IMG/VR virus record: IMGVR_UViG_3300025122_000006
Direction: 5' to 3' (one strand)
Source: a virus
DNA length: 64,000 nucleotides
Shown here: in pieces, positions 1 through 64,000 of the stretch
Layout: the number at the start of each line of letters is the position of its first letter
How positions within the stretch are numbered: the first letter of the stretch is position 1
Position numbers and translations under genes: made by a program
The notes under the pieces: model-generated
The model's input: the letters and a program-made list of their open reading frames with translations, nothing else
Told to the model about the DNA's origin: nothing
The model's database searches: none

Positions 1-197
1 AAAGAGTTTTGATTTTTACAACTGTCCTGTTGTTTTGCTCTAATTGGATAGATGGCCTAGAGCAGCCACCCGATTAAGCCGCTAGGGCTTCTTCGAAATA
101 CAAATTATTGTTTGCGTTTAAGTTTTTAGATTTTAAGGCCCTCGCCTATCTTGCACTCTGTTCACACTCCTGATCAGTCGAAATCCCTTACGGGCCC
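1..197 (-). ncRNA. ssrA: tmRNA, 5' part; 3' end lies beyond the window
   Basis: Minus strand reads GGGCCCGTAAGGGATTTCGAC, a tmRNA-type 5' acceptor and D-loop. It later reads TTAAAC-GCA AAC AAT AAT TTG TAT TTC GAA GAA GCC CTA GCG GCT TAA, giving tag ANNNLYFEEALAA* (115..74) with the canonical ALAA end. Confidence 0.92.
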
Positions 198-282
198 ATG
201 ATCTGTTGAATTACTGGATACACGAAATAAATTCCTCCATAATACCCCAATAACATTCCAAATACTCTTGATAAAAAATTTT

Positions 283-1080
283 TCATTGGCGTAACGATGC
301 CGGTTGGAACTCTAAACCAAATTGTGCGGCTTCTTCCACTCCCAGATACTTCCCAAAATAATATTTAATATAAAGATCTTTGGCTGACACGCCATTCGAA
401 GTCATGTAGTCGGGATTTGCTTCAAAATAATCTGCATCTACAGCTACCGTGTACATTTGATACCCCTTGGGGCTCAATTCTTTCGTGTGACTTTTTAATT
501 TAGAGCCGTGATCTGTCGTTGGAGTCAAGTAGTCGCCTAATTCTGCTTTAAAATTTGTAAGATCAACCTTCCCTTTTGTCCCAGATTTTTTTAAACTCTT
601 ATACAATTCCGCAGCTGTTGGTACATCGCCTGCAGCCATGCCAGGAATATCCACCACTCCCGCTGTTTTGTCTGCTGCTACTTTTGCTGCGATGGACCAA
701 GAATCAGGCATTAGTGTATACCATACGCCGTCTATTTCTATTTTTGGATAACTTTGCTCCACGGAAGGGTCATCGCTCCAGTTCCACGCAGTTGGACTCA
801 TTAAAAGTTCCTCAAGTTCAGCAAGTTTTGTTTGGTCCGTATCTAGCTCTTGTAGATTTTGTTGTATTTCAGCCACTGCGGAAGCAATATCGTCAGCTCT
901 CTCGTTTTGAGCAGTCCAGAACATGGCTGCAGCACCAAGTCCGATGCCAATCACAAGATTTCTAAAAGCACTCTCTTCTAGCTTCTCATTATTTTCAAGC
1001 TTCCTAATGGTTTCCAAAAGAACACTTTCAACCTGGCTTTCATTCACAAAGCCGCGCCAATTTTCCATGATCAATTTCAT
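283..1080 (-). CDS. Hypothetical protein with leader variant MKLIMENWRGFVNE and one hydrophobic segment; putative virion cargo
   Basis: ORF with GAGGA RBS; hydrophobic stretch LVIGIGLGAAAMFW; ACTATTTA motif upstream at 1147-1154. Confidence 0.6.
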   Translation of the reverse strand: MKLIMENWRGFVNESQVESVLLETIRKLENNEKLEESAFRNLVIGIGLGAAAMFWTAQNERADDIASAVAEIQQNLQELDTDQTKLAELEELLMSPTAWNWSDDPSVEQSYPKIEIDGVWYTLMPDSWSIAAKVAADKTAGVVDIPGMAAGDVPTAAELYKSLKKSGTKGKVDLTNFKAELGDYLTPTTDHGSKLKSHTKELSPKGYQMYTVAVDADYFEANPDYMTSNGVSAKDLYIKYYFGKYLGVEEAAQFGLEFQPASLRQ

Positions 1081-1097
1081 TTCTTATCCTCATATAT

Positions 1098-1126
1098 AAC
1101 TTAACCCCTTTAGATTTATTTGTCAA
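1098..1126 (-). promoter_or_regulatory. Sigma70-type promoter, weak -10
   Basis: TTGACA-17 nt-TAAGTT on the minus strand. Confidence 0.5.
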
Positions 1127-2040
1127 GTTTTTTCTTCATCATTCTCTAAATAGTTTATAGCCAAAGGTTTATAAACCTGATTTAATAAAATTGTCTTGGT
1201 TGGCCTTTTTATATTGGTATTAACGTTCCCAGCCATAAATTTTTTATATTCTTCCCAGCAACCTATATTCCAATAATCCTTTATTTCAATTTCAGATGCA
1301 GTGCTCGTGTCAAAAGGCGCAAAAACTTTCTCAAGTTCAAAAAATCTCGCCGACCATCTTTCCTCAATTGGAAGAGCCTCATATTCTTTATAATCTACTC
1401 CGGGTTTCCATCTGCCCGTTCCTGTTCTAATAATTTTTCGAAATTCTATGAACTCGTCCTTACCAAAAGTAAAAGATGTGTAGAGGTTGTCTTTCATGTT
1501 TTTCCCTTGCGAAGTTATATAAACATTTTTAGAAGAGGAGATGATCTTCCTATGTTCTCGAAGCTGCCAAGCAGGAAAGTATCCATATGGAAAACTAACG
1601 TAATATTTATTCGGGATAACCCAACGGGAAATCTCATCCGCTATTTTAAAAATAGAAAGGGAGCCGTGTATTACAGACCAGGCAAGACAATCCCTTTTAT
1701 CTCTATCTTTTGGGTGAACAGGGATATAATAAACTGGTATCTGCCTCTTGCTATCATTTGGGAACTTATCAAATTTGCGGTATGCCCAAACAGGATCACC
1801 AACAAAATCTCCTACTTTTTTTCGAACCAGGGGCGAAATATCATTATTACAAATAATCCAAATCGTGTCACAACCAGCCCAAGCGCACTCAGCCACCGCC
1901 GCTTCGAGCAAGGTAAAGTCAGGTGCGATAGGCATCAAGCAATCAGGCCAAAGTTGATCAAAACCCAAAGACTGACCAGCTACAGGAACTATACCTGCTA
2001 AATGGAAGTACTTTGTGTTATCTTCTCTAGTAACTTCCAT
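1123..2040 (-). CDS. Divergent sugar-nucleotidyltransferase-like (GT-A/NTP_transferase fold) protein
   Basis: N-terminal LAGIVPVAGQSLGF...PDCLMPIA...LLEAAVAECAWAGCDTIWII and C-terminal YWNIGCWEEY resemble the NTP-transferase pattern, but the GxGTR/PK catalytic residues are altered. Confidence 0.55.
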   Translation of the reverse strand: MEVTREDNTKYFHLAGIVPVAGQSLGFDQLWPDCLMPIAPDFTLLEAAVAECAWAGCDTIWIICNNDISPLVRKKVGDFVGDPVWAYRKFDKFPNDSKRQIPVYYIPVHPKDRDKRDCLAWSVIHGSLSIFKIADEISRWVIPNKYYVSFPYGYFPAWQLREHRKIISSSKNVYITSQGKNMKDNLYTSFTFGKDEFIEFRKIIRTGTGRWKPGVDYKEYEALPIEERWSARFFELEKVFAPFDTSTASEIEIKDYWNIGCWEEYKKFMAGNVNTNIKRPTKTILLNQVYKPLAINYLENDEEKT

Positions 2041-2795
2041 GTATATCCTTCCATTGTTGGCATATTATAAACATCATTAAAAGAAATTGTTGGTTTAAAA
2101 TGTGGTTTCACAACTCTTTTGTTAAACTCAATAACGGGCGCTATATGTGTTGTCGCGCCTTGAGAATTGTAGCCGGTTACTCTTCCTTTAATGCCGGCTT
2201 TCTTCATCATATTTAATATTTTTAGCCTCGAATAAATAGGAGAAACTTCTAAGTCTTCTATCTCACTATCTCTTAAGAAAGATATCCCAACTATATCTTT
2301 GACATTTTTACTAACCCTAGCTCTTTCGGAAGAATAAAAAATAACTTTCTTAATAAAGTTATCATCTGCATCCTCTATGAACTCTTGTTGGTGGGAACTA
2401 CCCGACCTCCAATCAAAATAATCATAAACATAAAACCAGCCTGTTTCTTCGTCATCAAAAAGATTAATTTGATCGGCCTCTATTAGTATCTTTTGGTTGT
2501 TGTTTGTTACAATCTCTACCTTGTTGTCTTCCATTCTGGCTTTTGAGATATTATTTGGAAACAATAAAAGCCCAGACATGCTTAGTAGAAAACATAATCT
2601 ATCCCATACTTGTTGAGGATTTGCTTGATCAATGCCTAAAAATGAAAAATCATATTTGGAAATTTTATCATCAAATTTAAATGGAGGGCTCGGATCCGTT
2701 AGTATACAGGCTGTTTCTGTTTTAAATGAATGGAGCAGGCAAGTCAAAGTTCTTCCAATATTCAATCTGTTATAATACAAATTTATTTCTTTCAC
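1998..2795 (-). CDS. Hypothetical protein, possibly with a degenerate Rossmann-like N-terminus
   Basis: 265-aa ORF abutting the upstream stop codon; YNRLNIGRTLTCLL is weakly similar to a dinucleotide-binding beta-alpha start. Confidence 0.55.
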   Translation of the reverse strand: MKEINLYYNRLNIGRTLTCLLHSFKTETACILTDPSPPFKFDDKISKYDFSFLGIDQANPQQVWDRLCFLLSMSGLLLFPNNISKARMEDNKVEIVTNNNQKILIEADQINLFDDEETGWFYVYDYFDWRSGSSHQQEFIEDADDNFIKKVIFYSSERARVSKNVKDIVGISFLRDSEIEDLEVSPIYSRLKILNMMKKAGIKGRVTGYNSQGATTHIAPVIEFNKRVVKPHFKPTISFNDVYNMPTMEGYTWKLLEKITQSTSI

Positions 2796-3293
2796 TTATC
2801 CCTCCATAGATTTCTTTAATATCACATAAAACATATCGATACCATCATCGGCTATCCACCAATCCATCATCTGATAGTCTCCAAGATAAGCCACTGGTCT
2901 TTTAAATTTTACATCAGCACGAGGGGCTTTATAGGAATTCAATTCTCCAAAAATCTTCCCAAAAAATTTTTCAAGATATTGCTTATCCTCTTCGGAAATC
3001 TCTTTCAGATATCGATCGACCTTTTCTTGTATAACAAACTCTGCTCCCGCTAAATCAAACCTGATAAGCCATGTATGTGACATTCCGGCTTGAAGCTGTC
3101 CGATTATTTTGTCACCAAGGCCGACCAGGTCATATCCAGCCTTTTCTATCTTCCCCAGGAACACGGTATCTTGTATTGATCTGCTAAAGGCATCGACGAA
3201 TCTTTTTTCAAACCCGCGGTTGCCGTAGGATATCTCAACGGTCTCATCAGTTTCGGAAATAAATTTATTCCATTCTTTTAGTATCTTTTTCAC
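2796..3293 (-). CDS. Hypothetical protein with leader variant (M)KKILKEWNKFISE; putative virion cargo
   Basis: Start moved to GTG at 3293 behind a GAGAGGA RBS; ACTATTTA at 3333-3340. Confidence 0.6.
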   Translation of the reverse strand: MKKILKEWNKFISETDETVEISYGNRGFEKRFVDAFSRSIQDTVFLGKIEKAGYDLVGLGDKIIGQLQAGMSHTWLIRFDLAGAEFVIQEKVDRYLKEISEEDKQYLEKFFGKIFGELNSYKAPRADVKFKRPVAYLGDYQMMDWWIADDGIDMFYVILKKSMEG

Positions 3294-3516
3294 TGTTGGT
3301 AATCCTCTCAAGGAATTCTTCTGGTATATCCATAAATAGTTGACCACAAACTAATATATCATATGCAAAATATTCTGTTTTTTCTGGTAGTGCGTGGAAA
3401 TCATACTCATATAATAACTTTGGTTTAGATGCTATAACACCCACGGATCCAGTTATATATTTAAATAAATCTTGTCCTTGTTCGTTAAATTTAAATAAAT
3501 CTCCCTCCTTAAACAC
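3265..3516 (-). CDS. Hypothetical small protein (KOW/SH3-like start MFKEGDLFKF)
   Basis: AGGAG RBS; overlaps the thyX stop. Confidence 0.55.
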   Translation of the reverse strand: MFKEGDLFKFNEQGQDLFKYITGSVGVIASKPKLLYEYDFHALPEKTEYFAYDILVCGQLFMDIPEEFLERITNSEKDTKRME

Positions 3517-4222
3517 TCCTATGTTTCCTAAAAGCCTTCACAGCGATCGGCCAAAGATCCATTGCAATATCTAAACATGCTAGAGCCACCTCTTGTATCT
3601 CCCACTGGGCTCCTTCATGAGTACGCAAATCAATAAACTTGAGAAGGTTATTCAAATTACACGTTCCATAGTATTCCGTGTACAAGTTCTGTGGTAGAAC
3701 CATCCTGGCCTGTTCGCGACAAATACCCGTCTTCATTAAATGCTTAAACAAAAACTGGCTTCTCTTTACATGGCTTCTGAGTTCTTCTGCACATCTTATT
3801 CCGAAGTCGCTGTTGGACAAATCTGGATACAAAATTGGATTTATCTCATCTTGGTTAGAAGATTGCCTGTTGGACTTATGCTGAGTACGGAATGACATTG
3901 GGCAATAAAAAGCAAGATCTTTATCTGTATATCTTCTGGAAATTTCGTTGTAACTCCAGGTCCTATGTCGCATGTGTTGAGAGCGCACAAAAAGAGGAAC
4001 GATAAACTTAAAGGTAACCACGTTGTGCTCGAACGTGCTCGTGTGTCTGTGTTTAACAAGATAGTTAACAAGTTTCTTATCTCTGTCATCTAGTTCCTCC
4101 TTTTCGACTCCAAATGAAACACGAGCACTGTTCACGATTGTGAGATCAGTGCCCATGTGGTCAATATACTGGACTTTGCCTATATCATCAGAGTATAGGC
4201 TAATTGTTTTTTGATAATCCAT
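3509..4222 (-). CDS. thyX: FAD-dependent thymidylate synthase ThyX
   Basis: Motifs RHRTWSYNEISRRY, HTSTFEH, REQARMVLP and LRTHEGAQWEI. Confidence 0.96.
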   Translation of the reverse strand: MDYQKTISLYSDDIGKVQYIDHMGTDLTIVNSARVSFGVEKEELDDRDKKLVNYLVKHRHTSTFEHNVVTFKFIVPLFVRSQHMRHRTWSYNEISRRYTDKDLAFYCPMSFRTQHKSNRQSSNQDEINPILYPDLSNSDFGIRCAEELRSHVKRSQFLFKHLMKTGICREQARMVLPQNLYTEYYGTCNLNNLLKFIDLRTHEGAQWEIQEVALACLDIAMDLWPIAVKAFRKHRSV

Positions 4223-4902
4223 TATTCCTCCGGGGGCTGATAAGATCTTTCCGCGGAAAATGCTCCGGGCTCTGCACCCATTTGATATTGTGGAGACGGA
4301 TCAAAGAAAGGAATAAAAAACTTTTTTCCACCAATAGCACTAAAATAATCTTGACGCTGTTGCGCAATTTGTCCAGCAACAACAACTTCCCTGTCATCGA
4401 CAGCATAATATTCTTGTGATCCAAATGGCGGATCTTCTGATCCATCAGGCTCTGTTTGATAATAAGTTATTCTAAAATAAGAAGAAGGCTGATCCTCGCG
4501 ATAGCTGCGAATTAATTTTTCTCCGCCAATTACCGCTGCCTGACCAAACTTTTTTCCTAAGTCAATTAAGTCTTGTTTTTTCATATTCAAAACAAAATAA
4601 CTCGTTTCTTCGCCGCCATATTTTCCAGCCAATTCAACATAATCCAGCTTGGCCATATCTAATTTCTTTTTTAAATCAGCCATGCGCTGAGAATTAGAAA
4701 ATTCATCCGCCTCTTCGCCTCTCGGATTTTCTGCTGTCAAAATTCCAAAACGTTGAAGCTCTGTTCTTGGGTTTGGATCTTGTAATCTTTTCAGTACTTC
4801 ATCTAGCGACAAACTTATTTCTTTTTCATGCAACAAAACTGTCACTTCTCTATTTTCTAAAATGATCTTCTTGATCATCGCTTTCAATACTTCCTTATTC
4901 AT
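4222..4902 (-). CDS. DUF3293-like protein with leader MNKEVLKAMIKKIILE; putative virion cargo
   Basis: FGILTAENPRG...N..RMADLKKKL...GKYGGEETSYFV...LGKKFGQAAVI pattern; GGGAGG RBS before ATG 4902; ACTAATTA at 4941-4948. Confidence 0.6.
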   Translation of the reverse strand: MNKEVLKAMIKKIILENREVTVLLHEKEISLSLDEVLKRLQDPNPRTELQRFGILTAENPRGEEADEFSNSQRMADLKKKLDMAKLDYVELAGKYGGEETSYFVLNMKKQDLIDLGKKFGQAAVIGGEKLIRSYREDQPSSYFRITYYQTEPDGSEDPPFGSQEYYAVDDREVVVAGQIAQQRQDYFSAIGGKKFFIPFFDPSPQYQMGAEPGAFSAERSYQPPEE

Positions 4903-5170
4903 CCTGTAACCTCCCATAAACATAATTCTCCAACACTAGGTAATTAGTTGCCCCCATTGCTTTTATCTCCTGGATCATTCTCCTTTCAACGACAATCCTG
5001 TTCCCAACATCTAACGGTATTTTGCAATCAGAAGCAATGCCGAGAATATCACATACGACATACGGAGATTCTGGTGCGGTATACTCATCTGGTAAAACAA
5101 ATTTAACCTTCTCTTTTTCGTCATCTATCGGGAAAATAAGGAGATGTCTGTTGTGTGGCTCAAAATACAT
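4895..5170 (-). CDS. groES: GroES/Cpn10-like co-chaperonin
   Basis: MYFEPHNRHLLIFP...FVLPD...VGNRIVV...YLVLENYVYG matches the Cpn10 layout (PLxDRVLV, ILLP, VGDxV, YLIxxExDIL); about 91 aa; GGAGGA RBS before ATG 5170. Confidence 0.75.
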   Translation of the reverse strand: MYFEPHNRHLLIFPIDDEKEKVKFVLPDEYTAPESPYVVCDILGIASDCKIPLDVGNRIVVERRMIQEIKAMGATNYLVLENYVYGRLQDE

Positions 5171-5209
5171 TTTTCCTCCATCGTAAATGTAACAGGTTCC
5201 TTTTAACAT

Positions 5210-5238
5210 ATTATAACACACCAAAAGGCGGTTGTCAA
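5210..5238 (-). promoter_or_regulatory. Consensus sigma70 promoter for groES
   Basis: TTGACA-17 nt-TATAAT with TG extended -10. Confidence 0.85.
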
Positions 5239-5245
5239 GCAATTA

Positions 5246-5431
5246 TTAATGAGAATTTTTCTTCTGTTGGATTTCAAGTCTTAAAACCTGAAGTTCTTTA
5301 ATCGCAACTAGGGCGGCTTTTCTGGCGCGAGGAGCGGAGGCTTTGTAACCATAGGTTCCTGCCTCAACTTTGTCGACGTCAGCCAATATAGACTTTAATT
5401 CCTTTATAATTAGTTCCATTCTTTCTCTCAT
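5246..5431 (-). CDS. Histone H1-like (Hc1-family) small basic protein
   Basis: 61 aa; DVDKVEAG...KASAPRARKAAL.AIKELQVLR resembles the Hc1 core (GNKAAGTRARKASLEL). Confidence 0.6.
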   Translation of the reverse strand: MRERMELIIKELKSILADVDKVEAGTYGYKASAPRARKAALVAIKELQVLRLEIQQKKNSH

Positions 5432-5440
5432 AATTTTCTC

Positions 5441-7294
5441 CTAAAAAATTTCACAAGATCCACCGGCACATGCTAATTCGCCTGACAAATTTGTTTCATC
5501 TTGCTCTTCTATAATTAGATCCAAATCAATACTTTCCATAGAAGTTAATAGATTTTCATACTCTTCCCGAGTGCAGTCCTCAAAAGGAGGCTGAACATAT
5601 GTGTGATTTGTATACGGTAAGACAGATAAGCCGTTATAGCATTTTCTATTCAACCACATCCACTCACCAACAGATTCCCATTCATCCGTTTTGATAGTAA
5701 TAGTGGCTGAAACATTATGAGTATTATGGCCGCTTTGGTGGCCTCCCTTGATCCAAGTATCGCTAACCTTCTTCACCCTATTGAGTAAATCCAAAGCGCT
5801 TTCATGACGCGTTATGGAGCCCTCTGGAGCTTTTTGAGGTACGCCGATGATTGCTGTATCATGCGGCCTGAGTATATCATCTTCGACTAACTGTGGAATG
5901 TTGTTTATGAGATAATTATAAATTGCTTCATTTTTTCCTACACGGATTCTTCTGATATAATAATCATTATGCCATGCATGAATACCAGAAGAAGTGCCCA
6001 AACTTAAAGAAGTTGTTCCGGCCGGCTTAACGCAGGTCGACCGTGCGGCTCGTCTGATTCCAATTTGGTAAGCTACTCTTCTGTTTTCTCTTTTAACTAT
6101 TAAAGATGCCGCTATCATGTCTAAATTCAAAACTCCGCCCGAGGCAATTCCTGTCATTGATACACCTATAAGCGCATCTTTCTCCGTATTACGCTTCCAA
6201 ATAGGCCGAAGGTAATGGAAATCAGTATATGAAGCTTGAAGTGTGCCAATAAAAGTAGCAGCGCGCACCCTATTTTCAAACTCATCTTGGTCGCTGACAT
6301 CGCTTACATTTACCTCCGTAAGATTACAAAATTGATAAGGCCTCAAACCTATTTCACAGCAGGGATTGGTTCCCCAATCTTTGTCGTTTGAAAAATAAAA
6401 TCCGGGCTCTCCTGAGTTCGATGCCTTGACGCGATCCCATATTCTCATAAAAGTAGACCGATCAATACGATGCCGCATGAGTACTACAGAGTTGTTTGCA
6501 CGACCTCGTTGTGGATTGAGTTCCCACCAGTTTCCCGTCTTCGCAGCGAGCATTTCTTCATCGTCAGCAGAGAACAAAGAAATAAGAGCAGCCCTTCGAA
6601 TACCTCCAGCCAAAACTGCATCCGCAATATGGCAGATGATATCATGAACTTCAATGGGAGCGAGTTGATCTCCATTTTCTTTTCCCTCCAGGACGCCCTC
6701 AATCTTTACTAGGCACTCCTTAAGAGGCTGTGCTCCAGGGGCTTTGCCGCCAGAGGTAACTAGTCTTGCGCCCTTTGGGCGAATATCAGAAAAATCAAAT
6801 CTTAATTTTGAAGTTCCCTTAAAGTAGGAAGCAACCAAAGCTTTAACAGCATCAGACCATCCTTCTATTGAATCTCCGATAAGAAATCTTCTACTCCTCG
6901 TCGAGGGCTTTCTAATTTCTAATAGTTTTTCAACATGATGTTTTTGAACGGAAAACCCCACGCCTGTGCCTCCGAGCAACAAAAACATTATTTCACTAAA
7001 TACATGATAATTATCAACAGGAGCGTAAGCACAATTAAAAATACGATTTGGAGACACTTCAATTGGCTTACCTCCGAACTGCATTGATCTCATCGAAGGC
7101 AATACTTTTTTAGTATATACATATTTGTAAGCATTTTTTATCTCTCTTCCGAGCGAGGGGAACTTTTTAATGTGCATCTTCATGTTCCGAGTTACCAGTT
7201 CTTCCCAATTTTCTCGACGATTTTTATCATCAAGGTATCTTGCATATTTCATATGGATGGTTACATCCGATAAAATTTTTTTTTCTAAATCCAT
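5441..7294 (-). CDS. nrdJ: Class II (adenosylcobalamin-dependent) ribonucleotide reductase
   Basis: Motifs FNCAY, GGTGVG, TNPCCEI, CNLTEV and VKPAGTTS, plus C-terminal CAGGSC; no beta-subunit gene adjacent. Confidence 0.92.
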   Translation of the reverse strand: MDLEKKILSDVTIHMKYARYLDDKNRRENWEELVTRNMKMHIKKFPSLGREIKNAYKYVYTKKVLPSMRSMQFGGKPIEVSPNRIFNCAYAPVDNYHVFSEIMFLLLGGTGVGFSVQKHHVEKLLEIRKPSTRSRRFLIGDSIEGWSDAVKALVASYFKGTSKLRFDFSDIRPKGARLVTSGGKAPGAQPLKECLVKIEGVLEGKENGDQLAPIEVHDIICHIADAVLAGGIRRAALISLFSADDEEMLAAKTGNWWELNPQRGRANNSVVLMRHRIDRSTFMRIWDRVKASNSGEPGFYFSNDKDWGTNPCCEIGLRPYQFCNLTEVNVSDVSDQDEFENRVRAATFIGTLQASYTDFHYLRPIWKRNTEKDALIGVSMTGIASGGVLNLDMIAASLIVKRENRRVAYQIGIRRAARSTCVKPAGTTSLSLGTSSGIHAWHNDYYIRRIRVGKNEAIYNYLINNIPQLVEDDILRPHDTAIIGVPQKAPEGSITRHESALDLLNRVKKVSDTWIKGGHQSGHNTHNVSATITIKTDEWESVGEWMWLNRKCYNGLSVLPYTNHTYVQPPFEDCTREEYENLLTSMESIDLDLIIEEQDETNLSGELACAGGSCEIF

Positions 7295-7304
7295 TCGCGT
7301 TCTC

Positions 7305-8660
7305 CTATTTGGCTGATATTTCTTGATATTTCTTTTTCAAGTAAGACAAAGCCTCCGCTGTTGATTGCATGGTATCAACATCTTCATTTCTGTCTAGAAT
7401 TTTAATTGTGACATCCGACCAGTCTACAAAGGTTTGGTATACCATACCATCTGGTCCGTTCCTATTTTTGGCAACAAAGATCCGACCTTTGTTGGCTTGC
7501 TTATCTTGTATTGTTCTAGATAAAGAAAAAATGAAATCTGCTACAAAGCATTTATTAAATGCCTCCGAGATTGCCTCCATTGTTATAACCTCTGCATTGA
7601 GACCACCTCGATTTGTTTGAGAGGCAGTCCAAACGGGAATCTCATGTATCTGAGCGATCGCTCTAAGGTTTTCATAAATTTCTTCTAGTTCATGGCGCTT
7701 CTCTCTGTCAGACCTAGTTGGTCTAAGCAAATCAGCGTAGTCAACATAAATTACATCTGGCTCTATTCCTCTTTTTTTCAATTTTTCAATGTGATTTTTG
7801 ATTGTTTGTACAGAGGCAGATTTTGTGGGATATTCTTTGATGATCAGAGAGCCATCTATATCTTGAATTTTTTCTAAAATTTCTTCTTTTCTTTGTACAT
7901 GTTCATTGAGAGAAATACCTGTTAAGCAGGCATCAAAGCGACTACCGACAACGGTATCCTTAAGCTCCAAGGTATAATACACAACAGTCTTTCCTAGCTT
8001 CAAGGCCTGGCAAGCAAGGTGAACCATTATCATAGATTTTCCTGCGCCTGTTGGAGCTATAACAACACCTAGCTCATTATTGCCCAGGCCGCCCTTGCAA
8101 ATTTCATCCATGCGATCCCAACCAGTTGTAATGGGATTACGATTTATAATCTCAAATCTTGCTAAAGCATCTTTGTGATACTCATGGCCAAAGTTATTAT
8201 CTGTGCCGAGTTTTAATGCACCCTGTATTACTTTTTCAATTTCATCAAACGATGAAGATTTAAGTAATTTGACGGATTTTATCATAGCCTGCTTTAAAAC
8301 CTGCTTACGACAAAAATCAATAGCTTTGTCTTTAACCCATGCGGCTTCTTCAATACCATCGGACGCGTGTATTCTAGCGAAAAAATCTCGAACCTGTTTT
8401 GCGGTTGCTTTATCGTGATGATTAAGTTCTGTCCGCAATAGCGTCATCATTACTCCATGATTTGGATGAGCAGAGTATTTTTCTCTATATTTCATCAGTG
8501 TCTCTATAAATATTTGTAAATATTTTTTTTCAAAGAAATTTATATCCAAAACTTCTGATATTTGATCATAAAAAGGCCTATCCTCGAGCATGAGTTGGCA
8601 CATATTTTCTTGGAATTTTTTTCCAAAACGAGAAAAAGTTTCGTAGTTATTGTTAATCAT
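7305..8660 (-). CDS. dnaB: DnaB/gp41-like replicative helicase
   Basis: Walker A APTGAGKS, YYTLE, YVDYADLL, WTASQTNR and AKNRNGPDG. Confidence 0.93.
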   Translation of the reverse strand: MINNNYETFSRFGKKFQENMCQLMLEDRPFYDQISEVLDINFFEKKYLQIFIETLMKYREKYSAHPNHGVMMTLLRTELNHHDKATAKQVRDFFARIHASDGIEEAAWVKDKAIDFCRKQVLKQAMIKSVKLLKSSSFDEIEKVIQGALKLGTDNNFGHEYHKDALARFEIINRNPITTGWDRMDEICKGGLGNNELGVVIAPTGAGKSMIMVHLACQALKLGKTVVYYTLELKDTVVGSRFDACLTGISLNEHVQRKEEILEKIQDIDGSLIIKEYPTKSASVQTIKNHIEKLKKRGIEPDVIYVDYADLLRPTRSDREKRHELEEIYENLRAIAQIHEIPVWTASQTNRGGLNAEVITMEAISEAFNKCFVADFIFSLSRTIQDKQANKGRIFVAKNRNGPDGMVYQTFVDWSDVTIKILDRNEDVDTMQSTAEALSYLKKKYQEISAK

Positions 8661-8681
8661 TTGTCCTCCGGTATGTTAATA

Positions 8682-8709
8682 AATATAACATGATTATTTG
8701 ATTTGTCCA
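8682..8709 (-). promoter_or_regulatory. Sigma70-type promoter for the helicase
   Basis: TGGACA-16 nt-TATATT, followed by a GGAGGACAA RBS. Confidence 0.55.
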
Positions 8710-8718
8710 AAAGAACTC

Positions 8719-9672
8719 TTATCTTTTGATTTTTTTCATTATTATAGTCAATTCATCGAATTTGATATAGCCCACATCATCACTAAATAACATTTTTGTA
8801 AAATTTAATCTTGAAAAACTAGGTTCAAATTTCATTATCGCATTATCAATAAATATTCTATTGATGGGCCTAATGTTTGGTGAATATAACTGCATAATTC
8901 TGTAATTACTTTTTATTAGATCAACAGATCTGATAATGTTTTCATGTAGTTTAAGCCTTTTCCCTTGCATTGCACAACTCGTAACAATTTCTCTGCAACT
9001 GGACTCTTCTTTCCGAACCATGAAAGGAAACCTTTTTGCAATTGTCTTAAGCCCAACGCCAGACACACCTTCAAGGTTGTCACTTTTGTCACCTGCAATT
9101 GCACGAGCAAGGGCAAAATTATTGGGATGAATTTTAAACTCGTCAAGAATAGTTTGCTTTGTAACAACCCTATCTTGGATGGGTCGATAGATAGATATCG
9201 AATCATCGCAGAGTTGAAAAAAATCTTTATCGGATGAAACAATAATTTTATCCCATCCTCCGTAATAAGGGTGCCGTGCTCCGTAAGCGATAACATCATC
9301 GGCTTCAACGAAGTCAATTGTGATTTGAATGATTGGTAGTTCATTTAGATACTCCATCAGCCTGATTAATTGATAGGCTTTGTTCTTTGCTTGTTCTTTG
9401 GGGTCTAATTGGATGAGTCTCCGATTAAACCTTATAGGGGCTCTGCCCTCTTTATACTCTTTGTTAAGGGAACGCTTTCGCTGTGAACCCTCATGGCCAT
9501 CCCACACGACTATAACCTCTTGGGGTTGGAATTTTCGGCACACCTTCTGTAGGGATTTTAGAAACCCTATGCACCCTCCGATGGGATTTCCGTGTTTGTC
9601 GAGAGTGGGGTTAACAATGTAACTCCGAATGAACATATTAAGTCCATCAATAAACATAACCTTGCTCATCAT
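8719..9672 (-). CDS. 5'-3' exonuclease / flap endonuclease (T4 RNase H-like)
   Basis: Motifs FIDGLN, VVWDG, EYKEGR, EADDVIA, SSDKDFFQL and GDKSDNLEGVSGVGLKT (H3TH). Confidence 0.93.
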   Translation of the reverse strand: MMSKVMFIDGLNMFIRSYIVNPTLDKHGNPIGGCIGFLKSLQKVCRKFQPQEVIVVWDGHEGSQRKRSLNKEYKEGRAPIRFNRRLIQLDPKEQAKNKAYQLIRLMEYLNELPIIQITIDFVEADDVIAYGARHPYYGGWDKIIVSSDKDFFQLCDDSISIYRPIQDRVVTKQTILDEFKIHPNNFALARAIAGDKSDNLEGVSGVGLKTIAKRFPFMVRKEESSCREIVTSCAMQGKRLKLHENIIRSVDLIKSNYRIMQLYSPNIRPINRIFIDNAIMKFEPSFSRLNFTKMLFSDDVGYIKFDELTIIMKKIKR

Positions 9673-9821
9673 TTCTCCACAATTTCGTATGTGTAAGCTG
9701 CTTTGGGGTAATGATATTCTAGAACCTTTGTCTCATTCAGGGCTCTAAATTTTGTTTCTCGGTCTTCAATCAAATATCCATAAAATTGAATGTTTTCATG
9801 TTTGATTAAAATCTTCTTCAT
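9669..9821 (-). CDS. Small hypothetical protein, 50 aa (MKKILIKHENIQFYGYLIED...), absent from the ORF track
   Basis: GGAGGACAAT RBS, own sigma70 promoter, and ATGA overlap with the exonuclease start. Confidence 0.7.
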   Translation of the reverse strand: MKKILIKHENIQFYGYLIEDRETKFRALNETKVLEYHYPKAAYTYEIVEK

Positions 9822-9843
9822 ATTGTCCTCCGATTATAATTAT

Positions 9844-9872
9844 AATATAACCCATCAAAGAACAATTGTCAA
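9844..9872 (-). promoter_or_regulatory. Sigma70-type promoter
   Basis: TTGACA-17 nt-TATATT. Confidence 0.8.
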
Positions 9873-9883
9873 GTTTTTTAAAT

Positions 9884-9917
9884 AAAAAAAACCCCCTCAT
9901 CAAAAGACAAGGGGGTT
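9884..9917 (-). terminator. Intrinsic terminator after recA
   Basis: AACCCCCT/AGGGGGTT stem followed by a T-tract on the minus strand. Confidence 0.8.
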
Positions 9918-9949
9918 CCAGGAGAAAAAATATGATAACAAAAGCAAAA

Positions 9950-11071
9950 CTACTTTTCGTCATCTAGAGAGAAATTTTTTCCTTCAGAATCAAACTTTTT
10001 AATAATCTCTTCATCCATAATTTCAAACACAATTGATTTGAATTTTTTGTCTTTAAGTTTATCAAGCCAGCCTGACGCTCGGAACCTGTGCTCCTTACCT
10101 TTTGAATCAGTAAGGTAGTACCATCCACCACCTACCCGAAAACGAGCAGATTGTGATAGTCGTAACGCTTCAAGCCAAGACTCTTCGTCTTGAATTCCAA
10201 CTCTGTCTCCCCAGAGTATCTTGAAACCACAAGTCCGTCCCTCGGTACCGAATCGAGACTTTTCAATCTTGACCTTGACCTCGGAACCAATCCGTAAACC
10301 AGTATCATCAGTAACGTATGCTGCCTTTGCCTTACGTTTTGTTAACCAAATTCGCATAGAACTGAAGTATCCAATCGCTTTTCCACCGGGGGCGATGAAA
10401 GGCGTTGTCATAGCTTCGGCAACGTTATTGGTGATATTGGTTTTCAACTGATTAACCAAAATGAGAGTACATTGTTGATTAGCCAAAGGGATTGTGAGCT
10501 TTGGAAAAGCCTTAGCAAAAATGCGAGGCTTAACCGCCATTGTTGATTGAGGGTTGAAATCAGACTCAATCTCTTTCTCTGATGAAGTAGCGGCAATGCT
10601 ATCCCAGATGAAAAGAAACTGCGTTTCTGGATATTCACCCATCGAATCTTCAATGGTTTCCAAAGTCTTTTCCACCGAAACTGCTTGGACATAGAGAAAA
10701 TTTTCACTAGTATCCACTCCAGCATCAACAAGAAACTTTGGATCGATGGCACTTTCGGCGTCAAAGTAGACGACGAACATCCCCATCTTTTGAGCATTTG
10801 CAGCTATTTGCACAGCCATAAAAGATTTACCAGCAGTGCTCAACCCTGCTATTTCGGTAATCTTTCCAACGGGAATTCCACCATACTTTCCTCTAACTGT
10901 AATAGAGTCAAGCCAGCGAGATCCTGTTGGAATCCATTGTTTTACTTCGGTGGGATTGTCTTCCCGAAGATCATGTGCAACGTCCATGCCAACTTTTTTG
11001 TTGACGAACTTTTTCATTGCAGAGATATCTATTTTTCCTGGTTTGGTAGTCATTTTAATTACTTTGCCCAA
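9950..11071 (-). CDS. recA: RecA/UvsX recombinase
   Basis: Motifs IPTGS..LD, GGIPVGKITEIAGLSTAGKS, FDAE, WDSIAA, ILVNQ and PGGKAIGYFSSMRI. Start moved to TTG 11071 behind AAGGAGG, because the ORF-track start lies inside a terminator. Confidence 0.93.
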   Translation of the reverse strand: MGKVIKMTTKPGKIDISAMKKFVNKKVGMDVAHDLREDNPTEVKQWIPTGSRWLDSITVRGKYGGIPVGKITEIAGLSTAGKSFMAVQIAANAQKMGMFVVYFDAESAIDPKFLVDAGVDTSENFLYVQAVSVEKTLETIEDSMGEYPETQFLFIWDSIAATSSEKEIESDFNPQSTMAVKPRIFAKAFPKLTIPLANQQCTLILVNQLKTNITNNVAEAMTTPFIAPGGKAIGYFSSMRIWLTKRKAKAAYVTDDTGLRIGSEVKVKIEKSRFGTEGRTCGFKILWGDRVGIQDEESWLEALRLSQSARFRVGGGWYYLTDSKGKEHRFRASGWLDKLKDKKFKSIVFEIMDEEIIKKFDSEGKNFSLDDEK

Positions 11072-11083
11072 TGCAGCCTCCTT

Positions 11084-11115
11084 AAAAAAAGCCGCCACTT
11101 TTTAACCAAGGGCGG
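11084..11115 (-). terminator. Intrinsic terminator after the SSB gene
   Basis: CCGCC.CTT/AAG.GGCGG stem followed by T7. Confidence 0.65.
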
Positions 11116-11150
11116 ACGGCGTACCCTTTACAACACAGGAGGACTACGAC

Positions 11151-11915
11151 CTATTTATCATTCATAAATTCCTGAAAGGCCTTGTCAACGCCCGAACCTA
11201 CTTGACTATACTTACTAGTCTCAGTTGAATTAGTTTCGGAGGACGCATCAGTAGAGAGAAAAGCATCAAGTAGGGCTTGAAGTTCTTCTGATGTTTTGCG
11301 TTCAAATAGACCAGCAATATCAGGAATAGATTCAAGCAGTTCTTCACAATCAGCTATAGCTTCATCACAAAGGACACTCGGGCGTCGACGAGGTTTCAAG
11401 ACGGTCTTAGGAAAAGATCCTGGAGTCCCTGGGATATCATAATTGAGCACAATATCAGTACCGGCTTCAGTATCAGTGATATCGCCATAGTCAGGGTCGA
11501 GGACGTAACCCAGAAGGGTCTCGTATGCGATCTTTCCATAAGACCAAACTTTAACTCCCTCGGATTCTTTGCCACGAACAATAATGGGAGAATAGTAGCG
11601 CTTACGAACAAAAAGCTTTTTTGCTTCTGTTTTGAGTGTTACATCGTCATTCTCTACACCTTCACGCCACAATTTTGACGCAAATTCACAGATTGGACAA
11701 TCTTCTCCATGATTCTTCTTTGGACATAGAAGTCCGGGGTTTTTGCCTACATTATAGTGGAAATGAAACTCCTTGAAGGGATCTCCATCTTCTGTAGGAA
11801 GAATACGAACGGTTTGATCGCCTTGTGCAGGGCGCCATTTCGTACTGTTAGATGCACGTTTGCCAGTTTTAGATGCATTCAATTTGGCTCGCATCGTTTC
11901 AATATTAATAGCCAT
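11151..11915 (-). CDS. Single-stranded DNA-binding protein (T4 gp32-like)
   Basis: WRP...VRILP...PF...HY...CPK..GE.CPICE (Zn site), RYY, VKVWSYGK, DYGDITD...G.D and an acidic tail; adjacent to recA. Confidence 0.85.
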   Translation of the reverse strand: MAINIETMRAKLNASKTGKRASNSTKWRPAQGDQTVRILPTEDGDPFKEFHFHYNVGKNPGLLCPKKNHGEDCPICEFASKLWREGVENDDVTLKTEAKKLFVRKRYYSPIIVRGKESEGVKVWSYGKIAYETLLGYVLDPDYGDITDTEAGTDIVLNYDIPGTPGSFPKTVLKPRRRPSVLCDEAIADCEELLESIPDIAGLFERKTSEELQALLDAFLSTDASSETNSTETSKYSQVGSGVDKAFQEFMNDK

Positions 11916-11989
11916 AGTGGTTCTCCTAGTTTTGCTATTTTAAGGTCAGCAGGGTTTCAACCTTACTGCCAAGTGTTCATTATGTATAT

Positions 11990-12018
11990 AATATAACATA
12001 GTTTTGCTTCCTTGTCAA
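11990..12018 (-). promoter_or_regulatory. Sigma70-type promoter for SSB
   Basis: TTGACA-17 nt-TATATT. Confidence 0.8.
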
Positions 12019-12069
12019 GAAAAAAATGAACATTTTTTTAAGGAGAAAAATGAACAAAAACCCAAGGGA

Positions 12070-12324
12070 CTACCCTCGAATAGTGACGCTTCGATGTGAT
12101 ACTCTAACAGAACCAATGACCGAATTGTGATTAAAGGTACGATAGGCTCCTTTATCAATATCGTAAACTGTTTCAAAACCCGGACGAAGATTTCTAGACC
12201 GAGTAGAAACGTTAGTAAACGATGCAGGAAGGTCAGTTACTTTAATAAAAGACATCGTGCGTTTTTCACCTTTTTGTGTGGTGAATGTACCAGTGTGAAC
12301 TGGGAATTGTTGTGTAATGCTCAT
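12070..12324 (-). CDS. Small SH3-like beta-barrel protein (WYL_2/DUF2693-like)
   Basis: FTTQKGEKRTM...TVYDIDKGAYRTFN resembles the F.KxDGxxRxM...VxDxExxxWRSF pattern; AAGGAG RBS. Confidence 0.55.
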   Translation of the reverse strand: MSITQQFPVHTGTFTTQKGEKRTMSFIKVTDLPASFTNVSTRSRNLRPGFETVYDIDKGAYRTFNHNSVIGSVRVSHRSVTIRG

Positions 12325-12353
12325 AGATTCTCCTTTTTGTTGAACATATATAT

Positions 12354-12382
12354 AATGTAACCTGTTGTGGTTAGGTTGTCAA
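12354..12382 (-). promoter_or_regulatory. Sigma70-type promoter
   Basis: TTGACA-17 nt-TACATT. Confidence 0.7.
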
Positions 12383-13212
12383 ATATTATTTTCTTCTTTT
12401 TTTTCAATTTCTTGAATGTAATGCGTATAATGCTTAGTATAATAATAATTTGTGTCCTCAGTTGTGGACCAAATTGCGAATGAGGTTTCTCTCTCTAACT
12501 TTTTGTTCTTTCCGACCATTACTTTAATGGTTGGAAGAAGATCAATGTCGTTAGCTAAATCATCTTCATTTATATTTATAATATAACTCGTTTCGGTTAT
12601 GTTGTCAAGCAAAAAGAGCAACTTTTCTTCTTTTTTCTCTACCTCGCCATGGCCAAGAGTTGCTATCCTACTAACTTCTTTAGGGGCATGCACAGAGCTA
12701 AACTCCGGGTTTACATTCTTGCAATAATTGAGCGTATGCATGACAGAATAGACATAATGATTAACTTTCTCATAATATTTATAAACTGTACCATGACCTG
12801 CTATGTCCAATAGCAATTTATTATCTAATATTATTAGTTCTTCAATCATACCAGACCGAGCATATTCTTGAAGAACATTAAAATGAACCTTGTGTCTCAA
12901 TTTTTCTTCTCTCGAAGAATATTCGAGGTCGGGACATAGATAAATAACTTGCATTTTAACGTGCTTGAGACCCTCTAGAACGCGCAGCGTAGCTCCAGCA
13001 ATCTTACCACTCCCGCAAACAAATAGAATGCCTTCAGAGGCGGATTTGATGGCCTTACGTCGAGGCCTGTAATTAATCTGATCATATTCTTCAACGGTCT
13101 TACATTTTTTTATTCCTTTACCAGCATCAAGCAATACAATTTCATATTGTTTGTGCTTTTTAAACAGAGAGGCTATGCTGCAGCCTGCATTACCAAGACC
13201 TATAATTACCAT
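12379..13212 (-). CDS. Tubulin/FtsZ-superfamily protein (PhuZ/TubZ-like, divergent)
   Basis: N-terminal IIGLGNAGCSIA (T1 loop), FVCGSGKIAGA at the position of the GGGTGSG signature, and IILDN...YEKVN. Confidence 0.7.
   Translation of the reverse strand: MVIIGLGNAGCSIASLFKKHKQYEIVLLDAGKGIKKCKTVEEYDQINYRPRRKAIKSASEGILFVCGSGKIAGATLRVLEGLKHVKMQVIYLCPDLEYSSREEKLRHKVHFNVLQEYARSGMIEELIILDNKLLLDIAGHGTVYKYYEKVNHYVYSVMHTLNYCKNVNPEFSSVHAPKEVSRIATLGHGEVEKKEEKLLFLLDNITETSYIININEDDLANDIDLLPTIKVMVGKNKKLERETSFAIWSTTEDTNYYYTKHYTHYIQEIEKKEENNI
12580..12608 (-). promoter_or_regulatory. Sigma70-type promoter embedded in the tubulin-like CDS
   Basis: TTGACA-17 nt-TATATT with the same flanks as the intergenic promoters. 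Confidence 0.6.
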
Positions 13213-13655
13213 GTTTTTTCTCCATCTTTGAAATGTATATTACAAAAATAATAAAGATTATTCCAAGTAATTATGTTATTATAATGAACGGGGTTTTGAT
13301 ACCACTTAATCATTTCAGAATTATAATCAAAACAAACTTGTGCCTTGTTTTTTCTTACTATGTCGTAACACTTAAAATTTTCATCCTGATATAAAAGATT
13401 TATTTTATATTCTACTTGGTGACCATCCTGAAAAAGTATTACCACCTTGGTTTCATCAATGAAATCAAACCTAACTCGTTCAGAGTTACTTGAGGTAATT
13501 TCATAATGGTTTAAGCTTTGTTCAGCTAAAGTATTATTATCGCCGTTAATTTCGATAGTATGACCAGATAAAGAAAATTTATACAGCCCTATAGTTGTCA
13601 TTCTGACAGTGTCCGCAAAAGCAGACATAAAAAATATTAAAATAAAAACTATCAT
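13206..13655 (-). CDS. Hypothetical protein with an N-terminal signal peptide
   Basis: MIVFILIFFMSAFA-D; GGAGGA RBS; coupled to the upstream ORF. Confidence 0.55.
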   Translation of the reverse strand: MIVFILIFFMSAFADTVRMTTIGLYKFSLSGHTIEINGDNNTLAEQSLNHYEITSSNSERVRFDFIDETKVVILFQDGHQVEYKINLLYQDENFKCYDIVRKNKAQVCFDYNSEMIKWYQNPVHYNNIITWNNLYYFCNIHFKDGEKTW

Positions 13656-13900
13656 TCTTCCTCCAGTTTTTCAATTTCATCTTCAAATAAATAATATACT
13701 ATTCCTTCCAATAGAACACCGTATACAGTCTTCTTGTCAAAACGAGAACTCATACTGACAACCACTCCGATTTGTCCTTGCCCTATTTTATCTATTATGG
13801 CTCGGATTTTTTCAACTCTAGGGAGGGTAACCACCAAATCTCCTTCTCTTAGTTCCACGCAAAACTCCTCATGTCTCCAAAGTTTTTCCCTATATGACAA
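13652..13900 (-). CDS. Small hypothetical protein (KOW/SH3-like)
   Basis: LREGDLV...IGVVV...YGVLL...LFEDEIE; the true start may be at about 13858, overlapping the polymerase stop. Confidence 0.5.
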   Translation of the reverse strand: MSYREKLWRHEEFCVELREGDLVVTLPRVEKIRAIIDKIGQGQIGVVVSMSSRFDKKTVYGVLLEGIVYYLFEDEIEKLEEE

Positions 13901-15042
13901 GAGGACATAAACTGTCCTAGTTTTGTATCTTCAAAAATTTGTTTTAACTGCGGAATAAGAGAACGATCGTCCCGATGAAGGTCAATAATAACACAATCGT
14001 GTATAGTAAAGGCGACATAAGATTTTTTTCCTGTTAAAAACTTTTCAAGTTTGTTGACGCGATCGAGACAATTGTCCGAGGAAGCTGATTGTAAGAGGTA
14101 GTTGAGCGCGTGAAATCTATCGCATACTGTCCTTCTACCAAGGGGCGTTTGTATTTGACCTTCTTTGTAAAATTTTTCGACGAGAGCTTCTTTACTATAG
14201 TATTCAGAATCGATAGTTTTGTTTTCCGTGTTATATAGCCAGGCAAAAAACTTTTGCTTTGCTTTTTCTCTACTAATTTCTTCTTTAAAGATGTTTTTAA
14301 TGTTCCACTCATGAATGTCCTCCTGTGGCTGTTCTTGTCCCATAAGGGATATCATTGTTCTTATCTCGGCGGCATTAAAGTCAAGCTCTAAAAAACAGTC
14401 CCACTTGGGTCGAACAATGTCCTTTAATTCGCTTTTAAGATTCATTATGGGGAATGACCCCTCCATTGTTGTAAGGCGCCCTGTGACGCTTCCAAAGAGG
14501 TTGTATTTGATGTATATATTGCTTTGTTGCTTAACCCAATGCCAAAGATGTTTTGCTTTCGCATCATATTTGGAATATTTAAAAAGTTTATGCTTGTTGA
14601 TGTTTAGTTCTCGTTTTTGTATATTTTGAAGAGTTATATAACTATCATGTAAAAGCCCGTAATGTGTTGGCTTGTCAAGATTTTCGAAAATCCATTCACA
14701 AATTTCATTCTTAGTCTGGAAATAATGCTTCAATTGTTTGCCTGGAACAAGATCAAAAAAGCATACATCGCTCACATTAATGTTAGTAGTGTAAAGAGAT
14801 TTGAAATGTGCTTTTATCTTTTGTTCAGCTGATTTCCATCTTGCTGACAAATGTACAGGGCAGATATCTGATATCGAAGATCCTTGAGTCCATAGTACAC
14901 CATATTGAATGTGGCGGTCTCTAAGATGATCAGAATAACCCCAAGTACTATCAACGTTTGTTGGGATCCTATCGTAAATAAATTTTCCATCTGTGTATAT
15001 TCCGATGCAATCTTTTTTGTCATCCATTATTTGGAATACCAT
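13849..15042 (-). CDS. Minimal family-A DNA polymerase (polymerase domain only)
   Basis: TGRLTT, motif A LDFNAAEIR, motif B REKAKQKFFAWLY, ALNYLLQS and motif C TIHDCV. Only 397 aa, with no recognisable 3'-5' exonuclease motifs. Confidence 0.85.
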   Translation of the reverse strand: MVFQIMDDKKDCIGIYTDGKFIYDRIPTNVDSTWGYSDHLRDRHIQYGVLWTQGSSISDICPVHLSARWKSAEQKIKAHFKSLYTTNINVSDVCFFDLVPGKQLKHYFQTKNEICEWIFENLDKPTHYGLLHDSYITLQNIQKRELNINKHKLFKYSKYDAKAKHLWHWVKQQSNIYIKYNLFGSVTGRLTTMEGSFPIMNLKSELKDIVRPKWDCFLELDFNAAEIRTMISLMGQEQPQEDIHEWNIKNIFKEEISREKAKQKFFAWLYNTENKTIDSEYYSKEALVEKFYKEGQIQTPLGRRTVCDRFHALNYLLQSASSDNCLDRVNKLEKFLTGKKSYVAFTIHDCVIIDLHRDDRSLIPQLKQIFEDTKLGQFMSSCHIGKNFGDMRSFAWN

Positions 15043-15050
15043 GTGTCCTC

Positions 15051-16373
15051 CTAGTATCCTGAAGAAGTTCCTCCGCCGCTTGGGCTTCTTATGGAGCCTT
15101 CTCCTCTTATTATTCGACTAGACCTGGCAGTGGGTTTTCCCTGAAGGCGCTTCCGGGAATCATCATAGCCATAATTTTTGTTCCACACTTGGTCTTTGAA
15201 TATATTACTAATATAACCAATTGCTGAAAGGTTGTCAAATTTTTTCTGAAAATATTTTGCTTTTCTTAATATTTCATTAACTTTCTGATTCGTAAATGGA
15301 AATCCTTCTTCGATATTTCTTATTTTTGTATATAAAGATAACAACTGTTTTTCTGAAAATGGTGAAAAATCATTACTGACTCTTTCTCTGGAGATGAATG
15401 TGGAAACTGTTTTCCTGCATTTTACTGTAACAACTTTTGTTCTAGGATGAACGATAGCAAATTTATTATAGTATATATTAATATTATTTATTAAATAGTT
15501 CATGTCATGTATGTGTGATAAATGATATCTATTATCAAAAATAGTACCAAGTGTAAATAAACCATATCTAGTTAAATAAGGCTTTGCTGCTGGAGAGCCA
15601 ACATCAAATAATAGAATATTTGGGTTGTTATGAACAATACTAAATCCCATGTTTAAACATAGATTTTTAAAATATTCAAATGATGGGTGATCAATTATTT
15701 CATCTATTTTTCTTTGATCAGCGTCAAAGGGCATATCAAAGTATTTTATAGCCAACCCGGTATCTAAAATAGAAGAATGAAATGATTTTAACCAACGGGA
15801 CATTGTAATCGGTTTATCATTATTAAATTCTTCAAGAAAAGGTAGAAGGGCTTTGACATAGTCGTTATAAGATGATATATTGTTTATATCGATGTTTTTC
15901 GGTATATGATCATTATTAAATCTGGACATTATTGTACCAATATATTCGTCATATTTTATTCTAGGATTTTGATATGCCTCTGTAGGGTTCATTTCTGCAA
16001 AAGCCGCCCCTTCTTTCTGTATTAACCCCTTTTGACAAGCGATTGTAAAATTAAAACGCATGTTAGAAAAAGCATCTGCCACAAAATCAAATACTCTTAA
16101 AGAACCAAATGGACCCCCGCCAAGACTTACAAGAAAAGATTCGTTTGGTATAACAGAATAATTTTCATCATCGATACATCCATAATTTAATCTTTCGAGG
16201 AAATTAAGGTCTTTAATTGCTGGAGCGCCTAAGCCATTCTTTTCTATATAAGCTCTTGTTTGGTACCTAGCCCTGTATACAGCTCTTCTACTTGTAGAAA
16301 CGGTTGTGTTTGTTGTGTCTAAATCTCTTGCCATTATAGTTTTACCTCTATCATGATATTGTTGTACCGTCAT
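15051..16373 (-). CDS. Hypothetical protein at the end of the baseplate module
   Basis: Long ORF overlapping the stop of the 1151-aa tail gene; likely start is MARDLD. Confidence 0.55.
   Translation of the reverse strand: MTVQQYHDRGKTIMARDLDTTNTTVSTSRRAVYRARYQTRAYIEKNGLGAPAIKDLNFLERLNYGCIDDENYSVIPNESFLVSLGGGPFGSLRVFDFVADAFSNMRFNFTIACQKGLIQKEGAAFAEMNPTEAYQNPRIKYDEYIGTIMSRFNNDHIPKNIDINNISSYNDYVKALLPFLEEFNNDKPITMSRWLKSFHSSILDTGLAIKYFDMPFDADQRKIDEIIDHPSFEYFKNLCLNMGFSIVHNNPNILLFDVGSPAAKPYLTRYGLFTLGTIFDNRYHLSHIHDMNYLINNINIYYNKFAIVHPRTKVVTVKCRKTVSTFISRERVSNDFSPFSEKQLLSLYTKIRNIEEGFPFTNQKVNEILRKAKYFQKKFDNLSAIGYISNIFKDQVWNKNYGYDDSRKRLQGKPTARSSRIIRGEGSIRSPSGGGTSSGY
15210..15238 (-). promoter_or_regulatory. 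Sigma70-type promoter embedded in the upstream CDS, driving the polymerase/tubulin operon
   Basis: TTGACA-17 nt-TATATT about 170 nt upstream of the polymerase RBS (GGAGGACAC). Confidence 0.65.
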
Positions 16374-19300
16374 ACTTTATTTTTTTTCTCTTTGGATTTA
16401 TTGATACTTTATACAACTTTGGAGCTCGGGTGGCCGGGTCAGTTAAATTAATCCAAATATCATCAAAAAACTTGTCTAAATCAGGTAGTCTTTGGTCTTG
16501 AATTATTGCTGCAATATTGTTTTCTATTTGAACTTCTGGTGCCGCTGGCGGCGGATCTGGAACTTCCGACTGTTTTTTGCCATTGCCAGTACCGGTATTT
16601 CCGCTTTTCTTTTCAGAAATAAGTTCAAATTCTCCAGTCGTCCCCTCCTGGCCGAGCGTTGCAATCCCGTGCTGTCTTACCGCAAAGTTATAATTGGTAA
16701 TACAGTTTTTATCCTCTGATATAATATCAGCAGTTTCTCTAGCTTCCTCTCTGACTTCTCTTTTGGCGTCCGTTCCGTTAAATTTCGATGTGATTGTAAT
16801 TTCAAAATCAGAGGCGGTTTCTCCTATTATATATTCAACAGATTTTATAATATAAAATCCCCCAAAACCTAATAAATTTGCTGCCGTATTAGCCGTATGA
16901 GGATCAGAATCTTCTCCATCAGAAAATTGTTCTTTTGCTCCCCAATCTTTTAAAATAAAGTCTATAATCATGCCCGGATAGAAAGACGTATTCGCTTTTT
17001 GATCTTTAAAAGAAAAAGACAAGTCATAAACATTTGCCAAAAGAGACAGGTTTCCTTGTTGATCGTTAAAATATCTTGCTTCTTGCAGATATGGAGAGTC
17101 TGTTTTAGAAAATGAAACATTTGAGAGATAATTTTGTCTCGTCCATTTCATACCATATATAAGTCTGGACACTACCGAGGATTCTTTTAAAGATTTTTTT
17201 GAAGCTTCTCTAACTTGTTGGAAATATGGTGGAGATTGCATATAAACAACACAGTAATTTGTTGGTTCGTCCTCTATCTTAACATCTGAATCTTTTCTGA
17301 AAAGAATATCTACGCTCTGACCGTCCCCGTAAGGATCCTTTATATCTAAAAGACCAGATTTAGTTTTATAAAATTCCGCAAAAGAATTAGAAAAATAACC
17401 AACTCTTAATAATGGAGGGCGCTCATCAGGTAACAAAGTGGCAAAGCAGGTTTCATAAATAACATCGTTAACTAATCTTTCTAAAAGATCTCTAATGAAA
17501 AAACCAACTGGATAAGTTGTCAAATCTTTTTTAACTACAGCGTGATCAAGCCAATTAAGAAAAAAACCTAAATCAATTGGTATCTGGCAGGGGTTTATGC
17601 TTATTAAATTTTCTACAGATTTTGGATCTGGTATTTGAATTGGCGCAACCATAAATTTTAAATTTAAATTTTTTACCTCATCAGACATCTCAGCGGTGAT
17701 GCTGCCTTCCTCATATAGGCAATCTGTCGCAATCTCTATAAGATCTCCCAAATAAAACATAAGTGTTGAAACACTAGGATCAACATCCCATTCACCTTCT
17801 GCAGCTGCTTCCAGAGCAGCGATGCCTTTCTCCGATAAGCCTTGATAGGCGTGACCCTTCCCGGTTATCGCTATGATTTCCTTGGCTTTTTCTTCCGTTG
17901 TTGGCAGTATTTCTTTTATATATTTAACTTTTGGATCAAAATATCCTTTTAAGGCGCTTTCTAGCGCTTTTTCGGCATATACAGCTTGATATAATTTGTT
18001 TCTTGCTATTAATCGATCAAGAAAAGAACTATGAGATACCTGTGATTTCTCTGCCTTTGTTGCCGCTTCATTGATTCTCATTATTTCCCTAATTGTTTGA
18101 GGATCACAACCTTTCTCTCCTTGTTTTCTCAAAGCCTCGTCAAGATTGTGTTGCCTCAATTTTCTTTGCTGTTTTAAGAATTGAGTCGCAAGAGCATCAT
18201 TGAAAGGCATAGTCATCATCGATTCAAAATAACCTCGATAATTTATCTCAAAAGTGGTCACGCCAGTTTCAGAATCTCTTGATAGCGAATGGTCTTTAGT
18301 AGTTAAATCAACAATGAGTTCGGTTTGTCTATCACTACCAGCAGTTGCGGTTAATCTAAGTCTGTTGTAGTTAGGACTATATTGGCTAGTTAATAAGTGT
18401 CCAGGGCCTCCTTCTAATCTTCCCGTAACTGGTAAATTAACTAAATTTTGAAGTTCTATCACTGTCACGGTATTGTCTTCTTCTATAACTCTGCCTATTT
18501 CCTCTTGTAGGACTGACACATTACTTAGAGCAAACCTTAAGGACACTTGGACATCATTTCTGGCGGTTGATGGATTGGTTCCTTCAAATGAGATTCTCGT
18601 TTCTATAAGGGTAAATTTATTTGAAGAGACAGTATTCAATATAATTTTTTTTTGGATCCTCGCCTTCTCGTCTTCTTGAGTAGCCGTCCATAATTTTCTG
18701 AGATCGTCTGTATTATCGCTGGAAACTGTTTTAAGAGGTATTTCTATTAAAGTGAGATCTTGTTTAGTATAAATATAAGATAATTTTACATTTAAAGACG
18801 TCGGATTATAATCCGAATTTGCAAATTTACCTTTTGTGTCCGAGGTAGCATTGGCAATATTGAGAAAAGTAGTAGGATCAGACATCTTCGGATCAACAGG
18901 CAAAATTCTTCCTAGATATGGTCCGAATGCGTCAGCATCTCCTTTGACGGGTCGTGTCAGACCAGTTGCTGCCCCGGGATAGGTTGTCCGGGAAAATCCA
19001 TTGTGGAACAGGTCTGTAATTAGAGTACATTGTTTGTAATTAAGAACCTGACCAGGTTTTAAATTTTTACTTTTTAGTTCTTTTCCCGCGGCAGCTGCCA
19101 GGGCTTCCAAATCATTATTGAGTGCGGCGGCATGTAGATCCTCAATGTTTTCAGGTGTATCCACGCCACCGGGCACATCCAAGTTTTCCAAATATTCATT
19201 GACTACATGTTCAAAAGCATTAATCCACCATTCGTCAATCATGGGTCCGACAACTACAGCCTCACGAAAATATATGCTCCTAGGGGGTGCTGCTGTTCCC

Positions 19301-19806
19301 GTGAATAGCCTTTCAAGAACCTCTCTGGGAGAAGGTTCGTTTATGGCCGCATACCATACTTCTACTTCCTTTCCGATTGCCTCGGCGCCTAGCTGAGTCT
19401 GCTGCTTATACAAATCTATTGTTTCTTCGAACCATGACAGCCAGTCAACTTCAAACATTGTTTCCAATTGTTCATCAGTGAATTTATTGTCATTGAAAAA
19501 AGTTATGAAAGACTCAAATCGTTCATCAGACCAAATTACCTGCTGAAGACGATCTAGGACAGCTCTGTCGAAGGTCTGATTAATCGCCTCCAACGACTCC
19601 GTCAGACTCTCGGAGGGGATGAATTCTACCTCGGGTGAAATTTGTCCAAGAGTCTCCCGGCCGGGGAGTAACCTGGCAGTTTCCATCGGGACAAACCAGC
19701 TATTAAACCACTCCCTCTCTTCCGGGGTTACAGATATTAAATAACCATTGGCCAAATTCCCAATTTGCTCATCTTCAGTCAAATCTTTCCAAGGTTTCCA
19801 AGCCAT
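16351..19806 (-). CDS. Putative baseplate hub / tail protein
   Basis: Located downstream of the tape measure and LysM-like genes; C-terminal NTSFYPGMII...LGFGGFYIIKSVEYII...FEITI resembles gp27/gpD-type hub beta-barrels. Confidence 0.55.
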   Translation of the reverse strand: MAWKPWKDLTEDEQIGNLANGYLISVTPEEREWFNSWFVPMETARLLPGRETLGQISPEVEFIPSESLTESLEAINQTFDRAVLDRLQQVIWSDERFESFITFFNDNKFTDEQLETMFEVDWLSWFEETIDLYKQQTQLGAEAIGKEVEVWYAAINEPSPREVLERLFTGTAAPPRSIYFREAVVVGPMIDEWWINAFEHVVNEYLENLDVPGGVDTPENIEDLHAAALNNDLEALAAAAGKELKSKNLKPGQVLNYKQCTLITDLFHNGFSRTTYPGAATGLTRPVKGDADAFGPYLGRILPVDPKMSDPTTFLNIANATSDTKGKFANSDYNPTSLNVKLSYIYTKQDLTLIEIPLKTVSSDNTDDLRKLWTATQEDEKARIQKKIILNTVSSNKFTLIETRISFEGTNPSTARNDVQVSLRFALSNVSVLQEEIGRVIEEDNTVTVIELQNLVNLPVTGRLEGGPGHLLTSQYSPNYNRLRLTATAGSDRQTELIVDLTTKDHSLSRDSETGVTTFEINYRGYFESMMTMPFNDALATQFLKQQRKLRQHNLDEALRKQGEKGCDPQTIREIMRINEAATKAEKSQVSHSSFLDRLIARNKLYQAVYAEKALESALKGYFDPKVKYIKEILPTTEEKAKEIIAITGKGHAYQGLSEKGIAALEAAAEGEWDVDPSVSTLMFYLGDLIEIATDCLYEEGSITAEMSDEVKNLNLKFMVAPIQIPDPKSVENLISINPCQIPIDLGFFLNWLDHAVVKKDLTTYPVGFFIRDLLERLVNDVIYETCFATLLPDERPPLLRVGYFSNSFAEFYKTKSGLLDIKDPYGDGQSVDILFRKDSDVKIEDEPTNYCVVYMQSPPYFQQVREASKKSLKESSVVSRLIYGMKWTRQNYLSNVSFSKTDSPYLQEARYFNDQQGNLSLLANVYDLSFSFKDQKANTSFYPGMIIDFILKDWGAKEQFSDGEDSDPHTANTAANLLGFGGFYIIKSVEYIIGETASDFEITITSKFNGTDAKREVREEARETADIISEDKNCITNYNFAVRQHGIATLGQEGTTGEFELISEKKSGNTGTGNGKKQSEVPDPPPAAPEVQIENNIAAIIQDQRLPDLDKFFDDIWINLTDPATRAPKLYKVSINPKRKKIKYDGTTIS

Positions 19807-20136
19807 TTAGCTCTCCAATTTATTATTCAAAACCGAAGGGTTCGCAGGGATCAAAACTTCGTCCCCAAAAGTATAATGTGCATCTGTCGGCTTATTATTT
19901 ACAAGGGCAATGACCCACCAAAAATCGTAGGTATCATAATATTTATACGAAAGTTTATATAAAGTATCTCCCGTTATCCAAATATGAGTTGTAATTATGG
20001 GCAAATTTACATCTTTGAGGGAATCAAATGTTATAGTTCTGGTTATCGTAAGAAATTTACGTTTTTTTTTGTCCAATATTTTATCATATAAAGGAGCATT
20101 TAGAGCGGCATTTTTTCTATTCTTATATTTCGGCAT
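19807..20136 (-). CDS. LysM/gpX/gp53-like baseplate wedge protein
   Basis: HIWITGDTLYKLSYKYY...WWVIALVN...GDEVLIP. Confidence 0.8.
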   Translation of the reverse strand: MPKYKNRKNAALNAPLYDKILDKKKRKFLTITRTITFDSLKDVNLPIITTHIWITGDTLYKLSYKYYDTYDFWWVIALVNNKPTDAHYTFGDEVLIPANPSVLNNKLES

Positions 20137-20149
20137 TTTTGGTTCTCAT

Positions 20150-21772
20150 TTACGTTTTTGTAACATTTGCGTATTTTATATTTAAAGGAAAAAGAATTGG
20201 ATTTTCATCATTGATATTGTCTAGAAAACTTTGTTTCTCTGGGTACACATCATAATCAATACTATAGAAATTTTCATGACCTGATTTAAATTTTCGGAAA
20301 GGGTTTAAACTTCTAACATCTTCTAAAACAAAAGACATTTCAATTGACATTACTTTGGGGTACAATTTATCGTTTTCTTCAAAAAAACCAAGCTCAGAAC
20401 TTATTTCAAAACTCATAGTGTCTGGTATCATTGTTACTGAATTAGCTAATGCCGCGGCAAAATTAAACTGCGGAAATCTTTTGGCTTTAGCTTTCTCAAT
20501 CATATGAGGTATATATACGCTCAAATAAGGCTTTTTATTGATTTCACCGGGGTATTTATCATCATCATTGTTTTTCTTAAAGAACATTCTCATTAAATAT
20601 TGAATTTTTCCACAATTCTTTTTGGCCTCTTCAATATCATCAGCAGAAATATTAAATTTAAATTTATAATCTATTCCGTTATAAGTTGAATATTGAAAGG
20701 CTTGATCCAGATCTAAATGTTTACTAACATTGATGTTGGCATCAACTTTTACTTCTCTTGAAAAAGATTCTAAAAAAGGCTTGAAAAACACATATCTTCT
20801 TCTTGTTACCTTTGGATCAAAAAAGTCGCATCCGCGAGTCTTTGGAAATGCGACATCGTCTTTATCTGTCAGGAGAGAAATAAATATGTAAGAGTCTTGT
20901 TTAGAATTCATATATTTAAGATCATTCATCTCGGAGGTTGTATAGTCTATTCTAGGTAATCGATTCATTTCCTTTACATTCGCTGTTTTGACACTGACCA
21001 AAAAAGGAAAAAGCTGGCTATCTTCTGGATGGTACATCCCGTTTACAATGAAAGATTTTATGGTTTTGAGTGGGAACCCGTCACTACCAAAGTTTTTGTG
21101 TATATCAGTTTCCAAGTTTAGTGTGAGATTTAGTTTAATATTCTTGGGAAACTTAAAAGATTTCCACACGAAAAACCCCATTTCGAGATCTGGTTCGTAA
21201 TTTATGCTTTCTAAATAACAGGGGAACCCATATTCAAAAAGATCTTTGTAGCTGCGTATTCTCGGATGTGCCTCGTAATCTCTACCAGAATTTATTAAAT
21301 TTTTAAAAAAGACAGAAAATAAATTTTTCGTATAATGTTTTTTTTCCTTGTCCTCCGCAGATATCTTGACCCCAAGTTTGCTTAAATCCATTTCCTGTCC
21401 CGGGACTATATATCTTTGAAGTTCTGCTATCTTTGAAAGATTGTTCCTACTTTCATTAACGGTATGAGCAGGAATATTCAGGCTTACGTTATAACTCATT
21501 TTGCCGTTATATGGTTTAAAAATTTTATGATTTTTGTCTTTGCCTTCTGTAAAAGTACCATCTTTATCTAAATTTATTTTTATTGAATCTATAAAAGCTT
21601 TTAAGGCCACCATTCTTTCGGAAATATCATGGCCTATATATAAAACATCTCCTCGGGCTTCTGAGCCGTCTGATCCATAGCCACGAAAATTTTCACTTGC
21701 AGGGTAGGTGAGACTGGAAGGCCAATAGGCTCTATATTTTCTAGGATATTTTGGTGGCGTTCTTCTTGACAT
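20150..21772 (-). CDS. Tail-tube initiator / baseplate-tube junction-like protein with two repeated tube-fold domains
   Basis: Directly after the tape measure gene; internal duplication (KAFIDSIKIN..NIPAHTVNESRNNLSKIAELQR..GFF..FPK versus KPFLESFSRE..NISADDIEEAKKNCGKIQYLMR..GFF..YPK). Confidence 0.55.
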   Translation of the reverse strand: MSRRTPPKYPRKYRAYWPSSLTYPASENFRGYGSDGSEARGDVLYIGHDISERMVALKAFIDSIKINLDKDGTFTEGKDKNHKIFKPYNGKMSYNVSLNIPAHTVNESRNNLSKIAELQRYIVPGQEMDLSKLGVKISAEDKEKKHYTKNLFSVFFKNLINSGRDYEAHPRIRSYKDLFEYGFPCYLESINYEPDLEMGFFVWKSFKFPKNIKLNLTLNLETDIHKNFGSDGFPLKTIKSFIVNGMYHPEDSQLFPFLVSVKTANVKEMNRLPRIDYTTSEMNDLKYMNSKQDSYIFISLLTDKDDVAFPKTRGCDFFDPKVTRRRYVFFKPFLESFSREVKVDANINVSKHLDLDQAFQYSTYNGIDYKFKFNISADDIEEAKKNCGKIQYLMRMFFKKNNDDDKYPGEINKKPYLSVYIPHMIEKAKAKRFPQFNFAAALANSVTMIPDTMSFEISSELGFFEENDKLYPKVMSIEMSFVLEDVRSLNPFRKFKSGHENFYSIDYDVYPEKQSFLDNINDENPILFPLNIKYANVTKT

Positions 21773-21774
21773 AA

Positions 21775-24072
21775 TTAACCGACATCCTTCTGAAGAGCCG
21801 CGAAAGCGCTCTTTAATTCTCGACTGTCAAGGTATACTTTTACATTTACCTCTGGCATTTTTAATTCCGGAACGTTAACATCAACAGTGATCTTTCCTCC
21901 AGAAATATTGGCAGCGATGTCCTCGTCGCCCATCACTAATGATGTAGCGCCTCCCTCTGATCTAATTGCAATAAATCCATCCAGTTCCGTACCGGCCATC
22001 TCGACCAAAATTGATTTAACCGCGCCCAAACCACTAACGAGGGCAGTGGTATCCAAATTTGTCAAGGATGCAAATGGTTGGATAAAGCGATTGAATGCCT
22101 CAGCGAGGGGCCGGAACGCGGTCATTAAAGTCTTGAAAGCCCGGGCAACACCGAAGATAGCAGTGGGGATGGCAGCAAACCAGCCTGCCATGCCCATGAC
22201 GATTTCGCCCACACTCAAAGATGATTTCGCATTCCAGGCATCTCTGAACCAGTAGATCGCCGAGACCAAAGCCATCACCCCCGCGACGACCCACCCTACT
22301 GGTGTAGCCACCAAAGCCGCCCCGGCGCTCCACCAGGCGAATAACACAAATCCAGCCTTGACTGCGATCCCGATGGCGACGAAGGCCTTCAAGAGCGAGG
22401 AGTAGAAGGGCTCCAGCTTTTCAAAACCAGCGGCGACATAGGCAACTCCTGCGCCGATCACCTCCATCACAAAGATCCAGAGCTTGATGACCGGCTTGAA
22501 AAGCATGAGAGCTTTTAAGAAAGCTGCCTTGAATTGAGTCCAAAGAGGTACCAATTCCGCGGTTATTGCTGCTAAATCTTCTTGGGACTTATTTGCCTCT
22601 TCCATATCCCCCATATATTTAAGATATTCCTCTTGATCCATATTTAAAAGTTTTTGAGCTTCGCCGACATCTTTTACTCCCATTGCTTGCGCAATGTACA
22701 TTTTAGTAAATTTATCTAAATTATCAAAATTACCAACCTGCAATCCGATTTGTTGTCTCAGCATTGTAATTCTATCAGCGTCATTTGCAGACATCATTTC
22801 AATGGTTGATAGCTGAGTTCCGAGAACAGCATTAAGTTTCGCAACAGAGTCAGCAGCAGTATCAAATTGATTATATTGCTGAGATATGCCAATAAGAGAA
22901 GATACTTCCATCCCAGACGCTTTAGCCTGGGCTGCGAGACCTTTAAACACTTGAACATTCCGGGATCCGTATATGGCAAGATATCCAGAAGCTGATTCCC
23001 AGTCAGCCATCATTTTAGAAGATGTCGTTCCCATTTGTCGACCCATCATTGCAATCTCAACTGTCATATCGGCAGCGACTTCAGCGGAGACCCCCATTGT
23101 TCTTGTAAAGAAATCCATTGATTTTGCAGAAGTAGCAGTATCAATTCCAATTTTTTTCAACCTCACTACTGTTGTTGCTAATGTTACATTGACTCCGTGC
23201 GCGGCAGGATCAAATTTAGAAAAATTTGTTGCTAAGGCGCCCATGGCTTCTCCAGCATCTTCTATCGATCCTCCCATTAATAGAGTATTGTCATAAATGT
23301 CTAGCAATTCCCCCCCAAATTGATATCCCATCCCGGTAGCAGACCCCAAGGCTCTTGACGCCCCAGACACAGCCGCCGTTAGCTCGGCGGCCCAGGCGAT
23401 CAGTCCGGCCGCCGCGGCAATATGCTTCAGTTTGCCGAGTTTCTGCCCCAGAGCCTTGATCTCAATCGCGTTCTTTTTCCACATGTCGGAACCTTTCTTA
23501 GCGATGTCGACGAAGGAAGTGCCATCTTCCCCGAGTTTCTCCAGATAATTGGCTATTTGTGAATATTGCTCTATTTTCTTCTCGGATTGGCCAAGGAACC
23601 TTAAGCCCATTTTGAGACCTTTTTCCGCCAGCGAGACTATCCCCTCGCTGGAGGTGAGTTCATCTTCTTTTGCCTCCTTGGCTTCTTCGTATAACTCTAC
23701 TAGCTTTTCCATCTCTGCGCGTTGTTCTTTGATCTTGTCAAGATCAATATCATGTGACTCACCGATGCTCTCCATTTGTTCAAATTGCAATCGGAGATTC
23801 TCGAGCATATCGCTCTCAACGTCAGCTTCCTCGATGGACATTTGTAATCTAACCTTCTGCAGTTCCAATTGTTCTTTGAGCTTGTTCATCTTGGCGGCGT
23901 CGAGGATCCCACTGGCTCGCTCCAATTCACGAAGTTCTTGTACCTGTTTTAATTGTTGAGCATAGGTTTCAGTAATTTTTTTCTGTACTTCTAAGCTCTC
24001 TATATCTTTTTCCATTTTTTCCGCGGCTGCTTTTGCTGCGTCAACTGCGTCTGTTGGAGATGGAGCTGCCAT
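21775..24072 (-). CDS. Tape measure protein
   Basis: Helical Ala/Gly-rich protein with a coiled-coil N-terminus and hydrophobic segments; follows the tail tube and chaperone genes. Confidence 0.8.
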   Translation of the reverse strand: MAAPSPTDAVDAAKAAAEKMEKDIESLEVQKKITETYAQQLKQVQELRELERASGILDAAKMNKLKEQLELQKVRLQMSIEEADVESDMLENLRLQFEQMESIGESHDIDLDKIKEQRAEMEKLVELYEEAKEAKEDELTSSEGIVSLAEKGLKMGLRFLGQSEKKIEQYSQIANYLEKLGEDGTSFVDIAKKGSDMWKKNAIEIKALGQKLGKLKHIAAAAGLIAWAAELTAAVSGASRALGSATGMGYQFGGELLDIYDNTLLMGGSIEDAGEAMGALATNFSKFDPAAHGVNVTLATTVVRLKKIGIDTATSAKSMDFFTRTMGVSAEVAADMTVEIAMMGRQMGTTSSKMMADWESASGYLAIYGSRNVQVFKGLAAQAKASGMEVSSLIGISQQYNQFDTAADSVAKLNAVLGTQLSTIEMMSANDADRITMLRQQIGLQVGNFDNLDKFTKMYIAQAMGVKDVGEAQKLLNMDQEEYLKYMGDMEEANKSQEDLAAITAELVPLWTQFKAAFLKALMLFKPVIKLWIFVMEVIGAGVAYVAAGFEKLEPFYSSLLKAFVAIGIAVKAGFVLFAWWSAGAALVATPVGWVVAGVMALVSAIYWFRDAWNAKSSLSVGEIVMGMAGWFAAIPTAIFGVARAFKTLMTAFRPLAEAFNRFIQPFASLTNLDTTALVSGLGAVKSILVEMAGTELDGFIAIRSEGGATSLVMGDEDIAANISGGKITVDVNVPELKMPEVNVKVYLDSRELKSAFAALQKDVG

Positions 24073-24092
24073 ATCATAGTCCTCTTACTTTG

Positions 24093-24100
24093 TAAATAGT
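24093..24100 (-). promoter_or_regulatory. Putative late promoter ACTATTTA (tape measure)
   Basis: Recurrent motif upstream of structural genes; here directly after a terminator. Confidence 0.6.
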
Positions 24101-24106
24101 TTGAAT

Positions 24107-24134
24107 AAAAAAATGCCCGAGTTTTCTCGGGCAT
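24107..24134 (-). terminator. Intrinsic terminator after the tail assembly chaperones
   Basis: ATGCCCGAG-AAAA-CTCGGGCAT followed by a T-tract. Confidence 0.85.
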
Positions 24135-24295
24135 CATCTTCTTGCTTTTTTCGCTGCATCGGCTTCTTTCTTATATTCTTGCAAGGTTCGATCAAGAAAC
24201 CACTTTCTTAATCCAACCGGGAGGTTATATAATTCGAATAAAGACCAGCCGCCATAGTGCTTAAGAATGAAAAACGCCTCATATACGCTTTCCAT
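24134..24295 (-). CDS. Second tail assembly chaperone ORF (gp51/gpT-like), 53 aa; may be expressed as a frameshift extension
   Basis: MESVYEAFFILKHYGGWSLFELYNLPVGLRKWFLDRTLQEYKKE..., a typical WSxxExxxLPxxxR chaperone pattern; overlaps the 3' end of the upstream chaperone; absent from the ORF track. Confidence 0.75.
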   Translation of the reverse strand: MESVYEAFFILKHYGGWSLFELYNLPVGLRKWFLDRTLQEYKKEADAAKKARR

Positions 24296-25136
24296 GTATT
24301 CCTCGTTCAGGCCAAAAAAAGTCAGCGCCGAACGGCACCGTCATAACCTCCTCGTGTTCACAATGTTTACACACAAAATTATCTTGGATATTAATATCTG
24401 GAGAAATCAGGGTGAAACAATCTCTTAAGTATCTAGAGTCTGTGGCGACCATATTCTCGCAAACATAATTAACAGTTTTTTTATCCTTGTATCCATTGAA
24501 AGATAATACAAAACGTTTCATCTGCTTTGTTACAAGATTATCCATTGAATTTTTGCCCTTACTTTCTTTGATCATTTGCATTTCATCATGACCAATTAAA
24601 GGACGAAATTCTGCTTGTATTGCAGATATAGGAAGTTCTACCAAAAACGTACCCTGATCTGTTCTTTGAATTTCTGTGTCTTCGATGTCATCTCCATGAT
24701 GAACTTTACTATTTGAAAGATCAAATTTAAATTTTGAAGTTTCTCCACAATTTGGGCAAGATACCTTTGTTTTGTATTCATCTCCATAAGCCGAAGCCCG
24801 AGCATAAATAAGGATCGCGTTTCTATCTCCAATATACAAAGATTTTGAATCAATTGATTTATTTTTGATTAAATTTTGGATAAGACGATCAATTGCAATT
24901 CCTTTCTTCAATAAAGATCGCGACGTAAGAGTGTCTTCGTCCCTAGCCGTCATGTAATTAATTTCAATTGAGTCTTGTCCGTATAATGGATGACCTTGTG
25001 GATATTTTCCTTTTGATGGAAGATCTACAAATTGTGATGGAGCAACAAAGTCCATCGGATTCGCCATTTGAGGGGCGTCTTCTGTTGGATTTGGTTTGTG
25101 ACCGCCAACCATTCGGTCTTGATTATTTCTTCTCAT
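24279..25136 (-). CDS. Tail/baseplate hub assembly chaperone (T4 gp26-like)
   Basis: VDLPSKG.YP, MTARDED.L, GDRNAIL..RASAYG, CPNC and CKHC Zn pairs, and C-terminal DFFWP. Confidence 0.8.
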   Translation of the reverse strand: MRRNNQDRMVGGHKPNPTEDAPQMANPMDFVAPSQFVDLPSKGKYPQGHPLYGQDSIEINYMTARDEDTLTSRSLLKKGIAIDRLIQNLIKNKSIDSKSLYIGDRNAILIYARASAYGDEYKTKVSCPNCGETSKFKFDLSNSKVHHGDDIEDTEIQRTDQGTFLVELPISAIQAEFRPLIGHDEMQMIKESKGKNSMDNLVTKQMKRFVLSFNGYKDKKTVNYVCENMVATDSRYLRDCFTLISPDINIQDNFVCKHCEHEEVMTVPFGADFFWPERGIHGKRI

Positions 25137-25153
25137 TTACACCTCTAAAAAGA

Positions 25154-25813
25154 TTATTCTTGTTCTATTTGTCTGCTTATAACGGGCGAGATACCAGTAG
25201 CAGCGTATTTAGGCTCTATAAATGGTGGACTTGAAAATTTGGCATAATCATATTCAATTTCCATAGTATATTCCACCAAATCATCGCTTTCATAAGCGAG
25301 ATCACCCCAATTTATCGATTTAATAATTGGATTAACTATTTCCCATTGTTCTGTAATTAAAAGTTTACCTTCCTCATTGGGAACAGTATTAATTTGTTGT
25401 ATAAAAACTGAACCTTGAAAAGATAAATCCATCATTGATGCTTTTGTTGGAGTTGTTAGTCCTGAATTATCAGGAGTTTTATAATTTGAACCCCCAAGCA
25501 TATCTGATAACAGAGTAGCAGTATCCATATGTCGAACACCACCCTGACCACCGGCTAAAAGATCTTCACTTCCATCAGCCATCAAATACTCTCCAGCGCC
25601 ATCAATAAAAGTTAATGTTATTGGGTTCCACTTAACAAGTCCCGGATATTTATAATAATGATTTATCATCCTGAATTCCTTAACATCAATGGCAACAGAA
25701 GGCTTTGTTACAGTTTTGATTGTAGGTATCAAATAACTCCCAATAACTAATACAAATCTAGATTTAGTCTTTGGATGAAGTGCAAATTTATCTGTTGAAG
25801 TCCACCAAGCCAT
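25154..25813 (-). CDS. Tail tube protein paralog 2 (gp19-like)
   Basis: PKTKSRF, KTVTKPS, YKYPGLVKWNPITLTFID and WGDLAYESDDLVEYTMEIEYDYA. Confidence 0.85.
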   Translation of the reverse strand: MAWWTSTDKFALHPKTKSRFVLVIGSYLIPTIKTVTKPSVAIDVKEFRMINHYYKYPGLVKWNPITLTFIDGAGEYLMADGSEDLLAGGQGGVRHMDTATLLSDMLGGSNYKTPDNSGLTTPTKASMMDLSFQGSVFIQQINTVPNEEGKLLITEQWEIVNPIIKSINWGDLAYESDDLVEYTMEIEYDYAKFSSPPFIEPKYAATGISPVISRQIEQE

Positions 25814-25822
25814 TTATTATCC

Positions 25823-26458
25823 TTAAACCGGGGCTGCAGGGGCGGGATCTACGCCGTAGAATTTCCTATCATCTTTGGGTTCAGTACCACCTTCTATTCT
25901 CGCAAGGTCGGCTACGTCAGGCACGTTGTTGGGGTCGAAGGACAGCTCGGCCCAGTCATAACGCAGCTCAAGATCAATCTGAATCAGATCGTCACCAGAA
26001 TAATCTAAATCACCAAATTTAACTGATTTTATAAAAGCATTTTTAAGTGACCAGTTTTCAATTGATTTACCTTCAGCATCAACCTGTATAATTGATACGG
26101 CGCCCAGAGATGTTGTGGCTTTACCTTTTGACATTGTTTCTAATGTACTAGCATCGCCAGGGATTGTATAGCCGGCGGCTCTTATTAGAGCGCTGATTTG
26201 AGCAGTAGCATTTGGAGAGACAGGGTCTACCAATGCCAAGGTAACCGGATCCCACTCAACCCTTCCCGGAAAATAAAATTTATGATTCAAATAAGTATGA
26301 TCCGATTCTGTTACAGTATAGCTTGGTTTATTAACCGTTTTAGCCCACCATATTACGCCATCGCCGGCATTGTCGAGTCCGCCAAAGATAACTTTAAATC
26401 TAAATTGTCTTTTAGGGTCTCTCGTGCCGCTGTCTAATTCTGTGCTCCAAAACGCCAT
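25823..26458 (-). CDS. Tail tube protein (gp19-like)
   Basis: DPKRQFRF, AKTVNKPS, FPGRVEWDPVTLALVDP and FGDLDYSGDDLIQIDLELRYDWA; directly after the sheath gene. Confidence 0.9.
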   Translation of the reverse strand: MAFWSTELDSGTRDPKRQFRFKVIFGGLDNAGDGVIWWAKTVNKPSYTVTESDHTYLNHKFYFPGRVEWDPVTLALVDPVSPNATAQISALIRAAGYTIPGDASTLETMSKGKATTSLGAVSIIQVDAEGKSIENWSLKNAFIKSVKFGDLDYSGDDLIQIDLELRYDWAELSFDPNNVPDVADLARIEGGTEPKDDRKFYGVDPAPAAPV

Positions 26459-26481
26459 TTTAATTTATCTCCTGTTTGTTA

Positions 26482-26489
26482 TAATTAGT
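26482..26489 (-). promoter_or_regulatory. Putative late promoter ACTAATTA (tail tube)
   Basis: Recurrent motif in a short intergenic gap. Confidence 0.55.
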
Positions 26490-26492
26490 GGC

Positions 26493-29378
26493 CTAAACAA
26501 AATCCGCCCCTGTTTTTGTGATGATAAAGTCAACAACGATATATTCAATAGCTCGGCCAGGCTTAATGAAGATCTTTGCATACATAATATTACGGTCTAT
26601 AAGATCCGGTGTTGTAGTTGTTTCATCTAAAACAATTTTATAATCAGTTAAACCAAATCTAGCACGAATATCTGAAAGAACTGGATCAACCTGAGACTTA
26701 AACCTTAGCCAAGTTGATTCAACGTTGTTGTCAAACAATAAGTTACGAGAAATCGCAGAAACTTTAGATTTCAACAATAATACCAAGCGCCGGACGTTAA
26801 TTCGATCTAGTGCCGATTGGCCAGACTGCAAGGTTTTCTGCCCGAAGATTACAACCCCTTCTGCCGGGAATGTTGCAATTGGATTGATGTTGACTTCATA
26901 CAATTTGTCTCTGTCTCGAGAATCTAGCCTCTGTCTTGCTTGAATAACGGCTGGACCGCGTGATCCTCCGAGATTTCCAAGCCCACCACGATTAAACCCA
27001 GCCGGCGCAAACCAAACGTCTGCTTGCGCTTGTGATTTACCAAGAGCTCCGAGAGCAGCAACCGATGCTGGTACCCAAACATATTGGCCGCCACTGATAT
27101 TGTCCGAAATTTGAACCCATGGATAGAAAGCACAAGCAAAAGAAGAATTAAGATTTCTTGCCTTAGTATTTGCGACTACACTTGTTACTGACCCAAGTCG
27201 GTTAGCAGCAGTATCCTTAGATTCTGCCCTAGGGATATAATCACCTTGTAAATCAACAATGGCGAGAACATCTTTTCTGCTATCTGCTGTTGTAATAATC
27301 TTATTGGCTATTAATGGCTCAAAAATTCCAGGCATTACCAATAAATTTGCTGCAACAATTTCTGGATCTTTTACAGAATCAAGGGCTCTATTAAGAGTAT
27401 ATTGTACATAATTGGTTGTTTCAGCAAGAGTAGCTCCAATTAAACCATTTCTGATTGGTTCTCTTTCGGTAATCTCAAATCCATCAGTTCCACCCCACAT
27501 TGGCATTAAAAATTGACGAACATTAAGATCCAATAGTTCTCCAAATGACCCAGAATAATATTGTTCAGTATTATTGGGCGAGGTAAATGAAGTGCTTGTT
27601 CCGGCCTCGGTATTAGACCAAGAGCCAGAAGTATATGTAACAACATTTGTGTTTGTATTAATAATCAAATCATCTAAACTAAAGACGAAAGAATATTCAA
27701 AATTATCAGTTGAAGGTGTAAAGCTATCTACAATAGAGTTAAGTCCTCTCAAATAATCACCATAATCTGGATCATTCTGATTTGATGTGGATGATAGTTT
27801 CGGCCTGATTCCATAATGAACTCGATAAGGATCAGGGGCGCCCCCTTCTGTTCCGCCTCCACGAAGAGCGAGTTTTGGAAAGTTAAATGATGCGGTGGTG
27901 GCGGCAACAGAACATGATACAAAATTATCGTGCCCAATTGCAGCAATTCCGGCATAGGAAAGCGCCCCCGCTGTTCCCCCTGCTCCACCTTTTGCAAAAG
28001 CCGCTGGGAATAAAGTTGTGCCATCTGCGCTGGTTTGGGTTCGCGCTCCAAGAGAGCCGCTGGCAATCTGAAACCCTTTTGGTCGAACCGGACCAAAAAA
28101 CCCAGCCGGAAGAAGACCTTGTCCTCCTCCATCGCCAACGTTTGCCTGCATTTCAACATAAATATAGTCAGACAGATTCTTAAAATCTCCATAAGTGTAA
28201 TAGCGACGATTTGTCTCATCCCACGTTTGATATTGATCACCAATTCTTTTAGCAATGTAATTTGGGGATGAAGGATTTAAATTAACATTATTGTATTGCT
28301 CAACTGTACCACCAGATAAATCTTTAATTGAAACCGTAAAGGATCCATAAGCTTCAACATTAGGATTACTCGACTCTTTAATGTCTTCTATCGCAATCAT
28401 GTAATTTTTTTGAAATTCATCTCCAACATGAAGACATTTAAACCGGAATAATCTTTGTTGATTGCTAGCTCTTTGGCTAATAACCCAACCAGATTTGGCT
28501 TCTGTGGCTTCTTGTTGTCTATCAGACCAGTTATAAGAACCACTTTCAAGTGCTAAGAGAACCCCGATAACACTGCCCTTAGCAGTGTTACTAACGTTAT
28601 CTGAAACCTCGCGAAGAAATGATTCTCCCAACCAATACGATTTTAAATCTGCACTATCGACAATTGCTGAATTAGTTAATTGCGGATTTGTGTTAAATAC
28701 CGAACGGATATATTTTGAAGAATTCCTATCAAAATTAAAAAGAACATTCTCTTCAACAGCACCGGCAGAATTGTAAACAAGCATTCTAAATTCTTTGTTG
28801 GGGCCAGCGGATACAATAAAAGCGCCGGAGCCATTAGCCGTAACAACATCACCGGTAGCGGATCCAGAAAGAGTAAGATATCCTGAATTTGCATAAAAAA
28901 TCGCACCAAGAGACCCTGTTCCGAAAGAGGCCGCACGGACGGCTGCGGTGTCGTCTACTAGAAAAAGCCCATAGGCAGTTCCATTACTCGCGGCGGAGGA
29001 ATCTGGAGAATTATCCAATTGCCAGCCTGCTTTACCAGTTGTCGCAGACGGATGTTCAACGCCAGCGAGCCTAACCATAACAACCGGAGCTTGTTCAGAA
29101 GCCAGCCATGCTTGAGCAGCGTAGGCTGCATAAGTCGGCCCAATAACATTACCCTCTCTCCAAACATCACCCTGGACCCCTGTTCCTCCCGGAACGGGCG
29201 CTCCAAAAACAGAGATAAAATCATCAAGATTTTTAATCTTTATAGGTTTATTCGCTGGTCCTTTTCTAGTTCGACCGATAATGATGGGACCTTCTGCATC
29301 TCTTCCCACTGGAATAAAGCTTTGGTCAATTTCGCGCATTTGAATACCAGGCGATAGGAAATCAAATTTTTTAGCCAT
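26493..29378 (-). CDS. Tail sheath protein (gp18-like)
   Basis: FLSPGIQMREID, GRTRKGP, WFAPAGFNRG, INPIATFP..GVVIFGQKTLQ, RINVRRL and IFIKPGRAIEYI. Confidence 0.96.
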   Translation of the reverse strand: MAKKFDFLSPGIQMREIDQSFIPVGRDAEGPIIIGRTRKGPANKPIKIKNLDDFISVFGAPVPGGTGVQGDVWREGNVIGPTYAAYAAQAWLASEQAPVVMVRLAGVEHPSATTGKAGWQLDNSPDSSAASNGTAYGLFLVDDTAAVRAASFGTGSLGAIFYANSGYLTLSGSATGDVVTANGSGAFIVSAGPNKEFRMLVYNSAGAVEENVLFNFDRNSSKYIRSVFNTNPQLTNSAIVDSADLKSYWLGESFLREVSDNVSNTAKGSVIGVLLALESGSYNWSDRQQEATEAKSGWVISQRASNQQRLFRFKCLHVGDEFQKNYMIAIEDIKESSNPNVEAYGSFTVSIKDLSGGTVEQYNNVNLNPSSPNYIAKRIGDQYQTWDETNRRYYTYGDFKNLSDYIYVEMQANVGDGGGQGLLPAGFFGPVRPKGFQIASGSLGARTQTSADGTTLFPAAFAKGGAGGTAGALSYAGIAAIGHDNFVSCSVAATTASFNFPKLALRGGGTEGGAPDPYRVHYGIRPKLSSTSNQNDPDYGDYLRGLNSIVDSFTPSTDNFEYSFVFSLDDLIINTNTNVVTYTSGSWSNTEAGTSTSFTSPNNTEQYYSGSFGELLDLNVRQFLMPMWGGTDGFEITEREPIRNGLIGATLAETTNYVQYTLNRALDSVKDPEIVAANLLVMPGIFEPLIANKIITTADSRKDVLAIVDLQGDYIPRAESKDTAANRLGSVTSVVANTKARNLNSSFACAFYPWVQISDNISGGQYVWVPASVAALGALGKSQAQADVWFAPAGFNRGGLGNLGGSRGPAVIQARQRLDSRDRDKLYEVNINPIATFPAEGVVIFGQKTLQSGQSALDRINVRRLVLLLKSKVSAISRNLLFDNNVESTWLRFKSQVDPVLSDIRARFGLTDYKIVLDETTTTPDLIDRNIMYAKIFIKPGRAIEYIVVDFIITKTGADFV

Positions 29379-29412
29379 GGACTATTTCTCCTTTAATTGT
29401 TTTAATTCTTAT

Positions 29413-29420
29413 TAAATAGT
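29413..29420 (-). promoter_or_regulatory. Putative late promoter ACTATTTA (sheath)
   Basis: Recurrent motif 35 nt upstream of the start codon. Confidence 0.6.
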
Positions 29421-29440
29421 TACAGAAATTTGTAAAATCA

Positions 29441-30280
29441 TCATATCTCTCTATATTTCTTCTTGTCGGATAGCCAAGGCTTTTCATCTCCCACTATAGT
29501 TCTTTCTCTAACAAGTTTCACTTCGACAATAGTTTCCCTTCTTATTACCTTGGGAACTTCCTCGTTAAGTCCGTCTCCTAATAGATATCCTAACACCTTT
29601 AAATTGATTGTGGTTTTGAATGATCTTTCCTCTTCTCCAAGATTTGACATGTTGTTGGCATATGCCATATCCGACTGTATAAAGGCTTCATATTTGTGGT
29701 TTCCTTCTTTTATTAAAAGGCAGTTAATATTTCCTGTCCTAGAAGCGAAAGGAGTCACTAGGTCGTTCATTTGTTGTTGATATTCTGTTCTCAAAGTAAT
29801 TGTGTATATAACCGTAACCCACACTGGGATCGGTGTATATATTTCTTCATAAACAATTTTTTTATTATCTGTTGGATAATGATATTGACCTTTATTTCTG
29901 TGTGCATCGGCAGATGCAAATTTTCTTGTTGAACCTTGCGCAATATTTTTAGCAACTCTTTTTTGATGCTTGCGATAACCACGGGGCCCGAAAGTATCTG
30001 GGAAAATATTCGCTTGAAAACCTCCTTTGAAAGAAGGGTCTTTTGAAAATGAGCTCCTTTCTATCGTTATGAGGGGTAATTTAAGTTTTCCGACCGAATC
30101 TCTAATTTCTTTATTTTTTACATGAAAGGATCTTTCTGGGGAAATCCACAAAACTGGTACTTTTTTAAAGCCCAAATTTGTTTTAGTGTGTAAGTCGAAC
30201 TTGTTATCTACCATATCGAATACGGATAAATCAATTGTTTCGATGGTAGATGGCTGGATACTTATTTCTTTATTCGGCAT
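29441..30280 (-). CDS. Tail terminator / sheath stabiliser (gp15-like)
   Basis: KVPVLWISPER, LPLITIER, PVWVTVIYTITLRTEYQQQMN and FKTTINLKVLGYL; located between neck and sheath genes. Confidence 0.7.
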   Translation of the reverse strand: MPNKEISIQPSTIETIDLSVFDMVDNKFDLHTKTNLGFKKVPVLWISPERSFHVKNKEIRDSVGKLKLPLITIERSSFSKDPSFKGGFQANIFPDTFGPRGYRKHQKRVAKNIAQGSTRKFASADAHRNKGQYHYPTDNKKIVYEEIYTPIPVWVTVIYTITLRTEYQQQMNDLVTPFASRTGNINCLLIKEGNHKYEAFIQSDMAYANNMSNLGEEERSFKTTINLKVLGYLLGDGLNEEVPKVIRRETIVEVKLVRERTIVGDEKPWLSDKKKYREI

Positions 30281-30758
30281 TGAATAATCCGTCCCTTGCT
30301 CTGATACAATCAGCTATTACTTCAAACTTAGAATCTATTTGGCCAAATAACTGTTTTGGTTCATTAATTTTTACTATTTCATAATAAATATCACCATATC
30401 GGATGAAATCGCCTTCCCTAACAAAAAGATTTTGATCTTCTGTTAATCTTCTCTTGTGAAAACGAACCACTGCTGTTGTCTTTTTATCTATACCAACGTT
30501 ATCCATATAACTTGTTTCAACTCCGCCATACTCAACCAAAGCATATATTCTAATTGGATGAAGAAAATTTTTCTCTAATGCCTCGCCATATAGAGAATGA
30601 AAATTCGTTGTTTCCATATCAATTGCAAAATAAAGAATTTGCTGCCCAACAACTCTTTCGATTATCTCGTCATTAACTTGTTTGACAAGGTTTTTTTCCT
30701 TTTCTCCAAGAAAAAGAGGAGGAGGAGCTTGAACTGGTCTTTCCCACTTATCACTCAT
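30270..30758 (-). CDS. Head closure / neck protein (gp14-like)
   Basis: EIIERVVGQQILYF...LYGEA...VREGDFIRYGDIYYEI; gene order. Confidence 0.7.
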   Translation of the reverse strand: MSDKWERPVQAPPPLFLGEKEKNLVKQVNDEIIERVVGQQILYFAIDMETTNFHSLYGEALEKNFLHPIRIYALVEYGGVETSYMDNVGIDKKTTAVVRFHKRRLTEDQNLFVREGDFIRYGDIYYEIVKINEPKQLFGQIDSKFEVIADCIRARDGLFNAE

Positions 30759-30762
30759 TTAC

Positions 30763-32016
30763 TTACCCCACATAGATTTTCATTGGCGCTTTACCTACAA
30801 TTGCATCTGTATTTTCAACAAACGCTTTGTCAATCTCAGCCAATTTAGAATATAACATCTCATCAAGTTGTTTATTTAGCTCTTCTTTTAAAGCAGCCTG
30901 TTCCGTGGCGGCTTGGCCTAAAAGATCCGAAGCATTTAAAGAAATGCTGTCTCCTGGAATTGGAATCGATCCCCCAAATTTTCCTCTAATCTGCCCCAAT
31001 GTTTCTTTAGAAAGAGCCAAAGAAAATTTTCTAATCCATTGTTGTCCCATGGAATTAATTTTATCAAATGGAAGATTTGCAAATGGAAGTGTATTCATAT
31101 TATTTATTCCATTTACCCCGCTATCATAAGAACCGGTTGCATATGCATCACCACTTTCAATACTAAATCTAAACCAAATTTCATTTGGACTAACAGTAGA
31201 AGGGATCGGATATAACCTCAAACTATTGCTGATCAATTCATATGAATAATGAGAAGTTCTAGTATATAAATGATCTTCGTAAGAAATTGCCTGTATTTTA
31301 TTCTGCCAAACAGGGATAACCTGGAAAGTTGAATCGTCTGCATATTGACCATAATTGTGAAAGTCTCCAACTACGTTTAAGCCACCATAATAACCATAAA
31401 ATCTCCACATTTGTCGAGGTGAAACATAATAAACTTGACGAATTTTAACCCTTTTGTTGCCTACCAGCCCGTAAAATGGCGAATCAACTTCAGTAGACGA
31501 TGAAAGTTCAACAATACTTTGTAAATCATAATCTTGTTTATCATTTATGGTATTAAACGAAGCAGAATAGATTGGTTCAACGCCGCCAACAACAGCTTCA
31601 GAAGAAAATTTATCTGCAATTCTAAAGGCATAATCAAATTGAAATTTGGGATACTTTAGAGCTAAACCTTCTGATCCGGAGGTTAGTTCGCCTTTTTCGT
31701 TAAAAGACCCCGTCGGTCCCCCTAGAGCCGAACCAAGAGAGTTTCTGGCTTGGTGCAGATTTACGATATAAGAATATTCTAATACACTTTCTTCGTAGTT
31801 ATTATAAACATTTTTGGCAGTAATTTCGATGTCTAAAACATCTCCGCCCAATCTTTTAAAAGTATAAGCCACTTGAGCCGTAGCACCAGCTAAAAAGTTT
31901 ACATTATCTCCATAATAGTTAATTGCTAATGATGCAGAAACATCTGAAACTGACCCGGTTGCAGGCAATATTATTGGTGATGTTTTTGAAGTTGGTGTTA
32001 ATTCCGGAAACGACAT
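30763..32016 (-). CDS. Neck / head-tail adaptor protein (gp13-like)
   Basis: KRLGGDVLDIEI, LRLYPIP and WIRKFSLALSKETLGQIRGKF...IPG..ISLNASDL. Confidence 0.8.
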   Translation of the reverse strand: MSFPELTPTSKTSPIILPATGSVSDVSASLAINYYGDNVNFLAGATAQVAYTFKRLGGDVLDIEITAKNVYNNYEESVLEYSYIVNLHQARNSLGSALGGPTGSFNEKGELTSGSEGLALKYPKFQFDYAFRIADKFSSEAVVGGVEPIYSASFNTINDKQDYDLQSIVELSSSTEVDSPFYGLVGNKRVKIRQVYYVSPRQMWRFYGYYGGLNVVGDFHNYGQYADDSTFQVIPVWQNKIQAISYEDHLYTRTSHYSYELISNSLRLYPIPSTVSPNEIWFRFSIESGDAYATGSYDSGVNGINNMNTLPFANLPFDKINSMGQQWIRKFSLALSKETLGQIRGKFGGSIPIPGDSISLNASDLLGQAATEQAALKEELNKQLDEMLYSKLAEIDKAFVENTDAIVGKAPMKIYVG

Positions 32017-32036
32017 TCATTCTTCCTCCGCTATTT

Positions 32037-32044
32037 TAATTAGT
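32037..32044 (-). promoter_or_regulatory. Putative late promoter ACTAATTA (neck); a second, palindromic copy ACTAATTAGT lies at 32096-32105
   Basis: Recurrent motif 21 nt upstream of the start codon. Confidence 0.55.
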
Positions 32045-32112
32045 TTAGACAAAATGAAACCTCTGCGCCACAAATATCGAAGAGCATTTAATATCACTAA
32101 TTAGTTTTTTAT

Positions 32113-32364
32113 TTATTTTCTTTTGTTTTGAATCGCTTCGATTATTTGTTTTTTGGTATTATCCATCGTAACATCGCAAGTTAATTGTTCAGCCATTTCT
32201 AACAAATCTTTTTTAAGAATTTTTTTCATTTTTTTGAGAGGAGGGGTGTCGATCTCCTCCAATATATCTTCCGTTTGTATCTCGGGATTGTTACTTTTAT
32301 TATGAATATTCCAGGGGATTTTGCTGTATTTTTTACTAAGTAATTTTCTTCTTTTTTTACCCAT
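32113..32364 (-). CDS. Small basic protein with a C-terminal HeH/Rho-N-like helix pair
   Basis: MGKKRRK start; KKDLLEMAEQL...NTKKQIIEAI; AAGGAG RBS; ACTATTTA at 32384-32391. Confidence 0.6.
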   Translation of the reverse strand: MGKKRRKLLSKKYSKIPWNIHNKSNNPEIQTEDILEEIDTPPLKKMKKILKKDLLEMAEQLTCDVTMDNTKKQIIEAIQNKRK

Positions 32365-32404
32365 ATAAACTCCTTCTCTTTCTTAAATAGTTTTTATAAA
32401 TAAG

Positions 32405-32436
32405 AAAGCCTCCGAGGACACGCCCTCGGAGGCAAA
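32405..32436 (-). terminator. Intrinsic terminator
   Basis: GCCTCCGAGG/CCTCGGAGGC 10-bp stem followed by TTTCTTATTT. Confidence 0.85.
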
Positions 32437-32455
32437 AGCAATATATTTAAATATT

Positions 32456-32659
32456 TTATTTTCTTTCTTGATCTCTTTTCTTCATATATCTTCGGAGCTT
32501 TTCCACTCTTATTCTCGCTTTCCTTTCCTTTCTCCAGTCTTCTTTAAGTTCATCCAAAGTAGGTTCTGGTTTCGGAGCAGCCTTTGGCTTAGGAGCAGCC
32601 TTTGTCTTCGCAGCAGCCTTTGGTTTAGTTACAGATTTATTGTTTTCTAATTTACTCAT
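32456..32659 (-). CDS. Small basic histone-like protein with KPKAA repeats
   Basis: KPKAAAKTKAAPKPKAAPKPEP encoded by imperfect 18-bp repeats; AAGGAG RBS. Confidence 0.65.
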   Translation of the reverse strand: MSKLENNKSVTKPKAAAKTKAAPKPKAAPKPEPTLDELKEDWRKERKARIRVEKLRRYMKKRDQERK

Positions 32660-32673
32660 CTTAAATTATCTCC

Positions 32674-33501
32674 TTATCGGTTTCCGAAGCCTTGAAGACC
32701 CCATTTTACCTTTTTATAAATAATACCCACTGTACTCGCAGCAGCATGAGCGTGATATCCAAACGGCGTAACAACCTCTCCGTCATCAAACGTAAACGCT
32801 TGAGTAACTGTAGGAGCAACACCATCAATTTTAAAAGTCACAACGCCAGTAGAACTAACATTGACTCTAAATGTATGACTTTCGGTATCCCCCCAATTGT
32901 CAGTAGTGTCAGTGGACGTAGTACCCGCATTGTTCAGGATCGTCCCGGTGTAGATATCGCCGGAGATGCAATTAAGGAACGCTGCTTCATCATAAGCATC
33001 AACATCTTCCGGTTGGAAAGCTTCAACTTTACGGAATCCAAAAGCGACCGTATCTGCATCAGATACATCTGTTAGTTCAAATTCCATTTCCATGTAAAAA
33101 GCTCCGTGAGTACCAACAGTAAACCTATCAACACCAGGATAGCCCTTATGTGTGTTCATACTAGCAACCCATTGAATGCCTTCATTATCAGCAGCATCAT
33201 ATGAATAATCCATACCAGAAGTACTTGCCGCCGGAATTAAAATGGTTTGCCCATTTGTACCACCTTCATGAAGATTCTGTACATGAAGCCTAAGACCATC
33301 TGAATATTGATGAATAACGATAGCATTGTCAGCACCGTCTGCTACTGTAGAGTCATCATCTAAAACAAGTGGCGGTGCGCCAAACGACCCATGACAACCA
33401 CCGACTTCACCACACCAAGTAGAACCCGACATATTGAGTTGTCTTTTCATATTTTCCATTAATGCCTCTATTCTCGCGAGACCCACTCTTTTTGTTCCCA
33501 T
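32674..33501 (-). CDS. Putative capsid decoration / virion protein with a lectin-like beta domain
   Basis: True start MGTKRVGLARIEALMEN at 33501 behind AAGGAGG; beta-rich C-terminus (HTFRVNVSSTGVVTFKIDG); immediately after the capsid gene. Confidence 0.6.
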   Translation of the reverse strand: MGTKRVGLARIEALMENMKRQLNMSGSTWCGEVGGCHGSFGAPPLVLDDDSTVADGADNAIVIHQYSDGLRLHVQNLHEGGTNGQTILIPAASTSGMDYSYDAADNEGIQWVASMNTHKGYPGVDRFTVGTHGAFYMEMEFELTDVSDADTVAFGFRKVEAFQPEDVDAYDEAAFLNCISGDIYTGTILNNAGTTSTDTTDNWGDTESHTFRVNVSSTGVVTFKIDGVAPTVTQAFTFDDGEVVTPFGYHAHAAASTVGIIYKKVKWGLQGFGNR

Positions 33502-33614
33502 AGTTAAAAACCCTCCTTTTATAATCATGTCCCTGCATCGGTTTATTTCAGCGATACTAGGGGGCAGTTCTAAGACATACCCGATAACTTTGGTTGAACT
33601 GTAAAGTTCAACTA
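33502..33614 (-). ncRNA. Candidate structured 5' leader RNA
   Basis: Hairpin GTTGAACT-TTAC-AGTTCAAC, then nested stems ATGT/ACAT, CCCT/AGGG and GTATCG/CGATGC, ending just before the RBS. Confidence 0.4.
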
Positions 33615-33622
33615 TAAATAGT
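33615..33622 (-). promoter_or_regulatory. Putative late promoter ACTATTTA
   Basis: Recurrent motif just downstream of the capsid terminator. Confidence 0.55.
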
Positions 33623-33652
33623 CTAAACTTTTTAATTAAACAATAATAAAAG

Positions 33653-33678
33653 AAAAACCCCAGCATGCTGGGGTTTTT
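33653..33678. terminator. Bidirectional intrinsic terminator after the major capsid gene
   Basis: Perfect 26-bp palindrome AAAAACCCCAGCATGCTGGGGTTTTT. Confidence 0.85.
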
Positions 33679-33700
33679 GTTTGTGAACTAACTAAATTAA

Positions 33701-35578
33701 TTAGCTGGTAGCACCGGACTCGCCAAGAAGACCACGTACAACAACAACACCGTACATATCAGGACGAACCATCTTTTTACCGTATCTTGTCATGACACCT
33801 TTACGTGGCACGAAGTCTTCAACGCCGAAGATCGTTGGAGTGGTTTGCAGAGGCACGTAAGGTGCATAAACATAACCAGACTCTAAGAATGAAGAGCCTT
33901 TACGACCGACTAGGACAACGTTTCGAGGGAAGTAAGGATCAACGATAACGTCAAACTTACGACTCAAGGAACCTACCTTAACGGCGCCAATATCGCCTTT
34001 ATCTGCATCAGCAGTAACATTTGCACGGAATCCAGCAGTGAATTCGAGAATGTTAGCAACTTCAGGAGAAACAACGACATAGTTGGCACCACCACGAAGA
34101 GTCTTTCTGTGGATTTGAGCAGAAACGTCATTGATAGTTTCAATGAGAGTTTCATACCATTCACTAACCGTACCAGTGAAGTCGGGAGCAGCAGAAGAAG
34201 CACCCAATTCAGCACCAGTCACACGATTTACGAACAATCCAGGAGAACGAGACCAATAGTAAGTACCGGCGTTAGCATCTTGTACAAGATCGTTCAAAAT
34301 TTCACGATCAATTTCAAGGGCAATCTGCTCAGAAAGAATTGAAGTCAATTCTACTTCAGCATCCAAGTTGTGATAAGCGTTCAAATCTTGTCCCAATTCA
34401 GGAGTCCACTTGGCTTTCAATTTCTTGGTAATCGCGGTGATAGCAACGCTATCTACCTTGATATCGATTTCAGGAATCACATCGACCCCTGTTCCATTAA
34501 ATGCTCCGGCTGAATTACCCGCGCCTTCAAGTCCCCAGTCTGCTTGGCCTTTAATAGAACCAAGGGCAGTACTAGTTGTGAGATCATCCCTCAATGGGTA
34601 ATGCACCGCAACAGCATTCGAGCCATCAGCAGCAAGAGTACCAGAAGCAGCTACCCAATAAAACGTAAGGTAGTATTCACCCGAGACATGAGAACTATGA
34701 CCAGTTCCAACTTTAACAAGAGCGCCGTTTTCATCGCGATAACCTTCTTCGGTCAAACGACGAATCATCGCACCAGAGGTGAGACCAAAATCTGATTCAG
34801 TTGTTGATACTGGAGAGTCAAAAATTTGAATTGCTCCAAGAGCAGATTGATTAATAAGATCTCTATCAGTACTGGAGAAAAAGACTTGAGCAGCATAAAC
34901 TCTTTTAGTAGTATCGGTATCTCCAAGAATATCCGGATCAAAGCGAATAGCTTTTTTCTGAGCCGCAGTGAGATCGGCGATTGTTGTACCAGCGTTCGAA
35001 AACGGAGTATTAGTAACCGCTGTTGCAAGATTAATCTCGCCAGCTACGGAAGTTCCAGGGTCAGCATCAGCTACTTCAGTCAAAGCACCAGTTGAACCAG
35101 TTGGAGACGAATAACTAAGATTTGCTAAGTTATACATACCGCCACCTTCTTCGGTGAGATCACTAATACCATCGACTATCCCTGATGCCACTGCTCCTCC
35201 ACCATAGATAGAATCATTCGCATCGGCACCTTGACGAGTACTGTTATATGTAAAATCAAGGAAGAAGATGAGTCCTGATGGAAGGCTCATTGGCTGAACA
35301 CTAACAAGATCGTTAGCAATCAAATTACCAAATACACGACGTACAATCGGAAATGCGACAGCAGCAAAGCCCTCAACATCCCCGGCAGCCATAGATGAAG
35401 CTTCGCGAAGAAGCTCTCTTGCTTGATTTTCTAACAACCTAGACATATTTTGTTTTTGGTTATCAGTTTGAAGGCCTTCTAGCAAACCGGTTTGAGCCCA
35501 TTTATCAAGAAGAGCACGTCCTTCTTGGGCTAGATCACGATTTACCATACCTTCGGTTAATTTTTCAATAATAGACAT
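33701..35578 (-). CDS. Major capsid protein (T4 gp23-like) with a large insertion domain
   Basis: VSVQPMSLPSGLIFFLDF, KKLKAKWTPELGQDLNAYHNLDAEVELTSILSEQIALEIDREI, GYVYAPYVPL and FVPRKGVMTRYG. Confidence 0.97.
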   Translation of the reverse strand: MSIIEKLTEGMVNRDLAQEGRALLDKWAQTGLLEGLQTDNQKQNMSRLLENQARELLREASSMAAGDVEGFAAVAFPIVRRVFGNLIANDLVSVQPMSLPSGLIFFLDFTYNSTRQGADANDSIYGGGAVASGIVDGISDLTEEGGGMYNLANLSYSSPTGSTGALTEVADADPGTSVAGEINLATAVTNTPFSNAGTTIADLTAAQKKAIRFDPDILGDTDTTKRVYAAQVFFSSTDRDLINQSALGAIQIFDSPVSTTESDFGLTSGAMIRRLTEEGYRDENGALVKVGTGHSSHVSGEYYLTFYWVAASGTLAADGSNAVAVHYPLRDDLTTSTALGSIKGQADWGLEGAGNSAGAFNGTGVDVIPEIDIKVDSVAITAITKKLKAKWTPELGQDLNAYHNLDAEVELTSILSEQIALEIDREILNDLVQDANAGTYYWSRSPGLFVNRVTGAELGASSAAPDFTGTVSEWYETLIETINDVSAQIHRKTLRGGANYVVVSPEVANILEFTAGFRANVTADADKGDIGAVKVGSLSRKFDVIVDPYFPRNVVLVGRKGSSFLESGYVYAPYVPLQTTPTIFGVEDFVPRKGVMTRYGKKMVRPDMYGVVVVRGLLGESGATS

Positions 35579-35602
35579 TATTTTTAACCTCCTTATAAAT
35601 TG

Positions 35603-36829
35603 TTATTTAATGCCTGCCAGTCTCTTCATCCTATCAAAGAAAGGATCGGGAGATTGGCTTTCGTTTATGTTTTGTCTCCGATATAACATAGAAGACAAGC
35701 TTGATTTATGATTAACTGATTCGCTAAGTGATTGCGGAGCTTTCTTTTTCGAAGTTCCCACTGCAGATCTTAGTGTCTCATGTAAATTTCTTGCTTCTTT
35801 TGGAGACTCCGCATTCCCGATGGCTTCGACAATTTTTAATTTTTGTCGCTCATTCAAGGAGGCATCATTTAGAGTGCGGTTTTGGTAGAGTAACTTTGCA
35901 TTTGCTAGCAAAGTCTCTTGTAATTTACTGTTTAATTTGTAAACAATATTTTCTAATTTTTTGTTTTGTTGTTTAAGCGTTTCAAATGTTTGCTGAAATT
36001 GGTCGATTTTCGACAAGGCTTCTTTGAGGTCTTCATCTTCTTCTTCCTCAAGAACCTCTTCCTCGTCGAGATGTTCATCATGAGCCTCTTGCATATCTGC
36101 TTCGTGCTCAAGAGTCGTTTTATTGGTCGTAATCCAGCCTTGCTTGGCTTCTCCCATATCGACTTCCATTTTTTCTTCGAGAACTTTTTGGATTGCATCA
36201 AGAACCTCTTGGAGCTGCAATTCCTCTTCTTCTCCTCCAAGATCGCCAAAGAGATCACCAATTTCTTCGTCTCCCCCAAGGGCTTCTATCCCTTCTGGTT
36301 CTCCAAAGGGCTCTCCCGCCGGCATTTCTGCCTGTTGTTGTTGCATCAAAGATAATTCAATTGCATCGAGATCAATAGTAAGATTTTGATCAGAATCAAC
36401 CTTATCTAAAAGAGCGGAAAGCACTACAGACTCCGTGTCGCCGTAACGAGAATCCCACGCCGGAGGGGCTTCAATTTCTTGAGGGGGAGTGGATGTATCC
36501 ATGGCAGCATTCATCTCTTCTTCTTGTAAAAGTTCGTCGTTGGTTACCTCGGACAATTCAGATTCATTAACGACAAACGGTTTATTGCCGTCAGAAACAG
36601 TCACCTTACCTCTTTCGTCCGCCTCATGAACAATTTCGATAATTCGACCTTCATATCTCATTTTTCTTTTTGCTTCTGAGACGGGATCATTTTCGAGCAT
36701 TGTTTCAACTGCTTCTTTGATTCGTGGTGCATATTTTTCAATGATCGATTGTTCGGCATTTTTAAGCGCTGCTTCTCGAAGGGCAGCGGCATCTATAATA
36801 GCCTGTTCTAACATGTTAGACATTAACAT
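35603..36829 (-). CDS. Prohead core scaffold protein (gp22-like)
   Basis: Acidic coiled-coil protein directly upstream of the capsid gene; many (I/L)xE sites; NAKLLYQN; C-terminal RMKRLAGIK. Confidence 0.8.
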   Translation of the reverse strand: MLMSNMLEQAIIDAAALREAALKNAEQSIIEKYAPRIKEAVETMLENDPVSEAKRKMRYEGRIIEIVHEADERGKVTVSDGNKPFVVNESELSEVTNDELLQEEEMNAAMDTSTPPQEIEAPPAWDSRYGDTESVVLSALLDKVDSDQNLTIDLDAIELSLMQQQQAEMPAGEPFGEPEGIEALGGDEEIGDLFGDLGGEEEELQLQEVLDAIQKVLEEKMEVDMGEAKQGWITTNKTTLEHEADMQEAHDEHLDEEEVLEEEEDEDLKEALSKIDQFQQTFETLKQQNKKLENIVYKLNSKLQETLLANAKLLYQNRTLNDASLNERQKLKIVEAIGNAESPKEARNLHETLRSAVGTSKKKAPQSLSESVNHKSSLSSMLYRRQNINESQSPDPFFDRMKRLAGIK

Positions 36830-36856
36830 ATCTCCTAGAAATTTCTGTTTCTTTAT

Positions 36857-36864
36857 TAAATAGT
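36857..36864 (-). promoter_or_regulatory. Putative late promoter ACTATTTA (scaffold-capsid operon)
   Basis: Recurrent motif 28 nt upstream of the start codon. Confidence 0.6.
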
Positions 36865-36973
36865 GTCAATAGAAAGAAAAGGAGAATATCCTTTAGTTTA
36901 GTCGATAAGACTTAGAAGCTGAAATCCGAAATATGATGACATATTTACCTGCAATATATATACCTCTGGTTTT

Positions 36974-39900
36974 TTAACTAGTCGGAGGAGTGATATCCCA
37001 ATAATATAAAACAGCTCTTACAACACCCTGAGTTGCTGTACCTGCTGTTTCTATAACTAAATCCTGCGCAGCATTAATACCCGCAGTCGCGCCTCCGGCT
37101 GCAGAATACGGGCCAGCAGATGTTATAGCCATCGACAGCAAATCATTCAATTCATCGAGCACACCGTTATTAAGAGCACCGCCGGAAGCATCACCACCGG
37201 CAAAAAGATCATCTATGGTATCGGTTCCAATCTTAGTTATGTGGTGTCCAGCCGAGATTGCTGTTGTGACTCGAATTGATAGCGCGAGTGGCATTGCCAA
37301 GGCTGGGAAAAAATTGCTGGACGTGGTTGTTGTTCCGGAGGTTGATATGGTTATCGCCACCTCCTTGATCGTCAGGGTCATTGCGGCACCGCTCTTGCCC
37401 TCGGCCGTCATGATGCCGACACCGGCATCGTTGCGCATGTACAGATTAGTAGCTCCCGTGGCGCTGGCGTGATTGTTGACGATGAACATCAGGTTCCGGG
37501 TATCTGCCTCAGCTGAGTTGGAATCCAGCCCAATCATATTGCCGGTCGTCAGCCCGTCGCACTGGATATCTATGGCGCGAGCTGTGGTGACAGCATCAGC
37601 AACAATATCAATAACGTCAGCATCGATGTTGGCTGCTTCGATGGACATTGCAATTTGGTCTGTATCATCATTATCGATAAGGAAAGCAGTGTCGCCTCCG
37701 GCGGAGCCTTGTTCAATTTCTAGCAAAGCACCGGGGGATGAGGTACCAACTCCAACACGATCATTTGCTGCGTCGGTTCTTAGCAAACCGTTTATGTTTG
37801 TGCCTCGAACCATAAAATCAATGTCGGCATTGGATTGATTAACTTGAACGGTAGTGGATGTCCCCGCGGCAGCGTCATTTCCTCCAATATGTAAAGCTTC
37901 GGTCAAAGTAGTATTGTGGTCTCCTACTGTACTACCGGTGTGACACATTACATAAAACTTAAGCTCTCCTGCTTCGTCATTGGCAGTGACATCAGAAGCT
38001 CGCGCTAAGATTTTTGCATATTGAGTAGAATTGTCCCCTGCATCAACACCATAGAAATCAATTTGCCCCAAAGACATGTCGTCAGCCTCGGCTGTTGCGT
38101 CTGATCTATTAAATTTTAAGATTGCTGGCTTGTCTGTGGCAACATTCGAATTCCTCAATTCCAAGATGGCTTCTGTGTTGGCAGCAGTGTCTTGAAACAA
38201 AACTGTTGGGCGACCAGAAGCCATGGCGGCATCATTACGGACAGCCAAAGAGATGCATCCTGTTGCTTCAGCGTTCTCATTAACGATCACAGCGAGAGCA
38301 CGATTGTCCGTTGATGGACTGGTCGATTCAAGCCGCAGCATTTGCCCAGTAGTCAAGGCGGAGGAGGTGATGTTAACAATATAGCCTGTTGTTACAGCGG
38401 CGGCTGTGATGTCGAGAACGTTTGCATCGATGTTAGCCGCATTGATATCAACTGCAATTTGATCCGTGTCGTTGCTGTTGAGCTGGAGCAGGGGCACACC
38501 GCCGTCGTTGGCGTTGGTGACCTCAAGCGTGGCGGCGACTGCGTCCGTGCTGTCCCCGATGGAGATGCGATTGCTGCTGCCCTCGACGAACAGCATGTGG
38601 CTCTCGCCGCTGGTCTCCACCCTGAAGTCCACGTCACCACCGCCGTCGTTGATTGTCACTGCGTCCTGTGCCGCCTCAACGAAGTGCATCATCTCCAGCC
38701 CACCAGCCTCGATGTACAGTGCGTCGGGGGTGAAATTCAGGCGGGTGTTTGCGTCCCCTGTGTGCCCAACGTACTGTGCCACGGTGAGCGTCCCGGCTAT
38801 GTCGCAGGCGGTTCCCACGTACAGCTTCTTGGCGATGGACACACCCCCCTCGACCCTAAGAGCACCGGTATCACCAGAGTTGTCCGAGGCATCTGTCGTG
38901 TTAGTTATATCCACGACGCCGACGAAGGTGCTGGACAGATCATCGGAGATGGTCAGTGCGGTAGCCAGGGCGTTGAGGGATGATCCAGAGCCTCCCTCGT
39001 TTGCCGTCTGGAATACGATGTCTCCTCCGGCACCGGAGCCCTTGCCCTGTCCGCCTGCTAGCGTCAGGGATCCACCGGCTATATTGTTGGTAGTGCCTGC
39101 CGTGGTCGTCCCAGCCTGTATGACGACGGCTGTTCCTGCTGTATCATGAGCAGCAGCCGAAGTCGTGAGTTTATCGAGGGCGGTTATTGTAAGATCTCCG
39201 CTCGAGAAGGACGCGTCTGACAAGTCGTCCAGTGCCACCGAGGCCGTAACGGACAGAACAGTACCGGAGGTGAGCTGGATGTCGTCGCCGGCATCGGTCG
39301 TAAAGTAGAGTTGGTTCGGGGCAGCGTCCCTGACCCAGAGCTGGCCATATGCCGCGGTATCCGAGACAGCGGCCGACTGCTCCTTCATCGATACGGATGC
39401 AACGAATTTCGCCGATCCAGCGTTTGTTAGCCTAAGAGTCTCAGTGCCATCATCTTGCTGGAAAATAATATCCTTGGCATTAACATTTTGTTTAATAAGA
39501 AAGTCGCTAGAGCTATTTGTAAATGTTGCAATAGCAGTGCCTCCGTCTTTAAATATAATATCCGCCCCATCAGCGTCAAGAATGATATCGTTAGCAGCGT
39601 CCAATGTAATGTCAGCAGTCATTCCACTTGTAAGTATTATATCTCCGCTGCCGGCAGCAACGCCGGAGCCAGATATTTCTAAAGCACTACTGTTGTTCTT
39701 GAATGCTCCGATTAAAACACCGCCATCTTTAAATAGAATATCTGCACCATCAGCATCAAGAATGATGTCGTTAGCAGCGTCCAATGTAATGTCAGCAGTC
39801 ATTCCACTTGTAAGTATTATATCTCCGCTGCCGGCAGCAACGCCGGAGCCAGATATTTCTAAAGCACTACTGTTGTTCTTGAATGCTCCGATTAAAACAC

Positions 39901-42253
39901 CGCCATCTTTAAATAGAATATCTGCACCGTCGGCGTCTAAAACGATATCGCCGGCAGAGTCTAGTGTAATTGTGGTTGCATCAACCTCAAAAGTGCCGTC
40001 TGCTGTGATTTGAATGTTCGCTGCCGCAGCATCATCGTCAGTTGTCTCGATTGTGAATGCGCCATGTTGTGCCATGGTCATAACAACCTTATCACCAGTA
40101 TCTTGATCATCATGAATGGTTAATGTTGTATTATCAACATCAAAATCAAAAATAGTTAATGTACCGTCGTCCATTGTGATATTGCCACCATCAGCAGAAA
40201 GAATGATATCATTAGCAGAGTCTAATGTAATGTCAGCAGCCATGCCGCTTGTAATTATAATGTCTGCTCTCGTTCCCTCTGAGTTGGGAGAAGAGCCAGA
40301 TAATTCTAAAGCAGCACTGTTATTTTTGATTGCCCCGATTAAAACACCGCCATCTTTAAATAGAAGGTCATTTCCCTGGGCGTCTAAAATAATATCTCCG
40401 GCAGAGTCTAGTGTAATTGTGGTTGCATCAACCTCAAAAGTGCCGTCTGCTGTGATTTGAATGTTCGCTGCCGCAGCATCATCATCGGTTGTGATAATTG
40501 AAAATGCTCCGTGTTGAGCCATAGTCATAACAACTTTATCACCAGTATCTTGGTCATCATGAATGGTAAATCTTGTATTATCAACATCAAAATCAAAAAT
40601 AGTTAATGTACCATCATCCATTGTAACATTGCCACCGTCAGCAGAAAGAATGATATCATTAGCAGCGTCCAATGTAATGTCAGCAGTCATTCCACTTGTA
40701 AGTATTATATCTCCGCTGCCGGCAGCAACGCCGGAGCCAGATATTTCTAAAGCATTACTGCTGTTCTTTAATGCTCCAATTAAAACGCCACCATCTTTAA
40801 ATAGAACATCAGCGCCGTCGGCATCAAGAATGATATCGCCAGCAGCATCCAACGTAATATCAGCACCACAGTCAATAGTAAGATTGCCGCCATCAGCTAC
40901 AACAAAAGAGGTTACATCAACTGCTTCTTCGCCATTATCAGCTACAAGAGTGAGCACCGCTCCCGTGTCCTGCCCAGCCGTCAATGTAATCCCTGAACCA
41001 CTTACATACAAACTACCGGTAAGTTCATGACCGCTGACGCTGCTGAATTTTGCATATTGAGTTCCGCCATCTTTAAATGTGATATCCGCCCCATCAGCAT
41101 CGAGAATGATGTCCCCACCAGCATCAAGTAAAATATCCACGCCGGAAACTAAATTAATATCTGCACCATTGAAATGCTTCAGATCTGCTCCGTCGGAGTG
41201 AATGTAAGTACCTGACCCTCCAAATTCAATTTTCTTCGTTCCAGCCATCAATAATGAATTCGCGGAAGTGTCAAAACGAGCGATTTCAGTAGAAGTGTTA
41301 GCATGGAAGATTATATCTTTATTTGTAACTGACGATGAAAGAATTGCATCGCCACCGATTGATGCGGTCAAAACAAGAACATTTGTGCCGCCTCTACTGA
41401 AGGAAACGTCTCCTCCCTGTCCTGCTCCAAAATCAAGCTTCAGCTTACGAGAAGACACAATATCTAAATCGGTACCATCACCACCAATATATTCTCCAGT
41501 ATTTCCAAATTGAATTTTTTGGCTAGAAGCAACGAACGTTGTACCAGACAGGTTTATATTACCGCCATCAAATAATTGAAATACAGAAGTGGTTCCATCT
41601 AGTAAATCTAAAATTTTTCCGGTACCATCTTGTCTAACCGCTAAAGCAGGTTGAGTATTTGAGGTGTGGTCATCGTGGATGAAAGTCAGGGGAGCTGCAC
41701 CAGCTTCAGCGATATTTCTGGTAAATTTGGCAGCATAACCATTTGTAATATCTTGAGAGCAATAAAGTGGTCTATATCCTAAAATATAAACAGCCGGATG
41801 ACTGGTTGATTCAGAATCAATATAAAGAGCATTGTAGCCGCCAGTTTCATCAAAATCAATATTTATTCCTTTGATGTTCTCCGTATCAGCAACTCTTATG
41901 TCCAATTTGGTAGTTGGCTGGGTGCTTACAGATGAAGCAATTGCTACTTTTCCAACAAAAATGTGTGTATCGTCAGTTGTATCACCAAATTCGGTGGATC
42001 CCGTCGCTGAGATATTTGTTATAGTTTTGTTATGGTGATTAACATTGATTATATCAGCATTAATAGTGCCGCTAACAAACATGGCTCCCGTGAGAAACAA
42101 TTCAGAATTACAATGATCCCAAATTAAATTTCTACTGCCGGATAGCGTAGTGCCGCCCGTTGACCACTGTAGAGAGCCGGAGCAAGAGGTTCCGTGACCA
42201 CCTGATCCGCTTATAATATTTGATGGTACATATGCCCAGCCGAATTCTGCCAT
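36974..42253 (-). CDS. Large repetitive fibre / receptor-binding virion protein (1759 aa)
   Basis: Beta-rich, G/S/T/D-rich; ITLDAAGDIILDADGADILFKDGG repeats; VDFRVE and RVGVGTSSP fibre motifs. Confidence 0.8.
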   Translation of the reverse strand: MAEFGWAYVPSNIISGSGGHGTSCSGSLQWSTGGTTLSGSRNLIWDHCNSELFLTGAMFVSGTINADIINVNHHNKTITNISATGSTEFGDTTDDTHIFVGKVAIASSVSTQPTTKLDIRVADTENIKGINIDFDETGGYNALYIDSESTSHPAVYILGYRPLYCSQDITNGYAAKFTRNIAEAGAAPLTFIHDDHTSNTQPALAVRQDGTGKILDLLDGTTSVFQLFDGGNINLSGTTFVASSQKIQFGNTGEYIGGDGTDLDIVSSRKLKLDFGAGQGGDVSFSRGGTNVLVLTASIGGDAILSSSVTNKDIIFHANTSTEIARFDTSANSLLMAGTKKIEFGGSGTYIHSDGADLKHFNGADINLVSGVDILLDAGGDIILDADGADITFKDGGTQYAKFSSVSGHELTGSLYVSGSGITLTAGQDTGAVLTLVADNGEEAVDVTSFVVADGGNLTIDCGADITLDAAGDIILDADGADVLFKDGGVLIGALKNSSNALEISGSGVAAGSGDIILTSGMTADITLDAANDIILSADGGNVTMDDGTLTIFDFDVDNTRFTIHDDQDTGDKVVMTMAQHGAFSIITTDDDAAAANIQITADGTFEVDATTITLDSAGDIILDAQGNDLLFKDGGVLIGAIKNNSAALELSGSSPNSEGTRADIIITSGMAADITLDSANDIILSADGGNITMDDGTLTIFDFDVDNTTLTIHDDQDTGDKVVMTMAQHGAFTIETTDDDAAAANIQITADGTFEVDATTITLDSAGDIVLDADGADILFKDGGVLIGAFKNNSSALEISGSGVAAGSGDIILTSGMTADITLDAANDIILDADGADILFKDGGVLIGAFKNNSSALEISGSGVAAGSGDIILTSGMTADITLDAANDIILDADGADIIFKDGGTAIATFTNSSSDFLIKQNVNAKDIIFQQDDGTETLRLTNAGSAKFVASVSMKEQSAAVSDTAAYGQLWVRDAAPNQLYFTTDAGDDIQLTSGTVLSVTASVALDDLSDASFSSGDLTITALDKLTTSAAAHDTAGTAVVIQAGTTTAGTTNNIAGGSLTLAGGQGKGSGAGGDIVFQTANEGGSGSSLNALATALTISDDLSSTFVGVVDITNTTDASDNSGDTGALRVEGGVSIAKKLYVGTACDIAGTLTVAQYVGHTGDANTRLNFTPDALYIEAGGLEMMHFVEAAQDAVTINDGGGDVDFRVETSGESHMLFVEGSSNRISIGDSTDAVAATLEVTNANDGGVPLLQLNSNDTDQIAVDINAANIDANVLDITAAAVTTGYIVNITSSALTTGQMLRLESTSPSTDNRALAVIVNENAEATGCISLAVRNDAAMASGRPTVLFQDTAANTEAILELRNSNVATDKPAILKFNRSDATAEADDMSLGQIDFYGVDAGDNSTQYAKILARASDVTANDEAGELKFYVMCHTGSTVGDHNTTLTEALHIGGNDAAAGTSTTVQVNQSNADIDFMVRGTNINGLLRTDAANDRVGVGTSSPGALLEIEQGSAGGDTAFLIDNDDTDQIAMSIEAANIDADVIDIVADAVTTARAIDIQCDGLTTGNMIGLDSNSAEADTRNLMFIVNNHASATGATNLYMRNDAGVGIMTAEGKSGAAMTLTIKEVAITISTSGTTTTSSNFFPALAMPLALSIRVTTAISAGHHITKIGTDTIDDLFAGGDASGGALNNGVLDELNDLLSMAITSAGPYSAAGGATAGINAAQDLVIETAGTATQGVVRAVLYYWDITPPTS
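39560..40870. repeat. Intragenic direct repeats in the fibre gene: near-identical 180-bp tandem units plus a longer duplication offset by 447 bp
   Basis: The lines starting at 39601/39781 and 39661/39841 are identical, with a third copy near 40670. CCGGCAGAGTCTAGTGTAATTGTGGTTGCATCAACC occurs at 39951 and 40398. Confidence 0.9.
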
Positions 42254-42275
42254 TTAAAAACTCCCCATTAAATCA

Positions 42276-43100
42276 TTATACCGCGCTGTCATCTATAGAT
42301 CTCCAGGCGGAACCATTGTATAAGTTAAGCTTGTTCGTGGTAATGTTATAGATCAAGCAACCGCCGGCTTGTTTAGTAAGGGCATCTCTTTGTGTTGTTG
42401 TCATTCTAGGTGCCGGTATTGAAGAAGAAAGTACAGTTACAACTTGAACTAGAGCATTGATATTTTGATCAGGCTGCGAGCCGAATCCAACTTGATTAGT
42501 TTCACAACGTGTGCGAATCAGATTATTCACATCTTGTCCTCGAACAATGAAATCAACATCGGCTGCATTTTGGCGATTGATTTGCAAAGCGAAGGCGCGT
42601 TGCCCGGCAGCCGTGTCTTCCATTCCAAAAACCATACATTCCGTAAGAGAAGAATTGCCGTGCCTTCCTCCGATCATAGCAGAGAAAACAACTTCGCCGG
42701 CTTCATCATCTACAGTAACATCAGAACTGTATGCTGAAATGCTAGCATACTTTATTGCAGCATTTGCTGCATTATGTCCATAAAATTCAATTGAACCCAG
42801 TGCCATGTCATCTGCCTCGGCTGTTGTGTCTGCTCTATTAAATCTTAAGATTGGTGGTTTATCTGTTGCAGCATTTGAATTTCTTAATTCAAGCAATGGG
42901 TTGGTTTCAGCAGCAGTGCTTTCAACAACCACGGTTCCCTCTGCAGCGATGGCATCGTTTCTGACATATAGGGGCCTCGCAGCGACAGCATCTACGTGAT
43001 TAGTAATGACAGATACAACATTGCGAGCGCTCGTGCTATCACTGTTATCGTCAACTGCCAAATATGGCGGATTTGTTCTTGATGGTTTAAAGCTTCCCAT
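42276..43100 (-). CDS. Short fibre-related protein paralogous to part of the large fibre
   Basis: LELRNSNAATDKPPILRFNRADTTAEADDMALGSIEFYG versus LELRNSNVATDKPAILKFNRSDATAEADDMSLGQIDFYG in the fibre; C-terminal PRMTTTQRDAL...GCLIYNITTNKLNLYNGSAW fibre knob motif. Confidence 0.75.
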   Translation of the reverse strand: MGSFKPSRTNPPYLAVDDNSDSTSARNVVSVITNHVDAVAARPLYVRNDAIAAEGTVVVESTAAETNPLLELRNSNAATDKPPILRFNRADTTAEADDMALGSIEFYGHNAANAAIKYASISAYSSDVTVDDEAGEVVFSAMIGGRHGNSSLTECMVFGMEDTAAGQRAFALQINRQNAADVDFIVRGQDVNNLIRTRCETNQVGFGSQPDQNINALVQVVTVLSSSIPAPRMTTTQRDALTKQAGGCLIYNITTNKLNLYNGSAWRSIDDSAV

Positions 43101-43119
43101 TATTTATCTCCTAATTTTG

Positions 43120-43332
43120 TCATAATTGAAATGTTTGTCCAGCAACACCATCATCAAACATCGTTAATGTTTGTCCGCTAGCGTGAGTCTTAAATAAGTT
43201 GCCATTTGCAACCGAAGGAGTGGTATCAGATGCACTAAAAGTTACAAAAGTTTCAGATGTTCCGCTAAATGATGATCTTCCTCCCACCGTTAAGGATGGC
43301 AATTTTGTTCTTGATGGTGTAAATATTCCCAT
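43120..43332 (-). CDS. Short, possibly truncated fibre-module paralog
   Basis: N-terminus MGIFTPSRTKLPSLTV parallels MGSFKPSRTNPPYLAV of the next gene; ends abruptly after 70 aa. Confidence 0.5.
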   Translation of the reverse strand: MGIFTPSRTKLPSLTVGGRSSFSGTSETFVTFSASDTTPSVANGNLFKTHASGQTLTMFDDGVAGQTFQL

Positions 43333-43347
43333 AGTTTATCCCCATTA

Positions 43348-43809
43348 TTAACTCGTTATCCCGGATCCTGTTAGCGTATACATACTTCCGGTTGGTATTT
43401 GTGTTAATTCCGCAAATACTTGGTAACTCAAATCATCATTGCCTGATCGATTTGAGATATACAAAAATTTAGATTTCACATCCATAGTAAGAGAAGCATT
43501 CCCGGCTGGAATCGTTATATAATTATTGTTCTTTGCTACGTCTGAAGTAGCGGTGATGGTACCAATACCTCCGCCTTTTGGTGAAGCAGTAATCGGGGAT
43601 CCCTCCGAAAAATGAATATCTAAATCATACCCATTCGTTGTTGAAGTATTAATAACCGTTATGGACTTTGTTACATATGGAAATGAAATTCTGTGAACTT
43701 TTCCATCATCTAAGTTCGCTGAACCCGTCATAAACGGGGTTCCGGAAACTTGATAAGACCCTACATTTCTTAATCCTACATATCCGTGTTGACTTGTATA
43801 AGTTGCCAT
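43348..43809 (-). CDS. Hypothetical virion protein
   Basis: VGLRNVGSYQVSGTPF...ISFPYVTKSITVIN...AELTQIP...LTGSGI; ACTAATTA at 43828-43835. Confidence 0.6.
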   Translation of the reverse strand: MATYTSQHGYVGLRNVGSYQVSGTPFMTGSANLDDGKVHRISFPYVTKSITVINTSTTNGYDLDIHFSEGSPITASPKGGGIGTITATSDVAKNNNYITIPAGNASLTMDVKSKFLYISNRSGNDDLSYQVFAELTQIPTGSMYTLTGSGITS

Positions 43810-43842
43810 AATAATTCTCCTGCAAATTAATTAGTTTTCAAA

Positions 43843-44058
43843 TTAATTTTGTTGCTTCTCCCTTTTGCGTTGTTCTTTTTTGTGTCTTGCAATTGCTCGT
43901 TTTTTTGCTAATCTTTTTTTGGTGGTCGGTTTCGTATAATAACGTTTTTCTTTAAATTCGTCAATAATACCAAGTTTCTTGCATTTCTTTATAAATCGTT
44001 TTATAAAACGATTTGGGTCTTCATTTTTTCTTGGCTTTTCTATATGATTTATAGACAT
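43843..44058 (-). CDS. rpsU: Ribosomal protein bS21
   Basis: 71 aa, basic; NEDPNRFIKRFIKKCKKLGIIDEFKEKRYYTKPTTKKRLAKKRA matches the bS21 consensus (ExxExALRRFKKxxxKxGIxxExRxRxxYEKPS). Confidence 0.88.
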   Translation of the reverse strand: MSINHIEKPRKNEDPNRFIKRFIKKCKKLGIIDEFKEKRYYTKPTTKKRLAKKRAIARHKKEQRKREKQQN

Positions 44059-44059
44059 T

Positions 44060-44485
44060 TTAATTTCCTGCTAATTTTTTCCAATGTTTACGTGACCCAA
44101 AACTGGAAATATCAATCCCAGGATCACTAGGCGCCATGCCGTCAAGTGCGCTTGATCCATACGGAGAAGAGGGGGATCTTGGAGCCGACATAGGTGTGGT
44201 TCCTTCAAAAATATTTACACCATTGTAAGTGTCTTTTCCGATTGCATCAAGAATTTTTTTTCTATTTTCTTGGAGTTGATTTTGTTTTTTTTGTCTTCGT
44301 GTTTTCGCCTCTTCATCAGATTCAAGTGTAGGTTTTTGTTTTGTTTCATAAACCATTTGTTTCGTAGAAGTTCCTCTTATAACTTCAGAAATAATAGTTG
44401 AAAGAGTGCCTTCTTCAAAAATAACTTCTTTAATGCACTCTTTAATTAACGGTTTCAAAATTTTTTTTAATTCTTCTTTTTTCAT
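44060..44485 (-). CDS. Hypothetical head-module protein (MKKEELKKILKPLIKECIKE)
   Basis: GAGG RBS; between the protease region and bS21; leader-like start. Confidence 0.6.
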   Translation of the reverse strand: MKKEELKKILKPLIKECIKEVIFEEGTLSTIISEVIRGTSTKQMVYETKQKPTLESDEEAKTRRQKKQNQLQENRKKILDAIGKDTYNGVNIFEGTTPMSAPRSPSSPYGSSALDGMAPSDPGIDISSFGSRKHWKKLAGN

Positions 44486-44493
44486 TAGAACCT

Positions 44494-44796
44494 CTATTGT
44501 TTATATTGACTGTAGGAATGTCTTTCTGCTTGGAAGGCACCTTGGATTTTTGCAATCTCGACTTCTATTATAGAAATACTTTGACCAAGCCCAGATAGAT
44601 TAGACTCATCATCAGCTGAATACTCATGAGTCGTTTCACTGCCGGCGATTAGTTTGAGTTGTTCGGTTGCTTCTTTTAATTTATCAATTGCTTCTTGCGC
44701 CTTTGCTTGTTCCGATGCAACCTGTTCCTCTGGATAAAAATTTTCTTTTAATTCTTCCTTTATAATTTGAGTTAATCTTTTTTTACTGATCTTCAC
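44494..44796 (-). CDS. Leader-family protein (MKISKKRLTQIIKEEL)
   Basis: Shared N-terminal motif; GTG start just after the protease stop. Confidence 0.65.
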   Translation of the reverse strand: MKISKKRLTQIIKEELKENFYPEEQVASEQAKAQEAIDKLKEATEQLKLIAGSETTHEYSADDESNLSGLGQSISIIEVEIAKIQGAFQAERHSYSQYKQ

Positions 44797-44798
44797 AA

Positions 44799-45407
44799 TT
44801 AATCCCCCAAAATCTTTTTAAATAAATCATTGATACTATTCTCTTTAACCTCACGAAGGCGAGTCGTCATGGAACTTTGGCCACTTGGATAAACATATGC
44901 GTCTGGAGTCGAAGGCTCCGATACTATATCAAAGCAAATCAATTGAAAATCATTCTCAACAACAGTTTGTCCAGCGCTTTCTTTAACAGACCCCAAGCCT
45001 CTAGACGAAATACCAAGTTTAACTCCGGCATTAATAAGATCTTTAAGAATCCGGCCAGAAGGAGTATCGAGAACTTTGAGTTTACCCATCACATTTTTAC
45101 CTTCCCACCAAATATCAGTTGCAATGTGAGAAACATTTTTAAGATTAACAACAGAATCATCCGGGTGATCTAATTCTCCACACGCACGACTGTCTTTAAC
45201 AATCTTCATATAATTATCCATTTCTCTTTTAAGAACTTCATAGGGGTAAACACGACCATTCCCATTTTGTTTATCGGCGGTCTGAAGCTTTCCCGACAAA
45301 TAAAGAACGCCATTTTGCACTTCTCTTCTTTCTTTCTCGGACAGAAGATCTTGGCAAACACCGCCTTCACATAAGGCATAAAATTCTCGTAATAGTTTCT
45401 TTTTCAT
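44799..45407 (-). CDS. Prohead maturation protease (T4 gp21-like)
   Basis: NGNGRVYP, GELDHPD, VSH, LDTPSGRILK and GISSRGLGSV (catalytic Ser), plus FDIVSEPSTPDAY. Confidence 0.95.
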   Translation of the reverse strand: MKKKLLREFYALCEGGVCQDLLSEKERREVQNGVLYLSGKLQTADKQNGNGRVYPYEVLKREMDNYMKIVKDSRACGELDHPDDSVVNLKNVSHIATDIWWEGKNVMGKLKVLDTPSGRILKDLINAGVKLGISSRGLGSVKESAGQTVVENDFQLICFDIVSEPSTPDAYVYPSGQSSMTTRLREVKENSINDLFKKILGD

Positions 45408-45408
45408 T

Positions 45409-45636
45409 TTATCCTTTACATGCGTCCAATCTATTGTTAATCGTGTCTATAATCATCATCTTCATACCCGGATCGGTGGAACGATCATTTTGGATTTCGG
45501 CTTTGAGCCATTCTCCATCTTCGATTAATTCATCGCAGGAATAATCATAAATTTCATCAACGGTATAACTTTCTTTCAAAGTTTTACCAAGTTCTTCTTT
45601 AATAAGTTGAATTAATTTTCTTTTTGTAATTTTCAT
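45409..45636 (-). CDS. Leader-family protein (MKITKRKLIQLIKEEL)
   Basis: Shared N-terminal motif; GAGGA RBS. Confidence 0.65.
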   Translation of the reverse strand: MKITKRKLIQLIKEELGKTLKESYTVDEIYDYSCDELIEDGEWLKAEIQNDRSTDPGMKMMIIDTINNRLDACKG

Positions 45637-45680
45637 TTTCTTTCCTCAAATAAAAGACTTGCCGGCGCTACCGGCGCGAT

Positions 45681-45740
45681 TCACTTTCCGCTGCAGCAAC
45701 GGCGAACGGGCTGAAACATCCATCGTTTAATCGTCAACAT
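45681..45740 (-). CDS. Mini-ORF MLTIKRWMFQPVRRCCSGK* (19 aa; 35 aa, ending at 45633, if UGA is read through)
   Basis: Strong AGGAGGT RBS just before the ATG; the UGA is followed by a GC hairpin. Confidence 0.5.
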   Translation of the reverse strand: MLTIKRWMFQPVRRCCSGK

Positions 45741-46056
45741 AATCACCTCCTGATCTCGACGATACTCTCAAACCAAAGTCATCGACGATCATCGAGAGTA
45801 AATAAGTTGTCCCGCTTCCCAAACAAGATAGGCAGAACATATTCCCTAAAGAATATTCAAATGTAAATAGTTCTGTATAGTCATTTATACAAAATAAAAA
45901 CATCGATGCCCAAAAGCCCATGCACAATGTACAGTGAAAAAGCCAAGTCCATTTTTTGCTTGGATCTTTTTTTGGTCTTATATTACTGAAGATAGACCCA
46001 TAGACCAGAATAAAAGTAAGCCCATAAGCAGTCAAAATAAAATTTAATAAATTCAT
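45727..46056 (-). CDS. Membrane protein with a CxxCxGxW motif (DUF1360-like)
   Basis: Three hydrophobic segments; LFHCTLCMGFW; GAGGT RBS. Confidence 0.65.
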   Translation of the reverse strand: MNLLNFILTAYGLTFILVYGSIFSNIRPKKDPSKKWTWLFHCTLCMGFWASMFLFCINDYTELFTFEYSLGNMFCLSCLGSGTTYLLSMIVDDFGLRVSSRSGGDYVDD

Positions 46057-46100
46057 ATTACCTCATCTTAAACCATTTTTTGAACTCTTCAGGGGCTTCA

Positions 46101-46679
46101 CTAATAAGAATATCTACCATAAAGATAAGGAGCAAAAAGATTATGTTGATACATAGATCCTTTCTTTTCTTCGTGAGGAACTTCACCTAATTCGGTTGAA
46201 TATTCATTATCCGGATCAATTAGAGCATCGTCTTGAAGATCATCATAAGCGGTTGTGCCTGTAATATAAGGCTGCTCTGTCTCCATCCATTCAGAAATTT
46301 TTAATAGAGTGACCTTCACAGGATCGTGTGTAGCGGAGTTCATTATTAGACCTTCAAGAGAACCATATACATTTCCTCCTTTAATAGAATCATGATTAAT
46401 AACCCCTTGGCTCCTTAAATACTCAAGGAGTCTAGATTCTGCACCGTATACAGCATCTGACATTACCTCTTTGGCAAATGTAATAATTTTTTTGGATGTT
46501 GGTTGTACCACAATATCAATATCTTTATGATCTAAAATCATTAGATCACCGTTTAAAGCATTGCGGAGATTTAAATTGAATTCAATTCTATCTTTCTCAA
46601 CAATTTCAATTGTTATACTTCGTTCTTCTGGTGTTGGTTCGACTATTTCTTCTGGTTCAATATTAATTTTGACTGCCAT
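46101..46679 (-). CDS. Hypothetical head-module protein
   Basis: Start MAVKINI at 46679 behind GGAGGT; acidic. Confidence 0.6.
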   Translation of the reverse strand: MAVKINIEPEEIVEPTPEERSITIEIVEKDRIEFNLNLRNALNGDLMILDHKDIDIVVQPTSKKIITFAKEVMSDAVYGAESRLLEYLRSQGVINHDSIKGGNVYGSLEGLIMNSATHDPVKVTLLKISEWMETEQPYITGTTAYDDLQDDALIDPDNEYSTELGEVPHEEKKGSMYQHNLFAPYLYGRYSY

Positions 46680-47484
46680 TCTTTGATACCTCCGCAATTA
46701 AATCTTGAATATAAAAAACTTCCTCAATCATTTGCTGATTTATTGGAGTTTTTGCATAGTTGTCCAGCTTTACCTTAACTTTTTTAAAATTTTCACTATT
46801 AGGGTTAGTTGACCCTTCTACAATCTGCTGCTGCACGGCGTTCTTGAGGCGGCCAAGCTCCTCGTTTAAAAAACTTTTAAGACCCAATCCATTATCGGAA
46901 AATGAAACGATATAATTTGTTAACAAATCTTTTTGTTCTTTTCTTAATGTTCTTTCATAAGCGTTATTGAACTTGTTTACAAAAGTTTTGTATTCAAGAT
47001 TATCGAGATGCTTCATTTCTGTTAAAGTATTCTCTTTCCCTCCCAGAAATTTAATTAAATTATTCTCGAGTATAATTCTTTTTTTGGCCGTGAGTTTATT
47101 ATTTTGAAAAAATAAACCTAGGGAAGCCATATCTTTATAATTTGGAACAAAATTAGAAAAAACAGTATGCCCTAATTGCTTGTTGATCTTGTTAATAAGA
47201 TTTGTTTGAGAATTAAAGATCTGCTTTCGATCAAGTCCATAGAAGTCTTTTTTGGTTTCCTCGAGCAATTTGCGAGAGAAACTTTCTTGTAATTCTTTAC
47301 TTTCCAAGAGCGAGTTATATAATGTGAGTTCTTCACGTAGGACGCCCCCTTTGTAAAAGAATTCTTTTAGTATTTTCTTTGTAATTGTTTGTCTTTTTTT
47401 GTCTTCTCGGACGATTGCTCTTGTTAATTCTTTTATTAGGCATTCGTAAAGAAAAGCGGTATTTCTTTTCTTATTGTGTTTCAT
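46663..47484 (-). CDS. Hypothetical head-module protein (MKHNKKRNTAFLYECL)
   Basis: Helical ORF between portal and protease. Confidence 0.6.
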   Translation of the reverse strand: MKHNKKRNTAFLYECLIKELTRAIVREDKKRQTITKKILKEFFYKGGVLREELTLYNSLLESKELQESFSRKLLEETKKDFYGLDRKQIFNSQTNLINKINKQLGHTVFSNFVPNYKDMASLGLFFQNNKLTAKKRIILENNLIKFLGGKENTLTEMKHLDNLEYKTFVNKFNNAYERTLRKEQKDLLTNYIVSFSDNGLGLKSFLNEELGRLKNAVQQQIVEGSTNPNSENFKKVKVKLDNYAKTPINQQMIEEVFYIQDLIAEVSKNGSQN

Positions 47485-47504
47485 GCTTCTTTCCTTTTCA
47501 TTTT

Positions 47505-47936
47505 TTAATAATCGTAATAGCCACGGCCGCCTTCATCTGGGGCTTCGAAAGCGTCATCCATATCCTCAACTTCTTCGGCAATTTCTTTTGAAAGTTCTTC
47601 GCTTATTCCAACCGTGGTTCCAGGAGGAACCTTGACTTGGCGCATTTTGCCGCCATCGTCTTTCCCGAAGATGCCCTCAAGTTTTAAATCATATCCGGAA
47701 TAGTCTCCTTGCAAAAGATCCATTATATCCAGATCATCAATCATTCCCGTACACTCAATATCAATTGTGTTTCCGGTGTTTAATGTAATCTCAATTGACA
47801 AACATCTACATTCGTCCACCATATCTGGATACTCTACCGTTGCTGATACGGCTTGCAACTGTCCCCCGTCTTCATTAAGGACGCCTTGCATTTCTTCCTT
47901 GATAATTTGTTTTAACTGTTTATTCGTTAATTTCAT
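47505..47936 (-). CDS. Leader-family protein (MKLTNKQLKQIIKEEM), acidic
   Basis: Shared motif; ACTATTTA at 47991-47998, inside the 3' end of the portal gene. Confidence 0.65.
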   Translation of the reverse strand: MKLTNKQLKQIIKEEMQGVLNEDGGQLQAVSATVEYPDMVDECRCLSIEITLNTGNTIDIECTGMIDDLDIMDLLQGDYSGYDLKLEGIFGKDDGGKMRQVKVPPGTTVGISEELSKEIAEEVEDMDDAFEAPDEGGRGYYDY

Positions 47937-49833
47937 TTTCTTCATCCTTCCGCAGTGATTCTATCAATGATTTAATTTCAAAATCAGTACTAAATAGTCT
48001 ATGTTCTTCTAAAATATCAGGGTTTTGTGCTTCCGTCACTCCACGAGAAAGAGAAGCGAGGCCGTCAGCGCCAGTATACCCTGGAAAAGTTTTACGAAAA
48101 GTAAGTGGTTCCGAGAAGGCAGCATTAATCATCTGCTTTCTTCTCCCGCCTTTTCTGTGTATTTTAGTAGAATCTTTTTTATAGGGGCCTCGAGGTTTTC
48201 CTTTCGCCTCTGGTCGCCTGAACACGGTGTCATCACGCTTTGCCGGCGGTTCAGCTAATAAAACTTCTTCTTCTTCCTCGGCTGGTTCTTCTCCGCCTAA
48301 ATCTAATTCTTCTCCGCCTAAATCTAATTCTCCTTCGCCACCAAGACCTAGGTCTCCGCCGGGTCCGCCTCCTGCCTCGGGAAGTTCTCCGGCTTGTTCA
48401 ACTGCAGCCATAAATTTGGCGTCCGAATACATTTCTCTTTGCATTCGAATAAATTCATCCTCAGAAAGTCCTAGAAGATTTTCTGCAACCCAACGTCGCG
48501 AGAAATAACCATCCGTAGCAGCTGCCGCAATGTCAAATTTAGTTTTCCAATGCTCAAGCTCTTGCATCTCCGCAATTTTACTAGGGTTATTGAGAGAAAG
48601 CTTGAAGCCAAGCAAATCATCTCCGCGATAACCCATAGTATAAAGATGGATAATACCAATCTTTTCGAGTTCAGATATAATAACTCTTTGAAGTCGCTGA
48701 ATAGTTCTTGCAAAACGAATATCTTTTTGGGCTAATGTGGTTTTGTCTTCTGTTGCACCTTCCCCCATTGTAAGATAAGATTGGGGTACTTTAAGAGCAG
48801 AAAACAATTTATCTCGAAGATACTTTACATCATCAATTTGGCCTGTGAAAGTTCCTCCGGCAAGGTTGGTGATGTCCGTTGCCGAAGCCCCTCCTCGAAT
48901 TGGGATAAAATAATCTTCTTCAATAGAAAGAGGGTTATAACGTAAATCAACGCGACCAGATGACGGATCAACCACTTGATGCCGCTTCATTTGAGTCATT
49001 ATTTTTTGCATATATTGCTCAACATCTTGCGGCGCAATTCCACCGACATCGATCTTGAAGACACGGCGCTCGGGCGAACGAGTAATCCGATAAGCCATCA
49101 TGGCATCTTCCAAAAGATTAAGTTGCCTCCAAATGCGTCTGGCTGGCTCTAGAGCGCTGGTACCATATGGAGCATGCTTATCATTACCTAAAACTCTAAA
49201 ATGTGCTATTTGCCAATTCTCGAGCGTTAAACCACCATTGTTCCATTGATACTGAATATAATTGGGATTTGATGGGTCTTCTCCTTCTAAGCGTTCAATT
49301 TCTTGAGCAGGAAGACCAATACAGTTTCTAATCCCCAATCCTTCGTCAATGTCTAGATATACAAACAAATCTCCATATTTACACATTGTTCTAGCCCAAC
49401 CAAAAAGATTATGCTCAATGTTCATAACATTATAATAAAGAGAATGTAATATATATTTAATTTCGTCATTGGGGCATTTAATATGCAACATTGGAGTTAA
49501 ACTTGAATGAGTTGTCATTTCATCTGCATAGATATCTAATGAAGATGCAATTTCCGGCGTATACTCCATCTGATCAAAATCAATATATCGCTCTGCACGA
49601 TTTCTATTTGAAATCATATTGAGCGAAGTTACATTCATGGGGTTGTATTCAGACTTTTTGAACTGCTTTCCGCTAGCTGATTTAAACCTTTTAGCGTAGA
49701 TATCTAAATGTCTTCTTCTTAATTGCCGACCCGATTGTGTTCTTCTCTGGGTAAGTGGTCCGGAAAAAAGCCTTGTTAAAGACTTAAACAGGTCAGATTG
49801 GTTATTATTTGGGTTTCTATCATTACGAGCCAT
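47920..49833 (-). CDS. Portal protein (T4 gp20-like) with an acidic/Gly-rich C-terminal extension
   Basis: PEIASSLDIYADE, LLEDAMMAYRITRSPERRVFKIDVG, EEDYFIPIRG and DVKYLRDKLFSALKVP; 21-bp tandem repeat (ELDLGGE) at about 48289-48330. Confidence 0.96.
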   Translation of the reverse strand: MARNDRNPNNNQSDLFKSLTRLFSGPLTQRRTQSGRQLRRRHLDIYAKRFKSASGKQFKKSEYNPMNVTSLNMISNRNRAERYIDFDQMEYTPEIASSLDIYADEMTTHSSLTPMLHIKCPNDEIKYILHSLYYNVMNIEHNLFGWARTMCKYGDLFVYLDIDEGLGIRNCIGLPAQEIERLEGEDPSNPNYIQYQWNNGGLTLENWQIAHFRVLGNDKHAPYGTSALEPARRIWRQLNLLEDAMMAYRITRSPERRVFKIDVGGIAPQDVEQYMQKIMTQMKRHQVVDPSSGRVDLRYNPLSIEEDYFIPIRGGASATDITNLAGGTFTGQIDDVKYLRDKLFSALKVPQSYLTMGEGATEDKTTLAQKDIRFARTIQRLQRVIISELEKIGIIHLYTMGYRGDDLLGFKLSLNNPSKIAEMQELEHWKTKFDIAAAATDGYFSRRWVAENLLGLSEDEFIRMQREMYSDAKFMAAVEQAGELPEAGGGPGGDLGLGGEGELDLGGEELDLGGEEPAEEEEEVLLAEPPAKRDDTVFRRPEAKGKPRGPYKKDSTKIHRKGGRRKQMINAAFSEPLTFRKTFPGYTGADGLASLSRGVTEAQNPDILEEHRLFSTDFEIKSLIESLRKDEENEINE

Positions 49834-49836
49834 TTT

Positions 49837-51420
49837 TTATCCTTTATAAATCCAAAAAAATTCTTTTGTTTTGTTTATTTCTTCTTCATGTTTTTCATGA
49901 AAAGTTTGTTTATAACCTTCTTGTCCTTTTATTTGTGTATTCATAGTTGTGGTTGTCTTCATTAAGCCATTAAGCATTGCTTTTTTGTATTCCATATCTC
50001 TTTGGTTCTCTGATAATGCAGTATCTCTTACCCAGCAGGCAATTGCTAAAGATATAACTAGATCATCATTATAAGAACGCATTGCTTGAGGCTTCCCATT
50101 GTACCATATAAAAGTTTTCATTTCATGAAACAAACGATTAGAATGTACAGTAATTAGTTTATTTCTAATGTACTCCTCTAGTTTTGCTACAATTAAAGGC
50201 CTTGTTTTAGTGGAAGTTGTAAACCCTGGTACAGATCTATCATTATCCTCTGCCAAATAAGCCTCAACATATTCGTGGGTTGACTTAATTGAATAATATA
50301 ATTTTGGATATTCCAAAGTAATTAATTTTTCTAATATAGAAATGCCAATCCCATTATTTTCGACAACCAACAAACAGTTGCCGTATTCTCTGCCTGCATC
50401 ATAAAGAATATTTGAATAAAGATCAAGGTTTGGTTTTCCTTGATATTCAGCAACAACTGCCATTGTGTCTAGTCTTATTACATGAAAAACAGAATAATCT
50501 GTACCATCGCCACGAGCAACATCGGCTACCAAAAGATATGGAAGACCTTCTTGATATTTTTCCCATATCCATAAATTTCTGTCATATCCAGTTTTATAGT
50601 GGGGGTCTTTAACATTTTCAAATAACCACTGCATATCGTCCGGGTGGATAACAGTTTCGCCTGAAGTATTGAAATTACATTCTAATTCCTGGGCGATCTG
50701 TCTTCGAGACATATTTTTGGTTTCTTTTGCAAACCAATCCTGATCTCTTTCAGGATGCATATCCCAAGGTAAAACAATTGGATGAAAATCGTTCTCTTCT
50801 GACTCTGCATCAATGTAAGTCTTGTGGAACCAATTACCTACCCCTTTAGGGGTCGATAAGGCTATGCAGCGGCCTCCTGTTGACAAAGTAGGGTAAAGAC
50901 CCGTCCACAACTCTTCAAGGCCTTCTACGTGTGCTGCCTCGTCTATAACGAGCAGTGATAAGGCTTCCGATCTACCGGCATCTCCAGAAGTCGTTCCTGC
51001 TTTGATCTGTGACCCGTTTGATAATTCGAATGAAGTTTTATTATCCGTTACGATCTTTGAAATTTTAATCCATTCGGGTAAATGCTTCATAATTGATTTT
51101 ACTTTTCTCACCAAGTTAGCTGCTGTTCCAAACTTAGTGGCAATTACAAGAATGTTCTTGTCTCTATGAAAAAGCATAAACCAGACAATGTATCCCGCTG
51201 AGATTGTGGAGATACCCAATTGTCTGGCTTTAAGTATAATATTGAAACGATAATCATTAAAGTCTTTTAAAAGATCTTTTTGATAATTGTAGGTTTTAAA
51301 CGGAATCAAGCCCCGCAGAGGATGTGAAATTCTACAATAGTTATCGATAAAGAATTGTGGATCCTTACCGCATTTCACAATCTCTTTTACAATTTCTTGT
51401 TTGGAGAGTTTAAAGGCCAT
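49837..51420 (-). CDS. Terminase large subunit (gp17-like)
   Basis: KARQLGIST (Walker A), LLVIDEAAH (Walker B), STPKG, QELECNF, VADVARGDGTDYS and DDLVISLAIA. Confidence 0.95.
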   Translation of the reverse strand: MAFKLSKQEIVKEIVKCGKDPQFFIDNYCRISHPLRGLIPFKTYNYQKDLLKDFNDYRFNIILKARQLGISTISAGYIVWFMLFHRDKNILVIATKFGTAANLVRKVKSIMKHLPEWIKISKIVTDNKTSFELSNGSQIKAGTTSGDAGRSEALSLLVIDEAAHVEGLEELWTGLYPTLSTGGRCIALSTPKGVGNWFHKTYIDAESEENDFHPIVLPWDMHPERDQDWFAKETKNMSRRQIAQELECNFNTSGETVIHPDDMQWLFENVKDPHYKTGYDRNLWIWEKYQEGLPYLLVADVARGDGTDYSVFHVIRLDTMAVVAEYQGKPNLDLYSNILYDAGREYGNCLLVVENNGIGISILEKLITLEYPKLYYSIKSTHEYVEAYLAEDNDRSVPGFTTSTKTRPLIVAKLEEYIRNKLITVHSNRLFHEMKTFIWYNGKPQAMRSYNDDLVISLAIACWVRDTALSENQRDMEYKKAMLNGLMKTTTTMNTQIKGQEGYKQTFHEKHEEEINKTKEFFWIYKG

Positions 51421-51429
51421 TGGATTCTT

Positions 51430-51525
51430 TTATTTTTTCTTTTTAGGGGTGGGCTTTGTTCCCTTCATAACATTTTCCAATTCTTCTTTTACTATTCTTT
51501 TGAGCTGTTCTTTTGTAAGTTTCAT
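51430..51525 (-). CDS. 31-aa leader-only peptide MKLTKEQLKRIVKEELENVMKGTKPTPKKKK, absent from the ORF track
   Basis: ATGA overlap with the upstream stop; fills the gap before the terminase; near-consensus leader motif. Confidence 0.7.
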   Translation of the reverse strand: MKLTKEQLKRIVKEELENVMKGTKPTPKKKK

Positions 51526-52076
51526 TTGTCATTCGCTCCTTTTTTATAAGTAACGTTTTTGGGACGCTTTGTGGAATGTTGTGCTAAGAATTTTCTTGTA
51601 ACATCTCGGGTCGCATCAACGGATGGCTCTAGATGTGGTTCGGAATCAACTTTAGAAATTTTATAATGTTGGTGGGCTTGTACAAAAGTTCGAACGTGAG
51701 AAGTAGACTGAACCAGGCACTCTACGTCACCTTTTTTTGTAAGAGTGATAGAATTTCCGGTAATTGCCTTATACTCTTTTTGAAGAAACTTTTTAACTTG
51801 ATTAATCATGCGTTCTTGTTCTTGTTCGAATTTTGGATCTTTTACATTTTTAAGAAGCACATCGCTCTGGTATGTAATACGAAGCGAATCCCCATAGAAT
51901 TTTACAGAAAAACCATCATTAACTCGTTTGTCTGTAATCAGGTTGCCCTCTTCTCTATTCAGCCCCACTTTACGTGAAGTTCCATCATATGAATATCTTT
52001 CGTCATGTGATCCATCATAGCCATTTGCGGCTGCTTGAGCTAGCCCTCGAATAATTTCTAGTGTATTTGAGCTCAT
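51522..52076 (-). CDS. Hypothetical protein
   Basis: 184-aa ORF with an AAGGA RBS upstream of the terminase. Confidence 0.6.
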   Translation of the reverse strand: MSSNTLEIIRGLAQAAANGYDGSHDERYSYDGTSRKVGLNREEGNLITDKRVNDGFSVKFYGDSLRITYQSDVLLKNVKDPKFEQEQERMINQVKKFLQKEYKAITGNSITLTKKGDVECLVQSTSHVRTFVQAHQHYKISKVDSEPHLEPSVDATRDVTRKFLAQHSTKRPKNVTYKKGANDK

Positions 52077-52088
52077 ATTATAATTTCC

Positions 52089-52709
52089 TTATCTTCTGTC
52101 TCTGGCCAGGCTTTTCTGTATCCTAGCGCTGTGTCCTGGGGTGGCTTTCCCGGGGGCATCGTGCTCTGGCTTCCACCCTGATGCTCTCAAGGCCTTTGTA
52201 TGTGCCTGTTGCTGTTTTTTCAGTTTTGCCGCTGCTTTCTTTTTCTCTTTCGCCTCACCGGCATCCACTATGCCTCCCACGGCTACATCCAATAGAAAAG
52301 CGACTGCAACAGGAGCAAGAAATCCAATAGCGGCCGTTCCTAAAGTTGCAAGCGATGTGCCCATAACTACTGCTGTTTTTGCTAACAATACTTTACCAGC
52401 GGCTGAGGCTAAAAACGCCGTCATCGATGGATATCCAGCGACTAGAATAGAAGAGACGGCTAACGGTACATTGAGTGCGTCCACATCTTCCTCATTTTTT
52501 TGTACTTGAATATCGGTTTGTGCCACTATTTTTTTCACCTTGGGATCTCTTGAAAGAGCTAAAAAGATTTTATCCAAATTTGGATTATCTTTCATTTCCA
52601 CTGCTGCTTTCATAATTTTATCTTCTTGCCCGGTGGTGGTAGCCTCTTGCACTACGCTTTCGAGTTCTTCTTTAATAAGACATTTAAGCTGTTCTTTTGT
52701 TAATTTCAT
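52089..52709 (-). CDS. Leader-family protein (MKLTKEQLKCLIKEEL) with a long hydrophobic hairpin
   Basis: Start moved to ATG 52709 (ATGA overlap); Ala/Val/Leu-rich putative membrane helices; basic tail. Confidence 0.65.
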   Translation of the reverse strand: MKLTKEQLKCLIKEELESVVQEATTTGQEDKIMKAAVEMKDNPNLDKIFLALSRDPKVKKIVAQTDIQVQKNEEDVDALNVPLAVSSILVAGYPSMTAFLASAAGKVLLAKTAVVMGTSLATLGTAAIGFLAPVAVAFLLDVAVGGIVDAGEAKEKKKAAAKLKKQQQAHTKALRASGWKPEHDAPGKATPGHSARIQKSLARDRR

Positions 52710-53083
52710 TTGTCTGGTCTCCATCCTGTTTTCCATCTATCCTCTCGACCATCGACCCATTGAATATAGCACTTAAAGCAACAATCGAACTTTGTCATAT
52801 AGACATCATCTTTAGATTTAAATGAATACATATTACAAACAGGACAAGAACGCGTGGATTCTTCTTTAAGTAGTTTTGAAGGGATAAAAACGCCATAGAT
52901 CTCTTCTTTGTCTAAATCTTCTGTATCGGCATCGGCGCAATAAGAGTTTTTAAGTTGTTCAAGATACTCTTTCTCTTTCTCGTCATTCCATTTAGACTTT
53001 GGATTTACCACGGTCTCTTCTCCATATTTTTTTGCAATCGCTTGTTCTACTTTAACAGCGTAGTTGGGGTCTTTACTTTTCAT
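52706..53083 (-). CDS. Hypothetical protein with a Zn-finger (CPVC...CCFKC)
   Basis: Likely start MKSKDPNY at 53083; C-terminal WVDGREDRWKTGWRP. Confidence 0.6.
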   Translation of the reverse strand: MKSKDPNYAVKVEQAIAKKYGEETVVNPKSKWNDEKEKEYLEQLKNSYCADADTEDLDKEEIYGVFIPSKLLKEESTRSCPVCNMYSFKSKDDVYMTKFDCCFKCYIQWVDGREDRWKTGWRPDK

Positions 53084-53507
53084 CCATTGACTCTTTATTT
53101 TTTGTCTGCCATTCATGAGAGATCGTATCTTCAGGAATAGGCCCACCAGCAGCCCAAGTGTAACAAACTCTGACGCTGTGGCATTTAAAATTATGCATCC
53201 AGCAATATCCCAATTCACCTTCTTTATCAGATGTTTTTCCGGGTATACACTCTTTCATTCGTGGCGACAGGTCAAAAGCAGCGCAATTACCACATCGAGA
53301 TTGTTTGGCTACCTCCGGTTCGGTTTTCCAAAACTTTGCCAATCTATTCCAATATTTTTTATCAGCAAGATTTAGAGGACCATATTGTATATAGTCAGCT
53401 TTAATAGCAGCATTTCTATTCCTAGTATTTAATTCAAGATTCTGCGTTGCCGGGGGGCATATCACATCCAAAACTTTTTTTATTGTTTTTTTAATTCTTA
53501 TTTTCAT
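53073..53507 (-). CDS. Cys-rich protein; possible Fe-S (HiPIP-like) or Zn binder
   Basis: RCGNCAAF...GYCWMHNFKCHSVRVCYTW. Confidence 0.5.
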   Translation of the reverse strand: MKIRIKKTIKKVLDVICPPATQNLELNTRNRNAAIKADYIQYGPLNLADKKYWNRLAKFWKTEPEVAKQSRCGNCAAFDLSPRMKECIPGKTSDKEGELGYCWMHNFKCHSVRVCYTWAAGGPIPEDTISHEWQTKNKESMDEK

Positions 53508-53901
53508 TGATTTCTCTCACAGAATAATAAGTTCCCAGCGAAGTTCCTGACGCTAGCAAAAAGCCGCCGAAGAAAGCCCACATGGTTTTGTTTGGTTTAA
53601 GTTGTGTTCTCAGAGCCTCAATTTCGGTATCTCGAAGTTCCAATAGAGTTGCGTTCTTTGCTTGTTCTGTTTCCAACTCTGCTTTTAAATAGTCTATTTC
53701 AAGTTGCATTTCCGCTTTTACAATAGAAACTTTCAACTCGGTTTTGATCTCGCATTGCTCAAGGGTCAATTCATTCCCAGCAATAATGTTGGCCACCGCC
53801 TCATCGTTCATTAGACGGCCGCCAAAGGGCGCTACGTCCCCTTCTCGAAGGTGGATGAGCATCGGGTCGGCTAACGCTGTAGAAAGCAAGAATAGTAGCA
53901 T
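53491..53901 (-). CDS. Exported coiled-coil protein with a C-terminal TM helix (spanin-like candidate)
   Basis: Signal peptide MLLFLLSTALA, coiled coil, then WAFFGGFLLASG. Confidence 0.5.
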   Translation of the reverse strand: MLLFLLSTALADPMLIHLREGDVAPFGGRLMNDEAVANIIAGNELTLEQCEIKTELKVSIVKAEMQLEIDYLKAELETEQAKNATLLELRDTEIEALRTQLKPNKTMWAFFGGFLLASGTSLGTYYSVREINENKN

Positions 53902-53910
53902 TACAGTCTC

Positions 53911-54372
53911 CTAAAGCCCACCGTCTGAATCATCAGAAGGCGCTTGTCGTATTGGAATCAAAATAATCATTTTACGATCATAAGACATATACCAGAAATC
54001 ATCAGTCTGGAAGCCTCTGCCTTCTTTCCACCGTCTCTCTTTCAGAAAACCTACAATCTCATCTGCAACATCCAGAGGATAGTCAAGCTGTATCCATTCA
54101 CCCATTTGAGAAAATCTTAAAGGTTGTGGCATCTTTGTCGCTTGCATAAACAAATCCAAACCAAGTCGATTGAGTTTTTCGTTGCCTGGGGTTTTCAATA
54201 GAGCCTCGGCCATTTCAGGTGTTGGTTTTTCTTCCATCATGTCCAAGAGTTCAATCGCTTGATTAATATAGTTTTCGTCTCCTGATTGAAACATCGCAAG
54301 TAAATTATCCCTTTCTTCCTGCTCGAGAGCCTCGGTAATAAGTTTGGAGAGCTTTTGTTTTGTGAGTTTCAT
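53911..54372 (-). CDS. Leader-family protein (MKLTKQKLSKLITEAL)
   Basis: Shared motif; TAATG coupling. Confidence 0.65.
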   Translation of the reverse strand: MKLTKQKLSKLITEALEQEERDNLLAMFQSGDENYINQAIELLDMMEEKPTPEMAEALLKTPGNEKLNRLGLDLFMQATKMPQPLRFSQMGEWIQLDYPLDVADEIVGFLKERRWKEGRGFQTDDFWYMSYDRKMIILIPIRQAPSDDSDGGL

Positions 54373-55034
54373 TACGCGCCCTTTAAAATAGGCGATCCTG
54401 GAGGTAGAACGAAATAGATACCTGCAGCGGCAAATGCACCTCTATCAAATGGTACTTGAACACCGTCGACGTCCATGCCGCCCGGGTACAAAGTAACAAG
54501 ACTCAAAACAGTTCTACCGTCTTCAAGAGAACCAATATTGGAAGTTACTAATGTGACTTCATCTGTTTCTTTCCTTTCACCGGGGGCAACTTTTACAACC
54601 TCTCCTCGGCCTCCGGGCATTTTATAATCTTGCAAACCAGCAACTTCTTGTGGAGTCCCAGCAGCCAGCCCCATTTTGCCAACTGGACCGGAAGGAGAAC
54701 TGATGCCTTCCCACTTAACCATGCCTCCGCCTGTTGAAGTTGGTTGTGTATTCATTATGGCTAAAATCAATTCTTTAACATTAACATTTGGATAAATTAA
54801 AGATCCGGGAGCGTTAGCGTCTTGATGACGATCTTTAATATGGCTCATTCCTTCTTCACTAGCATACAGAAGGACTTTGTCGCTAATTGGTATTAAGTCT
54901 CCTTCATTAACTTGTGTGCCTTTAAGCCACTGATTTCCATCAACCATGGCTTGAACTTGTCCTAAAGCACCTTGTTCATTTTCATACATTGCTTCTTTGA
55001 TTAATTTATATAGTTTTTGTTTTGTAAGCCTCAT
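54372..55034 (-). CDS. Leader-family protein (MRLTKQKLYKLIKEAM) with a possible nuclease-toxin domain
   Basis: Shared motif; GMSHIKDRH...LVTLYPG. Confidence 0.6.
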   Translation of the reverse strand: MRLTKQKLYKLIKEAMYENEQGALGQVQAMVDGNQWLKGTQVNEGDLIPISDKVLLYASEEGMSHIKDRHQDANAPGSLIYPNVNVKELILAIMNTQPTSTGGGMVKWEGISSPSGPVGKMGLAAGTPQEVAGLQDYKMPGGRGEVVKVAPGERKETDEVTLVTSNIGSLEDGRTVLSLVTLYPGGMDVDGVQVPFDRGAFAAAGIYFVLPPGSPILKGA

Positions 55035-55445
55035 TTATTTGTCTCCTGGGGTCATTATTATAATACCGAACTCCTCGGCAAGGATGCGATCAATCTTTTC
55101 GGGGTCTTCTTTATTGGCCTCAACTAACAGACGAACGCGTTCTGCTTTTAATAGTTCCGCATGATTCATGGATTCGTTAGCCGTTTTATTAGCAATTTCC
55201 AAAGCGCGAATGTACTTGCTATTGGCTGCTTTTTGCAGCTTGCCTTTCTTGTTTGCTGCGGCTTCAACGGCTTCAATTTCTTTCTGGTATAGCTCGTTTG
55301 CCATTTGTAATTGGGTCTTATAGGCTTTGACTTTGCCTCGCCCAACTACATAGGAAATAATAAGAAGTGCTGCCACCACCAGCATTCGCCAGTGATGGAA
55401 GCACCATAACTTTATCTTTTTCCACGCGAGTTTCATTATCCCCAC
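55035..55445 (-). CDS. N-terminally anchored coiled-coil membrane protein (i-spanin-like candidate)
   Basis: TM segment MLVVAALLIISYVVG followed by a long helix. Confidence 0.5.
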   Translation of the reverse strand: MGIMKLAWKKIKLWCFHHWRMLVVAALLIISYVVGRGKVKAYKTQLQMANELYQKEIEAVEAAANKKGKLQKAANSKYIRALEIANKTANESMNHAELLKAERVRLLVEANKEDPEKIDRILAEEFGIIIMTPGDK

Positions 55446-55957
55446 TCTTCAATTACATAATCTACAAGAGGGCCGAGTACCTTTTCTTCTACGTCAAAGT
55501 ATTCCTCCAGAATATCAATTATATCTGATCGCTCTGTTCCCGCAGCTCGTTCATGCTTTATCATTTCGATCTCGTCGTCATAATAAAATTTATCATCATC
55601 AGTCAATTCATACAAATTCTCCGGACTGTCCGGCGCATCTATCCTCGCATCTTCAATTTGACTGATTAAACTATTCAGGGGATGCACATATTGATCAAAC
55701 CAATCGGGTGTATACACCCCCGCGGGGCCTTGTTTATATTCTCTTTGGAGTTCATCGCGCTCTTGCTTAACAATCTCTAAAGCAGCGGACAATTGTTCAT
55801 GTCCCCAGTAGGCCCACATATCTGAACTAACTGCTCTCAATTCTTGTTGAATTTGAAAAGCAGATAGTCCTCCTAGAGGAGTCAGGGCTTCTAAAAGAGT
55901 TGCTTTCTCTATCTCTTCTTGAATAACTTGTTTAAGCTGCTGCTTAGTAAGTTTCAC
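55436..55957 (-). CDS. Leader-family protein (MKLTKQQLKQVIQEEI), acidic
   Basis: Shared motif; GTG start with a GGAGG RBS. Confidence 0.65.
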   Translation of the reverse strand: MKLTKQQLKQVIQEEIEKATLLEALTPLGGLSAFQIQQELRAVSSDMWAYWGHEQLSAALEIVKQERDELQREYKQGPAGVYTPDWFDQYVHPLNSLISQIEDARIDAPDSPENLYELTDDDKFYYDDEIEMIKHERAAGTERSDIIDILEEYFDVEEKVLGPLVDYVIEEWG

Positions 55958-55960
55958 AAT

Positions 55961-56203
55961 TTACCCTCCGTGCTTCCAAGATTTCGCAAAATCAATAACA
56001 GATTGACCGCCGATGTAACACACTGCAATCATTCCCCAGATGTCCGGATCGAGACTTGCCCAGAGCATAAGACCTGTCGCTGTGAGAAACACAAGTAACT
56101 TACGACTTACAACTTTTTCTTGCAAGGAATCGAGCATCCCTTTGTCTTTATTCTTGAGATACAATTCATTTTGTATCATTACTTTACTTTCTTCTTTATC
56201 CAT
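55961..56203 (-). CDS. Small two-TM protein, holin candidate
   Basis: Start MDKEESK at 56203 (AAGGAG RBS); SRKLLVFLTATGLMLW...WGMIAVCYIGGQSVID resembles small phage holins. Confidence 0.6.
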   Translation of the reverse strand: MDKEESKVMIQNELYLKNKDKGMLDSLQEKVVSRKLLVFLTATGLMLWASLDPDIWGMIAVCYIGGQSVIDFAKSWKHGG

Positions 56204-56454
56204 TACAATTCTCCTTCTAGTTTTCGGATTAGCCAAAAATACTTTTTCCTTTCTCTCGGCGTAAGATCCTTACCCGACACTACCTTTTGATGAAGTTTTT
56301 CTTTTTCTTCGAGCGCTGTCTCGTGCGCAGTTTTTCTCGGCGTGGGCTCGGTATGACCACCGACAGATCCAGCAACGGGCCCCATTGATAGCTCTTCAAG
56401 AGATTCAAGTTCTTCCTTAATGATTTGCTTCAGTTGTTCTTTTGTTAATTTCAT
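56203..56454 (-). CDS. Leader-family protein (MKLTKEQLKQIIKEEL)
   Basis: Consensus leader; TAATG overlap with the Mre11-Rad50 stop. Confidence 0.65.
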   Translation of the reverse strand: MKLTKEQLKQIIKEELESLEELSMGPVAGSVGGHTEPTPRKTAHETALEEKEKLHQKVVSGKDLTPRERKKYFWLIRKLEGEL

Positions 56455-59400
56455 TAGATTTTTACCTTTGCAAAGCCATCTGCTTTTTGAATGTCGATTG
56501 TCTTGTCGACAATATCCTTTAAAGATTCGAGATGGGAAATTAAGAGAACCGTTTTAAATTGGCTTTTAATCATTTGAAGAAGACGAATAAAGCCTTCCAT
56601 ATGATCTTGATCCAATGCTGTTGCTGGTTCGTCAAGAATAAATAGTTCCGATTTTGGTAAATTGGTTACTGAAATCAAAGCAAGGCGGATAGCCATTGAT
56701 GCAATTGTCTTCTCCGCACCAGATCCCATCGACAATGGTCTAGGATCATACTTCGGATGTTTAATATATATTTCTAATTTATTATCAACATTATCAAAGA
56801 AAACTTCAAAGTCCACAATAGTATTAAGCACAGAAGATATCTCTTTGTTAATAATAGGGAGCATTGATTTAATGACCTGATAAGATACGCCATTGGCATG
56901 CATAGCTTGAATATATAAATCATAAGCGATAAATTCTTTTTCAGCGTCATCAATTTGTTTAATATGTTCTTTTGCTTCTTCAATTAAGCGCCGGGTGGAA
57001 CCCTCCTCAGACATGAGAATCATAATCTTCTTGTTACACTTTTCAAGCTCTTCTTGCTTCTTACTCACCGTTAATTTGATTGCCCGAAGGTCTCTTTGTA
57101 AGGATTCCAGATTATCATATGCTTCTTGGTTTTTATAATAGTGCTCAATCTTCGCAAGGGTTTCTTCGATCTCCTTTCCCGTGAGAGCCTTCTTGCTCTC
57201 GTGTGCCTCATTTTGAGCGCGTATTTTTTGTATCTTTGCTTCATTTGTCTTGCTCTTTGTTAATTTATTTTTATAGTCCTCGATTGCATTCTTTACGGAC
57301 TTTATGTCAATCTTGCCAAGGAGTTCGTTATTTAGAAAAATCTCATCATTAACCTCTTCAAGTTTCTCTTGAGACTTTATGATTTCTTTCTTTGCTTTGT
57401 GCGCTTCTTTTACGAACTGGTTATCACAGCAGAATTCACAATTAGGATCGTATTCGTGATCATGAAGCAAATCAATCTTCGCTTGGTAATTGGCAATCTT
57501 TGAGGCTAAATCCCTCTGTCTTATTTTTAATCTACGACCAAGATCGGTCAAGGATTTATGCTGCTCTTGTTGGCCGGTGTACTCATCGAGATTAAAATTA
57601 TCGATAAAGCCTTTTAAACGCTCTTTTAAGGCCACCAAGCCCTTTACATAACTGTCGCCACTCTCAATCGCTTTAGAGATATCCCGCTGGACTTCACGCT
57701 TCTCTTCAAGCATATCAAGAAGAATGCGAATATCTACTGGTTCAGCCCCAATTGATCTTAGCTGTTCTTCTATTATCTTTTGTTCTTCTAGAAGATCCTT
57801 GGTTCTCGCTGCGTGTTTTTCACAAAGGTCAGATTGGTTGGCTATGTCTTCTAAAATTTCAGAAAGAGCTTCTTGATTCCATTTTAGCTTTTTGCGCCAA
57901 TCAACAGAGTTTAAGTGTTTAATCACGCCTTTCTTTTCGGCCGAATCTTTCTTCGCAAGTTTATGTTTTTCCTCAAACATCTTAAGGTCAAGAAACTTCG
58001 CAAGAATTTCTTTGCGCTTTGTTGAGCCTTCATTAATAAAACCAAACGCATCCATCTGGGAAGCCATAGAAGTGATCATAAAGTCATTATAGTTCCCAAA
58101 TGTTTTGCGAATAATTTCGTCTGTTGCATTGCGAGTCATGCCGTTTTTACTTTCGGGATGAATACCCAAAGCATATTTGGTAAAGTCCAACTCTGTCTTT
58201 ACCTCTTTGGTTTCTTTGCCTTTTAATTTTTTCTGATATGTTTCGAGGTTCCTCGTGATCTTGTAGGTATCATCACCGACTCCGATCTCGAGTTGACACT
58301 TAGCCTTTTCGCGATTTTGATTGACGATATGGACATTTTTTCTCTCTCCTTTTGACGTAGTGTTAAACAGCCCAAATAAAGCGGCATCGATGATACTTGA
58401 CTTGCCTGAATAATTTTTGCCGAAAATTCCAACAAGACCATTTAACTTGTCAAAATCAATTTCATTACTTTCGCCGTAGTTAAATAGATTGCTCCATTTC
58501 ATTTTCTTAAGTTTCCAAACAATATTTCTAGAAACATCATCGGTATTTTTAATTTGTCTAGAATATTCGCGGTTGAGTTCTAAAATTCTTTCCAAAATAT
58601 CATCGGTTATTTCTTTATCAGATAAGAACGCTTTGATATATTTTTCTTGAGTATTTTGATCACGCATGTTAATCGCTTTACCATCTTGATGTACAATAGA
58701 CGAATTGGAGTATCCTGCTCGATTAACAAGGTTAATTGAATAAGGACTCCACTTAGCATTAGCATAATCACATGCCCTTCGTAGTTTTATTAAAGGCAAG
58801 TTATAATTTGAAACCAGACGAAGACGGGAATTTTTTGGCACTTTAACTTTTGGTAAAGTACCATTTTGATTGATTTCCACCGTATAAAATGGTCGAGGAG
58901 ACATAAATAATCTTTTTTCAACATTGAAATTTTCTTTATCTCGGATGTCCCACAAGAGGTAACCTTTTCTAAGAGACTCTCCAAAATTCTGCTGAACAGT
59001 GGAACCCGCATACCAGACTCGACCATCTACATCTAACTTTTGCGTCTTATGAATATCACCAAGCATAGCAAAATCGAAATCACGGAATATATCAACATCG
59101 TCCTCACCATTATCAAGACTCCACTCTTCATTAATTTCACATCCCATAATAGCACCATGATAAAGCGCAATATTTACCCTAGATTTATCAGAAGGAGAGA
59201 CCCAGTTGTCTCTATCAAACACAGAGAGGACATTAAGGCAGATAGAATTGTCCAACTGGGTCTCTCCAGAATTTTTTAATAAATTTAAATTGGGATGTTG
59301 TAATGCTTCAATAATCGGTGATATTGCATCCTGCCTATTACCATTCTTAAGATTACCATCATGATTTCCTAAAATAATGAATGTTGGGGCGATATCCGCA

Positions 59401-59603
59401 AGATTTTTAAGAAAATCAGCGCACAACTCAAAGTATTCCGGAGAGAGTTGTGTCTTTGTATGAGCTATATCTCCGGTATGGATAATATAATCTGGCTTAT
59501 CATTCTCAAGGCTCTCATATATATCTTTAAAAACTTTCTTGTATTCATCATGATATTTCACGTTACGAATATGTGTGTCTGAAATGTGTGCAAAAGTAGT
59601 CAT
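56454..59603 (-). CDS. Fused Mre11-Rad50 (SbcD-SbcC; gp47-gp46-like) nuclease-ATPase
   Basis: N-terminal metallophosphoesterase motifs SDTH, GDIAH, GNHD and GDIH; then Walker A GKNYSGKSS, coiled coil with a CEFC hook, signature SGAEK, Walker B ILDEP and ISH. Confidence 0.93.
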   Translation of the reverse strand: MTTFAHISDTHIRNVKYHDEYKKVFKDIYESLENDKPDYIIHTGDIAHTKTQLSPEYFELCADFLKNLADIAPTFIILGNHDGNLKNGNRQDAISPIIEALQHPNLNLLKNSGETQLDNSICLNVLSVFDRDNWVSPSDKSRVNIALYHGAIMGCEINEEWSLDNGEDDVDIFRDFDFAMLGDIHKTQKLDVDGRVWYAGSTVQQNFGESLRKGYLLWDIRDKENFNVEKRLFMSPRPFYTVEINQNGTLPKVKVPKNSRLRLVSNYNLPLIKLRRACDYANAKWSPYSINLVNRAGYSNSSIVHQDGKAINMRDQNTQEKYIKAFLSDKEITDDILERILELNREYSRQIKNTDDVSRNIVWKLKKMKWSNLFNYGESNEIDFDKLNGLVGIFGKNYSGKSSIIDAALFGLFNTTSKGERKNVHIVNQNREKAKCQLEIGVGDDTYKITRNLETYQKKLKGKETKEVKTELDFTKYALGIHPESKNGMTRNATDEIIRKTFGNYNDFMITSMASQMDAFGFINEGSTKRKEILAKFLDLKMFEEKHKLAKKDSAEKKGVIKHLNSVDWRKKLKWNQEALSEILEDIANQSDLCEKHAARTKDLLEEQKIIEEQLRSIGAEPVDIRILLDMLEEKREVQRDISKAIESGDSYVKGLVALKERLKGFIDNFNLDEYTGQQEQHKSLTDLGRRLKIRQRDLASKIANYQAKIDLLHDHEYDPNCEFCCDNQFVKEAHKAKKEIIKSQEKLEEVNDEIFLNNELLGKIDIKSVKNAIEDYKNKLTKSKTNEAKIQKIRAQNEAHESKKALTGKEIEETLAKIEHYYKNQEAYDNLESLQRDLRAIKLTVSKKQEELEKCNKKIMILMSEEGSTRRLIEEAKEHIKQIDDAEKEFIAYDLYIQAMHANGVSYQVIKSMLPIINKEISSVLNTIVDFEVFFDNVDNKLEIYIKHPKYDPRPLSMGSGAEKTIASMAIRLALISVTNLPKSELFILDEPATALDQDHMEGFIRLLQMIKSQFKTVLLISHLESLKDIVDKTIDIQKADGFAKVKI

Positions 59604-59630
59604 TTGTCCTCCGTATTACTTTCTTATTAT

Positions 59631-59659
59631 AGGATAACCCATATCGCGTAAGTTGTCAA
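59631..59659 (-). promoter_or_regulatory. Sigma70-type promoter
   Basis: TTGACA-17 nt-TATCCT, followed by a GGAGGACAA RBS. Confidence 0.65.
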
Positions 59660-59694
59660 GTATAAAACTTAGTGTTTCCATTTTTTCTTCGAAG

Positions 59695-59778
59695 TAGGGT
59701 CGGAGGGACTTGAACCCTCACGCTCATGCGAGCAACGGATTTTAAGTCCGTTGTGTCTACCAATTCCACCACGACCCC
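59695..59778 (-). tRNA. tRNA-Leu (anticodon UAA); CCA not encoded
   Basis: GGGGTCGTGGTGGAATTGGTAGACACAACGGAC-TTAAAA-TCCGTTGCTCGCATGAGCGTGAGGGTTCAAGTCCCTCCGACCCTA forms a full cloverleaf with a long variable arm, discriminator A and a G1:U72 pair. Confidence 0.95.
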
Positions 59779-59779
59779 C

Positions 59780-60715
59780 TTAAATATTTTTTAATTGTTT
59801 TTCGAGGAAATACATATCGTTATCAATCTCTTCCGCCATATTTAATTTTTCTAAAAACACTGATCGTGTCATAGAACCAACATCTTCATAATACTCAAGG
59901 TTTATTTTTTTAACCTCAAGGTCGTATTTCATCATGGATCTGATAATCCAATGTGCTTTCTTTTCTGCATCTGAATCTAGGGCAACATATACCGGTGTAT
60001 CATGAATCGCCAAAGCCTGAAATAGTTTTGAGTCTTCTCTAAGGGTCGAGCCAAGAATGGGAATAACATTGTCGCCAACAACGATGGCATCAAAAATACC
60101 CTCAACAATAATCACGGGCTCATCCCAATCAATCATCAGTTCATTAAAAACAATGTCGCGACCACAGGGTGGATTAAGATACCTACGATTATGCCCCACA
60201 TATGAACGAGCAATAAAATAATTACAATCTCCGTCGTTGTCAATAGATGGGATGATAATTCTTCCTGCATAGTGTCCTTCCTTACAATATCCTATTTTCC
60301 ATTTTAAAATCTCAGATTTACTTATTCCTCTTTTCCTAAGATAGTCCAGCGGAGCCTGAGAACGCAATGGCAGATGTTTGTTGCACAAAGAAATAAACTC
60401 TTGTGGTAATTCAATTTTTTGTTTTATTTCAATATCACCTAGTTCTTTAAAGATATCTTCGAACTCTGTGAGGTCTAAACGACCTTGCAATTCAAGATAC
60501 TTTTGTCTTTGTTGGTAATCCCCAAACTTTCTTACAAGTCGGTAAATATTCTTTCCTCGTGCATCACACACCCAACATTTAAAAGAGTTAATCGAAAAGT
60601 TGACCGACATCTTCTTCTTGTGGTGTTTGCAATACGGGCACGAATATAGGTATTCATCGCCAGAACGACGATATGAACCGAGGATGTCGGTTATTATCTT
60701 TCGTTTATCATTCAT
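59780..60715 (-). CDS. dnaG: DNA primase (Zn-finger + TOPRIM)
   Basis: CPYC...FKCWVC, YLRKRGI, RIIIP, RYLNP, IVEGIFDA and ALDSDA. Confidence 0.9.
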   Translation of the reverse strand: MNDKRKIITDILGSYRRSGDEYLYSCPYCKHHKKKMSVNFSINSFKCWVCDARGKNIYRLVRKFGDYQQRQKYLELQGRLDLTEFEDIFKELGDIEIKQKIELPQEFISLCNKHLPLRSQAPLDYLRKRGISKSEILKWKIGYCKEGHYAGRIIIPSIDNDGDCNYFIARSYVGHNRRYLNPPCGRDIVFNELMIDWDEPVIIVEGIFDAIVVGDNVIPILGSTLREDSKLFQALAIHDTPVYVALDSDAEKKAHWIIRSMMKYDLEVKKINLEYYEDVGSMTRSVFLEKLNMAEEIDNDMYFLEKQLKNI

Positions 60716-60732
60716 GTTGTCCTCTCATGTAT

Positions 60733-60760
60733 AATATAACATGTTGAGACGATTTGTCAA
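60733..60760 (-). promoter_or_regulatory. Sigma70-type promoter for primase
   Basis: TTGACA-16 nt-TATATT. Confidence 0.7.
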
Positions 60761-60773
60761 GTGTTTTCTAAAA

Positions 60774-61661
60774 TTAAACTTCAACTCCGAAGACACTTTC
60801 GACAAGAGGAGGGATTTCTTGTGAGGTTACATAACCATCTCTTCCTGCATGTTCGGGTTGCAAGAGGATGTATCGGGACTTGCCTTCTGTCCACGCAGGG
60901 TGCTTCTCTGATCGGGTTCCCCATAAATCTTCTTGGAGCCCAGACACTATCGTTAGACTTAGTTTCTCTCTGCTGTATTCAGGCGCTAAGTTCTTTATTT
61001 GCAATTTAAACTCTTGCAGAACCCAGGAAGATTCTTTTCCCTTATAAAAACTAAACCAGATGTCCACTGCGGGATAGTCTTTATCTCCCACAAATCTCCT
61101 TCGGGAAATGCTACCATTTCGTACCCCTAAGGTATCCTCATGTATGTATAGCTCCCATCGATTTGGGACACCAAAATCCATACCAAATGTTTGCGTTGCC
61201 ATGCTTAGAATCTCTTGTCTAAAGTTTACAACCTCTCCGACAGTCAATCGCCCAGTATATCCGATATCTTCATTGCCGACAGGAATTTCTGCTTTTTGGA
61301 GTTCTTTCATCATGTCATCAGTGAAAAGAGGACGGGAAGGATAAACCTGAACGCTGTCCATGTCCCAATTAATAATATCAAGTGGTTCGTATAATTGTTC
61401 CTCGGGAAATAAAACTTCTAATGCTCCCCGCGGGGATCCTCCTTTATAAAGGGCGTTCGCCAAAACATATTTTATCTGATTTTGTTGTTCCTCTGACAAA
61501 TCGTCAATCAGAGATTGGTAGAGATCGAGAGCCATTTCAGGAGCGCTTTCAGCAACATTTATGAGGTTGTCGATCTCTTCTTGATCTATGGAAAAAGATT
61601 CTTCTTCATCTTCCAATGCTTCAAGGATTAGTGCTTTTAATGCTATTTCTGTTAACTTCAT
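60774..61661 (-). CDS. Leader-family protein (MKLTEIALKALILEAL), acidic
   Basis: Shared motif; ACTAATTA at 61680-61687. Confidence 0.65.
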   Translation of the reverse strand: MKLTEIALKALILEALEDEEESFSIDQEEIDNLINVAESAPEMALDLYQSLIDDLSEEQQNQIKYVLANALYKGGSPRGALEVLFPEEQLYEPLDIINWDMDSVQVYPSRPLFTDDMMKELQKAEIPVGNEDIGYTGRLTVGEVVNFRQEILSMATQTFGMDFGVPNRWELYIHEDTLGVRNGSISRRRFVGDKDYPAVDIWFSFYKGKESSWVLQEFKLQIKNLAPEYSREKLSLTIVSGLQEDLWGTRSEKHPAWTEGKSRYILLQPEHAGRDGYVTSQEIPPLVESVFGVEV

Positions 61662-61678
61662 AGGAGATCCTCACCCTA

Positions 61679-62227
61679 CTAATTAGTGAAGATTTTCCTT
61701 ATTTGTTCTTCTTTTACGTGGCTTGGAATGAATCTTTCTATAGATTTGTGCTGGGACAAAGCCTCTCGGAACTCTGTTGCAGAAATAAACTCTTCTTGTT
61801 CGTAGAGCGAAGGTACTTGAATGATCTTCGAAGTTACTTCTCGAAAGTGACTTACAAAGCCTGCCTGGTATCCTTCATCTTTGGATGAAACGCCTAAACA
61901 AATCTTGTTTTCGCTTTCTTCATAGTTTTCCTCAGCCCAATCATACACATCTGCGAAAGGGTTCGTATAAGCGCCTCTAGCGCCCTTTCTAGGCTTCGCA
62001 CGTTGATAGACGACCTTGGGGTGCTTGAGGATGCCATAGGCCTCTAGAACGGCTTCTGCTTGCTCTAGAGAGACTTCAAAGTCTTGTCCCGCTTCGCGAA
62101 GCCTATCTCCGCAAAAAACCCTCACCTCAGATACGTGTGGGTTGGTGATGTAGTGCATAAAGAATTTGTAATGCCCTACGTGAGGCGGTTTGAATCCGCC
62201 GGGTATTAATACGGTTAGCTTGGTCAT
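61679..62227 (-). CDS. HxGH-family nucleotidyl/cytidylyltransferase-like protein
   Basis: PGGFKPPHVGH and ISATEFRE; start ATG 62227 behind GGAGGACAC. Confidence 0.8.
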   Translation of the reverse strand: MTKLTVLIPGGFKPPHVGHYKFFMHYITNPHVSEVRVFCGDRLREAGQDFEVSLEQAEAVLEAYGILKHPKVVYQRAKPRKGARGAYTNPFADVYDWAEENYEESENKICLGVSSKDEGYQAGFVSHFREVTSKIIQVPSLYEQEEFISATEFREALSQHKSIERFIPSHVKEEQIRKIFTN

Positions 62228-62254
62228 TGTGTCCTCCAATGTTCATAATAAGAT

Positions 62255-62283
62255 ATTATAACGTGTTAAGAACGATTTGTCAA
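62255..62283 (-). promoter_or_regulatory. Consensus sigma70 promoter
   Basis: TTGACA-17 nt-TATAAT. Confidence 0.85.
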
Positions 62284-62287
62284 GTTT

Positions 62288-62497
62288 TTATTTAGGTGCT
62301 ACCACAGAACCATCTGGCATTTCGTGTGTCCCTGCTGCAGTTCTCGCTTGGATTTCAATAATAGCCATCATGTGTTCTGAGTCCATTCCAGCCTCGAGTG
62401 CTTGGTGTACGGCCGCGGTGAATGCTTCTCCGGGCTCCTGAATTGAATCCAACTCTTCTTTAATAATTCGTTTTAGTTGTTCTGTTGTAATTTTCAT
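62288..62497 (-). CDS. Leader-family protein (MKITTEQLKRIIKEEL)
   Basis: Shared motif; GGAGG RBS in the 3' end of the upstream gene. Confidence 0.65.
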   Translation of the reverse strand: MKITTEQLKRIIKEELDSIQEPGEAFTAAVHQALEAGMDSEHMMAIIEIQARTAAGTHEMPDGSVVAPK

Positions 62498-62501
62498 TAT
62501 A

Positions 62502-63353
62502 CTATAAACCTCCCCTCATTAAGGCTGAATAATTTTCTTCATATTCTGTTTTAAGAACCAATATTAGATCTTCTAGATCCTTCATATAAACATCATCAAA
62601 AATAGGATCTCTTACGACAGTCAGCATTTCTCTGATAATTTGATATTGGTTTCTGAATCCAAAAGGAAACTCTTCCAGATCCTTGGCAATTTTCTCTGCC
62701 TTGGCTGCTTCCTCTGCTTCCTCTTCTTCTTTCCATTTTCGTCTTCTCTCCTCTGCTGCTTTGTCCCACTCTTCTTGTTCCTCAGGTGTTCTCCATGGGA
62801 TAGCTTGTATTAAAGGGCCGGACACACGCTCCAGCAGGGCATCTGCAGGAAGCGACTCTCCCAATAATTTTCGAAAAGGATTTGCTGCCGATAACATGTT
62901 GTACAACCCGCCCACTGCTTTAAAAACCTTTAGGCGACGCGAGATGGCTTGACTCATGGATTTAAAAAAATGTCCCAGACTACTGCCCATTTTTTGTTTA
63001 ATAAGTTCATAATTCTTTTCTTCTCTCTCGGGGGGTGCGTCAAATTTTCCTGCTTTAATGCGATTGTATTTGTCTTTAACTAAATAATACAAATCAACCA
63101 CCCACATATCTCCAGTGGTTTTCGAAGGTCTGGTTGCCGAATGGGACATATCACCTACAAATTCACCACCAGGGTCGAAATCTCGGAGGTCTCGATTAAA
63201 ATAATCTTTTGCAGTTGAAATTAGTTTTCCCGAAAGATCCACTAGTTCTTGTGCCCTAGATAGAAGTTCCGGATTAACATCCTGCTTATCTTCTTCTTTC
63301 AACCACTTATTAAAATTTTCGGTTAATAATTTGAATTCTTCGTGTTTACTCAT
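62502..63353 (-). CDS. Hypothetical protein with leader variant FKLLTENFNKWLKEE
   Basis: GAGGA RBS; ACTATTTA at 63377-63384. Confidence 0.6.
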   Translation of the reverse strand: MSKHEEFKLLTENFNKWLKEEDKQDVNPELLSRAQELVDLSGKLISTAKDYFNRDLRDFDPGGEFVGDMSHSATRPSKTTGDMWVVDLYYLVKDKYNRIKAGKFDAPPEREEKNYELIKQKMGSSLGHFFKSMSQAISRRLKVFKAVGGLYNMLSAANPFRKLLGESLPADALLERVSGPLIQAIPWRTPEEQEEWDKAAEERRRKWKEEEEAEEAAKAEKIAKDLEEFPFGFRNQYQIIREMLTVVRDPIFDDVYMKDLEDLILVLKTEYEENYSALMRGGL

Positions 63354-63394
63354 TTAAATTTTCCTCTTGGACTCTTTAAATAGTCCCTAGGAAA

Positions 63395-63898
63395 CTAAAA
63401 ATGTGATAATGCGACAACAATTGAATCTGCCATGTCATCTGTTCCGGGTTTTGGATTTCCGTGCCGGGTAAGAACCACTGTAAAGTCTTTGGGGTATTTC
63501 TTTTCAACCCATTCGATAATCTTTTTCTTTGTGTTCTCGCCTCTTTTGATTTTGATTCCGCTCTTTGATCTGGCTGACCTTGACGAAACAAGATCTGGCA
63601 AGATCTCGAACATCACGTATGAAAGAACAGAAATCATTCCGTTGAATCTCTGGAGCTTTGACATCGTTCCTGCTGTCGTCTTTCCGCCTGAGAACATTGT
63701 GAACGGCTCCTCTATGCGCACATGCGTTATTATATAAGTGCGTTTAATTCTAGCCAATTCGTTGTTAAAAAACTTCATCGCTCTTTCCTCAAGCGTTCCA
63801 TCTTTGAATTTCAAGAAGCTAACTTCTTTTAAATTTTGTTGATCGTCAATAACACAGTAGCCAATCTTGGATGTGCTTACATCTATTCCTAATATCAT
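63395..63898 (-). CDS. ruvC: RuvC-like Holliday junction resolvase
   Basis: ILGIDVSTSKIGYCVI, VRIEE and DDMADSIVVA acidic catalytic set. Confidence 0.85.
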   Translation of the reverse strand: MILGIDVSTSKIGYCVIDDQQNLKEVSFLKFKDGTLEERAMKFFNNELARIKRTYIITHVRIEEPFTMFSGGKTTAGTMSKLQRFNGMISVLSYVMFEILPDLVSSRSARSKSGIKIKRGENTKKKIIEWVEKKYPKDFTVVLTRHGNPKPGTDDMADSIVVALSHF

Positions 63899-63904
63899 AT
63901 ATAT

Positions 63905-63933
63905 ATTATAACATGTTATGAAAGGTTTGTCAA
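63905..63933 (-). promoter_or_regulatory. Consensus sigma70 promoter, positioned to give a leaderless ruvC mRNA
   Basis: TTGACA-17 nt-TATAAT-6 nt-ATG, with no RBS. Confidence 0.8.
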
Positions 63934-63934
63934 G

Positions 63935-64000
63935 TTATTTTTGTCTTTGTTGCGATTGCCATTTCTGCAGTTCGAGTGGAGATACTTTTCCATCTTTATT
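63935..64000 (-). CDS. 3' end of a CDS starting beyond the window, with an EF-hand-like loop
   Basis: ...NKDGKVSPLELQKWQSQQRQK*. Confidence 0.4.
   Translation of the reverse strand, partial: NKDGKVSPLELQKWQSQQRQK

Follow-up and report, generated by a model that had tools for sequence, protein, structure and literature searches.

A putative gp55-type late promoter motif heads leader-bearing cargo genes located among the early genes of a marine T4-superfamily phage

Several genes of the viral DNA analyzed here (64,000 nucleotides, hereafter the window) encode proteins with a short common N-terminal leader and lie among genes for replication and nucleotide metabolism. If the leader directs these proteins to the capsid, how are genes stranded among early genes transcribed at the time when virion proteins are made? 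A first-pass annotation had proposed that each such gene has its own late-type promoter, the octamer ACTAWTTA, at five sites. All five octamers, starting at 1147, 3333, 4941, 61680, and 63377, were found on the minus (coding) strand, and comparison with ∼90 related marine contigs supports a role for four of them, with 1147 being doubtful. The reading that we consider probable is that ACTAWTTA is the gp55-type late promoter of this clade and that the stranded leader genes are thereby transcribed together with the virion genes.

A late-type motif and its predicted sigma factor

The window contains 23 matches to ACTAWTTA compared with 6.7 ± 2.5 in shuffled sequences, so that the motif is enriched over the AT-rich background, a check that the first-pass annotation had called for. 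The coding strand holds 21 of the 23 copies, and palindromic overlap accounts for the two plus-strand matches. The 7-mer core, CTAWTTA, shows no overall enrichment in the window (33 copies versus 28 expected); its strand split is 30 coding to 3 other in the window (binomial p ∼1e-6) and 61:17 in G001, a complete relative of 191.7 kb. Single-substitution variants of the core displayed neither enrichment nor a strand pattern, and this includes CTAAATA, with 4 copies on the coding strand, 6 on the other, and none near a gene start; only CTATTTA and CTAATTA stand out. The known forms TATAAATA and CTAAATA are not enriched in the window. A logo drawn from 30 well-placed sites in two genomes has its information confined to A-CTAWTTA and shows no −35 element.

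The placement of the motif fits that of a promoter for late genes. Among the 21 coding-strand octamers, 15 lie ≤81 nt upstream of a gene start (p ∼7e-12). The genes thus preceded include those for the tail sheath (29378), tail tube (26458), tape measure (24072), and neck (32016), along with 36829 (the gene before the major head protein), 43809, and 32364; the distance is 17 to 34 nt for the sheath, tube, tape-measure, neck, and head genes. Across two genomes, genes for the sheath, tube, tape measure, neck, head module, baseplate wedge, and endolysin have the motif 16 to 43 nt upstream. A terminator hairpin often directly precedes the motif, and because of that, a new promoter would be needed at these points.

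The motif is also conserved at the DNA level. All 10 alignable coding-strand copies are kept between the window and G001 (p ∼1e-6), against a baseline of 22 to 25% for identity of a 7-mer when the encoded amino acids match. Synonymous variants of the motif fail to persist (TTATTTA, 1/7; CTTATTA, 0/4). Some of the conserved copies (58481, 53686, and 50151) are remote from any start, and a simple picture of one promoter per gene does not account for them. Another conserved copy, ACTATTTA at 56639..56646 (minus strand), is located inside the 3′ part of a gp46/47-like early gene, 184 nt before 56454, the first gene of a leader-gene cluster, and is a candidate embedded late promoter.

The conserved mid-gene copies, as well as the fixed orientation and the spacing of 17 to 39 nt from start codons, would also suit a selected, oriented element that is not a promoter, namely, a 5′ signal of late mRNAs (processing, stabilizing, or enhancing translation) or a DNA signal for recombination, replication, or packaging. 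We regard this alternative as very unlikely, given that several copies directly follow intrinsic terminator hairpins, beyond the reach of the upstream transcript, that the motif resembles the −10 element of gp55-type promoters, that the clade has a putative gp55-family gene, and that the purging of antisense copies suits the avoidance of spurious promoters.

The gp55 assignment consists of remote profile matches and was made on the relative G001 rather than on the window's own genome. The sole PHROG match of the G001 protein is the gp55 late sigma family, and 29 of 50 diverse members of its own family match phrog_234 (best E, 6e-13). The best PDB match of the family profile is T4 gp55 (7d7c_F; E, 0.006), followed by SigA; hhalign against gp55 yields an E value of 1e-4 over 139 colinear columns, with a probability of 57%. 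Pairwise BLAST against gp55 was not significant, and the structure model of the gp55-like protein was too poor for use. The protein has >7,900 close relatives in public data. From these matches, we infer that the gp55-family sigma factor of the clade reads ACTAWTTA: acting on the host RNA polymerase, it would recognize the motif (core, CTA[AT]TTA) as a −10-only late promoter, as in the case of T4 TATAAATA and Aeh1 CTAAATA.

Leader genes stranded among early genes

A leader matrix built from ten window ORFs scores the same ten at 40 to 53 bits, compared with ≤7.6 bits for all other window ORFs, and also finds further leader genes in G001. The ORFs singled out in the first-pass annotation as leader-bearing are not uniform in this respect: the canonical leader, MKLTKEQLKQIIKEE, is absent from ORFs 1080, 3293, and 4902. 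ORFs 1080 (283..1080, minus strand; MKLIMENWRGFVNE) and 3293 (2796..3293, minus strand; VKKILKEWNKFISE) have a different, type-B leader of the form K-I-L-K-E-W-x-x-F-x-x-E, and in the relatives, the N-terminal module of ORF 3293 recurs on several unrelated payload families. The leader of ORF 4902 (4222..4902, minus strand; MNKEVLKAMIKKIILE), which carries a DUF3293 payload (Pfam; E, 6.5e-14), is degenerate; its homologs in relatives open with the canonical leader MKLTKxLLKEM. Leaders of both types end in the gp21 cleavage motif, (L/I)-x-E (IKE and ELE in canonical leaders; ISE, LKE, and LNE in type B), recorded as presence of the motif only. A T4 gp21-type prohead core serine protease, encoded at 44799..45407 (minus strand; Pfam Peptidase_S77; E, 1.8e-32), is the enzyme expected to cut the leaders, and the leader is probably a capsid-targeting propeptide that this protease removes. 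In the relatives, 86 leader genes representing 32 payload families were detected near ThyX.

The motif is associated with the leader genes of the early regions. As the first-pass annotation had anticipated, a count of the window early regions, made by hand, finds the motif before 5/6 leader genes versus 0/17 other genes (p = 1.8e-4). Within the window, a motif within 80 nt is a property of leader genes in the early regions (5/6) rather than in the late region (1/10; p = 0.008); most leader genes sit in late operons, where a promoter of their own would be unnecessary. In the related ThyX neighborhoods (708 unique gene starts), the motif precedes 45/80 leader genes compared with 39/628 others (odds ratio 19, p = 3e-26), a gene-level p-value that, like the others, overstates the evidence, the related loci sharing phylogeny and not being independent. 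At the level of payload families, 8/26 leader families have the motif versus 11/224 other families (p = 1.6e-4). Because they carry the late-type motif, the leader genes among the early genes probably come on together with those of the virion.

The unit served by the motif is a run of genes. Within 200 nt, a motif was found for 50/76 leader genes that are first in a run and for 0/10 of those that come later. The notion that each leader gene has its own promoter is thus too strong, a single motif serving the whole of a run. For example, the intergenic motif ACTATTTA at 63377..63384 (minus strand), 23 nt before ATG 63353, is the only one for a two-gene leader run (62288..63353, minus strand) that consists of a type-B gene (62502-63353) and a canonical one (62288-62497).

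How a motif reaches such a gene appears to differ among the sites. At 63377, the motif and its two genes occupy a slot in which four relatives have nothing, and in L106, a motif-plus-leader insertion of its own is found at another place. The motif ACTAATTA at 61680..61687 (minus strand) coincides with the T-N-stop end of the upstream gene, 18 nt before ATG 61661 of a cargo gene with a canonical-type leader (60774..61661, minus strand; MKLTEIALKALILEALE). It is present in 4 relatives with 1 to 3 leader genes in the slot, the upstream gene ending in ..IFTN-stop (ACTAATTAG). In L106, which has no leader gene in this slot, the end is ..IFS-stop fused to TTGACA, and the motif is replaced. These comparisons support the view that the motif at 61680 and ahead of 63353 appears and disappears together with the leader genes in insertion slots.

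The remaining copies are located in the 3′ end of the upstream gene, which, as had been noted for several sites, is the case for 1147 (NYL), 3333 (QLF), and 4941 (TNY), with 63377 being intergenic. All three peptides lie within conserved C termini, and the copies could accordingly be functionless by-products of AT-rich codons for conserved peptides. Codon usage at two of the three sites argues against this explanation, and for the three copies together, we consider it quite improbable.

At 4941..4948 (minus strand), the motif ACTAATTA covers the final codons (T-N-Y) of the gene upstream and lies 38 nt before ATG 4902. It is found in 35/35 lineages with a downstream DUF3293/leader gene versus 3/10 without one (p = 2.6e-6). 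Moreover, it is kept in two frames, as ACT-AAT-TAy in one group and as xxC-TAT-TTA in others, where the first residue varies (N, H, Y, I, F, or A) and is in every case encoded by a C-ending, unpreferred codon. These patterns support preservation of the 4941 copy by synonymous choices, even across reading frames, and are not expected of a by-product of a conserved peptide.

At 3333..3340 (minus strand), the motif ACTATTTA spans codons Q-L-F of ORF 3265-3516, 39 nt before GTG 3293. The Leu codon is CTA, which accounts for only 11% of Leu codons, in nearly all lineages where a leader gene is next and TTG where there is none. Identical peptides illustrate the difference: GRLFKEIP is encoded with CTA-TTT in L004, with a leader gene downstream, and with TTG-TTC in L026, without one, and ELIKM with CTA-ATT in L057 versus TTG-ATT in L083. 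Such a switch exactly where the leader gene is missing argues against the by-product explanation, as does the retention of all 10 coding-strand copies against the baseline given above.

Conversely, the copy at 1147..1154 (minus strand; ACTATTTA), in codons N-Y-L at the 3′ end of ORF 1123-2040 and 66 nt before ATG 1080, fits the by-product explanation. The peptide NYLE is conserved whatever gene lies downstream, and the Tyr codon is TAT in 3 and TAC in 4 lineages with a different downstream gene; TAT is retained in the 3 lineages with an ORF 1080 homolog. Furthermore, a sigma70-like promoter read from the sequence, TTGACA-17 nt-TAAGTT (1098..1126, minus strand), lies between the motif and ORF 1080, directly before the latter, its −35 element overlapping the stop codon of ORF 1123-2040. 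The equivalent place in front of the L022, L027, and L003 homologs is occupied by TTGACA-N17-TACATT or TAACTT, and in L003, the motif is located within the promoter spacer. Thus, the motif proposed as the late promoter of ORF 1080 exists, its function is doubtful, and it may be a coding by-product.

Timing of expression and exchange of the leader genes

The enzyme genes in the neighborhood are preceded, as previously described, by strong TTGACA-N17-TATAAT sites. Two are consensus early promoters, matching at 12/12 positions: one at 5210..5238 (minus strand; 17-nt spacer), ahead of the enzyme-side gene 4895-5170 and conserved in relatives, and the other at 62255..62283 (minus strand), ahead of a nucleotidyltransferase-like gene and between the two leader-gene insertions. 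No terminator-like site was found between the early genes and leader genes 63353, 61661, 4902, and 3293, and early read-through is possible because nothing of that kind separates them. The stranded leader genes could then be expressed throughout infection, with read-through from the upstream TTGACA promoters supplying the early transcripts and the motif the late ones. The pairing of a sigma70-type promoter with the motif at ORF 1080 and its homologs is consistent with such a scheme, as is the early-type sequence GTTTAC...TATATT directly upstream of each of the T4 genes ipI, ipII, and ipIII. However, sufficient read-through would leave selection no reason to keep a late motif, and 9/10 leader genes in late operons lack one. 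Expression throughout infection is, in our estimate, possible and rather unlikely; it refines the preferred explanation, and the two are not mutually exclusive.

Under the preferred explanation, in which gp55-type recognition of ACTAWTTA makes the motif-headed leader genes late, a leader gene or run placed among early replication and nucleotide-metabolism genes has the motif 18 to 39 nt upstream of its start and would be transcribed along with the virion genes. The motif could arrive by two routes, either carried by the inserted segment (63377 and 61680) or, as at 4941 and 3333, written into the end of the upstream gene, at codon positions where the change is synonymous or conservative. The proposal that promoter, leader, and payload form an insertable cassette is accordingly borne out in part: the motif and the leader gene(s) are jointly present or absent in three insertion slots, whereas at 3333 and 4941, the promoter lies in conserved codons of the upstream gene. 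A broader scheme, which we put forward tentatively, is that the unit of exchange is a self-contained 8-bp late promoter with a ribosome site, a capsid-address leader, and a payload, insertable into any early operon, and that the promoter is small enough for selection also to write it into synonymous sites of the preceding essential gene, keeping every coding-strand copy and purging antisense ones.

The motif would provide a late-promoter consensus for a T4-superfamily phage clade with a very high abundance in ocean metagenomes. It would also offer a simple rule by which probable virion-cargo genes can be recognized from sequence and their timing predicted, and would illustrate how the arrival of a new downstream gene can lead to the overprinting of a minimal promoter on coding sequence. 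If the modular reading is true, these phages possess a large, fast-evolving set of injected proteins, the timing of which is insulated from genomic position. The injected cargo proteins of T4 are antidefense weapons, and for that reason, the cargo repertoire bears on the arms races between marine phages and their hosts. The same motif and leaders were found in a cultured Flavobacterium phage, which makes the predictions testable at the bench.

Comparison with T4-type late promoters and internal proteins

The late promoter of T4 has the sequence TATAAATA, which spans −13 to −6, and the variant of Aeromonas phage Aeh1 is CTAAATA (PMC1524935, PMC2988020). Like these, the motif described here is a short, AT-rich, −10-only element of 7 to 8 bp with no −35 element, precedes virion and lysis genes in their orientation, a short way before ribosome sites, and occurs in a clade with a putative gp55-family factor. 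Unlike them, its consensus is (A)CTA[AT]TTA, two positions off both TATAAATA and CTAAATA, and it is taken to be a variant because only the two forms of the core stand out.

The T4 internal proteins IPI, IPII, and IPIII and the polymorphic internal proteins of T-even phages have the targeting sequence MKTYQEFIAE, which is cut by gp21 (PMC3012670, PMC12373910). As in that system, unrelated payloads share a short N-terminal leader ending in (L/I/V)-x-E, the gene for a gp21-type prohead protease lies next to theirs, and gene content at the locus varies among relatives. The putative cargo system described here differs in having two leader types and ∼16 leader genes in 64 kb, scattered into early regions where the motif stands at the head of each stranded gene or run; within 110 nt of T4 ipI, ipII, and ipIII, TATAAATA is absent. 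The proposed scheme is a variant of what is known from T4, both for late promoters and for capsid-targeted cargo, and it is the variant that is new.

The phage and the distribution of the ACTAWTTA motif

Every called gene of the window except two short ORFs lies on the - strand. The virion genes encode a portal, major head protein, tail sheath, tail tube, tape measure and neck protein, and they are accompanied by a gp21-type prohead protease (Peptidase_S77, E 1.8e-32) and a T4-type large terminase whose nearest cultured relatives are those of Flavobacterium phage immuto (49% identity) and Microcystis phage Mel-JY01 (45%). Other genes encode ThyX, a class II ribonucleotide reductase, a primase and a RuvC-like protein, and a tRNA-Leu(TAA) gene (59694-59778) lies between the primase gene and a gp46/47-like gene. 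Because the DNA runs that contain this stretch are marine metagenomes and the genes are of T4 type, the phage belongs to the T4 superfamily as an uncultured marine representative; a 24-kb megablast search found no match among cultured phages. A complete relative of 191.7 kb, G001, was recruited through the DUF3293 gene (~70% protein identity). Run X20, guessed to be RNA, yielded two contigs over 3455-4723 that were uninformative on transcript starts or timing.

The motif ACTAWTTA occurs 23 times in the window against 6.7 expected, with 21 copies on the coding strand. The 7-mer core CTAWTTA shows no overall enrichment in the window, yet its copies are split 30:3 between the strands (61:17 in G001). 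When all single-base variants of CTATTTA and CTAATTA were compared, only these two forms were both strand-biased and placed 10-45 nt ahead of gene starts, a combination lacking in T4-family forms such as CTAAATA. A logo drawn from 30 well-placed sites across both genomes has information in A-CTAWTTA alone and no -35 element. Ten copies in the virion block stand 17-34 nt (one ~53 nt) before genes for the sheath, tube, tape measure, neck, the gene preceding the major head protein and others, three of them directly preceded by a terminator hairpin; in G001, the sheath, tube, endolysin and a baseplate wedge gene follow the motif. Early genes instead carry a very regular TTGACA-N17-TATAAT promoter. 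A reading of the motif as the Bacteroidetes TAnnTTTG -7 element was rejected: the sequences do not match, and early genes here use TTGACA/TATAAT.

Copies on the coding strand are strongly retained: all 10 that could be aligned are kept in G001, start-distant ones included, whereas the baseline for a 7-mer is identity in 22-25% of cases with agreeing amino acids, and synonymous variants of the motif are not kept between the two genomes. Four coding-strand CTAWTTA copies (58481-58487, 53686-53692, 50151-50157 and 45864-45870) match G001 letter for letter and lie 227-2095 nt from the next start; these may be internal late promoters or serve another role. That all of them are retained and antisense ones are nearly absent is consistent with a promoter short enough for each copy to matter.

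Two gene groups carry promoter-like signals unusually close to the start codon. The motif lies 4-7 nt before the ATG of a family whose products begin MKKKLKFKKLL or MSIAVKRYKKL, in two different sequence contexts (G001 at 123671 and loci L024, L073, L096 and L054); if transcription starts ~6 nt past the motif, these genes would give leaderless late messages. For the RuvC-like gene, the consensus early promoter (63905-63933) ends 6 nt before the ATG at 63898 with no ribosome site, as in loci L105 and L107, and the transcript looks like a leaderless early mRNA.

Leader genes and their insertion slots

Ten window ORFs share the canonical leader, MKLTKEQLKQIIKEELE-like at the N terminus. A matrix built from those same ten ORFs scores them at 40-53 bits and all other window ORFs at ≤7.6, and it picks out further leader genes in G001. 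A second class, type B (K-I-L-K-E-W-K-x-F-L-x-E), is found on ORFs 1080, 3293 and 63353, and in relatives it heads several unrelated payload families. ORF 4902 (DUF3293) has a degenerate leader (MNKE...ILENR) that the automatic matrix missed, so that its class was assigned by homology; homologs elsewhere begin with the canonical MKLTKxLLKEM. The first-pass annotation had called the three ORFs within 283-4948 leader-bearing, a label that is acceptable through type B or homology, although none has the canonical leader.

The same annotation had proposed that leader genes stranded among early genes each have their own late-type promoter, and the counts support an association of the motif with these genes. 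In the early regions of the window, the motif lies within 80 nt of 5 of 6 leader genes and of none of 17 other genes (hand count, p = 1.8e-4), and leader genes in early regions carry it more often than those in the late region (5/6 versus 1/10, p = 0.008). Across 84 related loci with 708 unique gene starts, which are not independent, it precedes 45/80 leader genes versus 39/628 others (odds ratio 19, p = 3e-26); with payload families as the unit, the loci again being non-independent, the counts are 8/26 and 11/224 (p = 1.6e-4). Enzyme genes of these loci are almost never preceded by it (dnaB 0/25, RNase H 0/11, ThyX 3/67). A Fisher test of leader genes against all other genes of the window is not significant (5/14 versus 8/59, p = 0.11), because structural genes carry the motif too; the informative contrasts are leader versus enzyme genes and early versus late regions. 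Within 200 nt, the motif was found for 50/76 leader genes that are first in a run and for 0/10 later ones, indicating one motif per run. No terminators were seen between early genes and stranded leader genes, so early read-through of the latter is possible.

Motif and leader also travel together, as expected of the cassette that had been proposed, in three independent cases of presence and absence. In the slot at 61680-61687, the nucleotidyltransferase-like gene of the window and three relatives ends ..IFTN-stop, spelled ACTAATTAG, and one, two or three leader genes follow before the primase gene; in locus L106, which has no leader gene there, the end is ..IFS-stop and runs directly into the primase promoter's TTGACA. 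The motif at 63377-63384 and its two leader genes (ORFs 63353 and 62497) lie between the RuvC-like gene and the TTGACA promoter that follows it, a space left empty in four relatives. Finally, the segment upstream of the RuvC-like gene in L106 contains an insertion of its own, a different leader gene together with a motif.

Several related arrangements were observed. The motif at 47991-47998, in the 3' end of the portal gene, precedes leader gene 47936 (47505-47945); it is kept in G001, where that gene is missing and the next start lies at an equal 54-nt distance, so that leader genes of late operons can apparently insert behind a pre-existing promoter. In locus L105 (5565-7699), one motif is followed by a tandem array of three leader genes whose MKLTEAKLKALILE leaders are almost identical while their payloads differ, which suggests duplication or recombination via the leader-coding DNA. 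In the cultured phage immuto (NC_055915, 113035-126480), aCTATTTAta stands 18-19 nt ahead of the portal gene and of two genes near it, and there are ORFs that begin with MKKSQLRQIIKEAL and MKKSQIVKAVQEVLEE; both features thus reach an experimentally tractable phage, for which no paper on promoters or virion proteins was found.

Motif copies within the codons of upstream genes

At 4941-4948, the motif falls in the final codons of the gene upstream, within the conserved segment Y-L-V-L-E-N-Y. The window's group spells it ACT-AAT-TAy (T-N-Y), whereas more distant groups have xxC-TAT-TTA (x-Y-L) in a different frame, 4 nt further on. In the latter, whichever amino acid occupies the variable position (N, H, Y, I, F or A), its codon ends in C, against the genome's preference for T at that base, and the adjoining Tyr and Leu codons are invariant inside the motif and freely variable outside it. 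The motif is present in 35/35 lineages with the DUF3293/leader gene next versus 3/10 with ThyX or another gene directly next (p = 2.6e-6).

The site at 3333-3340 behaves similarly. Nearly all lineages with a leader gene next use the Leu codon CTA (11% of Leu codons), and ~11/20 have the full motif, the remainder having CTACTTA, CTAGTTA or CTATATA; none of three lineages without a leader gene in the slot has it. For example, the peptide GRLFKEIP is encoded with TTG-TTC in L026, which lacks the leader gene, versus CTA-TTT in L004, and ELIKM with TTG-ATT in L083, likewise lacking it, versus CTA-ATT in L057.

The third site, 1147-1154, is less clear. A motif is present, as the proposal of a separate late-type promoter for ORF 1080 requires, but this copy is not established. 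It overlaps the codons of N-Y-L-E, a conserved peptide close to the end of ORF 1123-2040, whose Tyr codon is variable: TAT where a 1080 homolog comes next (window, L022 and L027), and TAT in 3 and TAC in 4 cases where another gene does. Moreover, a TTGACA / TAAGTT site intervenes between the motif and the ATG of ORF 1080; homologs have a better TTGACA-N17-TACATT at that place, and in L003 a second ACTAATTA lies within the spacer of the TTGACA promoter. Genes of this type seem to carry early as well as late signals.

Nearby, a small Hc1-like (histone-H1/Hc1) gene (5246-5431; Pfam Hc1 E 1.8e-4, below gathering score) has CTAATTA (5512-5518) 80 nt upstream, within the reductase gene, and 23-31 nt upstream in some relatives; its product could be a late DNA-condensing protein.

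A candidate late sigma factor and comparison with T4

G001 encodes a 230-residue protein whose sole PHROG match is the gp55 late sigma family (G001 32902-33282; 1285-1977 in the related locus L103). It has no Pfam domain or name in public data, and is 83-99% identical among the best 120 of >7,900 metagenomic matches, which makes it much better conserved in the clade than ThyX (65-86%). Among 50 diverse relatives, 29 match the gp55 PHROG (best E 6e-13). The family profile finds T4 gp55 as its best PDB match (7d7c_F, E 0.006), with SigA behind, and hhalign aligns 139 colinear columns (E 1e-4, probability 57%). Other comparisons failed: a T4 gp55 protein search of G001, a phrog_12791 search and phmmer of the single protein against PDB gave nothing, and neither pairwise BLAST against T4 gp55 nor hhalign with a shallow alignment (A1) was significant. 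An AlphaFold model from A1 (mean pLDDT 56, pTM 0.35) was too poor for a fold search. The putative gp55-family assignment thus comes from remote matches, made on the relative G001 rather than on the window.

In T4 the late promoter reads TATAAATA (-13 to -6), with CTAAATA as the Aeh1 form (PMC1524935, PMC2988020), and the T4 internal proteins share a capsid targeting sequence that stands on diverse anti-restriction payloads (PMC3012670, PMC12373910). Of the two leader classes of the window, type B is closer than the canonical MKLTKEQLKQIIKEE to an expanded version of this T4 sequence (MKTYQEFIAE). In the T4 record, no TATAAATA lies within 110 nt of ipI, ipII or ipIII, each of which is directly preceded by an early-type GTTTAC...TATATT; gene e, which lies upstream, has two TATAAATA copies. 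Thus, whereas the T4 ip genes are headed by early-type sequences and have no TATAAATA that close, stranded cargo genes of the marine clade carry a late-type motif of their own, a candidate promoter.

Follow-up and report, generated by a model that had tools for sequence, protein, structure and literature searches.

Leader genes and head module of the window

The window, i.e., the whole 64-kb stretch of DNA analysed here, carries on its minus strand a T4-type head module together with genes that open with one and the same N-terminal leader (leader A). The genes considered below are as follows.

283–1080, minus strand: leader-B gene (MKLIMENWRGFVNE), 265 aa, with its own early-type promoter
33701–35578, minus strand: major capsid protein (MCP), gp23 type, with a predicted maturation site, ELLRE59/A60
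35603–36829, minus strand: putative scaffold protein, assigned from its acidic composition and its location immediately upstream of the MCP
44060–44485, minus strand: conserved 141-aa head-module protein with the N-terminus MKKxELKKxLKPLIKECIKEV, assigned from homologues
44494–44796, minus strand: leader-A gene of 100 aa with a GTG start and an acidic body, adjoining the prohead protease on its downstream side
44799–45407, minus strand: prohead protease, gp21 type (Peptidase_S77); PHROG 207 at E 3e-60, PF03420 at 113 bits (cut-off 27 bits)
45409–45636, minus strand: leader-A gene for an acidic 75-aa protein, adjoining the prohead protease on its upstream side
47505–47936, minus strand: leader-A gene, 143 aa, acidic, occupying the slot that separates the portal gene from a conserved 273-aa gene
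47920–49833, minus strand: portal protein, gp20 type
49837–51420, minus strand: large terminase (TerL)
51430–51525, minus strand: leader-A mini-gene, 31 aa, leader plus Lys-rich tail, filling the slot immediately upstream of TerL
52089–52709, minus strand: leader-A gene, 206 aa, body with a basic tail and long hydrophobic stretches of membrane type
53911–54372, minus strand: leader-A gene, 153 aa, acidic, start overlapping the stop of the preceding leader gene
54372–55034, minus strand: leader-A gene, 220 aa, body of the conserved HIKDRH...KWEG family, confident predicted fold
55436–55957, minus strand: leader-A gene, 173 aa, GTG start, very acidic
56203–56454, minus strand: leader-A gene, 83 aa, ATG overlapping the stop (TAATG) of an Mre11-Rad50 fusion gene
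60774–61661, minus strand: leader-A variant gene, 295 aa, preceded at 25 nt by a late-type motif of its own, CTAATTA
62288–62497, minus strand: leader-A gene, 69 aa, downstream of a 283-aa gene bearing a late-type motif

The preliminary description had proposed that at least 11 ORFs share an N-terminal motif ahead of divergent bodies, that every leader ends in (I/V)xE and that a gp21 homologue is encoded alongside, and all three points were borne out. On the minus strand, 11 of 11 ORFs open with MK[LI]TKxQLKxIIKEEL and are unlike one another thereafter (0 expected by chance), all 11 starts being real, and residues 12–14 read [I/V]-x-E in each, as a sequence match only. The start codon is ATG in nine of these genes and GTG in two, and a Shine-Dalgarno-like run was found 5' of every start. 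The 11 leaders scored 35–51 bits under a position matrix which, having been made from the same sequences, is circular for them. Given that no other six-frame match in the 64-kb window exceeded 10 bits, the window contains no extra leader copies. When the leader was written as a degenerate DNA pattern, seven matches were obtained at ≤3 mismatches, versus none in 100 dinucleotide-preserving shuffles. The total lengths of the leader proteins are 31–295 aa, which corrects the sizes given earlier.

Other early claims needed revision. The genes at 53911–54372 and 54372–55034 adjoin each other, hence not every leader gene is interleaved singly as had been described. The leader is amphipathic at most weakly, its helical hydrophobic moment being no higher than that of shuffles of the same residues; for two of the proteins, AlphaFold2 predicted a helix at the leader. 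The ORF at 44485, listed earlier as a weaker match, is not variable cargo; it belongs to a conserved head-module family with a related N-terminus, homologues of which were found in 17 loci and in the complete relative genome G005, always near the protease.

The window protease is 37% identical to T2 gp21. Residue 61 of the window MCP aligns with residue 16 of mature T4 gp23*, and the maturation site is kept across the clade as ELL[RK]E/[AS], with FLTE/A as its T2 counterpart. At the inferred MCP and scaffold sites, as well as at the T2 sites, Glu is followed by Ala, Ser or Thr; the leaders differ, the residue after Glu14 being Glu in 96% of them. No sequence similarity was detected between the putative scaffold and T2 gp22. 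Throughout the clade, the N-terminus of this protein keeps the form M..LEQAIID..AL[RK]EAA, which is leader-like. When leaders were set beside the first helix of their own scaffold, the pairs were LKQII and LEQAII in the window, and QLRQIIKEA and LLKQAIAEA in Flavobacterium phage immuto, both scaffolds being putative and assigned by position only; the T2 parallel is ipIV MKTYQEFITE and gp22 MLKEQLIAE. From sequence, the leader in each of these three phages thus appears to resemble the first helix of that phage's scaffold, established or putative.

Distribution, gene context and a second leader

Leader A is the mark of a single clade, made up of uncultured marine T4-like phages with genomes of roughly 180 kb. 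Among the matches listed, it was found in more than 120 IMG/VR stretches and at least 257 ORFs, and core-gene homologues of the window were present in 98 of 120 leader loci. In six-frame translations, 270 of 272 strong matches had a start codon under the leader and 265 had an upstream stop no more than 60 aa away. An extension to residue 22 (E-x-[VLI]-[LM]-x-E) is weaker than the 16-residue core, and the second L-x-E that it contains, at residues 20–22, is weakly conserved. Flavobacterium phage immuto has a single leader protein.

Across the clade the leader is conserved while the bodies vary, a point that the preliminary description had put up for checking. By all-against-all BLASTP, at least 256 bodies among the matches listed fell into 212 clusters, 190 of them singletons, and every window body was a singleton among the 256 compared. 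No window body had a credible Pfam or PHROG match; clade-wide, Pfam matches were rare and scattered, i.e., GNAT, ParB-like nuclease and a few others. Asp and Glu together make up 18% of tagged bodies versus 13% of other ORFs. The body at 54372–55034, whose family conserves an HIKDRH motif, gave a confident model (pLDDT 88.7). Its top VIA-align matches (YxiD, MafB2-CT, CdiA-CT, BrnT and another CdiA-CT) were mostly BECR-type RNase toxins, with 76–103 residues aligned at Z 4.5–5.5, which is below the level at which a common fold is trustworthy, and Foldseek with the same model returned nothing at E ≤ 0.001 (best E-value 0.026). The modelled fold resembles BECR-type RNase toxins only weakly; no immunity gene was identified for this body.

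The leader is exchangeable. A second leader, leader B (MKLLLENWRKYLNE), replaces leader A on one body family, homologues of the 54372–55034 body carrying at the same place leader A, degenerate leader-A variants or leader B. Leaders A and B have in common [I/L]-x-Glu at residues 12–14, and leader B has a conserved Trp and Phe. NUDIX, guanylate-kinase/zeta-type kinase and nucleotidyltransferase domains occur among the bodies behind leader B, and these might just as well be ordinary enzymes of the cytoplasm. About 28 of the 228 ORFs of G005 (~12%) carry leader A or B; one tagged protein has 922 aa, and the leader arrays lie at 112–123 and 141–148 kb.

Among the loci listed, leader loci contained TerL 54 times, the portal 47 times and the protease 24 times against a random expectation of about 7, with no excess of the MCP (6) or a sheath-like protein (4). 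A leader gene directly adjoins the protease in 15 of about 20 loci, and the slot at 44494–44796 is occupied by a leader gene in G005 and five other loci as well. Upstream of TerL, locus L053 has a 34-aa counterpart of the mini-gene, and L071 and L045 have leader genes of 169 and 184 aa, respectively. TerL itself begins with MKLTK in the latter two relatives.

A late-type motif, CTA[AT]TTA, lies 24–41 nt upstream of the structural genes of the window. In G005, 25 of 58 coding-strand copies fall 10–50 nt upstream of a start, a zone that comprises 4.6% of positions. The motif is also found ahead of the gene at 60774–61661 and of the 63353-62497 pair and, in G005, in front of the first gene of each of the two leader arrays; at the usual distance it precedes only one or two of the 11 window leader genes. 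Early contexts occur too: the Mre11-Rad50 gene, whose stop is overlapped by the gene at 56203–56454, has an early sigma70-type promoter, and two genes with early-type promoters flank that at 60774–61661.

Proposed capsid targeting and competing explanations

Taken together, the leader is real, N-terminal, selected as a peptide, modular, clade-wide and co-occurs with the protease. We infer targeting, cleavage, packaging and ejection of the tagged proteins: the leader would serve, much as in T4, as a capsid-targeting propeptide for a large and changing set of cargo proteins, a reading to which we give an even chance. The 16-residue N-terminus, with its weaker extension to residue 22, would constitute a T4-type capsid-targeting propeptide whose short helix lets the tagged protein co-assemble with the prohead scaffolding core. 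The gp21-type protease would then cut after Glu14 or Glu22 and remove the leader, and the variable body would stay in the head and exit together with the DNA. Leader B would do the same job.

The modular address label of the preliminary description is partly supported, namely in its N-terminal position, its length of 14–22 residues, [I/L/V]-x-Glu, the S77 protease, hypervariable bodies, clustering with head genes, late motifs ahead of several genes and arrays, and exchangeability. Other features fit capsid targeting poorly, i.e., Glu at P1', the early-promoter contexts, the membrane-type body at 52089–52709 and the ordinary nucleotide-metabolism enzymes among the tagged proteins. Some 28 tagged genes, one encoding 922 aa, would be a large load for one head and count against it, as do the acidic bodies, MKLTK on two TerL proteins and the leader profile, which found no match at E ≤ 1 in the whole T2 genome. 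No virion proteome for the clade was found in the literature. Given these poorly fitting points and the lack of T-even homology, the mechanism of packaging, cleavage and injection stands as no more than the leading hypothesis.

A broader proposal, which we put forward tentatively and consider rather doubtful, is that the clade loads a large, fast-turnover arsenal via two interchangeable tags, about a tenth of its genes, for injection with the DNA. Modules of toxin-like RNase, GNAT, kinase, NUDIX and nucleotidyltransferase type would be part of that arsenal. If this were true, much accessory phage 'dark matter' would consist of pre-made injected effectors, rather than early-expressed genes.

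The leader might instead be a docking helix for another shared partner, unrelated to the capsid interior, which would recruit many accessory proteins or time their removal. The partner could be a hub of phage or host origin, e.g., a chaperone, an AAA+ unfoldase/protease recognising motifs at N-termini, or a complex for replication or nucleotide metabolism. The strict N-terminal position and peptide-level selection are in keeping with such a helix, as are the early promoters near some tagged genes, the enzymes among leader-B bodies and the tagging of ~12% of the genes of a complete genome. Leader B, moreover, presumably fits the published ClpX N-terminal motif (Met-basic-three hydrophobic-five residues-hydrophobic). 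However, docking leaves unexplained the enrichment around portal, protease and terminase, the [I/L]-x-Glu at residues 12–14 of two otherwise different leaders, the likeness to the scaffold N-terminus and the late-type motifs at array heads, and no candidate partner was found. We consider it unlikely, albeit the strongest of the alternatives.

Much less probable is that the leader acts as DNA or mRNA, i.e., as a 5' homology block for cassette recombination or as a translation-start context, with the peptide incidental. Leader cassettes do occupy different slots in related genomes (eight leader genes between TerL and primase in the window versus none in G005), some leader pairs have exact runs of 17–21 nt in common, and the TerL starts of L071 and L045 look as if recombined with a leader. 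However, the leader is selected as a peptide and not as DNA, given that five codons encode the invariant Leu8. The same codon is used in only 52% of pairs of identical residues, and the longest exact run between leaders has a median of 8 nt. Equally contrary are the conserved Trp and Phe of leader B and a leader peptide that hardly changes between phages with 44% MCP identity. Recombination at the leader may be a side effect.

A recognition sequence for a modifying enzyme, RiPP-like and served by, e.g., a radical-SAM maturase, is highly improbable: a single leader in front of numerous unrelated bodies matches the RiPP-type pattern and G005 encodes one radical-SAM enzyme, but its gene lies at 80.5 kb, far from both arrays, the partial genomes of two other relatives showed none, the bodies are folded proteins of 30–900 aa rather than short peptides, and no enzyme gene accompanies the leader genes in the window.

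Comparison with known systems

In bacterial microcompartments and encapsulins, encapsulation and cargo-loading peptides, respectively, address unrelated cargo into a protein shell by means of a short terminal helix and a flexible linker, and are not known to be removed by a protease. The working principle would be the same, by analogy only, the shells and organisms being unrelated. Likeness to the BECR-type RNase domains of polymorphic toxins and their kin (CdiA-CT, MafB-CT, YxiD, BrnT, colicin D, RelE) is confined to the 54372–55034 body.

The propeptides of the giant phages phiKZ and SPN3US are long and not known to be one common short tag, and their cleavage motif is of the S/A/G-x-E type. 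Ejection and head proteins of these phages bear propeptides and are processed by a prohead protease (PMC5694885, PMC7411985). The likeness would lie in many different proteins per head, trimmed after Glu by a maturation protease. The two phages belong to another lineage.

The T-even capsid-targeting sequence (CTS) was reportedly treated by Mullaney and Black in 1996. The CTS of the T-even IPI, IPII, IPIII, ipIV and Alt proteins is removed by the prohead protease gp21 (PMC9026906, PMC3012670); the core-targeting, gp21-cut propeptides of T4 internal proteins have 10–19 residues (PMC9026906), and T-even internal proteins are diverse, with the CTS alone conserved (PMC3012670). The putative propeptide described here is likewise short and N-terminal (14–22 residues), ends in [I/L]-x-Glu and sits on otherwise unrelated, fast-changing proteins encoded in variable regions, in a phage whose T4-type head module is accompanied by a gp21-family protease. 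It has no sequence homology to the CTS, which is of the MKTYQEFIAE type (MKTYQEFITE in T2 ipIV), and the relation would seem to be one of kind, rather than of demonstrable descent. Two further differences are the Glu placed after the putative cut site and the nature of the bodies, mostly acidic here and basic in T4 internal proteins. The family is also far larger, with at least 11 members in the window, about 28 in G005 when leader B is included and hundreds of bodies clade-wide, and it has two interchangeable leaders.

Leader A in the window and in related phages

The window derives from a distant T4-like myovirus and carries nearly all of its genes on the minus strand. Besides the genes below, it encodes an Mre11-Rad50 fusion, a primase and a RuvC-like resolvase.

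Selected genes of the window
33701-35578, (-), major capsid protein, gp23-type
44799-45407, (-), prohead protease, gp21-type (PHROG 207, E 3e-60; Pfam Peptidase_S77, 113 bits; 37% identity to T2 gp21)
47920-49833, (-), portal (at most 42% identity to any cultured phage)
49837-51420, (-), large terminase (TerL)

The family matches of the protease confirmed that a gp21 homologue is encoded, as the preliminary description had stated. By TerL, the nearest cultured relatives were Flavobacterium phage immuto (49%) and Microcystis phage Mel-JY01 (45%); a megablast search of the 44-64 kb region against cultured phages gave no match. The Mre11-Rad50 gene (56454-59603, (-)) is a single 1049-aa ORF that joins an Mre11-like part (Metallophos, residues 3-153) to a Rad50/SbcC-like part (AAA_23/SMC_N), where T4 has the separate genes 47 and 46; the fusion is kept in relatives, with full-length matches free of internal stops. 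A 71-aa homologue of ribosomal protein bS21 (43843-44058, (-); PF01165, 37 bits) lies within the head module, and Mel-JY01 has an annotated S21 gene in the equivalent relative position.

The 11 ORFs that had been reported to open with leader A, the 16-residue N-terminus MK[LI]TKxQLKxIIKEEL, were all recovered, with nine ATG and two GTG starts and a ribosome-binding site before each. No further site in a six-frame scan of the window scored close to them, and a degenerate leader DNA pattern matched seven times in the window and never in 100 shuffles. It also held true that the bodies, i.e., the remainders of the proteins, diverge past residue 16, being unrelated in length (31-295 aa), charge and sequence. 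Each was a singleton in an all-against-all comparison, and PHROG and Pfam searches assigned none of the 11 to a credible family. A tblastn search with 25 aa of leader had no matches, which is probably an effect of low-complexity filtering. A word-based homologue search with the leader region matched only unnamed metagenome proteins, an ESM Atlas search gave no lead, and the motif as a literal string had no match in the literature.

On sequence evidence, leader A marks a clade of phages related to the window. Its DNA pattern matched at least 120 IMG/VR stretches, and the matches listed held 257 leader ORFs (median 110 aa), frequently in tandem groups. Homologues of window core genes were present in 98 of the 120 loci listed, with identities of up to 88% for TerL and 76% for the portal, and two more fragments (G006 and G007) were joined to the clade via the Mre11-Rad50 gene; protease and capsid protein searches in fragmentary contigs were uninformative. 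CheckV estimates from fragments put genome size at about 180-310 kb. In the complete relative G005, a genome of 186,398 bp flanked by terminal repeats, there are 12 leader-A genes: one immediately follows the protease, a group of three lies at 121-123 kb and a tandem run of eight at 141.7-144 kb. Between TerL and primase, the window has eight leader genes and G005 none. The leader profile matched 12 times in G005 and once in immuto; Mel-JY01 had at most a single doubtful match and T2 had none. Searches of the literature found no virion proteome of a relative, and the metaproteomics papers retrieved were general treatments.

Proteins of interest in immuto
record 113144-113902, leader-type protein of 252 aa, start MKKSQLRQIIKEAL
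upstream of the protease with a 360-aa gene in between, 73-aa protein

Two adjoining immuto genes (L132:4930-6230) share another N-terminal motif, M(A/E)(D)NF.L..FL.ENKLT.N...LKE; given this pair, N-terminal tags shared between genes may be common in the wider group.

Variable bodies and a second, exchangeable leader

In the comparison across relatives that the preliminary description had proposed, the leader was conserved and the bodies varied: among the matches listed, 256 bodies formed 212 clusters, of which 190 were singletons. Pfam searches of 107 bodies returned isolated cases only, of GNAT, ParB-like nuclease, FliG_C, DUF6745 and PutA_N. Some bodies are mosaics of 20-40-residue modules recurring in varied order (e.g., L052:1905-2414, L046:2475-2762, L024:2687-3139 and L089:7546-7980); the modules include D..LL.AI..L.D.I.GLD.SID.L, SEKQRRWACAQKDKP...AEEMC and a KKRYGDDAESVMYATATKIAK tail. 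Lys-rich C-terminal tails, considered as DNA-binding tails, were rejected as such, being not enriched among leader proteins (10% versus 8%, p = 0.24).

The 295-aa body of gene 61661 had only four relatives in a full-library HMMER search, and its AlphaFold2 model reached only pLDDT 65, too low for a fold search. The 220-aa protein (54372-55034) gave a confident model (pLDDT 88.7). Foldseek found no match to this body at E <= 0.001; in a wide VIA-align comparison YxiD, MafB2-CT, two CdiA-CT domains and BrnT were within the best seven (Z 4.5-5.5), with colicin D and RelE next at about Z 3. Together with an HIKDRH motif conserved in the family, these matches point weakly to a fold like that of RNase toxins.

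The same family indicates that leader A is exchangeable. Its 13 homologous proteins (42-91% identical) begin, at the same place, with leader A, a degenerate leader A or a different start (VKLILESWKRFLNEEV); the last is leader B, MKLL[LM]ENWRK[YF]LNE, which takes the place of leader A. Among the matches listed, leader B opens another 42 ORFs of the loci analysed; G005 has about 16 leader-B genes, most of them arranged in tandem at 112-120 kb.

Leader-B genes
window 283-1080, (-), leader-B gene
L126:12091-19765 and L128:4515-8121, leader-B array of G005

Known domains were commoner in leader-B bodies (NUDIX, guanylate-kinase/zeta-type kinase, GNAT, nucleotidyltransferase, PGDYG). In both leaders residues 12-14 read [I/L]-x-Glu, and the next two positions hold Glu and then a hydrophobic residue. 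A few database proteins or loci have two leader-body units in one apparent frame, and in two related cases the inner leader is conserved although it lacks Met.

Head assembly and the timing of expression

T4 mature gp23* residue 16 aligns with residue 61 of the window capsid protein, and capsid proteins of the clade conserve ELL[RK]E/[AS] just ahead of the residue so aligned; the equivalent site is [IV]SE/A in immuto and Mel-JY01 and FLTE/A in T2. From these conserved sites, the clade protease very probably follows the T4 protease in cutting behind the Glu of hydrophobic-x-Glu; leaders A and B each offer such a site. Gene 35603-36829, directly upstream of the capsid gene, is likely the scaffold to judge from where it lies and from its acidic composition. 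The N-terminus of this protein is conserved in the clade and leader-like (LEQAII versus LKQII), and the same likeness is seen in immuto and T2 (T2 gp22 MLKEQLIAE versus ipIV MKTYQEFITE). A conserved 141-aa protein adjoining the protease also has an N-terminus related to the leader. BLASTP found no similarity between the putative scaffold and T2 gp22, or between the 141-aa protein and T2 gp68. A 1759-aa ORF (36974-42253, (-)) separates the putative scaffold from the head-core genes; its sole family match is a tiny AbrB_C hit, and its conservation in relatives is limited to the first 126 residues.

Among the loci listed, TerL, portal, Mre11-Rad50 and protease genes occurred in leader loci at 4-8 times the expectation from random placement in a 180-kb genome, with no excess for capsid and sheath-like genes. 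In 15 of about 20 loci a leader gene adjoins the protease, and slots such as those between the TerS-like gene and TerL or between the portal and a 273-aa gene are occupied by leader cassettes that differ from one relative to the next. Two relatives' TerL proteins (L071:2608-4185, (-); L045:1458-3035, (-)) start with a leader-like MKLTK(N/Q)EIV, where the window TerL starts MAFKLSKQEIV; the leader-like start may stem from recombination with the leader cassette directly upstream.

Judged from promoter motifs, the timing of leader-gene expression is mixed. Early genes have promoters of the form CTTGACAA...TATAAT. The motif CTA[AT]TTA lies 24-41 nt before window structural genes, its occurrences being upstream of 63353, 43809, 36829, 33666, 32364, 32016, 29378, 26458, 24072, 61661 and 4923. 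In G005 it is strand-specific (58 copies versus 20), and 25 of the 58 are found 10-50 nt ahead of a start, as against 4.6% of positions (about ninefold enrichment). CTA[AT]TTA is probably the late promoter of the clade, and differs from that of T4, TATAAATA. It precedes gene 61661, itself flanked by two early-promoter genes, as well as the 63353-62497 pair and the heads of both G005 leader arrays. Against late timing, the majority of window leader genes lack their own CTA[AT]TTA, gene 56454 overlaps the stop codon with which an early-promoter gene ends, and an early-type promoter precedes the leader-B gene at 1080.

Readings of the leader and the closest known system

We consider that leader A has about an even chance of being a head-address propeptide. 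It would send unrelated proteins into the phage head, to be delivered with the DNA, and the gp21-type protease would cut it off after the Glu of hydrophobic-x-Glu. Cleavage at Glu14 specifically is less likely than that, and that the tagged proteins are injected effectors is rather unlikely. Several features fit poorly: the Glu at P1', acidic bodies, one membrane-type cargo, ordinary-looking enzymes that carry tags, the number of tagged genes in G005 (about 28 of 228 ORFs) and early-promoter contexts. That the leader is instead a docking helix for another shared partner is unlikely, though the strongest of the alternatives. AlphaFold2 predicts a helix for the leader, less confidently than it does the body (pLDDT 63 at residues 1-20 of the 220-aa protein and about 92 in its body; in the 295-aa protein, a break after residue 17), and the helical hydrophobic moment of the leader was not higher than in shuffles.

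A DNA-level shuffling joint is very improbable, the codon data opposing it as the main role. The invariant Leu8 uses five codons, codons agree in only 52% of pairs of identical residues, and the median exact DNA run shared by leader pairs is 8 nt and the longest 21 nt. Leader A is a peptide signal at the N-terminus: a start codon underlies 270 of the 272 strong leader matches listed, and the leader is almost constant between phages with 44% identical capsid proteins. Residues 17-22 carry a weaker E17-x-[VLI]-[LM]-x-E22 motif, which played no part in choosing leaders, as positions beyond residue 16 were ignored in selecting the set; a Gly/Asp/Glu/Ser-rich stretch follows. A RiPP-type recognition sequence can be all but dismissed, with no enzyme linked to the leader genes.

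Were leader A a head address, hundreds of orphan genes in abundant ocean phages would gain one common role, delivery with DNA, and the list of leader proteins would become a set of candidates for taking over the host and countering its defences in the first minute. The one-tag-many-cargoes trick of T4 would be general and greatly scalable, and the 16-residue tag could be tested for putting foreign proteins into phage heads. If it is not, the tag marks some other partner, common to a tenth of the genes of the phage, which would be worth finding.

Among known systems, the T-even capsid targeting sequence comes closest. In T4, N-terminal propeptides of 10-19 residues direct the internal proteins to the prohead core and are removed by gp21, and the first ten residues of IPIII are enough for the packaging of foreign proteins (PMC9026906). 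The internal proteins of T-even phages are diverse, with conservation limited to the targeting sequence (PMC3012670). The marine leader matches this system in position, length and end motif, and also in the protease, the variability of the proteins and the gene neighbourhood; it differs in having no sequence homology and in belonging to a far larger family.
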